Shown: positions 1-43,015 of the stretch, in pieces
Layout of the letters: every line of letters starts with the position of its first letter
Numbering within the stretch: position 1 is the stretch's first letter
IMG/VR virus record: IMGVR_UViG_3300032167_000278
DNA: 43,015 bases
Source of the DNA: a virus
Strand: one strand, 5' to 3'
Notes under the pieces: generated by a model
What the model was told of the DNA's origin: nothing
Seen by the model: the letters and a program-made list of their open reading frames with translations, nothing else
The model's database searches: none
Translations under genes and position numbers: made by a program

Positions 1-127
1 CGCCGCTATGGAAGAATTTGTAGCACAAATGATTGAAAAAATCGGGGCGTTTTTCGCCGGAATCTGGGATAGCATAACTTCTTTTTTTGGTAGCTTATGG
101 AAAAGTTTAAGATCGTTCTTTGCAATG
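1..127. repeat. Terminal overlap copy 1 (identical to 42889-43015); circular assembly closure
   Basis: Both copies read cgccgctatggaagaatttg...gatcgttctttgcaatg. The junction falls inside one continuous reading frame. Confidence 0.9.
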
Positions 128-613
128 ATAGGCGCGACTGTGGCGGGCTGGGTTGAATCTCTTAAAGCAAAGCTGCAACTTCTTTTTGATTTTATAGGCT
201 GGCTTTTCGGTGGGATAGCGAATCTTTGGCAGGGGCTTGTTTCCGTATTCCAGTCGGAAGGGCTTATAGGAGTTTTTAAAAGAATCGGTTCTGCAATTCT
301 TGGTTTTGTTCTTACACCGATTGAAGCGGTTTTAAGGGCGTTAGACTGGGTTCCTGGCATTGGTGACACAATGGGAAGCTGGGCGGATAAAATCTCAGAG
401 ATGAAAAGCGGATTTGACGCAAACGCAAGTTTTACGGAAAATCAAAACTTGCAGATTCCGCCAACAAAGACAGCGGCTGTTGCAAGTTCTTATTCACGGC
501 AAGAAAGCTATTCAAACGTGAACATCAATCTTGCGGAACAACTGAAATCTGATAATTACGGCATGGTAGCCCCCGGCGTTACAGTCGCAAGGACAGCAAG
601 CGGTTCGTTCTAA
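2..613 (+). CDS. Tail tape measure protein, C-terminal part (continuation of 41312-43015 across the circular junction)
   Basis: Frame of 8..613 is in phase with the open frame running off the window end (41312 and 42896 are both 2 mod 3). Repetitive hydrophobic/Gly-rich sequence. Confidence 0.8.
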   Translation, partial: AAMEEFVAQMIEKIGAFFAGIWDSITSFFGSLWKSLRSFFAMIGATVAGWVESLKAKLQLLFDFIGWLFGGIANLWQGLVSVFQSEGLIGVFKRIGSAILGFVLTPIEAVLRALDWVPGIGDTMGSWADKISEMKSGFDANASFTENQNLQIPPTKTAAVASSYSRQESYSNVNINLAEQLKSDNYGMVAPGVTVARTASGSF

Positions 614-614
614 A

Positions 615-630
615 TCGGTATAGCGAGTTT
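615..630 (+). promoter_or_regulatory. Late-promoter-like motif copy 1 (TCGGTATAGCGAGTTT)
   Basis: Conserved 16-mer 25 nt upstream of the ATG at 656. Same motif at 21052, 27653, 29712, 34453 and on the minus strand at 11036-11019. Confidence 0.55.
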
Positions 631-655
631 ACGCAAGCGCAAATATCATAAAAGC

Positions 656-2008
656 ATGGCTTGGAATGATGAAATACAAGAAGCAGCGTATAACTCACCT
701 AGCGGAAAGCGGCAGACATTCATTTATGAGAATGTCAGCCGCGAAACCGATTTAAAAACAGCCTCTTTTGTATTCCCGGAACTTGACGGGGCTTTAATCC
801 AGTCTTTAGGGCTTGGTGGCAGAACTTTTCCATTAAAATGTATTTTTTCGGGCGCAAGCTGCAACAAAGAAGCAGACAGTTTTGAAAAACTTTTAAGCGA
901 ACGCGGACACGGAATTCTTGAACATCCTGTTTATGGCAAAATAAATGTTGTTCCGACTGGGAAAATCAAGCGCACGGACAATATTTTAGACGGTGCGAAC
1001 GAAAGCAGCGTTGAAGTTACTTTTTCTGAAACTCTTGTTGATAAAGAAGAATCTACAAGTGAAGTTGCAACGGTGGACAAGTTGGATGTGGCAATGGACG
1101 AATACGAAAATTCTGCCGCCGCTAATTTCTCAAACAATATTTACACCGATTCTATTGAAGACAAGATGCAGCTTCAAGCCGCCATGAAGTCTAATGCAAA
1201 TTCAACTTTCAAGGGCGTAGAAAAGATGATTAAAGCTGCGCCAAAAAACAAGAAAAGGGCAAATCTTTTTCAATGGTATGATTCTGCAAAAAGGTTTATT
1301 AACAGCATAATCGACAATGTAGACAAAATCGGAACTTTTGCAAATGAAGTGGCAACAACTACGATTAAGATGATTAGGCTGCCTTCACAAATCACATCAG
1401 ACGCATTTTCAAAACTTGCTGGCTATCAGCTTATGATTAGAGACATTGCAAACAATGTAAAAGCCGACCCGTTCGGAACTAAGGCAGTTACAAATCAGTG
1501 GGCCGCCGCTACGCTTGCATGGGGAAGCATGATAGCGGCTTTAAGCTACGGAGTTGCAAAGGCAGCTGCGGAACAGAGCACAAATCAAGGGGCAAGCAAT
1601 CCAACAGAGGATGATTCAGATTATTCAGACGGCAGCACAGGCGGCAGTTTTGCAAGCCGTTCGGACGTTCTGGAGACCGCGACACAGATTGCGGCAAGTT
1701 TTGCAGAGTACAGCGCGTATATTGATTCACAGAACAAGAAAAATGCTTTTGTTGATACTGGCGAAACTTACGAAAAACTTTTGAACGTTGTTACCTATTC
1801 CTTGCGGACACTTGAAGAAACTTCTTTTAATTTGCCTGTAACGCGAATAATAACGCTTGACCGTGACAGACAGCTTTTTGAGCTTTTAACAGAATTGTAC
1901 GGAAAAGACGGATTCAACAGGCAAGATCAGTTTATAAACGACAATAAACTTACGGCAGATGAAATTGTGCTAATCCCTATGGGTAGAGAGGTGCGTTATT
2001 ATGCCTAA
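656..2008 (+). CDS. Mu gpN-like 'DNA circulation' baseplate/tail protein
   Basis: The 450-aa N-terminus (W..E...A.Y.SPSGKRQTF.YE...RE..LKTASFVFPELDGALIQSLG) resembles the DNA_circ_N pattern. Lies directly after the tape measure. Confidence 0.6.
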   Translation: MAWNDEIQEAAYNSPSGKRQTFIYENVSRETDLKTASFVFPELDGALIQSLGLGGRTFPLKCIFSGASCNKEADSFEKLLSERGHGILEHPVYGKINVVPTGKIKRTDNILDGANESSVEVTFSETLVDKEESTSEVATVDKLDVAMDEYENSAAANFSNNIYTDSIEDKMQLQAAMKSNANSTFKGVEKMIKAAPKNKKRANLFQWYDSAKRFINSIIDNVDKIGTFANEVATTTIKMIRLPSQITSDAFSKLAGYQLMIRDIANNVKADPFGTKAVTNQWAAATLAWGSMIAALSYGVAKAAAEQSTNQGASNPTEDDSDYSDGSTGGSFASRSDVLETATQIAASFAEYSAYIDSQNKKNAFVDTGETYEKLLNVVTYSLRTLEETSFNLPVTRIITLDRDRQLFELLTELYGKDGFNRQDQFINDNKLTADEIVLIPMGREVRYYA

Positions 2009-3290
2009 AGTTCATACCGTTGCAAGTGGTGATTTGCTGTGGAAAATCAGCGTTAAATATTATGGGATTCCTGGAAAGTGGACGGACATTGTAAACGCAA
2101 ATCCACAGCTTAAAGGTAGAAAAACAGCTTCAGACGGTTCGCCAATCATCCGCATTGGCGATAATCTCATTATTCCCGACACACTGGAGCCAAAAGAGAA
2201 TAAAGCCCCTATACAAGCAAAACAGACTATTGTTTTGGACGAAAAGGCAAAAAAAGACCTTGCCATTTTTTGCGATGGGAAAAAGTTCACTGGTTTTACA
2301 GGGTACACGGTTGTTTGTTCGGTTGATACTTTTGACGCTTTTTCTTTTTCTTCTACCTGGGATTCTACAAATAAGGATTTGCGGGAATTATTCAGACCAT
2401 TTACTTACAAGGAATGTGAAGTTTATTTTGACGGCGATTTAATATTTAAGGGGCGGCTTTTGCCAGCGGTTCCGAATGTTTCGCCGGATTCAAAAACTAT
2501 AACCGTGCAGGGCTGTCCGCTTTGCGGTGTTCTTAATGATTCAACATTGCCAGATTCTCTTTACCCGCCGGAATACAATGATTTGGATTTAAAGCAGATA
2601 GCAGAAAATATTGCTGGCGCATTCAGCGTAAATGTACAAGCTAAAGTTGATGTAGGAGACAGTTTCAAAAGCGTGGAAATCGCGCCGGAAGACAAGATTT
2701 TAAGTTTTCTTACAAAACTTGCTGAACAGCGCGGCGTTTTTCTTTCCAATGCGCAGGATGGTTCTTTACTTATCTGGAAGCCGGAACAGGAAGAAGTAAG
2801 CGCAACTTTCAAGGAAGGCGAACAGCCTTTTATTTCCTGCGTTCCGACTTTGGACGGTCAGAAAATGTACAGCCATGTAACAGGTTTTACTAAGGTTGAT
2901 GCAGACAATGATTCTGAAAAATATACATTTGAAAACGATTATTTGATTAAACACGGCGTTTTGCGTTGTTATTCAAAAGTTATGCAGGATGTTGAATCTG
3001 GCGGACTTGAAAATGCAGTTAAGGCAATGGCCGGGCGTATGTTTGCCAGTGCGGTTAAATACACGCTTACTGTTGCAGGTTGTAGGGATAAAAACGGCAA
3101 ACTGTACCGTAAAAATATGATGGTCAGCGTGCTTGCGCCGGACGCAGAAATTTATAAAGAAACAAAGCTGCAAGTTGATGAAGTGCAGCTGAAACGGAGC
3201 GAAAGCGAAGGCGAACAAACCGTTTTTTCTTTAGTTATTCCTGGAAGCAGAACGGGCGAATTAAACGGGGGTTTTGCATGGGAAGAATAG
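2001..3290 (+). CDS. Baseplate hub protein (Mu gpP / P2 gpD-like) with N-terminal LysM domain
   Basis: N-terminus HTVASGDLLWKISVKYYGIPGKWTDIVNANPQL...IGDNLIIP is LysM-like. 429 aa, position after the gpN-like gene, overlaps the neighbouring gene. Confidence 0.6.
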   Translation: MPKVHTVASGDLLWKISVKYYGIPGKWTDIVNANPQLKGRKTASDGSPIIRIGDNLIIPDTLEPKENKAPIQAKQTIVLDEKAKKDLAIFCDGKKFTGFTGYTVVCSVDTFDAFSFSSTWDSTNKDLRELFRPFTYKECEVYFDGDLIFKGRLLPAVPNVSPDSKTITVQGCPLCGVLNDSTLPDSLYPPEYNDLDLKQIAENIAGAFSVNVQAKVDVGDSFKSVEIAPEDKILSFLTKLAEQRGVFLSNAQDGSLLIWKPEQEEVSATFKEGEQPFISCVPTLDGQKMYSHVTGFTKVDADNDSEKYTFENDYLIKHGVLRCYSKVMQDVESGGLENAVKAMAGRMFASAVKYTLTVAGCRDKNGKLYRKNMMVSVLAPDAEIYKETKLQVDEVQLKRSESEGEQTVFSLVIPGSRTGELNGGFAWEE

Positions 3291-3820
3291 GAAAACACCT
3301 TAAAGCTGAAATTGACAAATACATTGAACAGGTGATTGAAACACGCTTGAACTACAAACAGACCGCTTTAACCTTCGCCCCTAGCGGTGATGATTCGCCG
3401 CCGATTAAAGACGACAGAATTATTCTTGTAAGCATAGACGGAAACGGAAAGTTTGCCGCCGTTGGCGTTTTGACAGCTTCACAGGGAGCAAAGCCGGGTG
3501 AAAAGATTTTATATTCAAGAAATGAAGACGGCGAAGTGCAGGCGGTTTTATCGCTTTTGAACGACGGCAAAGTGAAACTTGAAACGCCGGAAGAAATAAG
3601 CGTTGCAACTGAAAAGGATTTGAAAACTGAAAGCAAGGCAAACATTGAGGTTTCAGCGTCGCAAAAAATGACACTGAAAGCGCAGCAAATGGAGCTTACA
3701 GGCGGAACGCTTAAATGCAAGGGAACTGCAACACCTAGCGGGCAAGGCCCGTTCTGTGCAATTCCTGTTTGCCCGTTTACTGGTGCGCCGCAATGTGGCA
3801 CGGACGTAAGCGGAACATAA
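3278..3820 (+). CDS. Baseplate spike / assembly protein V-like (Mu gp45-like)
   Basis: 180 aa, synteny hub-spike-gp46-gpJ, overlapping start. Cys-rich C-terminal tip (CAIPVCPFTGAPQC). Confidence 0.5.
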   Translation: MGRIGKHLKAEIDKYIEQVIETRLNYKQTALTFAPSGDDSPPIKDDRIILVSIDGNGKFAAVGVLTASQGAKPGEKILYSRNEDGEVQAVLSLLNDGKVKLETPEEISVATEKDLKTESKANIEVSASQKMTLKAQQMELTGGTLKCKGTATPSGQGPFCAIPVCPFTGAPQCGTDVSGT

Positions 3821-3829
3821 GGGGATTTT

Positions 3830-4063
3830 ATGGCATTAGACGGAAATAAAACAGGAAGCGCGGTTTACAACTTGATAAAGACAACGCAAGTTTCTGATGA
3901 AGCAAGCTGTGAAAAACTGTGGCAGAAAATTGTAACAAAGATTTTTGACGACATAAAAAGCGATGCGGAAATAACAATTCCTAGCGGACAAGTTGTTATT
4001 GCTGTTGTAGGACAAGCAACGGGAACAAAAAACCCGTCACCTATTCAAAGCGAGATAGAATAA
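3830..4063 (+). CDS. Hypothetical small baseplate-module protein
   Basis: 77-aa ORF tightly packed between baseplate genes (RBS-like aagggg upstream). Confidence 0.5.
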   Translation: MALDGNKTGSAVYNLIKTTQVSDEASCEKLWQKIVTKIFDDIKSDAEITIPSGQVVIAVVGQATGTKNPSPIQSEIE

Positions 4064-4522
4064 ATGGATTTGAGCAAAACAGAGTTTGCCGGAGATGTAC
4101 TTTTAAGCGGTGCGGACGGCATGGGAAACATTGTTATTGAAGATGGACTTGTTAAAGACTGCCGTAATTTTTCTACGGCTGTTTATTTGTCTTTATTTGG
4201 CGGAAACACAAGAGACAGCGCAGGGCGTGAAAATGAAACCTGGTGGGGCAATCTTATTCCAGGAACAAAGAAAAATGAAAAGTTGGTTTCTTCTTTTTAT
4301 GCGATTGTAAACGGTTTGCCGCTTAATTCAAACAATATAAAAAAAGCGGTTGCAGCTGCAAAAGACGATTTAGGCTGGATGCTTGAAGAAGGAATTGCAG
4401 ACGAAATTGAAACTGCAATTTTTGCAACAAATGCAAAAAAAGTGGAACTTACAGTTCATATAACAAAGAGCGGCGCAGACGTTCTAAAAGATACATACGG
4501 CTTTCAGTGGCAGGGGCAATAG
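4064..4522 (+). CDS. Mu gp46-like baseplate protein
   Basis: 152 aa immediately upstream of the baseplate J-like gene. Abuts both neighbours. Confidence 0.55.
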   Translation: MDLSKTEFAGDVLLSGADGMGNIVIEDGLVKDCRNFSTAVYLSLFGGNTRDSAGRENETWWGNLIPGTKKNEKLVSSFYAIVNGLPLNSNNIKKAVAAAKDDLGWMLEEGIADEIETAIFATNAKKVELTVHITKSGADVLKDTYGFQWQGQ

Positions 4523-5746
4523 ATGGCTTACGAGAATAAAACGGTTGATTATGTTTACAATTTAATACTTACTTCCTTGCAGGGAAAGTTTAATAACAGA
4601 CTTAGACCTTTGCCAAAAGCATTTATTATTGTGCTTGCAAAAGTTTTGTCTGCTATTTATATAATTCCGTTCAAATTGTGCGGATGGTTTTTGCTTCAGA
4701 TTTTCCCGGACACTGCAAGCTATAGCAAAGTGAATGTTTTAGGGCATACAATACGCCCCCTGGTTAAACTCGGCGACCAGTTCGGAGTTCAACGCCCGAT
4801 GGAAGGCAAGGCTTGGCAGGGCGTTATAATTGTTAAAAGGCTTGCTGAAAACAAGGTTATTGCGCTTGGAACTCAATTAAAAAGCGATATAACAGGCTTT
4901 ATTTATTGCGTTTCTGAAAGTGTGGAACTTGACGAAGACGAGAAGCGGGTTGAAGTTTATTGCACTGAAAGCGGAATTGACGGAAATCTTGCAGACGGTG
5001 ACATTCTTACTTTTGTAAATCCGATTGATTACGCAGAAAAAAATACTGAAGTTGCAGAAACAACAATAACAGGCACAGACGATGAAACTGAAGAAAGCTA
5101 CAGGCGGCGCGTTGTGAACAGATACAGCACACAACCACAGGGCGGAGCTTTGGCAGATTACAGAATCTGGGCTTACGATGTTGCGGGCGTTTTACAGACA
5201 TATCCGTATAATGACGAAAACTCACCGGGCGGCGTAATTATTTATGTTGCCGGAACTACAGATTTATACCCTACGCGCGTGCCAGATTCTGCGCTTTTAG
5301 TTGCGGTTGGCAAAGCGTGTACTTATGACCCGGACACTGGAGCTGCTAACAGAAAGCCATTGACTGCTATTCTGGATCCGCAAGGAAATGAAACCTACCC
5401 GAACGTTAAAGCCGTTCGTATCACGAATTTTAATGTATATGTAACAGGGCTTACAGGCGTTACAGCTCAAGATTTTGGCGAATCGCTTAAATCGGAGCTG
5501 GAGACTTATTTTAACAACAGAGAGCCTTATATCAGAGGTTTAAGCAACGATAATAACCGCACAGATTCTATTCTGCGCAATTCCCTTATTGCAACGGTAA
5601 ACAACATTGCTTTGAGCATGAAAGCAACTTTTGACACTGTAACAATGAATACAACTGGCCCTGTAATAGCCGAATACACGCTTGGAAAAGGCGAACTTGC
5701 AGCATTAGGCGACCTTTATATTAACGGGGTGATTTATGAGGGCTAG
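4523..5746 (+). CDS. Baseplate J-like wedge protein (Mu gp47 / P2 gpJ family)
   Basis: 407 aa, conserved order gp46-gpJ-gp48. Size and sequence character are typical of Baseplate_J. Confidence 0.6.
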   Translation: MAYENKTVDYVYNLILTSLQGKFNNRLRPLPKAFIIVLAKVLSAIYIIPFKLCGWFLLQIFPDTASYSKVNVLGHTIRPLVKLGDQFGVQRPMEGKAWQGVIIVKRLAENKVIALGTQLKSDITGFIYCVSESVELDEDEKRVEVYCTESGIDGNLADGDILTFVNPIDYAEKNTEVAETTITGTDDETEESYRRRVVNRYSTQPQGGALADYRIWAYDVAGVLQTYPYNDENSPGGVIIYVAGTTDLYPTRVPDSALLVAVGKACTYDPDTGAANRKPLTAILDPQGNETYPNVKAVRITNFNVYVTGLTGVTAQDFGESLKSELETYFNNREPYIRGLSNDNNRTDSILRNSLIATVNNIALSMKATFDTVTMNTTGPVIAEYTLGKGELAALGDLYINGVIYEG

Positions 5747-6452
5747 TTTTTTAGACGCAATAAAACACCTTCTTCCTAGTGGCCCTGCATGGAATATCAC
5801 AAATAAAACCGATTTGCGGCGATTGTTTGAAGCTATTGCGGTATTGCCGGAAGAACTGCGTACAGAGATTGAAAATGTTTACATGGACTATTTCGCTGAT
5901 TCCACACGCGAGCTGAAGAAGTGGGAAGACGTTTTCACTGTAATTTTTACGAAAGCGGAATTAGAGCAGCGCAGGAAAGTTTTGTCTTTACTTTGGAGTA
6001 TGAACCAGGGCGGACAAAGCAAAGATTTTTTACAATCGGTTTTACAAGGAATTTTCCCGGAAATCATTGTAGAAGAAAATATCCCGTGCGCAAATCCTAG
6101 ACAGGCAAATATTGCTTATTTTTGCGTTTGCGACAATTCGGTTATGGTTTGCGGAAATTCAAAAGCCTGTTGTGATTACCGCGAAGGCGATGAAACTTTT
6201 ATTCCTACAATTTTGCGCAACGATACCGCAAGCCCGTATTCAATCCCGAATGACGCGGATTACTGGGCATTCTGTTTTTATGTATGCAAAAGAGTTGTAA
6301 GAAATTCGCGTAATGAAATTCTTTATATCGAAAAATTACAGATTCCAATTCTTTATAAAAACTACATTGAATATCTGATTCTGCGCATTAAGCCTGTGCA
6401 TACTGTTGCGGTAATGGCTGTGGAATGGATAGAGGAGCAAAACAATGATTAA
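5736..6452 (+). CDS. Mu gp48-like tail protein (DUF2313-type)
   Basis: 238 aa, overlaps the gpJ-like gene by 11 nt. N-terminus LLPSGPAWN... is typical of the P2 gpI / Mu gp48 family. Confidence 0.55.
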   Translation: MRASFLDAIKHLLPSGPAWNITNKTDLRRLFEAIAVLPEELRTEIENVYMDYFADSTRELKKWEDVFTVIFTKAELEQRRKVLSLLWSMNQGGQSKDFLQSVLQGIFPEIIVEENIPCANPRQANIAYFCVCDNSVMVCGNSKACCDYREGDETFIPTILRNDTASPYSIPNDADYWAFCFYVCKRVVRNSRNEILYIEKLQIPILYKNYIEYLILRIKPVHTVAVMAVEWIEEQNND

Positions 6453-7026
6453 GATTGACGGCAATTACACAGACTTTAGGGATGACACCGACGAAAAATA
6501 TCCTTATGGAAAAGCCGTTGCTGCAAGTACGCCAAACAGTACAGACGGTACACCGTGGCGTGTTATGTTTTTTAATGATTTGCACGGAGCAAGGCAGGCA
6601 ATTTTCAAAAAAGCATTTAACGGAACAGAGCGCACACCTTCCAATCAGCCGGATAATATCGAAAATTCGGACTTGTTGGACGCTCTTTTAAAAATTATTA
6701 GCGATGCTTTTTCTTCCAGGCTTTTTAGCGTGGAAATATCCGGCACAGACGCGCTTATTCCGTGGAACGACTTAAACATTGAATATGATGCGGAAAAAAC
6801 TTATGCCGCGATTGTTACGCCAGCCGGAAATTATGAAGAGTTTTTACCGTTTGGAACTGAATGCAAATCAGACGGTTTGCATATTTACCCCCGCCGTTTG
6901 ATTAACGGAAAAATCGTTTCTGGAACCCGGCATAAAAAATGGGGAACAAGAAAATGGGGCGTTGGAAAATGGAATGACTATGATTCAATGAAAGTAAATT
7001 TGCAGTTTGCAGAAGTTGAATCATAA
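6445..7026 (+). CDS. Putative tail fibre component
   Basis: 193-aa ORF overlapping the gp48-like gene, between baseplate genes and the DGR target. Confidence 0.45.
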   Translation: MIKIDGNYTDFRDDTDEKYPYGKAVAASTPNSTDGTPWRVMFFNDLHGARQAIFKKAFNGTERTPSNQPDNIENSDLLDALLKIISDAFSSRLFSVEISGTDALIPWNDLNIEYDAEKTYAAIVTPAGNYEEFLPFGTECKSDGLHIYPRRLINGKIVSGTRHKKWGTRKWGVGKWNDYDSMKVNLQFAEVES

Positions 7027-7068
7027 AAAAAACAATAAATTGCGGCTTACCGCAAAAGGAGTTTAAGC

Positions 7069-7347
7069 ATGGTAGGAATACCGAAGTATTGCCAGACAAA
7101 GAAAGACTGGCAAAATGCTGTTGATTATGCGGTTAAGCATAATACGGGCAAAACAGAATTGTACAGTCGTTTGCAGCATTTGCGTGACGATCACTACATG
7201 AATGTTTTGAAAGAAGAAAGCAAAGAAAAGCCTGTTGAAGAGCAGACCCCGGAAGACTACAAATCCGTAGACAATCCGGCTGCTGAAAAATACAGGATTG
7301 GAATTACAGACGAAGAAATTGAAAACATGATGGAGGCCCTTAAATGA
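7069..7347 (+). CDS. Hypothetical protein (ATGA-coupled to the DGR target gene)
   Basis: 92-aa ORF with aaggag RBS. Its stop overlaps the start of 7344. Confidence 0.5.
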   Translation: MVGIPKYCQTKKDWQNAVDYAVKHNTGKTELYSRLQHLRDDHYMNVLKEESKEKPVEEQTPEDYKSVDNPAAEKYRIGITDEEIENMMEALK

Positions 7348-8543
7348 GTTTAACTTTATACAAAGACCTTGTTGACGATTGTTCAGTTGCTTGCATTCCA
7401 GAAAGCGGAAATGTTAAATCTGTAAAAGCCGCTTTTTTGGAAAAGCAGAATCCTTTTGAATATGATGCAGACATTTTGAAGTTTGCTGAAGGTGTAGGAA
7501 TTCCAATCTGGAACGGTGAAACATGGGTTCAGACAATTAACCGTGAAGAATTCACTTTTGACCCTGCAAGTTTGCTTGATACAGGCAATGAGCTTGAATT
7601 TGGCATTGATTACTGGGTTTATATTTGTTTGGACGGTGGAAGCCCGGAAATTGTCGTTTCTAAAAACGAAAGTTTCCCGGACGGTTCAACAGCTGCAACT
7701 TCCCGTAAGATCGGACATTTTTATTATGGAGCTATTCGCAAAGTCTCAAATGATGGTTTGTGGATTCCGATTGATTCAGCCGGAAACAAGTTTGGATCAA
7801 GCGGCACAAAATGGCAGGACAATGTAACAGTCGGCATTGTTCCTAATTCAATTTGGGATTTAAAGCATAAGCCTAAAATTTCACATCCTGGACTTGTCGA
7901 AGTGAACGGCATTTGGATGGGTGCATTCCAGGCAAGCGCAGAAGAAGCCTTTTCCTTTATGGGCGGCACAAACGGCTTGCACATAAAGAGCGGAAAACTT
8001 GCCACAAAATACGGCGCAATTCCTGTTACTGGAAGCGAAGGAATGAATCAGTTTACATTCAACGAAATCGCGCATAAACAGGGCTTGCGTTTGCCGCGTT
8101 ATGCAGAATGGCTTGCTGGAGCTTTTGGCAGCCCGCAGGGTGAAGACGGTTCAAATAATTATGGTTGGACTAAAACAACCAACACAGGCAGAACTTATAC
8201 AGGCGTAGGCGTAAACACATCAACAGGCAAGCGTGATACCGCAAATGGCGTTAAACCTTATGCAATAAGTGCTTACAATTTGCATGATTGCGCCGGAAAC
8301 GTTGCAGAATGGACTTCTGATTATTCAATCAGACAGGATTCTACATCTTGGGCTTGGCAGGATGTTTTAGGTTCTGGCATGGGCCAGGCATATTTGCCGT
8401 TTGCGCGCGGTTTGTCTGCGCTGATTTGCGGTGACTGCTGGAACAACGGCGTTCGCTGTGGCCCTCGCACTGTGAGCGCGTACTACTGCCCGTGGTACGT
8501 CAACACGGACTTCGGGGCGCGGCTTGCCTGTGACGCGGCGTAG
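7344..8543 (+). CDS. DGR variable (target) protein; receptor-binding tail-fibre candidate with C-terminal FGE-sulfatase / C-type-lectin-like fold
   Basis: Motifs LPRYAEWLAGAFG and CAGNVAEWTSD resemble the FGE/CLec fold. The last ~50 codons are the VR. It is the last gene of the tail module. Confidence 0.85.
   Translation: MSLTLYKDLVDDCSVACIPESGNVKSVKAAFLEKQNPFEYDADILKFAEGVGIPIWNGETWVQTINREEFTFDPASLLDTGNELEFGIDYWVYICLDGGSPEIVVSKNESFPDGSTAATSRKIGHFYYGAIRKVSNDGLWIPIDSAGNKFGSSGTKWQDNVTVGIVPNSIWDLKHKPKISHPGLVEVNGIWMGAFQASAEEAFSFMGGTNGLHIKSGKLATKYGAIPVTGSEGMNQFTFNEIAHKQGLRLPRYAEWLAGAFGSPQGEDGSNNYGWTKTTNTGRTYTGVGVNTSTGKRDTANGVKPYAISAYNLHDCAGNVAEWTSDYSIRQDSTSWAWQDVLGSGMGQAYLPFARGLSALICGDCWNNGVRCGPRTVSAYYCPWYVNTDFGARLACDAA
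8387..8537 (+). repeat. DGR variable repeat (VR)
   Basis: Aligns base for base with 8999-9149 (offset 612). All differences are at TR adenines. Confidence 0.9.
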
Positions 8544-8549
8544 CCGCGT
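8533..8549 (+). promoter_or_regulatory. GC-rich hairpin at the VR 3' boundary (candidate DGR homing cis-element)
   Basis: acgcggc-gta-gccgcgt gives a 7-bp stem and 3-nt loop. It overlaps the target stop codon (8541-8543) and starts where VR/TR homology ends. Confidence 0.6.
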
Positions 8550-8596
8550 TCTGTTTCCTGTTTATCTGAATATCTGGTTTTCTTTGTGAGGTATAA

Positions 8597-8965
8597 ATGG
8601 ATTTTTCGCAAGAGAAACACCCTGCCGGGAGTGTGTGGAATCTGTTGCTTTTTCAGAAATTCTACGATTTTGATGTGTACTTTGAGCCGATAATAGAACG
8701 TTTTCCAGCGTTTGAAAAATCGGCTTGGTGCGCTCAAATTAAAAACACTTTGATAGACACGATAAAACTGATTTTGATAACAAACAAAGCCCGTGACAAA
8801 ATGCCGGGTTGGTATAAAGTAGACACCAATTTGGAGCTGCTTAAAATCTATATCCGGCGTATGCGTCAAAAGAAATATCTCTCAACCCGAACTTATGAAA
8901 CGGCAGTAAAGCGTCTTGCAGAGATAGGTAAGATTCTAGGCGGTCTTATCAATCGTAAAAACTAA
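8597..8965 (+). CDS. avd: DGR accessory variability determinant (Avd-like four-helix-bundle protein)
   Basis: 122 aa, basic and helical, positioned between VR and TR exactly as in the BPP-1-type cassette. RBS gtgagg. Confidence 0.75.
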   Translation: MDFSQEKHPAGSVWNLLLFQKFYDFDVYFEPIIERFPAFEKSAWCAQIKNTLIDTIKLILITNKARDKMPGWYKVDTNLELLKIYIRRMRQKKYLSTRTYETAVKRLAEIGKILGGLINRKN

Positions 8966-8998
8966 CATTTTTTACGAAAAGGCAGCTGAAACAAAATT

Positions 8999-9149
8999 GG
9001 CATATTTGCCGTTTGCAAACGGTTTGTCTGCGCTGATTTGCGGTAACAACTGGAACAACGGCGTTCACTGTGGCCCTCGCACTGTGAACGCGAACAACTA
9101 CCCGTGGAACGTCAACACGAACATCGGGGCGCGGCTTGCCTGTGACGAA
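8999..9149 (+). repeat. DGR template repeat (TR)
   Basis: Non-coding copy of VR. Contains 11 in-frame AAC codons. The apparent ORF 8997-9200 starts with TTG and only mirrors the VR frame. Confidence 0.9.
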
Positions 9150-9265
9150 TGTAAATTGTTAAGAAAAAGGCATACGCTGTTAATCACGGTTACGGCGTAG
9201 TGACGATTTATTTTTAACGTCAGTTCGGCTGCCTTTGCACGGCATTTGTTGTGCTAAAGTCTTAG

Positions 9266-9302
9266 ACCAGAAAGGCTACGCGCTTTTCTGGTTATTTTTT
9301 TT
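9266..9302 (+). terminator. Stem-loop plus T-run in the TR-RT spacer
   Basis: accagaaa/tttctggt gives an 8-bp stem (9266-9273 / 9285-9292). It is followed by tatttttttt, 11 nt before the RT start. Confidence 0.5.
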
Positions 9303-9313
9303 AGTAGGTAAAT

Positions 9314-10318
9314 ATGGATAAACCTAAATTTAGTGAAGTTTACGATTTTGAGAATTTATACTGTGCAGCTTATGAAACTATACAGGATAAAAAGTATTAT
9401 CCAGAAGAATTACAATTTGCAAGCAACCTCGAAGAAGAGCTGATTAAATTGCAAAATGAACTAATCTGGCATACATACATTCCTGGCGACTATTACTATT
9501 TTTGGGTTTATGATCCGAAAAAGCGGTTAATTTGCGCTCCAGAACTTAGAGACAGAATTATTCATACAGCTGTTTGCAGGGTGATAGAAAGATATATTGA
9601 ACCGCGCCTGGATTACGATTCTTATGCTTGCAGAAAGGGAAAAGGCGCACTGGATGCAGCGAATAGAGCCGGACTTTATGCAAACAAATATTCTCATTTT
9701 GTATATTTTGACATTAAAGGATTCTTTGACAGCATTCCAGTTTTGCCGCTTGAAGAAGTTTATCTTAAACGCTTTGTAGATGATTCTGAAATAATGTGGC
9801 TGCTGCATACAATCTTTATGAAAGATTGTAACGGCGTAGGCATAAAGAAAGGATGCAGAACAAGTCAGCTTTCAGCAAATGTTTATTTAAATGAATTAGA
9901 CCATTTTGTCCGGCATACACTTAAAGCAAAGGCGTATGTTCGATACATGGATGATTTTATAATCTTCAGTAATGACGTCGAATATCTGAAGTTTTGCTGG
10001 GCTGAAATAGCAAGGTTTCTGGAAGAAAAACTTTTCTTGAAACTTAACGGCAAAACCTTTATCGGTTCAACATCGCAAGGGTTTGAATTTGTAGGTTACA
10101 GGATTTTCAAAGATTATAAAATTGTGAGAAAAACCGCTTTAGACAGAAGTGCGAAAACCTTTAAATCATGGAAGAATGGCAAAGTTGACGATTTGTCCTT
10201 CTATCGGAGTACGGCAAGCCGTGTTGGACATTGCCAGGGCACGGCCAGTTACAAATGGTACTGTGAATATTTATTGAAAGCGTTGAAGTTTGTTCTGATA
10301 GACAGGGTGGAAAAATAG
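9314..10318 (+). CDS. DGR reverse transcriptase
   Basis: 334 aa. Has YMDD (VRYMDDFIIF), the DGR-type GxxxSQ motif (GCRTSQLSANVYLNELDH) and RLICAPELRDRIIHTAV. Adjacent to TR. Confidence 0.9.
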   Translation: MDKPKFSEVYDFENLYCAAYETIQDKKYYPEELQFASNLEEELIKLQNELIWHTYIPGDYYYFWVYDPKKRLICAPELRDRIIHTAVCRVIERYIEPRLDYDSYACRKGKGALDAANRAGLYANKYSHFVYFDIKGFFDSIPVLPLEEVYLKRFVDDSEIMWLLHTIFMKDCNGVGIKKGCRTSQLSANVYLNELDHFVRHTLKAKAYVRYMDDFIIFSNDVEYLKFCWAEIARFLEEKLFLKLNGKTFIGSTSQGFEFVGYRIFKDYKIVRKTALDRSAKTFKSWKNGKVDDLSFYRSTASRVGHCQGTASYKWYCEYLLKALKFVLIDRVEK

Positions 10319-10321
10319 GTT

Positions 10322-10996
10322 TTAGCTCAGTTTATCCATTTCTTTGTTAAAAATATCTTGCATCATTTGTGCTGCATAATCAGAAGCGGGTTCAAGCCAT
10401 GCGTTTTTAGGGGTTTGGGTGCTGTAGTATTTCAAGTTTAAAATGTGGGTAGATTTAAAAGAAACATTGTCGCCGCTTTTTCTAAAAGACGTAACCTTAA
10501 AAATAGAATTGTTCATGCGGATAAAGCCGTGCGTTTTGGCGGCAACGAAAGCACGGGCAACATGGGCGGCTTTTTTACTCTTAAAGTTGGTTGAACCGTG
10601 GACAACAAGAGGTTTTATTGCACTGTAATAATACGAACGGCGGACGGTTTTTAAATTTGAACCGCCACGGGCTTTTGTGGTCGGAATAACCAAATTTCCG
10701 TTCGTTCCCCTATGTGTTCCGCCTTTTTCCTGGCGTTCCATGTATGAGATTCGGTCTGTCGCGCCAGTTTCGCTTTTAATCTGATTAAGCGTTTTTACAT
10801 TTGAAGCGCACTTTGTAAAGCGTATTTGTTTTGTTGTAAAACTATTTCTTAATGTGAAACTGTTCTGAACATTGCGGATGGCGTTGTTTCGTGCTGTTGC
10901 CGCCACAATGTTTACAGTATTGATTCCAGCCTTCAAAAATCGGCGGTTTACGTCTGCGGTTACTTGTGAAAAAGAAGAAAATATTTTCGTTGCCAT
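10322..10996 (-). CDS. Hypothetical protein, possibly virion-associated (late motif upstream)
   Basis: The ORF track gives 10322-11086. The internal ATG at 10996 (MATKIFSS...) sits 22 nt downstream of a minus-strand copy of the late motif. Confidence 0.5.
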   Translation of the reverse strand: MATKIFSSFSQVTADVNRRFLKAGINTVNIVAATARNNAIRNVQNSFTLRNSFTTKQIRFTKCASNVKTLNQIKSETGATDRISYMERQEKGGTHRGTNGNLVIPTTKARGGSNLKTVRRSYYYSAIKPLVVHGSTNFKSKKAAHVARAFVAAKTHGFIRMNNSIFKVTSFRKSGDNVSFKSTHILNLKYYSTQTPKNAWLEPASDYAAQMMQDIFNKEMDKLS

Positions 10997-11018
10997 AATT
11001 ACAGAATAACAGGATTTT

Positions 11019-11036
11019 AAATTATCGCTATACCAA
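11019..11036 (-). promoter_or_regulatory. Late-promoter-like motif copy 6 (minus strand: TTGGTATAGCGATAATTT)
   Basis: Reverse complement of 11019-11036. Shares the 2-nt insertion variant seen at 27653. Confidence 0.5.
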
Positions 11037-11039
11037 AAA

Positions 11040-11348
11040 TTACAAATCATCAAACAAAGACGGCTGGTCATAGTCGGAAATTTCAAAATGCGAGAAAAGT
11101 TCTTTGAGTTTACGACTGTCTTTTATCCATGACTGGATACGGAAAACAGCTGCGCGTTGTGCGTCTTTTTCAGTCGGATATTTTGTTTCTTTTTCGGTGG
11201 GATAATAAGAACGAATGAAACGGCGCAGCTTGCAATTTATACTGTAAACAAAACCGTTTTCTACAGCATAAATTGTAAGTATGATTTGCGAGCCGTTTTT
11301 AGATTCATTGCGTTTTTGCACAACTGGCAAAGTCGAAACATAGGTCAT
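11040..11348 (-). CDS. Hypothetical protein
   Basis: 102-aa ORF. Its start overlaps the upstream stop (TAATG coupling). Confidence 0.5.
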   Translation of the reverse strand: MTYVSTLPVVQKRNESKNGSQIILTIYAVENGFVYSINCKLRRFIRSYYPTEKETKYPTEKDAQRAAVFRIQSWIKDSRKLKELFSHFEISDYDQPSLFDDL

Positions 11349-11701
11349 TATTCCGGCTGAAACTCCAGGATCTGCATATTCAAGATTTTTGCAATGCGAT
11401 ATTCGAGCCGTGCGCCTTTTGAGCGTTTCCAGCCGGGAAGCATACAGATAATGTTACAAGAGGAAAGTTCCTTTATATCTTTTCGCATATAATCTGTATA
11501 ATCGGGCGTTTTTTCAAGTTTGGCAAAAAGCTCTTCAATGTTTTTTGCGAGTGTTACGGGATTTATCACGCAAAAACTTCCCGAAAGTTCCAGAAGTTCT
11601 TTTTCTGCTGCAAGGAAATTGTCCTGCCAGTTTTCAACGCCTGTAATAGGCCCGCTTATATAAACGTTTCCGATCAGACAAGAATCTGCATTTTTAATCA
11701 T
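11348..11701 (-). CDS. DUF4406 / nucleoside 2-deoxyribosyltransferase-like protein
   Basis: VYISGPITG ... LPGWKRSKGARLEYRIA matches the DUF4406 pattern as I recall it. Confidence 0.55.
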   Translation of the reverse strand: MIKNADSCLIGNVYISGPITGVENWQDNFLAAEKELLELSGSFCVINPVTLAKNIEELFAKLEKTPDYTDYMRKDIKELSSCNIICMLPGWKRSKGARLEYRIAKILNMQILEFQPE

Positions 11702-11711
11702 TTTTCACACC

Positions 11712-12101
11712 TCATACACTTTGATATTCCATAGATTGCATGACAGCAATATTCCTTTCTGTTGGTTCTATTCCAAGCCTTTTGCACAGTCTAAGTCGCA
11801 AAAAATGTTTTGCGTAAGCAAAAATAAAATTTGCGAGCGCATAGCACATATTGTTTATAACCAGGACAACTGCAATTTTTGCAAGTTCATTCAATTTTAA
11901 CTTATCAAGAACAGCCGTACCGACAACAAGGAAGATGCCAAACAAAGTTTGATAGGGGAACGATTCAAAAAGTATCGTGTTTGCCGATCTAAGTTCATTT
12001 TGAACAGGTGTTTTTCCTTGTTCAATCGCTTTTAAGACCCTTTCAAAATCCTTTTTATACTTTTGCAAATCTGATTTTTTATGAATAAAAAGATAATACA
12101 T
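11712..12101 (-). CDS. Hypothetical membrane protein
   Basis: 129 aa with two or three hydrophobic segments. G-rich RBS (gggggg) upstream. Confidence 0.5.
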   Translation of the reverse strand: MYYLFIHKKSDLQKYKKDFERVLKAIEQGKTPVQNELRSANTILFESFPYQTLFGIFLVVGTAVLDKLKLNELAKIAVVLVINNMCYALANFIFAYAKHFLRLRLCKRLGIEPTERNIAVMQSMEYQSV

Positions 12102-12112
12102 CTTATTCCCCC

Positions 12113-12271
12113 CTATTTTTCTTCTTCCTTTTCCGGGTAGTTGTTTTCAAAAAAATTGCTTGCATCTATACAAACGCGGTGGATTGCCTGGCAAGTTTCT
12201 TCATTGTTTGTTTCTGCAATTTTCAAAATTGCGACAAAGTATTTTTGCATTTCTTCATGTTTATTCATCAT
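12113..12271 (-). CDS. Small hypothetical protein (52 aa, below the ORF-track cutoff)
   Basis: Hand-translated MMNKHEEMQKYFVAILKIAETNNEETCQAIHRVCIDASNFFENNYPEKEEEK. Strong RBS taaggag 8 nt upstream. Fills the gap between two genes. Confidence 0.5.
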   Translation of the reverse strand: MMNKHEEMQKYFVAILKIAETNNEETCQAIHRVCIDASNFFENNYPEKEEEK

Positions 12272-12292
12272 TTTTTTCTTACTCCTTAAAAA

Positions 12293-15200
12293 TTAGAAAA
12301 TATCCATTTCACCGTCTAAATCATCCGGGAAGCCCCAATCTGGTTCTTCTGGCGGCTGTGTGTAGGTTGGCGGTCGCTGCTTAAATTGTGTTGCGGGGCC
12401 ATTTGTCTGTGTTTTTTCTGCGCCATCACCAAACAAAGTGCCGTCATTCTGTTGCTGGGCTGGCGCGGTTTCATTCAAGGTTTGCAAGCCCTGTTCAGAG
12501 AGTTTGACATTAAAGAAAACAAGCTCCGGGTAGTTGTTTATCTTCTTCTGGCGGTAGTCAATTTCACGATAATCGCGTTTTAACAAGCGTACAAACTTAT
12601 TGCGGGTCAAGGCTTCTTTACTTTCGTCTGAAAGTCCATAGTATTTCAAATAACATTCATAAGCCTTTTGGACTTCTGTATAGATTCCGCCGGACAAATC
12701 AAATACCAGGCAATCATTAACAAATTTATCAAGGTCTGTTTTCTGCTCTTCGATATAGCGGCCTTTGTAACCTTCACATTCCGGGGAAAGCGGTATTTCA
12801 CCATGCAGATTGACATTCAAATCTATATAAAGCTCCATAAAATATTTGACAACAGCCGGAAATTCCGGGCGCAAGTAGTTTATGAAGCCTGTTGCCGTTT
12901 TGCCGCCTTCGCCTTTTTTATGCTGAATATTGAACGGAATTACAACCATTCGGGAAATTGCGGCTTCATCGTGAGCGTCAAAGTTTGGCGAATAGTTGGA
13001 TGCAATAATAATTTGCGCGGTTGGAATGAAGTCGTGCGGATCGCGGTACAATCCACGGGCTGTAAGAGTGTCGCCACCTGTAAGCTCTTTCCAGAAAGAT
13101 GTATTAAGTGAAGCATTGCGGGCGGTTTCCTGGGCGAATGCACAGCATTTTCCTTCCAGCTTCGCAATTTCTGGGTTTGCTTCGTTTCCGCTTGCGCGTT
13201 TGAATCCTGTTGAAACAAGTACATCCGATTTTACGCGGGCGCACATTCCTTTGAATATTTCTTCTACAATGTTACAGGTTGTAGATTTACCCGTTCCGCC
13301 TTTTCCTAAGAAAATGCCACCGTATTTAAAGCCAGTGTTACGGCTAGGAATGAGCGACAAATAATAAAGCAAGGTTTGAAGCGTTTTTTCGTCTTTAAAG
13401 TTACCCTTCATAAACTCCAAAAACCTTTCTGGCTTTCCAGCTTTGCGTAATTCTTCTTCTTTGTAAGGCAGCATTTCGCGGCGGTATTCTTCCGGGCGGC
13501 TTTTTCTGTATTCGATTTCTTTACCAGAAAAGTCTACTACACAATCTAAAAGCGTGAGCGTTTCGCGCATCTGCGGGCCGTCAAAAGGAACATTTTCACG
13601 GAATACATCGGGTTTTAAGCCGGACAAATCCTGCGCAAGTTCTACACGAAAGCGGCGACCTTCCAACTTTTTAACAAGGTCATTTATAAGACTTTTCTTG
13701 TCAAAATGCTTTTCAAGATACTTAAGCATGAGATTAAGCAGGATTGTATAAGCTGCGCCTGGTGCGTCTGGTTCGCGAACCCAAACGTGACCGTTGAAAA
13801 AATACCAGCGTTTTTCACATTCAACATAAATCAAACGCCCCTGCAATACGGATGCAACTGTAAGAGCGGCAGAGCGTACACCCTGCGTATTTAAGAACTG
13901 CAAAAAATTAACATCATTTTCCATTCTGTCATAATCAATGGAAACAATAGTTTGCTGCTCTTTTATGTTGCGCAAGATTTCACTTGCCGGAATGAGTGCT
14001 TTTTCAAGTTCACGGCGTAAGTAGTTTGAAACGCCGTATTTTTCGCATATTTCAAGGATAAAATAAGGGGTAATATTCGATTTCTTTTCAAGCTGCTTAA
14101 CAGTTATATTGCCTTCGCCCCATTTTAAGATTTCGTTGATTGTCTCTTTGTTTTTACAAGCCTTAACACAAGCAAGCGCAAAAAACTCTACATCTTCTTC
14201 GTCCAGTGAGTTATATTCAACTTTTTTAAGAAGTGAACGCAAGCGTTTAATGCTTAATGTGTCATAATCAAGCCATAAAGTGCCGTGAATCTCTTTTTTT
14301 ACTTCCGGCGTTTTATAAAGCTGCGCATTTTTGATTGCTTCAATAACAAGATCTGCACGACCTGCAAGAATTGCTTCGTCTGTGTCTTTGTATGGCACAT
14401 TATCCGGCAAAATTGCAACTTTGATTTGCCCTTTGAATCCAGCTTTTAAGAGTTTTTCGGGAATGCTTGTTTTGTATTTGTCGGTTTCTGCAAAAGGCAT
14501 TAAACCGAACATTTTTTGACCGATATAATTATTCTGTGCGTTGTCTTTATCTGCAAAGAATGTAATTTCCGGGATGTTATTAGGAATAATAAATTCCTGC
14601 GCTTTTGGTTCTGTAAGACCGTTTACGCCGCAAGTTGAAAATACATTTTCAATTCCAGCTGCACGGCAAGCGATAGCGTCAAATTCACCTTCAACAAAAA
14701 CAACAGGTTTTTCTTTTGGCAAAAGTCCTGGCATTGGAAAAGGGCTTATTCCTTTTGTATTTACTTTATTGCTTTTGCCGCCTAAATAATAATTAAGCTT
14801 AAAGCCGGAAAAACCTTTAAAAACAACGCCGCTTGCTTCCCAAAGACTTTTATTTCCTTTTTCGGGATTGCGTCCGGGGATGCCCGCGCCAACGAGCGTC
14901 TGCCAGCCAAGTTCAGCTTCGGCAATGGTGTAGCCGGGCCAGTAGAAAAAATAGCTTACCATGCGGTCGCGCACTTCAACAGGGTATGTCTGAAGCTGAT
15001 TATTTGTTTTAATCTGCGCGCGGCGGTTTAAATACTTTGTGACTTCTTCATTGCGTGATTTATGGCGTTTAAAATAATCTTCCAGCTTTTTAACACAATC
15101 TGGATCAGTCGCAAAATCTTCTGTTTTGCGTGTTTTTGAAGCGGATTTTTTAGGTAAAACGAGGGTTGTTGATGCGCCGCCAAAAGTGCGTTCTATTTCT

Positions 15201-15427
15201 TTGAACTGTTCGGCTTTGTCTGTTATGCCCTGCAAGATTTCTACAGCATCGTAAATATCGCCATGTATGCCACAGGAATAGCATTTGAAGTGGTCTTCAA
15301 AAAGTTCGCAAGAGGGGTTTTTGTCTTCATGCTGCGGATTAAAGCAACGGATTAAGCCGCGCTGGGCTTCAATGCCCTTGTATTGGAGATATTGCAATAA
15401 GCTGTTTTTATATTTTGAAAAGTCCAT
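12293..15427 (-). CDS. Bifunctional primase-helicase (CHC2 zinc finger + TOPRIM + D5/P4-type SF3 NTPase)
   Basis: CFNPQHEDKNPSCELFEDHFKCYSCGIHGD (zinc finger), VFVEGEFDAIACRAAG (TOPRIM), GKGGTGKST (Walker A). 1044 aa. Confidence 0.85.
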   Translation of the reverse strand: MDFSKYKNSLLQYLQYKGIEAQRGLIRCFNPQHEDKNPSCELFEDHFKCYSCGIHGDIYDAVEILQGITDKAEQFKEIERTFGGASTTLVLPKKSASKTRKTEDFATDPDCVKKLEDYFKRHKSRNEEVTKYLNRRAQIKTNNQLQTYPVEVRDRMVSYFFYWPGYTIAEAELGWQTLVGAGIPGRNPEKGNKSLWEASGVVFKGFSGFKLNYYLGGKSNKVNTKGISPFPMPGLLPKEKPVVFVEGEFDAIACRAAGIENVFSTCGVNGLTEPKAQEFIIPNNIPEITFFADKDNAQNNYIGQKMFGLMPFAETDKYKTSIPEKLLKAGFKGQIKVAILPDNVPYKDTDEAILAGRADLVIEAIKNAQLYKTPEVKKEIHGTLWLDYDTLSIKRLRSLLKKVEYNSLDEEDVEFFALACVKACKNKETINEILKWGEGNITVKQLEKKSNITPYFILEICEKYGVSNYLRRELEKALIPASEILRNIKEQQTIVSIDYDRMENDVNFLQFLNTQGVRSAALTVASVLQGRLIYVECEKRWYFFNGHVWVREPDAPGAAYTILLNLMLKYLEKHFDKKSLINDLVKKLEGRRFRVELAQDLSGLKPDVFRENVPFDGPQMRETLTLLDCVVDFSGKEIEYRKSRPEEYRREMLPYKEEELRKAGKPERFLEFMKGNFKDEKTLQTLLYYLSLIPSRNTGFKYGGIFLGKGGTGKSTTCNIVEEIFKGMCARVKSDVLVSTGFKRASGNEANPEIAKLEGKCCAFAQETARNASLNTSFWKELTGGDTLTARGLYRDPHDFIPTAQIIIASNYSPNFDAHDEAAISRMVVIPFNIQHKKGEGGKTATGFINYLRPEFPAVVKYFMELYIDLNVNLHGEIPLSPECEGYKGRYIEEQKTDLDKFVNDCLVFDLSGGIYTEVQKAYECYLKYYGLSDESKEALTRNKFVRLLKRDYREIDYRQKKINNYPELVFFNVKLSEQGLQTLNETAPAQQQNDGTLFGDGAEKTQTNGPATQFKQRPPTYTQPPEEPDWGFPDDLDGEMDIF

Positions 15428-15450
15428 TTTATTTCACATAGGGGCAAAAG

Positions 15451-15459
15451 CCCCCCCCC
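15451..15459. repeat. C9 (G9 on the coding strand) homopolymer between the 15464 gene stop and the primase start
   Basis: Counted directly: g-ccccccccc-g. It forms part of a GGGGC-TTTT-GCCCC hairpin on the minus strand. Confidence 0.8.
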
Positions 15460-15463
15460 GTTG

Positions 15464-15697
15464 CTATTTTTCTGTGCATGATACAATTTCGCCGCCAAAT
15501 TCTTTTTTCAGCAAATGAACTGTCAGCGGCACTTCATGCGATTTTTGCCAGTTGTCAGTCATAATTGCCAATTCCTGCGGGCTGTATTTTGTGCCATCTT
15601 TGCAGAAAAGCCAGCCGGACACTTTATCGTAGGCAATGCGTTGTTTTAAAGTTTCTGAATAAATAAAGTGCCATTTGGCTTTCTGCGGTTCGCTCAT
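15464..15697 (-). CDS. Hypothetical protein
   Basis: 77-aa ORF packed between parB and the primase gene. Confidence 0.5.
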   Translation of the reverse strand: MSEPQKAKWHFIYSETLKQRIAYDKVSGWLFCKDGTKYSPQELAIMTDNWQKSHEVPLTVHLLKKEFGGEIVSCTEK

Positions 15698-15700
15698 TTG

Positions 15701-16690
15701 TTACCCCAAAGTCTTTGCGTCTGGATTGTCCGAAAGGAAAATCAACCGATGTAAACCGGGGTCATATTTCAAACCGGAAATTTCAAAAACACGCCCACAG
15801 TCTTGTATGCAAAGCGTTGTATCTGGTGCAACCTTTTTTAACTTCTGTTCAAGACTTAAAAGAAAACTTTCTTTGTCCGCTGTTGCGTAATTCAGCCAAA
15901 TAAACAGTTCGCAATTTTTAGGCTTACTACTCACGTGAGTAGTCGGCTTTGTCTCTTTTTCAGATTCGTAAAAATCAGATTCAGACATTGAAGACGGTTC
16001 AATCATTTCGTCAAAATCCGGCACTTCAATTTCTGAATTGTCTTGTTTTTCACCTTTGTATTCATGCAGAATTTTTGTGGCGGCTGCATTCGTTCCGCCA
16101 GCTTCGTTCAGTTCCTGCACTTTACCCGGCAAATCTTCTGCATCCACGCTTCTAAGCTGTGCGAGCGCACGAGTTTTTAGCGAGCTTGTATCAATGCCAG
16201 CCACTTCAGCCTTTTCGCGCACTTTCGTTCCTGCCACAATGTCAGAAACATAGCTGATTGGCTTTGAAAGAAGGTCTGCTATTTCCTTCTGGGAAAGCCC
16301 TTTTTCAAGCATTTCGCGGATTGCGTTTTCTTTGTCCTGGGCGGTCAAATCAGTGCGCTGGATATTCTCAATCATTTGCAGCGTCCATGTCTCGCCTGTT
16401 CGGATACAGCATTCCACAAGTCCCACATCCACGCCCTGTTTCTGCAAAAAAGCAAGCGCACGCAATCGGCGATGACCACAAATCAACTCATAAACATTCT
16501 TACCCAAGCCCGGTTCAATAACGCCGGGTTTTACCGTAAGAGGATTAAGAAGCCCGTTTGTCTGAATGCTTTTTGCAAGGTTTTCGATTTCCTGCCAGTC
16601 GTAAACCTTGCGGACATTGCCGCTTTCTTCACGGATTTGTTCAAGAGGAATCTTTATTGTTGAAAGATTGTTGTTTGAAAACTTTGCCAT
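15701..16690 (-). CDS. parB: ParB-family partition protein
   Basis: ParB/Srx box LICGHRRLRA, HTH region GLSQKEIADLL. Immediately downstream of parA. Confidence 0.85.
   Translation of the reverse strand: MAKFSNNNLSTIKIPLEQIREESGNVRKVYDWQEIENLAKSIQTNGLLNPLTVKPGVIEPGLGKNVYELICGHRRLRALAFLQKQGVDVGLVECCIRTGETWTLQMIENIQRTDLTAQDKENAIREMLEKGLSQKEIADLLSKPISYVSDIVAGTKVREKAEVAGIDTSSLKTRALAQLRSVDAEDLPGKVQELNEAGGTNAAATKILHEYKGEKQDNSEIEVPDFDEMIEPSSMSESDFYESEKETKPTTHVSSKPKNCELFIWLNYATADKESFLLSLEQKLKKVAPDTTLCIQDCGRVFEISGLKYDPGLHRLIFLSDNPDAKTLG
15926..15943. repeat. CACGTG palindrome copy 1 (ACTACTCACGTGAGTAGT), inside the parB coding region
   Basis: Perfect 18-bp palindrome, translated in frame as TTHVSS in ParB. 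Confidence 0.85.
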
Positions 16691-16691
16691 T

Positions 16692-17408
16692 TTATGCCCA
16701 CTCCTTGCCTGTTACGGTCTGAATAAAATTCATCATGCGGCTTTCTACGGTTGCGGGAATCTTATATTCCGGGTTTTGAACGAGCTTCTGGAAGCTGTTC
16801 ACAAGCGGAATGGGATTTTCAATCATAAAGTCGCCGAAAGTGTTTTTGTATTGTTCCCAAATGTTGCCAGGGTCGCGGTTTTTGTTATAAGCATTGCAGA
16901 CGACAAAAACTTCTGATTCAAGGCAGCAATCCTGCAATGTGTCCATGTATTGCAAAGTTGCCTTGTAATCCAGCGGCGAACATTTGCCGCTTACAATGAT
17001 TGTGTCAGAAGCAAAGACTGCGTTGCGTGTCTGGGCGTTCCAAGTTCCCGGCGGGTCGATGATGATGTAGTCGTATTTTTCTGCAAGGCCCTGTTTTTTG
17101 ATTTCCAGCTTTAGCTTTGTGTCCATTACGTTTGAAAGCATGGATAAATCCAGGTCTTCCGGGATAATTGAAAGACTTCCGCCGCTTTCATGCTCTTTGA
17201 GCAAATACGGCTGGACTTCGCGGCCTGTAAGAAGAAGTTTTGAATTCTGGTCTTGCAAAACTTTTCCGTAGACTTCTGAAATGCTGCAATTCGGATCAAG
17301 GCCGATTATCAGCACTTTTTGAGCGTGCCTGTAAAGAAATTCTGCAAGCAGTGTGTTTAAGGTGGTTTTTCCTGTGCCGCCTTTTTTGTTGGTTGTCGTT
17401 AAAATCAT
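16692..17408 (-). CDS. parA: ParA-family partition ATPase
   Basis: Deviant Walker A NKKGGTGKTT near the N-terminus. 238 aa. Confidence 0.85.
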   Translation of the reverse strand: MILTTTNKKGGTGKTTLNTLLAEFLYRHAQKVLIIGLDPNCSISEVYGKVLQDQNSKLLLTGREVQPYLLKEHESGGSLSIIPEDLDLSMLSNVMDTKLKLEIKKQGLAEKYDYIIIDPPGTWNAQTRNAVFASDTIIVSGKCSPLDYKATLQYMDTLQDCCLESEVFVVCNAYNKNRDPGNIWEQYKNTFGDFMIENPIPLVNSFQKLVQNPEYKIPATVESRMMNFIQTVTGKEWA

Positions 17409-17452
17409 GTTTCTACTCCTTATGTATGATTTTCCGCTTTGGTTGCATTTAG

Positions 17453-17926
17453 TTAGAACGGTATGCGTTCGCCGTTTTCGTCATACATGTCCGGCGGCAC
17501 ATCGTCAAAATCCGGGGCTTCCGGTGCAGGGCTTGAATAGCCTTGTGAAGCAGGTTGTGTTCCGTTTGTGGCAACATTTACACGTTTGCCTTCGCCCGGT
17601 CTTCTTAAAGCTCTTACCCTGGTGGCACGGATTTCAACGCGTGAAAACTTTTTGCCGTCTTTTTCCCATGAAGAAGTTTTTAATTCAGCTTCAATGAGAA
17701 CTTCACGACCTTTGGTATATTCAGAAAGATTCTTTTTTGCGCTCTCACCCCAATAGCTAACGTCAAAAAAATTGGTTATTTTTTTCCACTCATTTGTTGA
17801 ATTGTCTAAATAATCTTTGTTTACTGCCAAAGAAAGCGTTGCAACAGCACTGCCATTGCTCAACGTGTTCAAGGATGCGTCTTTTGTAAGCCGCCCCTGC
17901 AAGTAAAGCGCGTTTAAATCACTCAT
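17453..17926 (-). CDS. ssb: Single-stranded DNA-binding protein
   Basis: OB-fold-type N-terminus, Gly/Pro-rich linker and an acidic tail ending ...DENGERIPF. Confidence 0.8.
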   Translation of the reverse strand: MSDLNALYLQGRLTKDASLNTLSNGSAVATLSLAVNKDYLDNSTNEWKKITNFFDVSYWGESAKKNLSEYTKGREVLIEAELKTSSWEKDGKKFSRVEIRATRVRALRRPGEGKRVNVATNGTQPASQGYSSPAPEAPDFDDVPPDMYDENGERIPF

Positions 17927-18227
17927 TGCCTTTTTCTCCTTCTGGTTTCTGCAATTTATATTCCGGGTGTTCTTTAACCCAAGATTCCAAAACTACCGTG
18001 TGGCCGCTGTAAGTTACCGGGCCGTCATGGTTCATAACTTTTGTATAAAACTGGTAATAGCTGAATTCAAAATCTATTGCAGCCTGGAAAAGTGAAAAGA
18101 AATAGGTTCCATCAACATAAACCGGACGACAATACCGATTACGGTGCGGTTTTGGATTCAACACTTTTTTATACAAGCCCCCCCCCCTAAGCGTCACCTT
18201 CCGAAAATTCAATTCCGGTAAAAACAA
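17919..18227 (-). CDS. Hypothetical protein (start uncertain; contains or follows a G10 tract)
   Basis: 102-aa ORF overlapping the antirepressor 3' end by 41 nt. An in-frame TTG at 18176 directly after the G-run is an alternative start. Confidence 0.4.
   Translation of the reverse strand: MFLPELNFRKVTLRGGGLYKKVLNPKPHRNRYCRPVYVDGTYFFSLFQAAIDFEFSYYQFYTKVMNHDGPVTYSGHTVVLESWVKEHPEYKLQKPEGEKGNE
18178..18187. repeat. C10 (G10 on the coding strand) homopolymer at the antirepressor stop
   Basis: Counted directly (ccc + ccccccc). The minus strand reads TAG-GGGGGGGGG-CTT. Confidence 0.8.
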
Positions 18228-19002
18228 GAATCAATTCGCCGTTTACCCGCTTTTGTTTGTAATCAACGAATTTTCCCATTATTTTTTGAACACGGCGGAC
18301 AAATGTATTTCTTGAAAGACAGTTGCCTGCACACCATGCTTCGTAACGCTCATATAATTCAGAAACAGGAACAAAACCAAAATCTACAACTTTGCAGATT
18401 TCAAAAATAAAGTTTTTGATTCTCATGTCTTCATCAGAAAAAGCGGCGGCGGAATTTTCCCCGGCAGCATTCCCAACAATTCCCTGTATTGCAGAGCGGG
18501 TCAAAAGTTTCTTTTCGCCCAATTCTTCCAGATGTTCAAGTATGTATCTGTTGGCACGGAGCTGTGCGATTTCGAGCTTTTTCTTTTCCTGTTCTAATTC
18601 TGTATCAAGTGTGATTGTGTAAGTTCCAGTTTTGCGGATTTGTGGAAGGACTTCATTTGTTACCCAACGGCGGAATTCTTTTGCAGCTTCTTTTCTGCTC
18701 ATAAAGATTGCGTGATACAATCCCGGTTCATTGATAACAAGCATTTCTTGATTTCCGCCAGAGGTGGAAATAGTGCAGTTTATTATTTCGTCTGAATCTA
18801 AAGAGCGTGTTAAGTCGGTTGCATTTTTATAGCCAAGAGCGATTGAGACATCTTTTGCGACAAAAAATGGAGCGTTTTCAATCTGAATTGTACGAACAAG
18901 TTCATCACCAAAAGCCCACGACTGTACTTTTTGTGCTGAAAGGGTATGCACAATTTGCATATCCTTTGCGTCAGTTTTTATTCCTTCACTCAATGATTCC
19001 AT
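18187..19002 (-). CDS. Antirepressor (Bro-N domain, KilAC-like C-terminus)
   Basis: FGDELVRTIQIENAPFFVAKDVSIALGY..ATDLTRSLD is Bro-N-like. Start moved to ATG 19002 (MESLSEG), preceded by RBS agggg. The region upstream of it is a terminator hairpin. Confidence 0.7.
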   Translation of the reverse strand: MESLSEGIKTDAKDMQIVHTLSAQKVQSWAFGDELVRTIQIENAPFFVAKDVSIALGYKNATDLTRSLDSDEIINCTISTSGGNQEMLVINEPGLYHAIFMSRKEAAKEFRRWVTNEVLPQIRKTGTYTITLDTELEQEKKKLEIAQLRANRYILEHLEELGEKKLLTRSAIQGIVGNAAGENSAAAFSDEDMRIKNFIFEICKVVDFGFVPVSELYERYEAWCAGNCLSRNTFVRRVQKIMGKFVDYKQKRVNGELILVFTGIEFSEGDA

Positions 19003-19015
19003 CAGATTTACCCCT

Positions 19016-19059
19016 AAAAACAAAAAAGCCCGGCGAGATGTCGTCTTTCCCACCGGGCT
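19016..19059 (-). terminator. Intrinsic terminator in the antirepressor leader
   Basis: The minus strand reads AGCCCGG-(19 nt)-CCGGGCT followed by TTTTTGTTTTT, ending 14 nt before the antirepressor ATG. Confidence 0.65.
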
Positions 19060-19163
19060 TAAAGCGGAAAACACAGGAGTATTTCACCCATGCTTTAACC
19101 ACCCAATAAAAAGTGAGTGGCTAATAAAGACGACATGAATTAGCAACTCATTTTCTACCTCTG

Positions 19164-19192
19164 AAAATAAGGGATAAATTTAATAATGTCAA
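19164..19192 (-). promoter_or_regulatory. Sigma-70-type promoter for the leftward early operon
   Basis: Minus strand: TTGACA (19192-19187), 17-nt spacer, TATTTT (19169-19164). Confidence 0.55.
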
Positions 19193-19305
19193 CACCTTAT
19201 TTTTGATTTTCAGTGTTTTTTTTCAAAAAAAATGCCGATACACTCAATTTTTACATGTTTCTAACCGAGAATCGCAATGCGGAAAACATTTTTTAGGGGT
19301 TGCCT

Positions 19306-20565
19306 ATGTCTCAAGAATACCTTGCATTGCAGGAACGCAAGCGGAAATGGATTCCACTTGCATGTATCGGCAGATGCTCTATTGCACAAGCTGCATTAAA
19401 TATTGGAATTACAGAAAGGGGTGTTTCATATCTAAAACACCGATACCGTTTATACGGCGATTCGATTTTCACAAATGGTCACAAAGGAAAAACTCAGAAG
19501 AAGCGGTACAGTGACGATTTGCGGAAAGAAATATGCAGAATATACCGCAACTATTGGCCAGACTCTAATTTCAGCGCATTCAAAGATCGCTTGATAACCT
19601 ATCACAACATCAAAATTGGAATAATTACACTTACAGAAATTCTACAATCAGACGGTATAAAATCACCAAAAGCACATTCAAAAGGCAAGAAAAAGAAACA
19701 TTTACCACGAAAAGAACGCCCCTGTACTGGTGAATTGCTGCAATTAGACGCTTCCAACCACGACTGGCTTATGAACGGCGAAAAAATAACGCTTCACGGG
19801 GCTGTTGATGACGCTACGCATGAACCGACAGGACTTTATTTCTGCCGGAATGAATGTAGACTGGGTTACAGTGAAGTTTTAAGACAAACTCTTACATTAC
19901 AAGGAAAACCAGAAGCTGTTTACATCGACAGACATGCGGCTTTTGTGAAAAACGCACGGAAAAAAGATAAAACACTGGAAGAGCGGCTTGAATACAGCAA
20001 GGAAGAAGAGACACATTGGACGGAAATCTGCAATGAACTGAATACGAAAATTATTTTAGCCCTGTCCGCAGAAGCAAAAGGCAGGATTGAACGATTTTGG
20101 GAAACTCTACAAGGTCGTTTGCCGCAGTTATTCAGATTTTTAGGCATAGATACGATTGAAAAAGCAAACGAATTCATGCCGACCTACATAAAAATGTACA
20201 AAGAACGCTTTGCCGTTCCCCCGCAGGACGAAAAAACACACTACAAACCCGCAAACATGACAGAGAACGAGCTTGAATATTTACTTTCCGTGAAGTTCCA
20301 GAAGAAAACACGATGGAACGGAGAGTTTATTTTTCACGGATTTTTATTTCATCTTGAAGCCCCTAGGGCCGCTTGTCGCGATTTCACACTTTGCCTTTCT
20401 GAAAAAACAGGAATCTGGGCGTTTATGGACGGCAAATATTACCCCGTTACCCTGGCAGAACCGCTTACAGACTGTGTTGGCGACCCGATGCCGCAGGTTG
20501 AAAAAGATTTGATTGAACGGTATTTGCTGAAATCCACACGGGTACAGCGTTACGCTTTTGGGTAA
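19306..20565 (+). mobile_element. DDE (rve-type) transposase gene; IS element boundaries not resolved
   Basis: N-terminal HTH, LQLDAS...AVDDATHE...AVYIDRHAAF...KGRIERFWETLQ (D, D, E pattern). ATG 19306 preferred over the track's TTG 19300 because the RBS tagggg lies 7 nt upstream. Confidence 0.7.
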
Positions 20566-20923
20566 AGGTAATTTTTTCATCTAACGGCAACATTGCGGCG
20601 CGTAGGCTGTTGATTTCGGTAAAAAAATAATTTTACCGAAAAAAGAAAATTAAAAAATCAAACTTCTCAATCTTTTTTCATTTTTTTTTACCTTCAATAC
20701 TTTACAAATAACTTTACTTTTTAAGTGTTTACAATACAACGATTTACTAATTTTTTTATGGTAAAATGGTAAAGTAATTTATATTACTTTGTAAAAGTTT
20801 TTTAAGAATAAAAATTTTAATGAATAAAAAATTTTATTCCAGAAAAAACTTTAGAAACTCTTACCAAAATTCTTTTACTACTTTACCAACAAAATATTTA
20901 ATTGTTTTACCAATAGTTACCAA
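20561..20923. repeat. AT-rich non-coding region carrying 11 TTACC/GGTAA core motifs, including 4 direct TTACCAA repeats
   Basis: GGTAA at 20561, 20567, 20618, 20760, 20768. TTACC at 20632, 20688, 20871, 20883, 20907, 20917. An 11-bp-stem hairpin at 20614-20641 is built from the motif. Confidence 0.7.
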
Positions 20924-21051
20924 TCCGCAATAAAAAGAAAAGCAGCTCAAAGGTACTGGGCAGCCCCCGTACCCGTATGCAATTATTCGGCGGCGGGTGC
21001 GTTTTGTTTTTTGTGCGTCATGTTCCGTGGTAGGTTTACAAAAAGTTTACA

Positions 21052-21067
21052 TTGGTATAGCGAGTTA
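21052..21067 (+). promoter_or_regulatory. Late-promoter-like motif copy 2 (TTGGTATAGCGAGTTA)
   Basis: 27 nt upstream of the ATG at 21095. Confidence 0.5.
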
Positions 21068-21094
21068 CATTGTCAACATTTACAATTTCCTGTA

Positions 21095-21859
21095 ATGGAA
21101 GTAAAAGCAGCAGAATTTGCGCGGATGGCTGGCGTTTCGCGCATGGCAATAAGTGGAAAAATAAAAAACGGTACTCTCATTCTGAACAGCGGCGGAAAGC
21201 TGGACACAGATAATCCGTTAAATCGTGCCTATTTGGACAAACACAGAGAAAAACAAAAAGCGGCTCTGCAAGCAAAAGAATTGGAACGAACTTTTAACCA
21301 GGCGGCAGAAGAAATTGAAAAACAGCCTTCTGCAACAACCTTTCCTTTGCCGGAGCAGACTAACAAACAGCTGGAGCAAAACCAGACACAAAACAAAGCC
21401 GCCACCATGCTGAACATGACTATTGGTGAACTGATTAAACACTACGGCGATGTAAAGGGCATTGGCGACTACGCAAAAATTTTGCGAGATTTAACAGCCG
21501 CCGACGAGCGCGAACAAAAAACGCAAGAAAGACGAATGCTGCAAATACCAAAAGACTTTGTTGTAGCCCGGCTTTTCAGCTTTGTAGACCAACTTATGAA
21601 CAAGCTGCTGGATGTGCCGGAAGCTGTAAGTGACCAGGTTATAGCTCTTGCACTCTCCAGCGACGAAGGAACAAGGCGGCAGGAAGTTATAAATGTTTTA
21701 AGCGACAATTTAACACGCTGTTTTGCCGGATGCAAAGAACACATTATTTCTGAACTGAACGGCTTAAAAGGTAAATACGACAAAACAGAAGACGATTCTG
21801 CAACCGTGATTGCAGACTTGAACGACAAGCTGGATTTATTGCAAGGTGGCAAAGAATGA
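21095..21859 (+). CDS. terS: Putative terminase small subunit (Nu1-like N-terminal HTH)
   Basis: MEVKAAEFARMAGVSRMAISGKIKNG resembles the lambda Nu1 N-terminus. The track start 21011 is a TTG upstream of the promoter-like motif, so ATG 21095 is preferred. Confidence 0.5.
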   Translation: MEVKAAEFARMAGVSRMAISGKIKNGTLILNSGGKLDTDNPLNRAYLDKHREKQKAALQAKELERTFNQAAEEIEKQPSATTFPLPEQTNKQLEQNQTQNKAATMLNMTIGELIKHYGDVKGIGDYAKILRDLTAADEREQKTQERRMLQIPKDFVVARLFSFVDQLMNKLLDVPEAVSDQVIALALSSDEGTRRQEVINVLSDNLTRCFAGCKEHIISELNGLKGKYDKTEDDSATVIADLNDKLDLLQGGKE

Positions 21860-22131
21860 AGTATTACACGAATCTATGGGAAAAGTTTCGGCTGGGCGAA
21901 AAAGCCAAAGATTACAGAACGGTTTTCAGAGGGAATGATTTTGCATTAGGCTGTGCAAAAACCGGACAAGAATGCGCAGAAAGATTCGGAGCGGGCGGAA
22001 CAATGCACGCAAACAAGGACGGTATGGAAATGGTCATAGAACAATGCGGAAAAATAGTCCTTTATATTGGCCCGGCGCAAAACCAAAATGACGGGCTGGG
22101 GAAATATTGCGGACTGATTTTAAAGGAATAA
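21856..22131 (+). CDS. Hypothetical protein
   Basis: 91-aa ORF, ATGA-coupled to the preceding gene. Confidence 0.5.
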   Translation: MKYYTNLWEKFRLGEKAKDYRTVFRGNDFALGCAKTGQECAERFGAGGTMHANKDGMEMVIEQCGKIVLYIGPAQNQNDGLGKYCGLILKE

Positions 22132-22145
22132 AGGGAGAAAATAAC

Positions 22146-22292
22146 ATGAGCCAAAACCAGAACAAGAAAATGTACAGACGAAACAGGCGGGAAACAATCC
22201 GGCATTACAGGGGATTTTGCAATTACATCAATACACAGAAATTCATTGCACGGCTGCATTTTGCGTGGCACGTGATAAAGGGGGATTTATGA
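22146..22292 (+). CDS. Small basic hypothetical protein (48 aa)
   Basis: Internal ATG of ORF 22107-22292, preceded by aagggagaaaataac. Its stop overlaps the next start (ATGA). Confidence 0.45.
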   Translation: MSQNQNKKMYRRNRRETIRHYRGFCNYINTQKFIARLHFAWHVIKGDL

Positions 22293-22525
22293 TTATTGAC
22301 CAGAGAAACACAAACGCCGTTATACAGGCCTTATGCAACAGAGGGTTGCAAGGAAAATCTCAAAAGATTTTTTTGAACGCTTCCCTGCCGGAAGTAGACA
22401 CGGATGATATTCAGCGAAAGATTGCGGAACTGCAAGAGGATTTGACGGCATTTGCGCGTGACATTGCCTGCATTGAACAGGATTACAAAGACAAGGCGGT
22501 AGAGAATGAACAAAAAAATTGTTAG
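22289..22525 (+). CDS. Hypothetical coiled-coil protein
   Basis: ATG 22289 with RBS aaaggggg. The longer track ORF from 22217 overlaps the previous gene. Confidence 0.45.
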   Translation: MIIDQRNTNAVIQALCNRGLQGKSQKIFLNASLPEVDTDDIQRKIAELQEDLTAFARDIACIEQDYKDKAVENEQKNC

Positions 22526-22817
22526 GGCTGATTTGGCAGAAGATTTGTACAACTCATACAACGGCAAGTTTGGGCGTGAAGAAGCTGCGCGGATTATTAA
22601 CCACATCATTTTGAAAATGAAAAGCGAGATTGCAGACGGCAACACAATAGAGCTGCGAGGATTCGGTACGCTTTACGCAAAAAAAAGAAACGGCAGAAAG
22701 AATGCACGAAATCCTAAGACGGGCGAAATAAAAAACATTCCGCCGCATTATGTGGCAGCATTCAAGGCCGGGCAAGAGCTTAAACAATCGCTGCTCATTC
22801 TGGATGCACTGGACTGA
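22506..22817 (+). CDS. HU/IHF-family DNA-bending protein
   Basis: IELRGFGTLYAKKRNGRKNARNPKTGEIKNIPPHYVAAFKAGQELK is the classic HU/IHF arm. Confidence 0.8.
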   Translation: MNKKIVRADLAEDLYNSYNGKFGREEAARIINHIILKMKSEIADGNTIELRGFGTLYAKKRNGRKNARNPKTGEIKNIPPHYVAAFKAGQELKQSLLILDALD

Positions 22818-22846
22818 TAATTACTAACGCGTGAAAACAGAAAGAG

Positions 22847-24832
22847 ATGCCACAGGTTAAAATCAATTTTGACGATGTAGATTTTTTAATTGAACAGTTC
22901 TCACGATTAACGGCACAGCGAAGCTACAGGAAGCCGAGCGAATACATTGAAAGTGTGCGTTACATTGACCGTGCGCTTTCACCTTTTCCGGGCAAATTCA
23001 GCTATGACAAGTTTCCGTATTTTAGGGAAATTGTAGACCAGTTTGCGCCGGATTGCCCGACAAGACGTGTTTATGTTATGAAGGGAAACCAGGTTGGAGC
23101 TACAACAGGACTGCTTGAAAGCATAATGATGTATTACATTGGCGAAAATCCTGCGCCGCAACTTTATGTTTTGCCGGACGAAATGATGGCCCGTGATGCC
23201 GTAAACACTAAAATTGACCCGACAATAGACAACTGCGGATTAAGAAACCTTATTTTCAGCCAGACAAGAAAAGCGGCGGGCGCAAAAAATACAGGCGATA
23301 CAGGATTAAAAAAGGAATATCCGGGCGGATATTTACACGCCGTTGGAGCCGGAAGCGGAAACCGCTTCAGAAACTTTTCTTACAAAATTGAGCTTGTGGA
23401 CGAAGCGGACGGAATGCAAGCCAAAGTTAAAGGCGAAGGTTCGATTTATGATTTGGCGGTTGCCCGTCTGGATGCCTACCCTACGAGCAGCAAACTTTTT
23501 ATTGGTTCAACACCAACAGAAGAAAGAAGCAGCTTGATTGCAAAACTTTTTAGAAACGGAACAATGAAGTATTTTTATGTTCCATGCAAGTTTTGCGGCG
23601 AAATGCAGAAACTTGAATGGGCAGTATGGAACGAAGATAAAACAGAGCAGATAGGCGGCATCGTCTGGGAAAACAACGAAAACTTTGAGCCGATTTTAGA
23701 GACAGTCGGCTATAAATGCCCGTATTGCGGCGGCATTATGAAAAACTACGACAAGGCAGCCATTGTTCCTAAAGGTGAATGGCGGGCAAGTCAAAAGCCG
23801 ATTCAGCCAAATACGGAAAGTTATCACATAACAGCTTTGTACAATCCGCCGGGAATGTTTTCCTGGGAAGACTATGTAAGCCAGTGGGCGGGATGCTGGG
23901 ATATTAAGGCAAACAAGGTGCGAGACAAAGAACGCTACAGAGTTTTCCGCAACCTTAAACAAGGGCTTACATTCCAGGAACAAAACGAGCAAATCAAATA
24001 CGAAAAGGCTGTCTTGCACAGGCGTTTTGGTTTTGCGCGCGGCACGATTCCAAACAAGATGGCGCGAGAAGAAGCCGGAAGCCCGATTCTTATTCTTGTT
24101 TGCGCAGTCGATGTTCAGAAAAACGGTTTGTATGTTGACATAAAAGGCTTTGCCATGAACGGCGTTACATACACGATTGACTTTAAGTTTATAGAGGAAG
24201 CGACGGAGCAATTCGGCGGCCCGTGGGATGAGCTTGAACAGATTATTGAAAACGGCATTTTTACCGACGAAGACGGCTTAAACTACCGCATTGCAATAAC
24301 GCTTGTTGATTCCGGCCATTATACGGATTGGGTTTATTCCTTTGTGGCGCGATTTACGGCGGGCGTTTACGCTTCAAAAGGTATGGACTGGATCAAGGGC
24401 GGCGAGACTTACCAGCTTTTCAGCCGCGCAACACTTGACCGAATAGGTTTGCCGCTTGCGTATCATGTGAATACAGGAAAACTTAAAGACCGAATTTCAA
24501 ACAGTATGAATGTTTTAAGGTGGAACGAAGGTGAAAAACAGCCAGCATGGTTCCCGAACTTCCCGGAAAACTTTAGGGATGATTACTTCAAAATGTTTGA
24601 AGCGGAAGAGAAAGTTGAAGTTATAGACAAGAATACGGGCCAATGGCTGAAGACAATCTGGCGGGCTAAATTTGGAGCTGCAAACCACGGCTTTGATACA
24701 TACGTTTATGCTTTGGCGGCTTTGGAGATTCTGGCGGATGATATTTGCAGAAACGAAATCGGGCTAAAGGCTTTGGACATGGGCGTTTTCTGGAGATATG
24801 CAAAACAGAATCTTATTCCGGGGGAAAAATAA
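22847..24832 (+). CDS. terL: Terminase large subunit (lambda gpA family)
   Basis: 661 aa. N-terminal ATPase region (VMKGNQVGATTGLLE), zinc-like CKFCG...CPYCG pair, size and position typical of gpA. Confidence 0.8.
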   Translation: MPQVKINFDDVDFLIEQFSRLTAQRSYRKPSEYIESVRYIDRALSPFPGKFSYDKFPYFREIVDQFAPDCPTRRVYVMKGNQVGATTGLLESIMMYYIGENPAPQLYVLPDEMMARDAVNTKIDPTIDNCGLRNLIFSQTRKAAGAKNTGDTGLKKEYPGGYLHAVGAGSGNRFRNFSYKIELVDEADGMQAKVKGEGSIYDLAVARLDAYPTSSKLFIGSTPTEERSSLIAKLFRNGTMKYFYVPCKFCGEMQKLEWAVWNEDKTEQIGGIVWENNENFEPILETVGYKCPYCGGIMKNYDKAAIVPKGEWRASQKPIQPNTESYHITALYNPPGMFSWEDYVSQWAGCWDIKANKVRDKERYRVFRNLKQGLTFQEQNEQIKYEKAVLHRRFGFARGTIPNKMAREEAGSPILILVCAVDVQKNGLYVDIKGFAMNGVTYTIDFKFIEEATEQFGGPWDELEQIIENGIFTDEDGLNYRIAITLVDSGHYTDWVYSFVARFTAGVYASKGMDWIKGGETYQLFSRATLDRIGLPLAYHVNTGKLKDRISNSMNVLRWNEGEKQPAWFPNFPENFRDDYFKMFEAEEKVEVIDKNTGQWLKTIWRAKFGAANHGFDTYVYALAALEILADDICRNEIGLKALDMGVFWRYAKQNLIPGEK

Positions 24833-24836
24833 AAAA

Positions 24837-25592
24837 ATGAGAAGACAGATTGCTTATAACATGGACTGCATGGACTTAATGAAACTGTTGCCAGACAATG
24901 AATTTGACTTGGCGATTGTAGATCTGCCCTATGGGGGGGGGTACACGCCGCTTGTGGTGGACGGTTTGACCGATACGAACCGAAAAAGCAAAAGGCAGAA
25001 GCCACACCGTACAGGGGGCATCTTTAGCAACGCTGAAGAAATCAAAGTTGGACGCACGGGCGGAACATGGGCTGCAAAATACGGAAGCAAAGTTGCGCAA
25101 TGGGATATTGCGCCGGATGACGAATATTTTAAAGAGCTTTTCAGAGTAAGCAAACGACAAATAATCTGGGGCGGAAATTATTTTAACCTGGGTGCAAGCC
25201 GTTGTTATTTGGTATGGAGAAAAAGCAATATTCCGGCAGAAGGTTTTTCGCTTGCGCCTGTTGAACTTGCATGGACGAGTTTAAACGAAAATGCAGCCTA
25301 TTTTGAATGCGGTTCAAATGGAGCTGAAGACGGAACAAGAATTCACCCTACACAAAAACCGATTGCGTTATATACATGGATTTTGCACAGGTTCGCAAAA
25401 CCTGGCGACAAGATTTTAGATACACACTTAGGCAGCGGTTCAAGCAGGATTGCAGCGCACGAAATGGGCTACGATTTTGTAGGATGCGAAAAGGACACTG
25501 AATATTTCCTTTTGCAGGAAAAGCGTTTTAAAAGCTGGATTGCACAGCAAAGCCTTTTTGAAATGGACGGCGGGCAGCCAGTGTTATTCTAA
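24837..25592 (+). CDS. Beta-class amino (N6-A or N4-C) DNA methyltransferase with an internal G9 tract
   Basis: Motif IV DLPYG near the N-terminus and motif I DTHLGSGSS near the C-terminus (beta order). ATG 24837 follows the terminase stop. G9 at 24933-24941. Confidence 0.75.
   Translation: MRRQIAYNMDCMDLMKLLPDNEFDLAIVDLPYGGGYTPLVVDGLTDTNRKSKRQKPHRTGGIFSNAEEIKVGRTGGTWAAKYGSKVAQWDIAPDDEYFKELFRVSKRQIIWGGNYFNLGASRCYLVWRKSNIPAEGFSLAPVELAWTSLNENAAYFECGSNGAEDGTRIHPTQKPIALYTWILHRFAKPGDKILDTHLGSGSSRIAAHEMGYDFVGCEKDTEYFLLQEKRFKSWIAQQSLFEMDGGQPVLF
24933..24941 (+). repeat. G9 homopolymer encoding GGG directly after the DLPY catalytic motif
   Basis: Counted directly: tat ggg ggg ggg tac. Confidence 0.85.
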
Positions 25593-25601
25593 GAAAAAAG
25601 C

Positions 25602-25627
25602 GGCAACTACTCACGTGAGTAGTTGCC
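25602..25627. repeat. CACGTG palindrome copy 2 (26-bp perfect: GGCAACTACTCACGTGAGTAGTTGCC)
   Basis: Lies between the convergent methyltransferase and hicB genes. Confidence 0.85.
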
Positions 25628-25639
25628 ATTCTTAATGCT

Positions 25640-26032
25640 TTACGCGGTTATTGTTGCGGCAATACCAAGTTTTTTATACAAGGATTCCTGCAATGTTTGA
25701 CTAAAATTGATTGCAGCTTTTTCAGCGCGAGCAGAAAGCCATTCTGGAAGAGTTACATTTTTTCTTACAAACTTGCCGCTGTTTGATATATCGCAGGAAA
25801 TGTAAGTTGAAAAATCACCTTCCTTTGCATGAATACTTGTGATTGTGCTTGCTTCTGGAAGATTGCCGCCTTTTTCAAGAACTGAAATGACATAACCTTC
25901 AAGAGCTTCTTTTGCATTTTCCACAATCTCTAATTCTGTATCACCCTGCGAGAAGCAACCGTCCAAATCTGGAAATTCACACCAATAGCCGCCGTCTTCA
26001 AAGTGGCAGATTGCCGGATAAACAATATTCAT
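25640..26032 (-). CDS. hicB: HicB-family antitoxin
   Basis: N-terminal HicB fold (YPAICHFEDGGYWCEFPDLDGCFSQGDTELE) and C-terminal RHH-like segment. Downstream of hicA. Confidence 0.8.
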   Translation of the reverse strand: MNIVYPAICHFEDGGYWCEFPDLDGCFSQGDTELEIVENAKEALEGYVISVLEKGGNLPEASTITSIHAKEGDFSTYISCDISNSGKFVRKNVTLPEWLSARAEKAAINFSQTLQESLYKKLGIAATITA

Positions 26033-26071
26033 AAATCTATACTCCTTGCGGGCTTACGCCCGCATTTGCTT

Positions 26072-26248
26072 TTACTTTAGACCCGCTTTCTTTAGGATTG
26101 CGGTTTCTAACCCTTTTTTCATATCCTTGCCGTGGATTGGCAGGGATATTGTCTGATTGTCTTTTACCAAGATGTAGTGGCTGCCGTTTATTCGGTCTAG
26201 CAACCAGCCATCCTTTTGTAAAAGACTTAAAAGCTCTTTGTCTTTCAT
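26072..26248 (-). CDS. hicA: HicA-family mRNA interferase toxin
   Basis: MKDKELLSLLQKDGWLLDRINGSHYILVKD...ISLPIHGKDMKKG.. is typical of HicA. Start moved to ATG 26248 because the upstream track codons overlap the promoter. Confidence 0.8.
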   Translation of the reverse strand: MKDKELLSLLQKDGWLLDRINGSHYILVKDNQTISLPIHGKDMKKGLETAILKKAGLK

Positions 26249-26254
26249 ACTTAT

Positions 26255-26283
26255 AATATAATACGCATTATGCGTATTGTCAA
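26255..26283 (-). promoter_or_regulatory. Consensus sigma-70 promoter of hicAB with a palindromic operator in the spacer
   Basis: Minus strand: TTGACA, then a 17-nt spacer (ATACGCA-TAA-TGCGTAT), then TATATT. The ATG lies only 6 nt after the -10. Confidence 0.65.
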
Positions 26284-26314
26284 GAGGAAAAACAAAAAAT
26301 ATTTGCAAAAAAAA

Positions 26315-26334
26315 GACTACTCACGTGAGTAGTC
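26315..26334. repeat. CACGTG palindrome copy 3 (GACTACTCACGTGAGTAGTC) flanked by A-runs on both sides
   Basis: On the minus strand it is followed by TTTTTTTT, so it is terminator-like after the XRE gene. Confidence 0.85.
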
Positions 26335-26345
26335 AGAAAAAAAAG

Positions 26346-26564
26346 TTAAATAATCGGGTGACCTGTTGCGTTGTCGATAAACTTTATTTCAAGGTGCGAA
26401 TCCAAAGCAGCGGCAATTTTTTCAAGTTCGGAAGTCTTAAAATTATTGTTGCGCATTTTATTTGTAAGATTCTGCTGTGTCTGTTCCGTTTTTTCGGAAA
26501 GTTCCTTCATTTGCATATTATTTCGTTCTATGCAACACATTCTAATATACTTTGCTATATCCAT
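26346..26564 (-). CDS. XRE-family helix-turn-helix regulator
   Basis: 72 aa. MQMKELSEKTEQTQQNLTNKMRNNNFKTSELEKIAAAL is an HTH_XRE-type pattern. Confidence 0.65.
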   Translation of the reverse strand: MDIAKYIRMCCIERNNMQMKELSEKTEQTQQNLTNKMRNNNFKTSELEKIAAALDSHLEIKFIDNATGHPII

Positions 26565-26626
26565 AATCTAAATAGTAAACAAAAAAATTAAATAAATCAA
26601 TAAAAATTATAAAAATTACACAAAGT

Positions 26627-26675
26627 AATTTAATTTTACATTGACAAATTAAACGAAATAATGTAATATTAAATT
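26627..26675. promoter_or_regulatory. Operator-like 14-bp inverted repeat bracketing the rightward promoter
   Basis: AATTTAATTTTACA (26627-26640) against TGTAATATTAAATT (26662-26675), 13/14 complementary, arms 21 bp apart. Confidence 0.55.
26641..26669 (+). promoter_or_regulatory. Sigma-70-type promoter for the ardC transcription unit
   Basis: TTGACA (26641-26646), 17-nt spacer, TAATAT (26664-26669). Confidence 0.6.
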
Positions 26676-26714
26676 ATCAAGTGAAACAAAGCGGAAAACA
26701 CTAATTAAAGGGGT

Positions 26715-27560
26715 ATGAATATGACAGTTTATGAAATCGTAACAGACAAAATCATCAAGCAGATGGAAAAGGGAATTATTCCGTGGCACAAACCATGTCA
26801 TGGCGGAATGGCAAAATTCAACCGCGTAAGCAAAAAAGGCTATTCTGTTTTGAACCAGCTTCTTTTGCCTTTTGACGGCGAATATGCAACGCTCAAACAG
26901 TGGAATGAGCTTGGCGGCAAGGTTAAGGCAGGGGAAAAGGGAAACATTGTTACTTACTGGAATTTCATCAATAAGACCGAAAAGCAGGAAGATGGAACTG
27001 AAAAGGTAAAATCTTTTCCGATTCTTCGCTATTACACTGTTTTTCACATTTCACAAGTCGAGGGCGTTGAACCTCTTAAAAACATCGACTTTGCCAATAT
27101 GGAAGTTGAAAGCGCAGAAGACGTAAAGAACACTTACTTTGAGCGTGAAAGCTGCCGCCTTTTCGTGGAGAAATCAGATCGCGCATACTACAGCCCTTCT
27201 TTTGATGAAGTTCACGTGCCGGAACTGAATCAGTTTGAAAACAGCGATGAATTTTATTTAACCTTGTTTCACGAAATGACACATTCAACAGGCGCGGCAA
27301 TCAGACTTGACCGCCTTTCAAGCACTGCTTTCTTCGGCAACGAGGATTACAGCAAAGAAGAACTTGTTGCAGAAATCGGAAGCGCAATGCTCTCAAGTGT
27401 TGCCGGACTGAACACAGAAAAGACTTTCAACAATTCAGTTGCTTACTTGCAGAGCTGGCTTAGAGTTCTTAAAAACGATCCGCGCATGATTGTAAGCGCG
27501 GCAAGCAAGGCTGAAAAAGCTGTTGATTATATTCTGTACGGAACAAAAGAAGCGGCATAA
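26715..27560 (+). CDS. ardC: ArdC-like antirestriction protein (ssDNA-binding N-domain + zincin metalloprotease)
   Basis: N-terminus IIKQMEKGIIPWHKP...YSVLNQLLL...ATLKQWNELGGKVKAGEKG. C-terminal HEMTH (HExxH). ATG 26721 has better RBS spacing and may be the true start. Confidence 0.75.
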   Translation: MNMTVYEIVTDKIIKQMEKGIIPWHKPCHGGMAKFNRVSKKGYSVLNQLLLPFDGEYATLKQWNELGGKVKAGEKGNIVTYWNFINKTEKQEDGTEKVKSFPILRYYTVFHISQVEGVEPLKNIDFANMEVESAEDVKNTYFERESCRLFVEKSDRAYYSPSFDEVHVPELNQFENSDEFYLTLFHEMTHSTGAAIRLDRLSSTAFFGNEDYSKEELVAEIGSAMLSSVAGLNTEKTFNNSVAYLQSWLRVLKNDPRMIVSAASKAEKAVDYILYGTKEAA

Positions 27561-27568
27561 AAAAAAAC

Positions 27569-27590
27569 TGGCAGGGCAGCCGCCCTGCCA
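27569..27590. terminator. GC-rich hairpin after ardC (9-bp stem tggcagggc/gccctgcca, loop agcc)
   Basis: Preceded by an A-run on the plus strand (a T-run on the minus strand). There is no T-run on the plus side, so its orientation as a terminator is ambiguous. Confidence 0.45.
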
Positions 27591-27652
27591 TGCAACTTCA
27601 CGAAAAATCAAAGGTGTTACCAGATTGTTTAACCGCTAAAAAGTTTTATTTA

Positions 27653-27670
27653 TCGGTATAGCGATAGTTT
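27653..27670 (+). promoter_or_regulatory. Late-promoter-like motif copy 3 (TCGGTATAGCGATAGTTT, 2-nt insertion variant)
   Basis: 36 nt upstream of the ATG at 27707. Confidence 0.45.
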
Positions 27671-27706
27671 AGCCGTAATAATAACATTTATGCAGAGGTT
27701 CAAAAC

Positions 27707-27979
27707 ATGAAGGCAGAATTATCTTATATTCCGAATGTTCACACGATGGAATATGCAATGGCAAAAGAACGCGCTGATTTTATCGAAAAGCAATCGGACA
27801 AAATAGCTTTAAGGGCAATAGACAGAAACGGCTTGATGGTCGGCAGGGAATTTGGCGATTACAAATCTGCCGTTGACATGGCGCGTGATTACTGGATTAA
27901 GGGCTTTTTGTATGTAGAAGCATTCAGCTTGGACGGCAAAAAATTTGTGCTGCATTATCACGGGGTAAGGACGTACTGA
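27707..27979 (+). CDS. Hypothetical protein
   Basis: 90-aa ORF with RBS agaggt, directly upstream of the C5 methyltransferase. Confidence 0.5.
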   Translation: MKAELSYIPNVHTMEYAMAKERADFIEKQSDKIALRAIDRNGLMVGREFGDYKSAVDMARDYWIKGFLYVEAFSLDGKKFVLHYHGVRTY

Positions 27980-27985
27980 AAAAAA

Positions 27986-29347
27986 ATGGGCAAACTTAAT
28001 ATTGTTGATATGTTCTGCGGTGGCGGTGGTGAATCTACAGGACTTATAGAAGCTGCGCATGATTATAATTTTGATGTAAACATGAGCGCAATTAACCACT
28101 GGGAAAGAGCGATTGAAACGCATTCAAAGAATTATCCTTTTGCGGAACACCGTTGCGAAAATGTGCAACACATACAGCCGCAAACGCTGAAGGCAAGCAA
28201 AAACACTGATTTAATGTGGGCAAGTCCCGGATGTCAGCATTTTTCAACGGCCAGAGGTGGCAAACCGCGTTCTGAAGATATGAGGTCGCCAGCATGGGAA
28301 GTGCTTAGATTTGCAGAAGAACTTAGACCAAAAAGAATTATTATTGAGAATGTGCCGGAATTCAGAACATGGGGGCCGTTAGATCCAGAAGGAAAAATAA
28401 TAAAAGAATGCAAGGGAAAAACTTTTGACGCTTTTATTTCCGGCTTGCGGTCGCTGAATTATATTGTTGATTGGCAGGTTTTGTGCGCTGCTGATTATGG
28501 TGCGCCTACTTCAAGAAGACGGCTTTTTATTCAAGCTGTAAGAAAAGATTGCGGCAAGCAGATTTTGTGGCCGGAACCAACGAATGTAAAAGGCGGTGAT
28601 TTGATTTTACCAAACTGGCATAGCGCAGCGGAAATAATAGACTGGTCGATTCCTAGTCAAATTATCAGCCAGAGAAAAAAGCCATTAGCAGCGGCAACAA
28701 TGCGGCGTATTGAATACGGGATTAAAGAATTCTGGGGAGATTCAGCCGTTCCTTTTATCGCTCGACTGTACGGACAATCTAAAGCCGAAAGTATAGAAAA
28801 ACCGCTTTCAACAATTTCTTGCAGCGGCGCACATCACATGCTTATTACACCCTTTTTATGCAGATACAACAAAGGAAACAACAGAGTTCATTCAATCAAT
28901 GAACCAGTTTCTACCCTTGACTGTTCAAATAGATACGGGCTTGTAGAACCTTTTATTTCCGCTATCGGCCAAACATCCGCACGGCAGAGAAACAGAAGAT
29001 TGAATGAGCCGCTTTCTACAATCTGCACAAAACAGGAACATTGCCTGGTTTCGCCAATGCTGATTCAGTATTACGGAAACGGCCACGCTGTTTCATTAAA
29101 AGAGCCGATTCCAACACTTACAACAAAAGACAGATACGCACTTATTGGAACTGATAAATACGGAATTGAACTAGGCTTTAGGATGCTGCAACCGAAAGAA
29201 CTTGCGGCGGCTACAGGATTCCCGGAAGACTATATTTTTACAGGCACAAAAGTTGATGTTGTCAAACAGATAGGAAATGCCGTACCGCCTAATTTTGCGC
29301 GGGCATTGTTCGGGCAGATTCTCAAAGAATCAATAAATGAAAAATGA
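27986..29347 (+). CDS. DNA cytosine-5 methyltransferase
   Basis: Motif I DMFCGGGG, motif IV SPGCQHFS, motif VI IIIENVPEF, motif X QIGNAVPP. Confidence 0.85.
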   Translation: MGKLNIVDMFCGGGGESTGLIEAAHDYNFDVNMSAINHWERAIETHSKNYPFAEHRCENVQHIQPQTLKASKNTDLMWASPGCQHFSTARGGKPRSEDMRSPAWEVLRFAEELRPKRIIIENVPEFRTWGPLDPEGKIIKECKGKTFDAFISGLRSLNYIVDWQVLCAADYGAPTSRRRLFIQAVRKDCGKQILWPEPTNVKGGDLILPNWHSAAEIIDWSIPSQIISQRKKPLAAATMRRIEYGIKEFWGDSAVPFIARLYGQSKAESIEKPLSTISCSGAHHMLITPFLCRYNKGNNRVHSINEPVSTLDCSNRYGLVEPFISAIGQTSARQRNRRLNEPLSTICTKQEHCLVSPMLIQYYGNGHAVSLKEPIPTLTTKDRYALIGTDKYGIELGFRMLQPKELAAATGFPEDYIFTGTKVDVVKQIGNAVPPNFARALFGQILKESINEK

Positions 29348-29381
29348 TTGACACTTTTCTAGTTGTGGATAAAATAAAGGC

Positions 29382-29594
29382 ATGACAAAGACAGATGGCG
29401 AAAAGACTAAGAAGAGCGGGCGCGGCGGTGCAAGACCTGGAGCGGGAAGAAAACCGACCGGGTCGCTTAAAATTCAAATCCGGGTAAGTTCGGAAGAAAT
29501 GGAGCTGATTAAAAAGGCTGCAAGTGAAAGCGGAATTGCTACGGCAAAGTTCTGTAAAAACGCGGTTATGGAAAATATAAAACACTCTTTTTGA
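29382..29594 (+). CDS. Small ribbon-helix-helix-like DNA-binding protein
   Basis: 70 aa. Basic GRGGARPGAGRKP tail followed by IQIRVSSEEMELIKKAA (RHH beta-strand/helix pattern). Confidence 0.5.
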   Translation: MTKTDGEKTKKSGRGGARPGAGRKPTGSLKIQIRVSSEEMELIKKAASESGIATAKFCKNAVMENIKHSF

Positions 29595-29673
29595 TTGTTG
29601 ATTATTTGTTGAAAACTTAATTAAGCGGCGATATTTGGATATTTTAAGCCGTGGACAAATCAAACTTTTACTA

Positions 29674-29701
29674 GGGCTATTACTCACGTGAGTAGTAGCC
29701 C
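29674..29701 (+). terminator. CACGTG palindrome copy 4 (28-bp, one T/C mismatch) followed by TTTTTCTTTTT
   Basis: GGGCTATTACTCACGTGAGTAGTAGCCC, then a T-run. It ends the methyltransferase/RHH unit, 10 nt before late motif copy 4. Confidence 0.7.
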
Positions 29702-29711
29702 TTTTTCTTTT

Positions 29712-29727
29712 TCGGTATAGCGAGTTT
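29712..29727 (+). promoter_or_regulatory. Late-promoter-like motif copy 4 (TCGGTATAGCGAGTTT)
   Basis: 26 nt upstream of the ATG at 29754. Confidence 0.55.
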
Positions 29728-29753
29728 GAGCGGGTGGCGGTTATTCTTGAACT

Positions 29754-30062
29754 ATGTTATTACCGGGCGCAGAAAAATACCTTAACAAAGACAGCCGCGA
29801 TTTATGGACTGAACAGCTTGCAAACGACAGGCTGATTCTAGGCGAGATTGACGCGGCCATTGCTTATTTTAATTCGCCGGAAGGCGCGGACGGAATCGCC
29901 GAATACACGATTGACACCGGGCAGGACAGGCAGACGGTGAAAAGAACTGATATTAGCAATTTAATGAGCTGGCGGTCAAAGCTGATTGCAGAGATTGCAC
30001 AGCTTGAACGGTCGCTGGGCATGAACGGATGCGCGGCACGGCGTATTGTTCCGGGGTTTTAA
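29754..30062 (+). CDS. gpW-like head-tail joining protein
   Basis: C-terminus ...QDRQTVKRTDISNLMSWRSKLIAEIAQLERSLG....ARRIVPGF parallels lambda gpW. Lies directly upstream of the portal gene. Confidence 0.6.
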   Translation: MLLPGAEKYLNKDSRDLWTEQLANDRLILGEIDAAIAYFNSPEGADGIAEYTIDTGQDRQTVKRTDISNLMSWRSKLIAEIAQLERSLGMNGCAARRIVPGF

Positions 30063-31715
30063 ATGATTGAAAAGACACTTGATAATTACAACCTGTATTT
30101 AATGGATTTAGCGCAGGATGCCTGGAACGGTTCAAAGTTTGAAGGAAGTTTCGGGCCAATTACTGATTTTGTTTTTGTTGATTACTGGACGCTGCGCAAG
30201 CGTTCTTTGCGTTTATTCAAAGAAAACCTGTACGCAAAAGGTATTATCCGCCGTTTACTTTGGAATGAGATTCACACGGGGCTTGTTGCGGCCCCTATGC
30301 CTGTTGGTTCTGTCATCTGGTCAAAAAAGAGCGAAGACGAACAGGAAGAAAAAGCCACTGATTACGCAGAAAAATTTTCCACAGAGTTTGATTTATACGC
30401 TTCTACCCCGGCAGTTTTTGACTGGGGCAAAAAACAGAATTTTGGAGCGTTCCAGGAACAAGTTCGCTTTGAAAGCCTGGTATGCGGCGACGGTATCATT
30501 ATTTCACGCATTGACAATAAAACAGGTTTACCGCGCTGGCAGTGGGTAAACGGCGACAACATAAGAACGCCGGATAATTACACACCAAAAGGCGGCAACT
30601 GGATTAAACACGGCGTAGAGTTTGACAAATACGGAAAAAAGGTTGCTTTTCATATTCGTACTGAAATTAACGGCGATGTTCATTTTGAGCGTGTACCGAC
30701 AAGGGGCGAAAAATCGGGGCGGCTTATAAGCTGGATGGTTTACGGAAGCGAAACACTGCTTGACGATACCAGGGGCGAACCGTTTTTGGCTGATACGCTT
30801 TATATGCTTAAAGAACTTGACCGCTACCGCGACGCCGAAACACGCGCCGCGGTCATTAACGCTATGCTTGCCTTCTTTGTGGAGCGTTCGCAGGAAAGCG
30901 CAAAAGGCGCAAGACCTAGCGACGGCCTGGCACGGTTACGCCCTACGGTTGGAACTACACCTGCTGAACCAAAAGATTACAACCCATTTCCAGATAAAAA
31001 AATTGGCGATGATTTGCGGGAAATGAAGCCGGGAACCTTCTTTGATGATTTGGATCCGGGCCAGAAGATTGTAAGCCCTGCAACAAACCGCCCTAATGTG
31101 AATTACCGCACTTTTGAAGAAGCTATTATTTCCGGGCTTGCATGGACGCACGGAATTCCGCCGGAAATCTTGATGCTGAAATTTGGCAACAACTATTCAG
31201 CTTCAAGACAGGCAAACAATGAATTTGAAGTTTACCTTAGCCGTCAGATTAAAAAGAACGCAGATACTTTTTGCCAAAATATCTACAACGCTTTTATTAC
31301 ACAGGCAATTTTACAAGGTCAGCTTGACGCGCCGGGATTTTTGCAGGCTTACGGCGATGTTGCAAAATGGCGGGTTATTTCTGCTTGGCTTCAATGCACA
31401 TGGCTTGGACTTAGCCGCCCTAGCGTTGACCGCGAAAAAGAAATCAGAGCCAGCCAACTTGCCGTTGATAACGGATTTTCTACTTTTGACAAAGAAGCAT
31501 TACGCAATAGCGGCATGACGTTAAAACAGGTTTTGCAACAACAGAAAAAAGAGCGGGCTTTGATGAAGCGCACGGGCTTTATTCCGCACGTGGACGAAAA
31601 CAACAACGGAGAGCCAGTTTATACGGACATTGACGCGGAACCAATTAACGATGAAAGCGAGCTGAACGGAAGTTCAAGCCCTTCTTCTGAAGGCGGCACA
31701 GGGGGCAAAGAATGA
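30063..31715 (+). CDS. Portal protein (lambda gpB family)
   Basis: 550 aa, position gpW-portal, acidic C-terminus. Confidence 0.75.
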   Translation: MIEKTLDNYNLYLMDLAQDAWNGSKFEGSFGPITDFVFVDYWTLRKRSLRLFKENLYAKGIIRRLLWNEIHTGLVAAPMPVGSVIWSKKSEDEQEEKATDYAEKFSTEFDLYASTPAVFDWGKKQNFGAFQEQVRFESLVCGDGIIISRIDNKTGLPRWQWVNGDNIRTPDNYTPKGGNWIKHGVEFDKYGKKVAFHIRTEINGDVHFERVPTRGEKSGRLISWMVYGSETLLDDTRGEPFLADTLYMLKELDRYRDAETRAAVINAMLAFFVERSQESAKGARPSDGLARLRPTVGTTPAEPKDYNPFPDKKIGDDLREMKPGTFFDDLDPGQKIVSPATNRPNVNYRTFEEAIISGLAWTHGIPPEILMLKFGNNYSASRQANNEFEVYLSRQIKKNADTFCQNIYNAFITQAILQGQLDAPGFLQAYGDVAKWRVISAWLQCTWLGLSRPSVDREKEIRASQLAVDNGFSTFDKEALRNSGMTLKQVLQQQKKERALMKRTGFIPHVDENNNGEPVYTDIDAEPINDESELNGSSSPSSEGGTGGKE

Positions 31716-32143
31716 ACGGCATGGAAGATTTGATTGTAAAAGAGCCGGAAGACAAGGCACTTGAACAGATGGAAAAACAGCAGCTTGTAAGTGTGATTAT
31801 TGACCAGCAAAAAGAGCTTAACAGGATGCGCGGACTTCTGGAGCTGGAAAAGAAAAACAGTGAGCGATACAGAAACGGTTATTACACGCTTGCACATTTT
31901 GACTGGATGATTACGAATGAGCGGCTTAAAAAAGAATGGCGGGATGCGAAAGTTACGCCGCCGAATGACAGTTCTATGAAGTGGGTTTGTTCCGAAGGCG
32001 GCGTTGAAGTTCCGGCTTTTTATGACGGTGAAAACTGGTGGACTGAAAAGCATGAAAAAGTTAATGCGATGGTGTGGCAGCATTTGCCGCATTACGTGAA
32101 GAAAATTTTAGACAAAGAGGTTAAGCAATGTGGGAAGCAATAA
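31712..32143 (+). CDS. Hypothetical protein (possible DUF551-like C-terminus)
   Basis: 143-aa ORF overlapping the portal stop by 4 nt. Confidence 0.45.
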   Translation: MNGMEDLIVKEPEDKALEQMEKQQLVSVIIDQQKELNRMRGLLELEKKNSERYRNGYYTLAHFDWMITNERLKKEWRDAKVTPPNDSSMKWVCSEGGVEVPAFYDGENWWTEKHEKVNAMVWQHLPHYVKKILDKEVKQCGKQ

Positions 32144-32613
32144 GCACAGTTTTGACAAGTAAAAATACATGGATGGTACTTGTGTTTTTAGCCGTGCTTA
32201 TTGCGTTGATTGCTTTTCTTGCAAAAGTCGGACTGATAACAATTCACACTAAAGCTGTAAAGATTGGTGAGGATCAAAAAGAGCGGGAAATTATAAGGCA
32301 ACAAGTGGAATGGGCGCATTTGTTCATTATGAGCTTGCGGTCAAAAATCATAACAGACGAAAGCGAGTACAACGGATATTTTACAAAATATATTCTTGAA
32401 CGGTGTTATGACAAGGTTGTGGAATGGATAACCTTTAACCATTTGAACACAAAAACCGCCTACATCGAAATTAAACAGGAAGAAATCTGTTCCCTGGTTT
32501 ACGGGCTGGGCGTGAAAGAAGAATTCAAGACGGCGGAATTTAAACACAGGATGCAAAACTGGACGCAGGAACTTATAGAACATCTTGTAAAAATACGCGA
32601 GGTGTACAAGTGA
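32128..32613 (+). CDS. Membrane-anchored hypothetical protein
   Basis: N-terminal TM segment WMVLVFLAVLIALIAFLAKVGLI. RBS aaagagg. Confidence 0.5.
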   Translation: MWEAISTVLTSKNTWMVLVFLAVLIALIAFLAKVGLITIHTKAVKIGEDQKEREIIRQQVEWAHLFIMSLRSKIITDESEYNGYFTKYILERCYDKVVEWITFNHLNTKTAYIEIKQEEICSLVYGLGVKEEFKTAEFKHRMQNWTQELIEHLVKIREVYK

Positions 32614-32618
32614 ATCTC

Positions 32619-32638
32619 AACTACTCACGTGAGTAGTT
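32619..32638. repeat. CACGTG palindrome copy 5 (AACTACTCACGTGAGTAGTT)
   Basis: Intergenic, with no convincing T-run after it (taaatctttt). Confidence 0.85.
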
Positions 32639-32665
32639 TAAATCTTTTAAAAGCGAGGTGCAAAA

Positions 32666-32965
32666 ATGAGCGAAGAAAAAGAAAGCGGAACTGGCGAAAA
32701 AGAGAAAGCAAGTAAATTTCAAAGCAGGAAATTTCTTGTCTGGATTGTCTGGGGTGTGATTACTTTTGTTGTTGCTGTCGTTGTTATTATTTGCTGCATA
32801 AAAAACATTTTGGAAGCAAAGACTGCGATTGAGCTTTTAACAGCTGCAATACAGGATTTTTTCTACATTTCACTTTTGTATCTTGGTGTAAATGCCGGAC
32901 AAAAAATCGGTTTTGCAGTGAGTGATGCCATTGCAAGCAAATCTTCAAATAACGAAGAAAGATGA
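32666..32965 (+). CDS. Holin candidate (two TM segments)
   Basis: 99 aa. TM1 FLVWIVWGVITFVVAVVVIICCI, TM2 FFYISLLYLGVNAGQKIGFAV. First gene of the lysis cluster. Confidence 0.5.
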   Translation: MSEEKESGTGEKEKASKFQSRKFLVWIVWGVITFVVAVVVIICCIKNILEAKTAIELLTAAIQDFFYISLLYLGVNAGQKIGFAVSDAIASKSSNNEER

Positions 32966-33078
32966 TTGGGCTGATTTTAGGAATTATTCTTTGTATTTTT
33001 TTTGGCTTCTTTGCGATTGGCGCAATGGTGCTAAATTACGAAGAACACGAAAGAAGAAGGAAAAAGAAAAATGATTAA
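32962..33078 (+). CDS. Small single-TM protein (38 aa, below the ORF-track cutoff)
   Basis: Hand-translated MIGLILGIILCIFFGFFAIGAMVLNYEEHERRRKKKND. ATGA-coupled upstream and overlaps the next start. Confidence 0.4.
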   Translation: MIGLILGIILCIFFGFFAIGAMVLNYEEHERRRKKKND

Positions 33079-33352
33079 GTTTTTTTTGATTTTAACGGCG
33101 GTGCTTTTCGTTGGGATTTTGTTACTTTTCTTTTTGTGGCGGATTGAAAAGACAAAGCGAAAAGAAACACAGGGCAAACTTGAAAGCACAAACAAGGAAC
33201 TTGCAAGGGCTATTGCTGAACAGGCAAAACTTGAAAGTACGATTCGGATTTTAAGAAAAAACAGGAAGGAAGCGGATGAAAAAATCAATAATTTGCATGA
33301 CGGCGATACTCTTGGCAACGCTCTTAACGGGCTGCACAAGCACAAAAATTGA
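33071..33352 (+). CDS. i-spanin candidate (Rz-like: N-terminal TM + coiled coil)
   Basis: FFLILTAVLFVGILLLFFL followed by a charged helical region. Confidence 0.55.
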   Translation: MIKFFLILTAVLFVGILLLFFLWRIEKTKRKETQGKLESTNKELARAIAEQAKLESTIRILRKNRKEADEKINNLHDGDTLGNALNGLHKHKN

Positions 33353-33563
33353 GTACATCGAAAAACCTTATTTGCCGGAATTAAACTTCCCTTCTTTTCC
33401 TGGATTGTACGGCGATGTAAGAAACCCGGACGATACAGTTACCGTGCCGGGCGAATGGATTATACAGCTTAGGGAATTTCAGATCCGTTATGAAGAAACA
33501 GAAAACGATTACAACGATTTGAAAGCGTTGTATGAAGGCAATTCTGAAGAAAAAGCAAAATAA
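33276..33563 (+). CDS. o-spanin candidate (Rz1-like lipoprotein), overlapping the i-spanin 3' end in another frame
   Basis: Signal peptide with lipobox MKKSIICMTAILLATLLTGC. RBS aggaagga. Confidence 0.6.
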   Translation: MKKSIICMTAILLATLLTGCTSTKIEYIEKPYLPELNFPSFPGLYGDVRNPDDTVTVPGEWIIQLREFQIRYEETENDYNDLKALYEGNSEEKAK

Positions 33564-33576
33564 AGTGAGGTGAAAA

Positions 33577-33972
33577 ATGGCTATCAGTTTGACGCAGTTT
33601 ATTAAAAAGTATCTTGGAACAAAAGTTGATTTTGACGGAAAATTCGGGCCACAGTGCGTAGATCTTGCACGACAGTATTACAGCGAAGTTCTGGAAGTTC
33701 CGCAATTTCCGCCTGTTGAAGGTGCAAAAGACATTATTAAAAACCCTGGCAAGCTGAAAGTCATAAAAGAAGATGCGCTTGCGGATTATTCCAGCGGAGA
33801 CATTCTAGTCTGGGGCGCGAGCAAAACAAACAAATACGGCCATGTTGCAATTCTTGTTTCAATCTACAACACAAAATATTTTATTGTTCTGGAACAAGAT
33901 GGATTCAAACAGGATGGCTGCAAGCTGGCATTCAGAAGCCGTGAAAATCTTTTGGGCGGTTTGTACAAGTAA
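33577..33972 (+). CDS. CHAP-domain endolysin
   Basis: FGPQCVDLARQYY (catalytic Cys) and YGHVAILV (His). Confidence 0.7.
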   Translation: MAISLTQFIKKYLGTKVDFDGKFGPQCVDLARQYYSEVLEVPQFPPVEGAKDIIKNPGKLKVIKEDALADYSSGDILVWGASKTNKYGHVAILVSIYNTKYFIVLEQDGFKQDGCKLAFRSRENLLGGLYK

Positions 33973-34028
33973 ATTGCGGGCGTTGCCTGTAAATAATAAA
34001 AAATGCCCTAAATGGGCAGGGGGTAAAA

Positions 34029-34379
34029 ATGAAAAAGAATATTTTTCTTATCATTGGATTATTGATGGTTGTTGCAGGTGTCGCTATTGCGTACTTTGCA
34101 AAGTTTGAGCTTGCCGACATGACAGGTTTTGCGCTTACAATGTTTGGCGCAGGAATTGCCACTTCACAGCTTTGGCAGAAACGCAACAAGACGCAGAAAA
34201 CATGGCTTGCAGTTCTTGCGGTCAGCTTGGTGGGCGTTGGTGCGTACCTGCTTGGATTCGGCGGATTCAGCAAGGATACAATGACAACTGTAATTACTAT
34301 GGTTTTTGGACTTGTGGGAATTATTGCCGGACTTATTATTGCTGCCATTCAGTCAAAGAACGCAAAGCAGATTGAATGA
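34029..34379 (+). CDS. Multi-pass membrane protein (second holin/antiholin candidate)
   Basis: 116 aa with about four hydrophobic helices. Confidence 0.5.
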   Translation: MKKNIFLIIGLLMVVAGVAIAYFAKFELADMTGFALTMFGAGIATSQLWQKRNKTQKTWLAVLAVSLVGVGAYLLGFGGFSKDTMTTVITMVFGLVGIIAGLIIAAIQSKNAKQIE

Positions 34380-34393
34380 TTTTGTTTTTATGC

Positions 34394-34423
34394 AAAGCCG
34401 CTCCTTTTTAGGGGTGGCTTTTT
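34394..34423 (+). terminator. Intrinsic terminator after the lysis cluster
   Basis: gccgctcc-ttttta-ggggtggc (with G-U pairs) followed by ttttt. Confidence 0.55.
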
Positions 34424-34452
34424 GCGTTTAACAAGCATAAAAAAATATTTTT

Positions 34453-34468
34453 TCGGTATAGCGAGTTT
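34453..34468 (+). promoter_or_regulatory. Late-promoter-like motif copy 5 (TCGGTATAGCGAGTTT)
   Basis: 25 nt upstream of the ATG at 34494. Confidence 0.55.
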
Positions 34469-34493
34469 ATTTAAACACAAGGAAAATTAAACT

Positions 34494-35591
34494 ATGTTTG
34501 AACTGTTGATAGACAAGCAGATTGGTGAAGGATTTTTCACAAGTGGCATTACTCCAGATTATGTAAGAAGCGAGCTTGCAAAAGTTGGAGCTGGCGAGGA
34601 TGTACGCATTACAATCAATTCGCCAGGCGGCGATTTGTGGGATTGTATCGCCATCTATAATGTTATCCGCGACTTTGCAAGAAACCACAGCGACATTCAA
34701 ATTACAACCTACATACAGGGAATGGCGGCAAGCGCAGCAAGCGTTATTGCATTGGCCGCCCATTCCGTTTCTTCTAAGAATAAAATCATTGTTGAAGATA
34801 ACTCAATTTACATGATTCACAACGGCTGGAGCGTTGTAATTGGCGACAGAAACGATTTGCGTACCAGCGCAGACGCTATGGAGCGTACAGACGATTTGAT
34901 AGCGGCTGTTTACAGCGGCAGAACAGGAAAGAAAGTTTCTGAAATGAAAAATCTGATGGACGCTGAAAGCTGGTATTTTGGCAAAGAAATTGTTGAAGCC
35001 GGGTTTGCGGACGAAGTGATTGAAAACAAGAGCGAAGAAAAGCCGGAAGATTTTATTGCGGCAAAAAACAGCTTTATTGTAAAAGCGCAGGCTTATGTTT
35101 TGGAAACTCAAAACGCAATGAAAAAAAATGCGGATAAAATGCAGGGAGCAAACGCAAAGATTGCTGCCTGTTTGAAATTGGAAAGCGCGGGCGGCGCAAA
35201 TAGCAGGCCCGACAAAAATAATATGGGGGGCTGCAAAATGACAGCTGAAGAACTTAAAAAGAGCAATCCCGATGTTTATGCGGCGATTGTTGCAGAAGGC
35301 GAAGCTAAAGGCGCAAGCGATGAACGCGAACGCGCAAGCCGTCTTTTAGCTATGGGTGAAAAATGCGGTTGCACTGATTACGCCCTTGAATGTATCAAGA
35401 ATAACTCCAATCCTAGTGATTCGGCAGTTATTGACGCATTCATGGATAAAAAGGTTGCCGCACAGGTTGTTGCCGCACAAAAGGAAGATGAAAAAAACAT
35501 TCCAGAAGTTGTGCCGCCAAAAGACAACACACAGAGGGATAATGCCGCTGTAATGGCTGCATTTGAAAAAGAATTGGGAGGACAACTGTAA
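34494..35591 (+). CDS. Prohead serine protease (ClpP/S49-like) with C-terminal scaffold-like region
   Basis: INSPGGDLWDCIAIYN...GMAASAASVIAL is ClpP-like. 365 aa. Lies upstream of the decoration and capsid genes, like lambda C/Nu3. Confidence 0.75.
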   Translation: MFELLIDKQIGEGFFTSGITPDYVRSELAKVGAGEDVRITINSPGGDLWDCIAIYNVIRDFARNHSDIQITTYIQGMAASAASVIALAAHSVSSKNKIIVEDNSIYMIHNGWSVVIGDRNDLRTSADAMERTDDLIAAVYSGRTGKKVSEMKNLMDAESWYFGKEIVEAGFADEVIENKSEEKPEDFIAAKNSFIVKAQAYVLETQNAMKKNADKMQGANAKIAACLKLESAGGANSRPDKNNMGGCKMTAEELKKSNPDVYAAIVAEGEAKGASDERERASRLLAMGEKCGCTDYALECIKNNSNPSDSAVIDAFMDKKVAAQVVAAQKEDEKNIPEVVPPKDNTQRDNAAVMAAFEKELGGQL

Positions 35592-35995
35592 TGGGAAATA
35601 TCACAGGCAATAGCCAGATCATTAACCACGGGCCGGATGACTTGTTCATTGGCGACAATGAGTTTGCAAGTGAAGTTCTTTCTCTTGCGGCTGCTACTAC
35701 TGCAAAAGACGGTTATGTTCTTGTGCGCAACGGTACAAGCGGAAAACTTGAACTTGCAGCCGCTGTAAGCGGCCAGTGTTTCGTTCTTGCTACACGCGAC
35801 GACCTTGTAAACACAAACGCAAGCGGCGGTGCTGCAATGGACTTTTATGTTCGTGTTTGTATTGCTGGAAAAGTTAAGAAAAGCGGCGTAACTGTTGCTG
35901 GAACTGCTTTGACTGCTGCACAGGCAGACACTTTGAGAGCAAGCGGAATTCTTGCCCTTGATGTTACAAATATCGGAAAACAGGATAACCAGTAA
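35591..35995 (+). CDS. Head decoration protein (lambda gpD-like)
   Basis: 134 aa, between the protease and the gpE-like capsid gene. Overlapping TAATG start. Confidence 0.6.
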   Translation: MGNITGNSQIINHGPDDLFIGDNEFASEVLSLAAATTAKDGYVLVRNGTSGKLELAAAVSGQCFVLATRDDLVNTNASGGAAMDFYVRVCIAGKVKKSGVTVAGTALTAAQADTLRASGILALDVTNIGKQDNQ

Positions 35996-36024
35996 ACGGT
36001 TGTTCTTACCAACAGGAGAAAACA

Positions 36025-37110
36025 ATGGACTTTTTGAAAAGAGTTTTGAAAATGTTCACAGATGACGCGCGAATGCAGAAGCGCGGATTCTTTACAACCT
36101 TCTTCAAGACAACTGAAGAAGATTATACAAACGCAGAATTTGTCGAAATCGACATTGAACGCAGCGGAAACAAAGTTGCGCCAGTTCTGAAAGACCACAG
36201 AACAGGCGGCGTTATTGTTGATGACGACATTTTTACAGAAAAGCGGTTTAAACCGCCTTATTCTTGTTTGAAGCAGCCTATTCCGCTTATTGACCTTATG
36301 CAGCGTCAGCCGGGCGAAAGAGACGATGACGCAACTATTGGTTCATGGTTTGCCCGCCTTGTTGCAAAAATCAAGAAGGCACTTTCTAAATTCCATCGTA
36401 TGTTCAAAGAACAGATTGAATTACAGTGCGCACAGATTATGCAGACGGGTGTTGTTCAGCTTTCAGACGAAAACGGAAATATCGTTTATGACCTTGACTT
36501 CAAGATGAAGTCAAGTCACAAGCCTACAGTTTCTGTTGCCTGGAGTTCTTCAAGTGCTACCCCTCTTGCGGACTTGGAAGCACTTTGTGACGCTATCAAC
36601 GACGATGGAAAAAGCGACCCTGCTATTGCAATTTTTGGACGCAACGCCTGGAACAATGCGCTAAAAAACGCAAACTTCAAAGATGCTGTTAAAAAAGACG
36701 GCATGAATCTTGGTCAGCTTTCACCAGCTTTGAAAAATCGCGGTGGCCGTTACATGGGTTATGTTGACATTGGTTCTTATCGCCTTGAACTTTGGGTTTA
36801 TAACGACAGTTACGAATCTTTCAAGGGTTCAACTCTTACAAAGTTTATGAATGCAGACAAGGTTATTGTTACCGCTGCTGTTGAAGATTTGGACTTTAGA
36901 ATTGTATTCGGTGGAGTGCCAACAGCTGGCATGAAAGAACCATTTGCAGCTATTGTTCCGGCAGAAGTTACTTATGACGGTTTTGCACGCATTCACAACC
37001 GCGTCTGGTACGACGAAAACGGCGATACATACACAGGCGAAAGCAAGATGCGCGCTTTGGCTATTCCAGTTTCCATTGATAAATTCGGTTGTTTGACAAC
37101 CACACTTTAA
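36025..37110 (+). CDS. Major capsid protein (lambda gpE family)
   Basis: 361 aa. Position and size match gpE-type capsid proteins. Confidence 0.75.
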   Translation: MDFLKRVLKMFTDDARMQKRGFFTTFFKTTEEDYTNAEFVEIDIERSGNKVAPVLKDHRTGGVIVDDDIFTEKRFKPPYSCLKQPIPLIDLMQRQPGERDDDATIGSWFARLVAKIKKALSKFHRMFKEQIELQCAQIMQTGVVQLSDENGNIVYDLDFKMKSSHKPTVSVAWSSSSATPLADLEALCDAINDDGKSDPAIAIFGRNAWNNALKNANFKDAVKKDGMNLGQLSPALKNRGGRYMGYVDIGSYRLELWVYNDSYESFKGSTLTKFMNADKVIVTAAVEDLDFRIVFGGVPTAGMKEPFAAIVPAEVTYDGFARIHNRVWYDENGDTYTGESKMRALAIPVSIDKFGCLTTTL

Positions 37111-37120
37111 GAGGTAAAAC

Positions 37121-37441
37121 ATGGCAGCGACTAAAGTTTATGAAATTGCTGATGGCACAGCCATTACATCAAAAGGCGTAATTCTTGTTGAAGGACAGGA
37201 AGTTACAAAAGACGATTTTCTTTCTGAAGAAGTTTTTAACGAGCTTATAAAGGCTAAGAAAATCGTACAGGTTACAAGCACTGGCAAGAAACCTGCAAGC
37301 ACTGGCAAAACAGCTTCAAACCCTACTTCCTCTACAGGTGCTGTAGATGCTGATGCAGAGGACACAAACCCTAAATCTGATTCCAAAGACGATTCAGACA
37401 AAGGCAGCGACGCAGGCGATGACGCCGGAGACGCACAGTAA
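37121..37441 (+). CDS. Hypothetical protein with acidic low-complexity tail
   Basis: 106-aa ORF with RBS agaggt. Confidence 0.5.
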   Translation: MAATKVYEIADGTAITSKGVILVEGQEVTKDDFLSEEVFNELIKAKKIVQVTSTGKKPASTGKTASNPTSSTGAVDADAEDTNPKSDSKDDSDKGSDAGDDAGDAQ

Positions 37442-37443
37442 AA

Positions 37444-37830
37444 ATGGGTTTAAGAGAACTTGCGCAGAAGGATGCGGCCCACACGATTGAGGGCAAGCAA
37501 GCCGGAAACACTGTTTTTACCCTTAGCGACAAAGCCGGGCATTCGTGGGAGATAACCGGGTTTGTGGGAGACATTGGCTATTCTGTTGATACAGAGGGAA
37601 ACCGCGTTGCAGGGCGGACAGTGTGCGCAAGTTTTCTTGCAAGCCGTGTAAAAATAAACGGCAAAACTGTAACACCTGCGCCCGGCTGGAAACTTGTTTA
37701 CAGGAATCTTGACGGGGAAACGCAGGAAAGCAATGTTGTTTTTGCAGAGCCGGACAGAACGATTGGACTTGTTCGGGTTTATCTTAGCTTGGATATGAGC
37801 GGAACGGAACAGGCGGTAAATAATGATTGA
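37444..37830 (+). CDS. Putative head-tail connector/neck protein
   Basis: 128-aa ORF, position between capsid and sheath. Confidence 0.45.
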   Translation: MGLRELAQKDAAHTIEGKQAGNTVFTLSDKAGHSWEITGFVGDIGYSVDTEGNRVAGRTVCASFLASRVKINGKTVTPAPGWKLVYRNLDGETQESNVVFAEPDRTIGLVRVYLSLDMSGTEQAVNND

Positions 37831-38458
37831 ATGTGAGTGCAAAGAGCTTTTAAGTGAGCCGGATAATATCGAATATATCCGCGATCAGATTGGGGCGATT
37901 TTGAGCGTAGAACTTGCCAATCAGTTTGCGCTTGCACAGGAAGCAGCCGACCCTAACGCCCGTGACTACAACATTGCCGTTTATATTGAGAATGACGACC
38001 CCCTGCAATATGTTGACGGCGGGGCAAACCCTTTTCCGCTTGTAAACCTTTCTTTGGCAAGCACGGAAAAGGACAGCGGAAGCACAAGCATAAACAAGCA
38101 CAACATGAGCGCAACTTTTTTGCTTGATGTTTACGCTACAGGCAACACGGAAAGTGGAGAGAATGCGGCCATGCGGGCAAGCCTTAAAGCCTGGAAAGCG
38201 GCGCGGATTGTCCGCAATATTTTGTGTGCCGAAAACTACGCATATTTTAAGATGCGCGGAATTGTAAGCGGGCGCGACGTTGTGAAGTTTGAAGCCGGAA
38301 ACCCGGCAAACGCAAGCGCAGCTTTGAAAGTGAAAATTGTACGCATTACTTTGAATGTGGATTACATAGAGGGTGTGGCAATCAGCGAGGGTGAGGAACT
38401 TGAACTGTTTGACGCAAAAATAAGCGACAAAGACGGCAGGGTGCTTGTCGAATTCTAA
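37823..38458 (+). CDS. Putative neck / tail completion protein
   Basis: 211-aa ORF overlapping its neighbour, immediately upstream of the sheath. Confidence 0.45.
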   Translation: MIECECKELLSEPDNIEYIRDQIGAILSVELANQFALAQEAADPNARDYNIAVYIENDDPLQYVDGGANPFPLVNLSLASTEKDSGSTSINKHNMSATFLLDVYATGNTESGENAAMRASLKAWKAARIVRNILCAENYAYFKMRGIVSGRDVVKFEAGNPANASAALKVKIVRITLNVDYIEGVAISEGEELELFDAKISDKDGRVLVEF

Positions 38459-38477
38459 TATAAAAGGAGCAAAGAAA

Positions 38478-39959
38478 ATGGGTGTAAGTCCTAGCACGGT
38501 TTCAAGAATTACAGGTCTTGAAACGCATTACAAAAACTTTAACACCGGGAATGCCGCAATGCTGCCACAACAGCTTGCGATTGTTGGACAGGGAAACGAC
38601 GATGCCGTCTATTCTCTTGACAAGTACGAAATTGAAGGAAGCGCAGACGTTGTTGCACAGAAGTACGGCTACGGAAGCCCCCTTCACCTTGCGGCGTTAC
38701 AGCTTTTCCCAAAAGCCGGAGCAATGGCCACATTCCCTGTTTACATTTTGCCTGTTGCAAAAGGCGCGCAGTGGACTAAGGCACAGGGCGAAATCCTTAT
38801 TACTGGAGATGCTGCAACAAAAGCCGGAAGCGGTACTGTTAGCGTTGGCGGTGTAGACGCTGAATTCAGCGTTGCAAAAGGCGCAACAGCTTCTGAAACT
38901 ATGGCTGCCATTGTTGCTGCAATTAACGCCGTGCTTGAAATGCCAGCGGCTGCTGCTGTTACAGCAGCCGCTGGAGATGTGCCGGAGCATATCACTTTGA
39001 CCGCAAAATGGAGCGGCGTACTTGGAAACAGTATTACTATTGTTATGGATGCCGACTTGCCAGGCTTAACCGTGGCAATTACTGCATTTGCAGACGGAGC
39101 AGGAATACCAGACGTTACAGGTGCGCTTGAAAAAATCGGTCAGAAATGGGTTACATTCATTCTTTCAACTTTTGACTACAAGGCTGGAAGCGCACTTGAT
39201 ACATACCAGGTTTGGGGGGAAGGCCGCTGGAGCGTTTTGCAGAAAATGCCTTGTATTGTTGCGCACGGCTGTACAGACAACTACACAACACGCACTGCAA
39301 TCACGGACGAACGTAAAAACGACTATATCAACTTTTTGATTCCTAGTGTTGGTTCGCCGGAGTTGCCTTTTGTCGTTGCTGCAAAAGGTCTGCTTAATGA
39401 CATTATTACAACAGCGGATTCAAACCCGCCGCAGAACTACAAAGGGCAGCTTACAGGACTTAAAGCCGGAAGCGATGAAGCGCAGGAAACGCCACAGATT
39501 CGCAACCAGTCCATTCTTAAAGGCGCGTCAAACAACATTAAGAGCGGAAACGTTGCAGAACTGAACGACATTGTGACATTCTATCACCCGGATTCAGAAG
39601 GCAAATACCCTGGCCGACGCTACGTTGTGGATGCGGTTAAACTTATGAACATTGTTTATAACTGCCGCCTTATTACAGAAAGCGATGATGTTAAGGGCGC
39701 GCCACTTGTGCCGGATTCACAGGTTACGACAAACCCGAAGGCGATAAAGCCTAAGACTGTAAAAGGCTGGCTTGCAAACCTTGCGCATTCTCTAGCACTG
39801 AATGCGATTATCAGCGATGAAGATTTTACAAAAGAAAATCTTACAGTCGGAATCAACAGCGAAAATCCTAAACGCGTTGATTACGTGTTCCCGTGCAAAC
39901 TTTCCGGCAACGTGGAAGTTATCAGCGGCGATATTTATTTTGGCTTTTATTTAGGCTAA
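38478..39959 (+). CDS. Tail sheath protein
   Basis: 493 aa from ATG 38478 (RBS aaaaggag). Followed by a 125-aa tube, chaperone and tape measure, with a contractile-tail baseplate present. Confidence 0.65.
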   Translation: MGVSPSTVSRITGLETHYKNFNTGNAAMLPQQLAIVGQGNDDAVYSLDKYEIEGSADVVAQKYGYGSPLHLAALQLFPKAGAMATFPVYILPVAKGAQWTKAQGEILITGDAATKAGSGTVSVGGVDAEFSVAKGATASETMAAIVAAINAVLEMPAAAAVTAAAGDVPEHITLTAKWSGVLGNSITIVMDADLPGLTVAITAFADGAGIPDVTGALEKIGQKWVTFILSTFDYKAGSALDTYQVWGEGRWSVLQKMPCIVAHGCTDNYTTRTAITDERKNDYINFLIPSVGSPELPFVVAAKGLLNDIITTADSNPPQNYKGQLTGLKAGSDEAQETPQIRNQSILKGASNNIKSGNVAELNDIVTFYHPDSEGKYPGRRYVVDAVKLMNIVYNCRLITESDDVKGAPLVPDSQVTTNPKAIKPKTVKGWLANLAHSLALNAIISDEDFTKENLTVGINSENPKRVDYVFPCKLSGNVEVISGDIYFGFYLG

Positions 39960-39970
39960 GGAGTTGAAGG

Positions 39971-40348
39971 ATGGCAAAAGCAGGAAGTGCATTTGAAAGC
40001 ATAACTTTGAATGGAAGGAACTTCACTTGTGACAGCGAGAGTGAGCCGGAAGTCGACCTTACAACATATTCAAACGAAACCGCCGCAAATACAGACGGAA
40101 CTTTCCGCATCAAGAAAACGCGCAAAGTCCAGTCCATTAGCGGCGTAGAAATTGCCGTTGACCCCGGACTGGGGGATTTGAGTTTTATAAACGACTTGCA
40201 AAACAAACTTGAGCCTTTTTCTTTTATGGCTACAAGGGTGGATGGTGGCGTTTATTCTGGCGAAGTTACGCTTGTTGGTGATGTGAAGCACAAGGAAAAA
40301 GACGGAACAATGGAGCTTTCCATTGAGGGCAGAATTGAAATGCTGTAA
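39971..40348 (+). CDS. Tail tube protein
   Basis: 125 aa directly after the sheath. RBS aaggag. Confidence 0.6.
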   Translation: MAKAGSAFESITLNGRNFTCDSESEPEVDLTTYSNETAANTDGTFRIKKTRKVQSISGVEIAVDPGLGDLSFINDLQNKLEPFSFMATRVDGGVYSGEVTLVGDVKHKEKDGTMELSIEGRIEML

Positions 40349-40354
40349 CAAAAG

Positions 40355-40378
40355 CCGACTACTCACGTGAGTAGTCGG
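40355..40378 (+). terminator. CACGTG palindrome copy 6 (CCGACTACTCACGTGAGTAGTCGG) followed by agATTTTTATTTTT
   Basis: 24-bp perfect palindrome plus T-run, 7 nt after the tube stop. Confidence 0.7.
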
Positions 40379-40404
40379 AGATTTTTATTTTTGAGGATAG
40401 CAAA

Positions 40405-40836
40405 ATGGCAGAAGAAAAAGCAACGATGAGCGCAGAGCTTGCAGAACAAGAATTCAACGACTGGGCAGAAAAAATGGGACTGGAAGTTGAAGCGGACGAA
40501 AGCAGGAGCGAAATGAACGAAACACTGCTTTCCAGCGGAAAGAAACTTTTTATCCGTGCGCTTACAAAAGGAAGTGCCGTTATAAATGACAGCGGAAACC
40601 TTGTTTACACAGTTTCAAGATTCAGCCCGGAAGGTTACAAAGATACAGAGGTGGAAATCAACATTCCTTCACCTAGGGCCTTTGCAGCTGTAGGAAAAAA
40701 AGGAAGTGACGGAACACAGAAAGCCCTTTCCATTGCAAGCAGCATGACCGGGAAAGATACAGGCTGGTTCTTAAATCTTGGTTTGCCGGACTTCAAATTC
40801 TTTATGGGGATTGTCGGACTTTTTTTGATGGATTAA
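40405..40836 (+). CDS. Tail assembly chaperone (zero-frame product)
   Basis: 143 aa, acidic N-terminus, between the tube and the tape measure. Confidence 0.65.
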   Translation: MAEEKATMSAELAEQEFNDWAEKMGLEVEADESRSEMNETLLSSGKKLFIRALTKGSAVINDSGNLVYTVSRFSPEGYKDTEVEINIPSPRAFAAVGKKGSDGTQKALSIASSMTGKDTGWFLNLGLPDFKFFMGIVGLFLMD

Positions 40837-41048
40837 CCGTAACGGTTGCGGTTGAGGGCAGAGAAAAAAAAGTTAAGGCTGCCGTTGGCGTTCCTGTAAT
40901 GATTAGGGAAATATATCAGAATTACCACCTTCCAATGAAGCCGGATGAACTTTCATTGGAAGATTTGTTGTTTTGGTATGAACCGTTAATTCCTAGTTTG
41001 ATTCAGATGCAGAAGGAGTTGAAAAAGAATAAGAATCGAAACTCTTGA
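40405..41048 (+). CDS. Tail assembly chaperone, -1 frameshift extension product (slip at T7 run 40820-40826)
   Basis: Heptamer T TTT TTG at 40821-40827. The -1 frame stays open for 73 codons (DGLTVTVAVEGREKK...KELKKNKNRNS) to TGA 41046-41048. No ATG-initiated ORF explains this open frame. Confidence 0.6.
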
Positions 41049-41283
41049 TTCGGTTTTTGCTGTTTGTCGGTTCTTTCAATTCTAATAAGATGCCAACAAA
41101 GCCGATGAAAACACAGATTGCAGGGATAAACCAAAGTTTTTCAAATCCATGCCCAATAAGGAAGCAAAGAACTGTAAGCGCAAGAAAAAAGACGGTGAAT
41201 ATAATCCCTGCAATAAATACAGTTTTTTTGCGACCTTCCAAAAGAGATTTCTGCATGTTTTGCGGTAATTCGTTAAACTTCAT
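40993..41283 (-). CDS. Small two-TM membrane protein on the opposite strand (moron candidate)
   Basis: 96 aa. TM segments VFIAGIIFTVFFLALTVLCFLIG and LWFIPAICVFIGFVGILL. Fills the chaperone-TMP gap. Weak RBS. Confidence 0.45.
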   Translation of the reverse strand: MKFNELPQNMQKSLLEGRKKTVFIAGIIFTVFFLALTVLCFLIGHGFEKLWFIPAICVFIGFVGILLELKEPTNSKNRIKSFDSYSFSTPSASESN

Positions 41284-41311
41284 ACTTCGATAATAAGGCG
41301 GTTTTTGAAAT

Positions 41312-43015
41312 ATGTCAACTACTTATCAAATAAAAACCGAATTTTCCATTTTAGACAAGGCTTCGCCTGCACTTTCCACACTTGGCAAAAAAGGTCAGTG
41401 GCTTGAAAAAAATCTTTCCGCTCCACTGTTAGCCGCCGAAAAGCGTTTTACGGCATTTGAAACAGCAATGAAGCGGGCTGTTGTGGGCGGTTTTGGCGCG
41501 GTGGTAGCAGCAGCCGCAACCGCCGTAAAGTCTGCCATTCCTTTGGGCATGGAACTTGAACAGAACTTGGGCGGTACAGAAGCGGTATTCGGTGAGTATG
41601 CAGAAAGCGTTCAGACACTTGCAGAGACCGCTTATAAAAATATGGGTCTTTCCGCTTCTGATTACATGGCAACTGCTAATAAAATGGGGTCTCTTTTCCA
41701 GGGGTCGGGCCTGGAGCAAGTGCGGGCAATGGAACTTTCCACACAAGCAATGCAAAGAGCCGCCGATGTCGCATCTGTAATGGGCATTGACACAAGCATG
41801 GCTATGGAATCTATAGCCGGAGCCGCGAAGGGCAATTTTACCATGATGGACAACCTGGGCGTTGCAATGAATGCCACAACTTTGTCTGCATACGCCCTTG
41901 AAAAAGGAATCAATTTTAAATGGAACACTGCAAGCAACGCTGAAAAAGCAGAACTTGCAATGCAGATGTTCTTTGAACGAACAGAACAATATGCAGGAAA
42001 CTTTGCAAGGGAAGCCAACAGCACGCTTGCAGGTTCTTTTGGTCGTATGAAGACGAATATTCAAGACATTCTTGCAAAAATGGCACTTGGACAGGATATA
42101 AAGCCATCTCTTGAAAACTTGCAAGAATCTGTGCTTGCTTTTGCGCACAACATTGTTCTGGCTGTTGTCGCTATTTTAAATCAGCTTCCAGACCTTGTTT
42201 CGGGAGTGCTTTCCGCCGTAGGCCCTGTTATAGAACAGGCTTTAGGCGACATAAGAAGCCCATTTGGAGAAATACTTATTGCGGGCTTGAAAGTAATCAA
42301 GATGATTTGGGATTTGAAAGTTCCTATTCTTGCTATTGGCGGGCTGTTTATGGCATGGCACGGTATTGTGGACGTGATTTTACTTGTTACAAAAGTAATG
42401 AAAGGCTTTGAGATTGTGACAAGGGTTTTAGAAGGTATTCAAGTTGCACACAATGCGGCTTTATGGGGAACGACAGTTGCCATTGAAGCACAGGGTGGCG
42501 CGGCTGTTGCTGCCAGCGTAGGAATGAAAATTTACTCGGTTGCATCCAGCATTGCAGCCGGAGCGACAACGGCTTTTTCTACAGCAATGGGATTTTTAAA
42601 CGCCGTGTTTGTTGCTTCCCCTATAGGCTGGATTGTATTAGGAATTGTTGTTGCCATCGGTTTGCTTATCGGAATTATTATCGCGTGTGTCAAACACTGG
42701 GATTCCATAAGCGCGGCTTTGAAAAGATTTGGCGAAGCCGCATTAAATATTCTTTCTACAGTTTGGAATGCGATAACAGGATTCTTTAGCAGGATTCCGC
42801 AATTTCTTTCTGATGTATGGAATGCCATAACCGGATTTTTTGCAAACATGTATCATGCGGTTATGAAATTCTTATTCGGAGACAATGTCGCCGCTATGGA
42901 AGAATTTGTAGCACAAATGATTGAAAAAATCGGGGCGTTTTTCGCCGGAATCTGGGATAGCATAACTTCTTTTTTTGGTAGCTTATGGAAAAGTTTAAGA
43001 TCGTTCTTTGCAATG
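41312..43015 (+). CDS. Tail tape measure protein, N-terminal part (open to the window end; continues at 2-613)
   Basis: ATG 41312, no stop through 43015. GLSASDYMATANKMGSLF...GNFTMMDNLG is typical of the TP901-type tape-measure core. Hydrophobic repeats follow. Total about 729 aa after joining. Confidence 0.8.
   Translation, partial: MSTTYQIKTEFSILDKASPALSTLGKKGQWLEKNLSAPLLAAEKRFTAFETAMKRAVVGGFGAVVAAAATAVKSAIPLGMELEQNLGGTEAVFGEYAESVQTLAETAYKNMGLSASDYMATANKMGSLFQGSGLEQVRAMELSTQAMQRAADVASVMGIDTSMAMESIAGAAKGNFTMMDNLGVAMNATTLSAYALEKGINFKWNTASNAEKAELAMQMFFERTEQYAGNFAREANSTLAGSFGRMKTNIQDILAKMALGQDIKPSLENLQESVLAFAHNIVLAVVAILNQLPDLVSGVLSAVGPVIEQALGDIRSPFGEILIAGLKVIKMIWDLKVPILAIGGLFMAWHGIVDVILLVTKVMKGFEIVTRVLEGIQVAHNAALWGTTVAIEAQGGAAVAASVGMKIYSVASSIAAGATTAFSTAMGFLNAVFVASPIGWIVLGIVVAIGLLIGIIIACVKHWDSISAALKRFGEAALNILSTVWNAITGFFSRIPQFLSDVWNAITGFFANMYHAVMKFLFGDNVAAMEEFVAQMIEKIGAFFAGIWDSITSFFGSLWKSLRSFFAM
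42889..43015. repeat. Terminal overlap copy 2 (identical to 1-127)
   Basis: Direct comparison with the window start. Confidence 0.9.

Follow-up and report, generated by a model that had tools for sequence, protein, structure and literature searches.

The question raised by positions 7344–10318 of the IMG/VR virus record IMGVR_UViG_3300032167_000278 is whether they carry a complete and working DGR and, if so, which protein such an element could diversify. The window analysed here is the whole 43,015-nt stretch, which belongs to an uncultivated gut/rumen Treponema phage. All elements of a complete DGR, as claimed in an earlier note made from the sequence alone, were tested and all were found, with the three reading frames lying where that note had placed them. 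The locus is almost certainly a complete BPP-1-type DGR (target – avd – TR – RT) carried by a gut/rumen Treponema phage of myovirus type (~42.9 kb). It belongs to a well-known kind of system and is canonical, with small departures from published DGRs, namely Lys for Ile/Val/Leu in the reverse transcriptase (RT) motif and a hairpin loop of 3 nt. Its main features are as follows:

7344–8543, + strand: target gene, encoding a putative 399-aa Mtd-like receptor-binding tail protein (homology, predicted fold)
8387–8535, + strand: variable repeat (VR), encoding the last ~50 target residues; gapless repeat with TR
8597–8965, + strand: avd accessory gene, 122 aa (profile, PHROG and PDB matches)
8999–9147, + strand: template repeat (TR), with 32 adenines, 22 of them within 11 AAC codons
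9314–10318, + strand: DGR reverse transcriptase, 334 aa (YMDD, KGCRTSQ)

The assembly is circular (42.9 kb), ParA and ParB genes are present, and the clone was absent from all contigs >50 kb, in line with part of the earlier description of a ParABS-maintained plasmid prophage. Against the plasmid part of that description, the genome also contains a DDE transposase gene, and sister lineages are located on Treponema contigs up to 680 kb.

Adenine-specific transfer from TR to VR

VR and TR form a gapless direct repeat of 149 nt at an offset of 612, reproducing the previous alignment, and the window contains only one VR copy. The TR is composed of 32 adenines and 117 non-adenine positions, and all 14 of the 14 VR/TR mismatches fall on TR adenines (hypergeometric P = 2.9e-11), at the same positions and with the same bases as listed before; a check for non-adenine changes found none. 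A9148 and A9149, which had been counted at a ragged 3′ edge, do differ but are better placed outside the repeat, because all similarity stops there. In the target frame, 8 of the 11 AAC codons specify another residue in VR (R, D, C, S, Y, Y, Y and D), alongside the expected CAC>CGC, TAC>TGC and ATC>TTC changes and one silent change, GCA>GCG. The diversity arithmetic of the earlier note, 15^11 = 8.6e12, is correct, and with 7 further non-silent A-containing codons (4 residues each) the number rises to about 1.4e17 protein variants, while the codon list yields no stop codon creatable by substitution at a TR adenine. The TR is non-coding and the VR is in frame.

The same pattern holds across the population. 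Related Treponema phage genomes supplied 22 non-redundant VR/TR pairs, in which 304/699 TR-adenine sites (43.5%) differ in VR, compared with 15/2547 non-adenine sites (0.59%), figures close to those measured for BPP-1 (~50% of adenine sites and 0–0.5% of other sites; PMC6182149). The 22 VRs of these pairs are all distinct and go with 16 TR alleles; of 47 non-adenine polymorphisms in the TRs, 45 recur in the VR of the same pair. Information is transferred from TR to VR in this population in an adenine-specific manner. The 90%-identity cluster of the target protein has 707 members, and in 12 full-length members the variable positions number 21/52 in VR and 31/347 elsewhere. Two VR alleles were found at the overlapping ends of one circular metagenome contig, on identical flanks and in a sample carrying this same RT.

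The three proteins

The target consists of an N-terminal domain, the Mtd second domain and a C-terminal C-type-lectin/FGE-like fold carrying GNVAEW, with Pfam matches to mtd_2nd (2.8e-14) and FGE-sulfatase (1.3e-8), the latter in line with the earlier reading of this domain. Homologues are named 'SUMF1/EgtB/PvdO family nonheme iron enzyme' in public annotation (PGAP). The protein matches phrog_11262 (tail protein, 3e-39), its best PDB sequence match is Mtd (2iou/1yu0), and its AF2 model (pLDDT 93.6) aligned in Foldseek with Mtd variants over the full length (TM 0.62–0.69, E about 1e-19). The gene lies in the tail module directly 3′ of the baseplate J and gp48-like genes and closes a Mu-like baseplate module, as had been proposed. 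Homology and synteny point to a putative receptor-binding role, and the same Mtd homology and baseplate gene order make the "distal tail-fibre protein" of the earlier note a probable reading.

The "Avd-like gene" between VR and TR matches PF22296 bAvd (1.5e-20), phrog_3206 'Avd protein of DGR' and the PDB entries 4dwl and 8ub7_B, and it reaches 81.5 bits with NF033474 DivGenRetAVD, above the NCBIfam curated cut-off of 80. The RT matches RVT_1 (2.7e-20) and phrog_1423 (3.8e-91), and its nearest solved relative is bRT (8ub7_A, E 2.9e-39, 138.7 bits), with PDB entries for group II, retron and Cas-associated RTs scoring far lower (≤51 bits, group II/retron at about 1e-12). The catalytic and dNTP-contact residues of bRT are conserved, including K29, F66, R74, I76, D138, G182, Q187 and D215/D216. 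YMDD and the DGR-type GxxxSQ are both present as noted before, but the motif KGCRTSQ opens with Lys, whereas the published DGR RT signature has Ile/Val/Leu at the first position; bRT I181, which promotes adenine mutagenesis, corresponds to K179 here. This Lys is common to the whole clade. The motif pattern was sought in the 150 closest representatives of 50%-identity clusters and found in 143, of which 138 have GxxxSQ. One representative stands for the whole clade in the 50%-identity library, the next one being 44% identical, and no RT >42% identical was found in deposited phage records.

Conserved DNA and RNA structures

Two elements mark the 3′ end of the VR:

8513–8535, + strand: invariant VR 3′ end (IMH-like), read from the sequence; identical in TR at 9125–9147
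8533–8549, + strand: DNA hairpin/cruciform abutting VR (DNA fold, terminator-like scan)

The invariant end starts with an 11-nt G/C-only run at 8513–8523, CGGGGCGCGGC, followed by TTGCCTGTGACG, comparable to the (GC)14 and IMH of BPP-1 (PMC3240598), and nearly all relatives retain it; L019, L024, L075 and L077 differ by single substitutions. The hairpin has a 7-bp GC-rich stem (ACGCGGC/GCCGCGT), and the target stop codon TAG (8541–8543) spans its loop and stem. Its structure is maintained 3′ of VR in relatives through compensatory and wholesale stem changes, the sequence becoming CAGC-GTAA-GCTG in L006/L017 and GCAAATGC-GTA-GCATTTGC in L022/L023. The loop, GTA, has only 3 nt and the hairpin touches the repeat end; the phage DGR hairpins studied so far have 4-nt GRNA loops and lie at a distance of 4–34 bp, and BPP-1 depends critically on loop size (PMC3240598).

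The predicted RNA elements around the TR are:

8978–8990, + strand: stop duplex, upstream strand, AAAGGCAGCUGAA (RNA fold, consensus fold, 3 compensatory pairs in L024)
9142–9147, + strand: predicted start of cDNA synthesis (consensus fold, analogy with BPP-1)
9170–9201, + strand: Avd-binding-like stem-loop (consensus fold, 3 compensatory pairs)
9218–9222, + strand: putative primer strand CGUCA (consensus fold, analogy with BPP-1 Sp47-56/A56)
9224–9236, + strand: stop duplex, downstream strand, UUCGGCUGCCUUU (consensus fold)
9237–9258, + strand: short stem-loop 9237–9254, then U and AAA (A9256–A9258; consensus fold)
9265–9302, + strand: 12-bp stem-loop 9265–9293, then U8 (9295–9302; terminator-like scan, 4 compensatory pairs in L024)

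In the predicted fold, a 13-bp duplex (8978–8990/9224–9236) closes the TR, in the position of the avd:Sp duplex of the BPP-1 'cPRT Stop'. In the consensus fold, U9143–G9147 pair with the primer strand over 5 bp (1 compensatory pair), and G9223 is a 1-nt linker between that strand and the stop duplex. If TR G117 and Sp A56 of BPP-1 are taken as the guide, G9142 is the predicted first templating base and A9222 the predicted priming adenosine; A9145, within the predicted template:primer duplex, is the sole TR adenine unaltered across 15 distinct VRs. The stem-loop at 9170–9201 (13-bp stem, two bulged bases, tetraloop CACG at 9185–9188, UACG in some relatives) has the position and form of the Avd-binding stem-loop reported from BPP-1 and from 207 other DGRs. 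The 9237–9258 element is the positional equivalent of the cPRT Stop stem-loop and A-minor adenosines of BPP-1, and L024 retains both stem-loop and adenosines with a shorter stem. The stem-loop at 9265–9293 corresponds in position to the bRT-binding stem-loop, and 9265–9302, just upstream of the RT start codon, also resembles an intrinsic terminator. Pairing in the five RNA helices is 99.4%, and 11 compensatory pairs, all from one divergent relative, L024, compare with at most 1 for slid helices; 0/500 shuffles reached the observed value.

A possible route of diversification

With the three proteins identified and the RNA and DNA structures conserved, a BPP-1-like route may be proposed, in which the priming site and the protein–RNA contacts are drawn by analogy. 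A transcript that runs from the avd 3′ flank through the TR and the spacer of ~166 nt would fold so that the 13-bp duplex closes the TR and the TR 3′ end (9143–9147) pairs with 9218–9222. The RT–Avd complex, binding the stem-loops at 9170–9201 and 9265–9293, could then prime from A9222 and copy the TR from G9142 toward its 5′ end, putting random nucleotides in opposite the TR adenines, and the cDNA would replace VR 8387–8535. The invariant, GC-rich 3′ end might give the process its direction, together with the DNA hairpin, which is present after VR and absent after TR. In this way the ligand-binding face of an Mtd-like protein, encoded last in the baseplate module, could take on as many as about 1e17 forms, and host-receptor specificity, given the probable receptor-binding role of that protein, would vary with it.

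Alternative explanations

Ordinary duplication or gene conversion, with the repeats diverging by normal mutation beside an unrelated RT, has a probability close to nil: the bare existence of a direct repeat is all that favors it, and it is refuted by the adenine specificity of the mismatches in the window and in the 22 population pairs (304 vs 15), besides the asymmetry in which the TR always has A, the coding state of VR but not TR, and the adjoining Avd and DGR-type RT. It is likewise hardly conceivable that the RT is a group II intron maturase or a retron, Abi or DRT defence enzyme and the locus an intron or defence system. NCBIfam has no dedicated DGR RT model, and its best match here is the group II RT/maturase at 108.9 bits; this is far under the model cut-off of 300, as retron and DRT models are far under theirs, and the PDB scores favor bRT, the motif ends in SQ rather than SP, GxxxSQ prevails in the nearest motif-bearing representatives, and the window yielded no Rfam match, to intron RNA or otherwise. 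A DGR whose target is an FGE-like enzyme or a lysogen-surface protein would suit the PGAP name and the FGE enzymes among the weaker fold matches, and is nevertheless very improbable, since the Mtd match is full-length and includes two Mtd-specific N-terminal domains, the gene comes right after baseplate genes, and the FGE matches, about 15 orders of magnitude weaker, are confined to the C-terminal domain.

Somewhat less improbable, though still unlikely, is a genuine DGR that is now a silent relic, its VR written in the past and merely inherited. The same VR recurs in L011–L013 from different samples, 32 collection blocks contain the exact 399-aa target and 40 the exact RT, the mutagenesis-promoting Ile has become Lys, and the RT is truncated in the sister genomes L002 and L009. 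However, none of RT, Avd, TR, hairpin or RNA helices is damaged here, and they are conserved through compensatory change, the two VR alleles on identical flanks co-occur with this same RT, the clade-wide Lys goes together with VRs that all differ, and rare homing would itself give a stable consensus VR. The sequence evidence thus favors a DGR that is real and probably active; the VR of this clone is largely fixed, and activity would therefore be rare, conditional or strongly selected. Tropism switching in BPP-1 occurs at about 1e-6.

Comparison with known systems

Bordetella phage BPP-1 (mtd – avd – TR – brt) has the same gene order, supplies the best solved relative of target, Avd and RT alike, and shares the order of the spacer RNA elements in its ribonucleoprotein, a GC-rich 3′ end that is invariant and precedes a DNA hairpin containing the stop codon, and substitution at about half of the adenine sites. 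The differences are that target identity is only 19% (structural alignment), the RT is a remote match (E 3e-39), the host is a spirochaete, the virion module is of the Mu-like-baseplate myovirus type, and Lys replaces bRT Ile181. The hairpin loop is GAAA in BPP-1 and GTA here, directly abutting the repeat; the upstream strand of the stop duplex follows the avd stop codon here but lies inside avd in BPP-1; the equivalent of the single-stranded 'thumb ring' has about 6 nt rather than 13 nt; and the last stem-loop, unlike that of BPP-1, is followed by a U8 run.

The DGR of Treponema denticola occurs in the same host genus, and its variable protein TvpA, also of a C-type-lectin/FGE-type fold, is a weak sequence and fold match of the target. 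That DGR is chromosomal, without phage genes, has an HRDC accessory gene and architecture C, and acts on several remote lipoprotein targets (PMC4891356, PMC5758913), whereas the present one lies in a phage, has Avd as its accessory protein and acts on one adjacent target of the Mtd type. Among other gut phages, the DGRs of the Bacteroides 'Hankyphage' and of crAss-like phages are reported to diversify a tail or receptor-binding protein (PMC6199706, PMC7290462); these too are temperate or uncultivated gut phages, with hosts and phage backbones different from those of the Treponema phage.

A diversity-generating retroelement of the Bordetella phage type

The element is a diversity-generating retroelement (DGR) of the type found in Bordetella phage BPP-1, in gene order, proteins and cis elements alike. 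Its components are:

7344-8543 (+), target gene
8387-8535 (+), variable repeat (VR), within the target gene
8597-8965 (+), accessory gene avd
8999-9147 (+), template repeat (TR)
9314-10318 (+), reverse transcriptase (RT) gene

VR and TR form a gapless direct repeat of 149 nt at an offset of 612, and all 14 mismatches between them fall on the 32 TR adenines (chance probability 2.9e-11), in exact agreement with the positions and bases listed in an earlier note on this DNA. A9148 and A9149, which that note had placed at the edge of the repeat, do differ between the copies but are probably outside it, because the similarity ends there. A search of the whole window returned no second VR.

The VR lies at the C-terminus of the target, which has a C-type-lectin-type fold, and most of the TR adenines occur in AAC codons. 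Read in the frame of ORF 7344-8543, the TR carries 11 AAC codons, and our codon comparison reproduced the recoding of 8 of them in the VR (to R, D, C, S, Y, Y, Y and D) that had been claimed before. Further changes are His to Arg, Tyr to Cys, Ile to Phe and one silent substitution. None of the A-containing codons of the TR can reach a stop codon by adenine substitution, and the theoretical protein repertoire amounts to 15^11 x 4^7, or ~1.4e17.

The protein encoded between VR and TR (122 aa), earlier called Avd-like, scores above the curated cut-offs of both NCBIfam (equivalog NF033474, 81.5 bits, cut-off 80) and Pfam (bAvd PF22296, 74.1 bits, cut-off 40), and matches the BPP-1 Avd structures. 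The best solved relative of the RT is the BPP-1 enzyme bRT (8ub7, E 2.9e-39, 138.7 bits), compared with 41-51 bits and ~1e-12 for group II, retron and Cas-associated RTs, and on sequence comparison bRT appears to be a nearer relative than the RTs of group II introns, retrons or defence systems. The catalytic aspartates and the residues that contact template and dNTP in bRT (K29, F66, R74, I76, G182 and Q187) are kept. No DGR RT model matched in NCBIfam, where the group II, retron and DRT models all stayed far below their cut-offs; a group II classification of the RT was rejected for this reason. A megablast search of deposited phage genomes with the locus gave no match, and the closest RT among deposited phages in protein comparison was 42% identical, with none above.

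Target protein

The 399-aa target contains the second domain of Mtd, the BPP-1 target protein (PF21916, 53.8 bits against a cut-off of 24.6), together with an FGE-sulfatase/C-type-lectin domain, and among solved structures the BPP-1 Mtd proteins are nearest to it in sequence. Its AlphaFold model (pLDDT 93.6, pTM 0.90) aligned over the full length with five solved Mtd variants (1yu0-1yu4) in Foldseek, with TM 0.62-0.69 and E ~1e-19, whereas the DGR variable proteins TaqVP and TvpA and the FGE enzymes gave far weaker fold matches. The predicted structure therefore has the three-domain architecture of Mtd, namely an N-terminal domain, the Mtd second domain and a C-terminal CLec fold. The FGE/C-type-lectin-like fold suggested earlier for the C-terminus is borne out by the FGE-sulfatase domain match and by the Mtd fold of the model. 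The suggestion that the target closes a Mu-like baseplate/fibre module also agrees with gene order, which runs from tape measure through baseplate hub, gp46/gp47/gp48-like proteins and two small ORFs to the target.

Public homologues of the target carry names such as "SUMF1/EgtB/PvdO family nonheme iron enzyme" or "formylglycine-generating enzyme", apparently a systematic error in the annotation of phage receptor-binding proteins of the Mtd type. The 90%-identity protein cluster of the target has 707 members. Among 12 full-length members, each with a different VR, variable positions numbered 21 of 52 inside the VR and 31 of 347 in the rest of the protein.

RNA and DNA cis elements

The intergenic RNA between avd and RT is predicted to fold more stably than shuffled sequences (z = -4.9), and its predicted helices follow the same order as the RNA helices of BPP-1, the element order being taken from the structure of the BPP-1 ribonucleoprotein (bioRxiv 10.1101/2023.10.23.563531):

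8978-8990 with 9224-9236, 13-bp duplex across the TR, 1 nt past the primer strand; BPP-1 counterpart, cPRT Stop duplex
9143-9147 with 9218-9222, 5-bp duplex of the TR 3' end with CGUCA; BPP-1 counterpart, template:primer duplex
9170-9201, stem-loop with two bulges and a (C/U)ACG tetraloop; BPP-1 counterpart, Avd-binding stem-loop
9237-9258, short stem-loop followed by AAA; BPP-1 counterpart, stem-loop plus A-minor adenosines
9259-9264, short single-stranded stretch; BPP-1 counterpart, thumb ring
9265-9293, 12-bp stem-loop; BPP-1 counterpart, bRT-binding stem-loop

In an alignment of 14 relatives, the 50 helix pairs were 99.4% paired. Compensatory double changes occurred in 11 pairs, whereas no slid control had more than 1 and the observed value was not reached in any of 500 shuffles; all 11 came from one relative (L024), the most divergent at 75% RT identity. 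We thus have moderate confidence in a structured DGR RNA with a stop duplex, a template:primer duplex and an Avd-binding-like stem-loop, the covariation coming from one lineage. The BPP-1 model would place priming at adenosine A9222 and the start of templating at G9142. A9145, in the predicted template:primer duplex, was the sole TR adenine unaltered in 15 distinct VRs, every other one being altered in at least 3, and this invariance agrees with the predicted priming site. An Rfam scan of the whole window matched no family, including any curated DGR RNA family.

At the DNA level, VR and TR share 24 invariant bases past the last variable adenine, a GC-rich, IMH-like 3' end consisting of an 11-nt run of G and C only followed by TTGCCTGTGACG. 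A hairpin at 8533-8549, with a 7-bp GC-rich stem and a GTA loop, continues the VR, contains the stop codon of the target and is absent after the TR. In relatives its stem shows a compensatory change (CAGC-GTAA-GCTG) or is replaced outright (GCAAATGC-GTA-GCATTTGC), with position and loop kept. A hairpin/cruciform is required for BPP-1 retrohoming and is present after most VRs (PMC3240598), and the hairpin in the window corresponds to this element. The published phage consensus has a 4-nt GRNA loop and a spacing of 4-34 bp, whereas the hairpin here has a 3-nt GTA loop and zero spacing (PMC3240598).

Traces of mutagenic retrohoming in the population

Relatives at 75-97% RT identity were found in Treponema metagenome-assembled genomes (MAGs) of gut and rumen and in IMG/VR fragments. 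The IMG/VR relatives were recovered only via the RT protein, since a scan with the full TR pattern, each adenine replaced by N, gave no exact match. The exact Avd sequence is indexed in 1102 assembly-collection blocks and the exact RT in 40.

Across 22 non-redundant VR/TR pairs from relatives, 304 of 699 adenine sites differed (43.5%), against 15 of 2547 other sites (0.59%), and some of the residual non-adenine mismatches fall on sites that are polymorphic among TR alleles. These rates agree with those of BPP-1, which are ~50% at adenines and 0-0.5% elsewhere, with rare indels (PMC6182149). All 22 VRs were distinct, as opposed to only 16 TR alleles. Of 47 non-adenine substitutions that set a TR apart from that of the window, 45 recurred as the same base in the cognate VR, and this coconversion indicates a flow of information from TR to VR in each lineage.

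A further trace comes from JGI 3300031555, in which the circular contig Ga0318466_10019302 (43,169 nt) encodes an RT identical to that of the window. Its overlapping ends (L014:1-190 and L071:4044-4295) have identical flanks and two VR alleles, ~20 positions apart plus one inserted codon, so that the assembly evidently broke at the hypervariable site. In one allele, 3 nt are inserted in frame and two changes fall on non-adenine positions. An initial count of 28 non-adenine mismatches in L014 was an artefact of ungapped comparison across this insertion; the gapped alignment gave 14 adenine and 2 non-adenine differences. Taken together, the distinct VRs, the coconversion and the two VR alleles in one sample suggest mutagenic retrohoming at the population level. 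The VR of the window clone itself is stable, the exact target occurring in 32 blocks and the same VR in three other samples; homing would therefore be rare or strongly selected, not continuous.

Two further pairs of loci from relatives were observed. L002 and L009 (both 10714-11502) share the same RT truncation at residue 262, with loss of the thumb domain, and have the TR of the window, yet the two VRs are not alike; diversification may have continued once the RT was truncated, possibly with an RT acting in trans, or the difference may stem from recombination or an independent history. L022 and L023 are two inverted DGR copies ~24 kb apart on a 174-kb Treponema MAG contig (JAZQQW010000072.1, 71153-78154 and 95745-102746). 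Their TRs and VRs are identical; the pair could reflect a genuine duplication or else faulty assembly.

A lysine in the RT signature motif

The published signature of DGR RTs is [I/V/L]GxxxSQ, and Ile181 of bRT promotes adenine mutagenesis (PMC7826257). The GxxxSQ motif named in the earlier note is present as KGCRTSQ, with an SQ ending unlike the SP of QGxxxSP and with Q185 aligned to bRT Q187, but its first residue, Lys179, aligns with bRT Ile181 and lies outside the published Ile/Val/Leu. This Lys is found in 10 of 10 RTs of the Treponema clade. Among 53 RTs from genome contigs, signature residue 1 was Lys in these 10 and Ile (42) or Leu (1) in the other 43, which are more distant DGR RTs. 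Of the nearest 150 representatives at 50% identity, 138 carried GxxxSQ, 135 of them having I, L or V, and the only Lys among the 138 was in the representative of this clade.

Diversification of the VRs proceeds in this clade as often as is usual, so adenine mutagenesis tolerates the Lys, and the adenine-specific diversification observed in the clade indicates that the first motif residue is a signature instead of a membership requirement. The clade thus offers a natural substitution at a residue experimentally shown to tune adenine mutagenesis. The substitution spectrum in natural VRs, which is post-selection, comprised 111 A>G (55%), 67 A>T (34%) and 22 A>C (11%).

Just upstream of the RT start, the stem-loop 9265-9293 is followed by U8 (9265-9302, (+)); this arrangement is conserved and has the score of an intrinsic terminator. 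Should transcription end there, the RT would have to be expressed by read-through or from a separate promoter. We put forward, as a speculative proposal that is rather unlikely to hold, that the RT of the clade is a naturally occurring DGR variant with Lys in place of the dNTP-contacting Ile/Val/Leu (bRT I181), keeping ~44% adenine mutagenesis per site with a misincorporation spectrum that may be shifted, and that, separately, the RT-binding-like stem-loop plus U8 may double as an intrinsic terminator uncoupling template RNA from RT translation.

Genome context and lifestyle

The window has a G+C content of 42.4% and a terminal direct repeat of 127 nt (1-127 and 42889-43015), which makes it a circular assembly of 42,888 bp, with a junction spanned by the tape-measure gene (~41309 to 613). 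Virion and packaging genes comprise terminase, portal, protease, major capsid protein, sheath, tube, tape measure and Mu-like baseplate. SSB and an HU-like protein add to the replication/maintenance genes, and HicAB, ArdC, two methyltransferases, a CHAP lysin and a DDE transposase are also encoded. The genes that bear on lifestyle, and the accessory genes, are:

12293-15427 (-), primase-helicase
15701-16690 (-), ParB
16692-17408 (-), ParA
19306-20565 (+), DDE transposase (phrog_8463 1e-28; weak Pfam rve match)
24798-25592 and 27986-29347 (+), two DNA methyltransferases
25640-26032 (-), HicB antitoxin (HicA called adjacent in sister contigs)
26715-27560 (+), ArdC-like anti-restriction protein

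The ORF-finder TTG start of the transposase lies 2 codons upstream of the called gene. An accessory block made up of HicB, the ArdC-like protein and the methyltransferases separates the terminase gene from the portal gene. The ORF that immediately follows the RT, 10322-11086 (-), matches a "minor tail protein" PHROG (4e-21), yet sits in the replication/partition arm.

The earlier note had described the phage as a ParABS-maintained plasmid prophage, a reading that is plausible but not uniformly favoured. The window has what is expected of a phage-plasmid: it encodes ParB, a partition ATPase and replication genes, and it is a circular replicon. Moreover, its clone occurs only on contigs of ~43 kb and never on one >50 kb, which fits an episomal or free-phage state. 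Against this stand the transposase gene and the sister lineages with identical Avd, which occur on 150-680 kb contigs of Treponema and in one case adjoin host-like genes. On the 680-kb contig (L004:11719-20369), past the RT and DUF4406 genes, the primase/ParAB module is replaced by AraC, GrpB, acetyltransferase, RloB and AAA_21 genes, and this region may be a degraded or rearranged integrated copy. Lifestyle, episomal or integrated, may thus differ between lineages.

Relation to known systems

Treponema is a genus typical of non-industrialised human guts and ruminants. To judge from the 1102 blocks that index its exact Avd, the lineage occurs very widely across metagenomes of gut and rumen, and it could serve as a good natural system for the evolution of Treponema receptor tropism. 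Our literature search found no paper describing the window phage.

The understanding of how DGRs work is unchanged by this element. It provides an independent and distant test case of the BPP-1 mechanism, in which all RNA and DNA cis elements described for BPP-1 could be located, and adds a well-documented phage DGR to the spirochaetes, where the only Treponema DGR studied so far is chromosomal and of different architecture. That DGR, of T. denticola, is HRDC-associated and diversifies TvpA-type lipoproteins, whereas the element reported here is phage-borne and of the Avd type.

Follow-up and report, generated by a model that had tools for sequence, protein, structure and literature searches.

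Dispersed palindromes at the gene boundaries of a Treponema phage are candidate sites of its own ParB

A circular Treponema phage of 42.9 kb carries an 18-bp palindrome, ACTACTCACGTGAGTAGT, at six sites in the window (the whole stretch of DNA analysed, 43,015 nucleotides), and its relatives among phages have palindromes of this kind at equivalent gene junctions. Sequence comparison links this motif to one clade of ParB proteins. On balance, we favour the reading that the palindromes are sites of one phage-encoded dimeric DNA-binding protein, most probably the phage's own ParB, and that they may act as boundary sites in both partition and silencing.

The assembly is circular with a 127-bp terminal overlap, and the gene content includes ParA, a CTPase-type ParB, a primase-helicase, a DGR and two DNA methyltransferases. 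An AT-rich stretch at 20565–21011 is the likely cos region. The features that matter here are as follows:

15701–16690, minus strand: parB, chromosomal-type (Pfam PF02195, ParB_N), the proposed reader of the palindrome
15926–15943: copy 1, in codons 250–255 (TTHVSS) of parB; 18 bp only, with no palindromic extension and no T-run
16692–17408, minus strand: parA, a small 238-aa Walker-type ATPase (Pfam AAA_31, CbiA and MipZ), directly upstream of parB in one operon
17919–18227: gene for a small HTH protein
25602–25627: copy 2, perfectly palindromic over 26 bp, where the N6/N4 methyltransferase gene (plus strand) and hicB (minus strand) converge
26315–26334: copy 3, 20 bp, flanked by the end of the XRE-like gene (minus strand) and the start of hicA (26308, minus strand)
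26346–26564, minus strand: XRE-like gene
29382–29594: RHH gene
29673–29702, plus strand: copy 4, core ATTACTCACGTGAGTAGT in a 13-pair stem, then TTTTTCTTTTT; its palindrome (29674–29701) is 28 bp with one mismatch and lies 3' of the RHH gene, ahead of the head-joining and portal genes
32619–32638: copy 5, 20 bp, between the genes at 32128–32613 and 32666–32965
39971–40348: tail tube gene
40355–40378: copy 6, perfectly palindromic over 24 bp, separating the tail tube and tail chaperone genes, then AGATTTTTATTTTT
40405–40836: tail chaperone gene

Five copies match the 18-mer exactly (starts at 15926, 25606, 26316, 32620 and 40358) and the remaining one, at 29679, has a single mismatch (ATTACT...), whereas none of 100 dinucleotide shuffles of the genome contains a match. 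The six dispersed copies, the lengths of their palindromic extensions and the placement of one copy inside a coding region, all described in the original prediction, are thus confirmed. Within the genome, TCACGTGA is confined to these six sites (0.31 expected), and a search tolerating up to five mismatches adds none, which makes the motif all-or-nothing. Intergenic DNA makes up 6.9% of the genome yet holds five of the six copies (binomial P ~9e-6), and the copies are scattered along 25 kb instead of grouping beside the terminase genes.

The core is invariant among the copies and the flanks are unrelated from one copy to the next but complementary. Across 73 distinct sites the 18-mer likewise stays constant while the flanks diverge: 36% have at least three extra complementary flank pairs, where chance predicts 1.6%, and a T-rich tail is present at 53%. 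The orthologues of copy 5 in relatives, for example, keep the 18-mer unchanged as their flanks drift. These differing but complementary flanks and frequent T-runs make most copies look like intrinsic terminators, as predicted from their sequence, and support the earlier view that the copies are a selected element, here one recognized in trans, and not simple duplications. Three copies had been thought terminator-like; that appearance extends to all five intergenic copies, each of which has a hairpin and a T-rich tail on at least one strand. Copy 2 resembles a terminator on either strand (the minus strand has TTTTTT, and the plus-strand tail is weak), copy 3 is followed by a run of eight T residues on the minus strand, and copy 5, which had been said to lack a T-run, scores as terminator-like too, its T-rich tail on the plus strand being weak.

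This anatomy could also be read at the level of RNA, with the shared hairpin as a terminator or processing module for a phage RNA-binding factor, such as an antiterminator, and with no protein that reads double-stranded DNA. The hairpins and tails of the five intergenic copies are consistent with such a module, as are the compensatory changes that preserve flank complementarity and a variable motif centre that would form the loop. In addition, an asymmetric variant of the motif, TTTTGAAA, favours one orientation with respect to the coding strand (25 versus 8, by a crude measure); this bias, seen in the two lineages with an asymmetric centre, hints at a transcription-coupled or RNA-level role. 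However, flank extensions are missing from one third of the distinct sites and T-rich tails from about half, the copies in parB and in the TerS linker lie within open reading frames, and some copies form tandem pairs upstream of operons in an operator-like arrangement. Between lineages the centre changes symmetrically (TCACGTGA to TTACGTAA to TAGCGCTA), which is not required of a loop. Wilson et al. are also said, in 1995, to have found that the repressor of phage phiC31 binds a palindrome of this sequence as double-stranded DNA. We regard a purely RNA-level element as improbable.

Related phages place their palindromes at shared junctions, namely between TerS and TerL, behind TerL, around the portal gene, ahead of the protease gene and behind the tail tube gene. 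In lineage L120 the tail tube–tail chaperone junction, which holds copy 6 in the source phage, carries that lineage's own motif type. Another copy lies inside the TerS open reading frame, in the linker. Most lineages keep the arms ACTACT/AGTAGT and vary the inner bases (CACGTG, TACGTA, AGCGCT or TTTGAA). The clade of the source phage has ACTACTCACGTGAGTAGT; L147, L124, L128 and L201 have ACTACTTACGTAAGTAGT; L291 has ACTACTAGCGCTAGTAGT; L292, L293 and the contig of L213 have ACTACTTTT(G/A)AAAGTAGT; L125 and L126 have GTTCCTTACGTAAGGAAA; and L129 has ACTTCTTACGTAAGAAGT. Within any one genome, all copies switch in concert, and this concerted change between lineages points to a sequence-specific reader encoded by the phage.

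Such a distribution bears on whether the motif is a generic REP-like repeat of the host, a restriction or methylation target, or a packaging (cos or pac) signal. Among 185,579 species genomes scanned, the motif turned up in 48 stretches; with the viral and genome scans taken together, 46 of the 47 low-GC stretches that contain the exact 18-mer carry homologues of the phage's genes, and each Treponema genome has few copies, which is not the pattern of a host-wide repeat. Type II restriction-modification systems recognize 6-bp palindromes like CACGTG, and the two phage methyltransferases would fit a target of this sort, but conservation covers 18 bp and relatives replace the CACGTG core while keeping the arms, which speaks against this suggestion of the original prediction. 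Relatives often have a site just upstream of TerL, as a packaging signal might, whereas the sites here are spread out and not gathered at the terminase genes, and the likely cos is the AT-rich stretch named above. Explanations of this group are already largely refuted, and we consider them very improbable.

We consider ParB the best candidate for the reader. It comprises a ParB_N domain, an HTH (residues 134–163), a second DNA-facing helix (173–181), a disordered linker and a small C-terminal domain, and its nearest relatives in the PDB are Spo0J, Noc and ParB. The N-terminal CTPase motifs are CGHRRLRA (GHRR) and IENIQR, in which G72, R74, R75, E108, N109, Q111 and R112 are invariant in 24–28 members of the family; the ParA and GxRR-box ParB named in the original prediction are both present. 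An AF2 model has pLDDT <50 at residues 218–260, which places palindrome copy 1 in codons of the disordered linker. The in-gene copy recurs in five or six ParB lineages, with ParBs 44–100% identical to that of the source phage, and each genome has its own motif type in the parB linker (L147/L128/L201, L199, L196 and L210); it is absent from L208, L213 and L291. In L208, two copies instead stand immediately in front of the parAB-bearing operon, a further link to ParB.

This ParB is found in every palindrome-bearing lineage with a readable replication module. The recognition helix [YWF]V[SH]D...[AT]G co-occurs with palindromes that have ACTACT arms, and no palindromes accompany the sister ParBs with EQWVSKHLAAH or KGFVSINISAY in that helix (L214–L222). 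Thus, the co-occurrence of palindrome and ParB clade that had been proposed as a check is borne out both by the recurrent copies in parB and by a helix type that tracks the motif. Position G201 of Caulobacter ParB (R201 in Noc) is a known determinant of specificity (PMC7383237). In a comparison of few independent lineages that leaves aside two with different arms (GTTCC... and ACTTC...), its equivalent is R in the three lineages with C at the variable position of every site and K where sites have T, A or mixed bases, with K accompanying three different cores. L208, which has an 18-mer identical to that of the source phage, also conserves the recognition helices of ParB; the small HTH protein at 17919–18227, the only other co-occurring one, is not conserved there.

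The palindrome had been likened to parS through its core, and this part of the argument finds no support. Canonical ParB–parS (TGTTNCACGTGAAACA) resembles the system here in its ParB fold, CTPase motifs and palindrome of similar size, and the central 8 bp are identical in the lineage of the source phage. The parS site of Bacillus subtilis inside spo0J recalls the copy in parB. However, the arms are unlike those of parS, it is these arms that are conserved while the central 8 bp are not kept in sister lineages (TACGTA, AGCGCT and TTTGAA), and the base-contacting R173 and N178 of canonical ParB are I145 and D150 in the phage protein.

A match to the inner part of the motif lies in another phage altogether. 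The inner 16 bp, CTACTCACGTGAGTAG, are identical to a palindrome of phiC31 that we take to be the conserved inverted repeats (CIRs), the dispersed sites of repressor c in Streptomyces phages (Lomovskayavirus). There are 16 copies of CCTACTCACGTGAGTAGG in phiC31 against six copies here, and in both genomes they are scattered among the gene boundaries (on either side of the large terminase gene, for instance, and behind capsid and tail genes), several sit inside longer G+C-rich palindromes and one lies in the gene of a DNA-binding protein (PTHVSS in c and TTHVSS in parB). The two phages have hosts from different phyla, and a generic primase-helicase ATPase domain is all that their genomes have in common. 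The c protein (Pfam PF25746) is all-alpha and shows no relationship to ParB, whether in sequence or in predicted fold: it has no fold match in the PDB, and a profile–profile comparison of c with ParB gave a probability of 0.3%. We found no ParB-like open reading frame or ParAB in phiC31. An identical 16 bp in a ParB-less phage with an unrelated repressor means that the motif alone is not diagnostic of parS or ParB.

The likeness adds weight to an alternative that the original prediction had mentioned, a common regulator operator. The sites could be operators or stoperators of a different phage repressor, an analogue of phiC31 c that silences the prophage, with ParB a mere neighbour whose gene holds one site. 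For phiC31, 18–30 dispersed repressor sites have been reported (PMC4557955), and its identical 16-bp copies are intergenic apart from one in c. Sites at the 5' end of early operons in relatives (at 7376 in L196, and in L208 the pair ahead of the parAB operon) would suit a repressor, an integrative phage family needs an immunity repressor, and the HTH, XRE-like and RHH genes listed above encode small candidate proteins. Against this, tblastn, phmmer and a family HMM found no c-family homologue in the phage genome. The helix of the HTH protein differs between two lineages with the identical 18-mer and the protein also occurs in a lineage without palindromes, the XRE-like protein is found in just one other lineage, and the recurrent copy in the parB linker is left unexplained. 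We think a separate repressor unlikely, though it deserves consideration.

If ParB is the reader, a CTPase-type ParB with a non-canonical recognition helix would bind the palindromes, which in that sense would be non-canonical, dispersed parS sites at operon and gene boundaries. Most would have been turned into intrinsic terminators through copy-specific G+C clamps and T-runs, with one kept within parB in codons of the disordered linker. ParB loaded at these sites could, with ParA, partition the circular form and, if KorB of RK2 and the scattered repressor sites of phiC31 are a guide, might also act as a genome-wide transcriptional insulator or silencer and autoregulate its own operon. Of the earlier hypothesis of dispersed parS sites at operon boundaries, the link to ParB and the terminator-like appearance stand, whereas the parS-like core and the comparison with prophage N15 lack support.

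N15 is a temperate phage with a ParAB-type system (SopAB) and separate palindromic sites, IR1–4, in place of a single array (PMC7205306). It differs in its partition protein (SopB, in contrast to a phage ParB that most resembles chromosomal Spo0J, Noc and ParB) and in being an obligate linear plasmid prophage, whereas close relatives of the phage here are prophages integrated at differing chromosomal sites, with integrase-type genes: the rve/DDE gene of this genome is replaced by a tyrosine integrase in sister lineages. A partition role is not obviously needed in integrated relatives. All contigs found to carry the exact rve protein measure 20–50 kb or less, and the four full-length ones among those listed are of ~43 kb.

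By analogy, a KorB-like or CIR-like global regulator seems a better model than an N15-like plasmid. KorB of RK2 is a ParB-family CTPase that forms a sliding clamp and combines partition with global transcriptional silencing (PMC11790492). Like the phage ParB, of which it is a weak sequence relative (E = 0.006), it has a ParA partner and many dispersed palindromic sites across a mobile element; its OB core is TTTAGCGGCTAAA, however, the phage sites lie at terminators and gene ends and not near promoters, and RK2 is a conjugative plasmid rather than a phage. In mycobacteriophage L5 and Streptomyces phage R4, many scattered sites of the prophage repressor (stoperators) block transcription elongation (PMC4557955 and PMC10276819). 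Those sites are asymmetric and bound by monomers, whereas the sites described here are palindromic, with an asymmetric centre in two lineages.

The six-copy palindrome on which the original prediction was built is real and biologically meaningful. A motif scan of the window recovered six copies of ACTACTCACGTGAGTAGT (copies 1-6 by position): those at 15926, 25606, 26316, 32620 and 40358 are exact, and the one at 29679 has a single mismatch. None of 100 shuffled sequences contained a match. The 8-mer TCACGTGA is confined to these six sites in a search of the window, and no further degenerate copies of the 18-mer occur there, even when five mismatches are allowed. Intergenic DNA makes up 6.9% of the genome yet holds five of the six copies (P about 9e-6); copy 1 lies inside parB. 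The palindromic extensions originally described around the copies proved correct on rechecking.

The assembly is circular: the ends of the window (1-127 and 42889-43015) overlap by 127 bp, which leaves 42,888 bp of tailed-phage genome with 42% G+C. The structural and packaging genes include those for a GpA-type large terminase, portal, capsid, sheath and baseplate. The minus strand carries an early operon for Bro-N, an 85-aa helix-turn-helix (HTH) protein, SSB, ParA, ParB, a 77-aa protein and a primase-helicase. Features relevant here are as follows.

41309-43015 plus 1-613: tape-measure gene, which spans the assembly ends
7344-10318: diversity-generating retroelement (DGR) cassette, with domain names taken from homologous genes in the related phage locus L283
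7344-8543: DGR target protein with mtd_2nd/FGE-sulfatase (C-type-lectin-like) domains
8597-8965: DGR bAvd
9314-10318: DGR reverse transcriptase
15701-16690, minus strand: parB
17919-18227: small protein of about 85 aa, between Bro-N and SSB, with an HTH-like pattern (...PVYVDG..Y.SL.QAAI...)
19300-20565: rve/DDE-type gene
20565-21011: non-coding DNA ahead of the small terminase gene (TerS), AT-rich and with many repeats (TTTAC/TTTACC motifs)
25640-26308, 26715-27560, 24798-25592, 27986-29347: accessory-block segments with a hicAB toxin-antitoxin pair, an ArdC-like anti-restriction/metallopeptidase gene, and N6/N4 and C5 cytosine methyltransferase genes

Palindrome copies 2-4 flank this accessory block. 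Contigs from several relatives begin just upstream of TerS, and 20565-21011 may therefore be a cos or origin region.

Searches for the exact 18-mer returned 64 viral stretches and, from 185,579 species genomes, a further 48. Homologues of window phage proteins are encoded in 46 of the 47 low-GC stretches that bear it, which are thus related phage DNA rather than copies of a repeat spread through the host chromosome, the finding that would have undone the original prediction. The remaining stretches, of about 62% G+C, come from Streptomyces phages of the phiC31/phiBT1 group. Single copies also occur in chromosomes of Streptomyces and other actinobacteria with 66-73% G+C (loci L069, L075, L076, L082, L083, L095, L103 and L110); these may be chance matches, of which we estimate that about 9 are expected in 596 Gb, or remnants of phiC31-like prophages.

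Each of the window's five intergenic copies scores as a hairpin with a T-rich tail on at least one strand, in line with the proposal that some of the sites are intrinsic terminators at operon boundaries. Among 73 distinct sites of the window type, the 18-mer hardly varies and the flanks bear no relation to one another, yet at least three further complementary flank pairs are present in 36% of sites, compared with 1.6% expected by chance. These clamp sequences differ between copies, and T-rich tails follow at 53% of the sites; a candidate binding-site palindrome thus seems to have been extended repeatedly into a terminator-like structure. Termination can be only part of the function: roughly one site in three lacks a flank extension, some sites fall within open reading frames, in linker codons of parB or TerS, and others are paired in tandem immediately ahead of the early operon. 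The terminator proposal is thus partly supported. In a sister lineage with the identical 18-mer (L208), sites occur in close pairs (5577-5633 and 7982-8027), one in linker codons of the small terminase gene and the other directly upstream of the early operon with parAB; its parB has no in-gene copy.

Relatives of the window phage come from Treponema and other spirochaete metagenome-assembled genomes, several of them from ruminant gut compartments, and from viral contigs; megablast of 14000-34000 against phage and plasmid collections returned no close DNA relatives. Close relatives are integrated in Treponema chromosomes at various positions, where host genes run right up to the Bro-N gene and homology to the window stops at about 19187. 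The rve/DDE-type gene occupies the place of a tyrosine integrase in sister lineages (window region 19075-20565; loci compared: L283, L284, L291 and L293). Together, these observations suggest that a DDE-transposase-like enzyme is the integrase of the window phage and that the window is an excised circle. Every contig on which the window type was detected is 20-50 kb long or shorter, and the four full-length examples listed measure about 43 kb. The family is not an obligate plasmid prophage like N15, and the analogy first drawn with the dispersed partition sites of N15 is not supported, given the chromosomally integrated relatives and the sister lineages with tyrosine integrases. This leads us to favour, by analogy, a KorB-like reading of the sites (partition joined to genome-wide regulation) or phiC31-like dispersed repressor sites over a pure centromere. 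KorB is the model for such a combination (PMC11790492).

The same 18-mer is kept in relatives with a large terminase (TerL) at least 78% identical, and more distant lineages have several copies of a variant motif that is uniform within each genome.

Variant palindromes in related phage loci
L147/L124/L128/L201: ACTACTTACGTAAGTAGT
L120: ACTACTTACGAAAGTAGT
L291: ACTACTAGCGCTAGTAGT
L292, L293 and the contig of L213: ACTACTTTT(G/A)AAAGTAGT
L125/L126: (G/A)TTCCTTACGTAAGGAA(A/T)
L129: ACTTCTTACGTAAGAAGT

Across lineages, copies are held at the TerS|TerL junction, behind TerL, on either side of the portal gene, ahead of the protease gene and behind the tail tube gene. Within a genome, the copies all change together and symmetrically, a pattern in the sequences that requires a trans-acting, phage-encoded, sequence-specific reader. 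In most lineages the ACTACT/AGTAGT arms are the conserved part and the inner bases the variable part, so the likeness of the window-lineage core to canonical parS is probably fortuitous. The 'parS-like core' is thus not supported as a rationale.

The window ParB, a chromosomal-type protein with intact CTPase motifs, appears to be the best candidate for the reader. A ParB is found in every palindrome-bearing lineage with a readable replication module, which bears out the expectation that the palindrome and this ParB clade co-occur in relatives. In ParB lineages 44-100% identical, the parB linker holds a copy of its own genome's motif type, which encodes TTHVSS in the window and TTNVSN in the TACGTA lineage, while L199, L196 and L210 have a variant. 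Apart from this peptide, the protein sequence around it cannot be aligned, and the linker is disordered in an AF2 model. ParBs with the recognition helix [YWF]V[SH]D...[AT]G accompany ACTACT-arm palindromes, and sister ParBs of the same phage family with EQWVSKHLAAH or KGFVSINISAY have no palindromes alongside. In an alignment that includes a canonical ParB, window R174 aligns with Caulobacter G201 (R201 in Noc), a position with a proven role in ParB specificity, where an inner base is read (PMC7383237). Arginine stands there in the three lineages in which the variable inner base is C at every site, and lysine where that base is T, A or mixed; this covariation comes from few independent lineages, and lysine accompanies three different cores. 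The DNA-facing helices of ParB are conserved between the window and L208, and the only other co-occurring HTH protein is not. The proposed link to ParB is partly supported, by the in-parB copies, co-occurrence and recognition-helix covariation, and is weakened by the small number of independent lineages and by three lineages that lack the in-parB copy. For two lineages with other arms (GTTCC... and ACTTC...), the TerL-centred loci of the metagenome scan, the cluster members and the encoding contigs all begin immediately before the TerS or integrase gene and do not reach the replication module.

The main rival explanation, which we regard as unlikely, is that the palindromes are the sites of a repressor other than ParB. 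The small protein at 17919-18227, whose sequence pattern looks like an HTH and which has no Pfam match, was detected in all ten palindrome-lineage loci examined (including L212, in whose locus no copy was seen) and in one of nine non-palindrome loci. It was downgraded as the reader because two lineages that have identical sites do not share its putative recognition helix, and because one lineage without sites has the protein too. A repressor of the phiC31 c type was rejected for the window, where tblastn, phmmer and a family HMM found no match.

The phiC31 genome carries 16 copies of CCTACTCACGTGAGTAGG, with the inner 16 bp identical to the window motif, and all are intergenic except one within the repressor gene c, where it encodes PTHVSS. 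We take these copies to be the 17-bp 'conserved inverted repeats', which Wilson and colleagues reportedly found in 1995 to be bound by the 42-kDa isoform of c. For phiC31, 18-30 dispersed repressor binding sites have been reported (PMC4557955). The two phages are alike in the 16-bp inner site and in a copy within the gene of their own DNA-binding protein (if ParB is a binder), and unlike in that neither phiC31 nor the Streptomyces loci have a ParB-like open reading frame and the window has no c homologue. A first, shallow hhalign matched the start of the 42-kDa c isoform to the ParB DNA-binding helices (ISAVHGHVDNIK...TKHRNTLRS versus ISYVSDIVAGTK...TRALAQLRS), but this apparent similarity was lost with deeper profiles (probability 0.3%), and homology between the two regions was rejected. 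An AF2 model of a c homologue (pLDDT 90) is all-alpha and matches no PDB structure significantly, ParB-like or other, and the phiC31-type repressor family (PF25746; L113 19274-21325, P0138) thus appears, from this model, to have an undescribed DNA-binding fold. phiC31 c and ParB are unrelated, and the motif alone is therefore not evidence of parS. The shared palindrome represents either striking convergence or an unrecognised shared constraint, and cautions in practice against naming a site parS on sequence similarity alone.

On balance, we lean towards the palindromes being non-canonical, dispersed ParB sites that double as terminator stems. If ParB does read them, they would form a natural series of closely related ParB/site pairs with fixed arms and inner bases CAC, TAC, AGC and TTT, and with R174/K and the helix [YWF]V[SH]D as candidate specificity residues; such pairs, with the residues pinpointed, would be a ready-made system for the evolution of ParB specificity. 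They would also bring integrative tailed phages of gut and rumen spirochaetes under the KorB-like scheme in which a partition protein acts as a global regulator, and would show DNA-binding sites co-opted as terminator stems. A bolder reading, about which we are doubtful, is that ParB is the master silencer of the family rather than merely a partition adaptor. A CTP-dependent ParB clamp would load at the terminator-embedded palindromes and at the head of the early operon, and would insulate and repress the prophage genome-wide in place of a CI-type repressor. Its architecture would then be convergent on that of the phiC31 repressor system, down to the same 16-bp site and the copy in its own gene.

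Variants with asymmetric centres (ACTACTTTTGAAAGTAGT and ACTACTTACGAAAGTAGT; L292, L293, L294-L329 and L120) mostly point the same way with respect to the coding strand around them. By a crude strand assignment of non-independent sites, TTTTGAAA has the same orientation in 25 cases and the opposite in 8, and the L120-type motif in 2 and 0. A 67.5-kb viral contig of 52-55% G+C with almost no protein similarity to the window (IMGVR_UViG_3300038701_001470; L178, L181, L191 and L192) carries six exact copies of TTCCTTACGTAAGGAA and two near-copies within the 17.7 kb seen.
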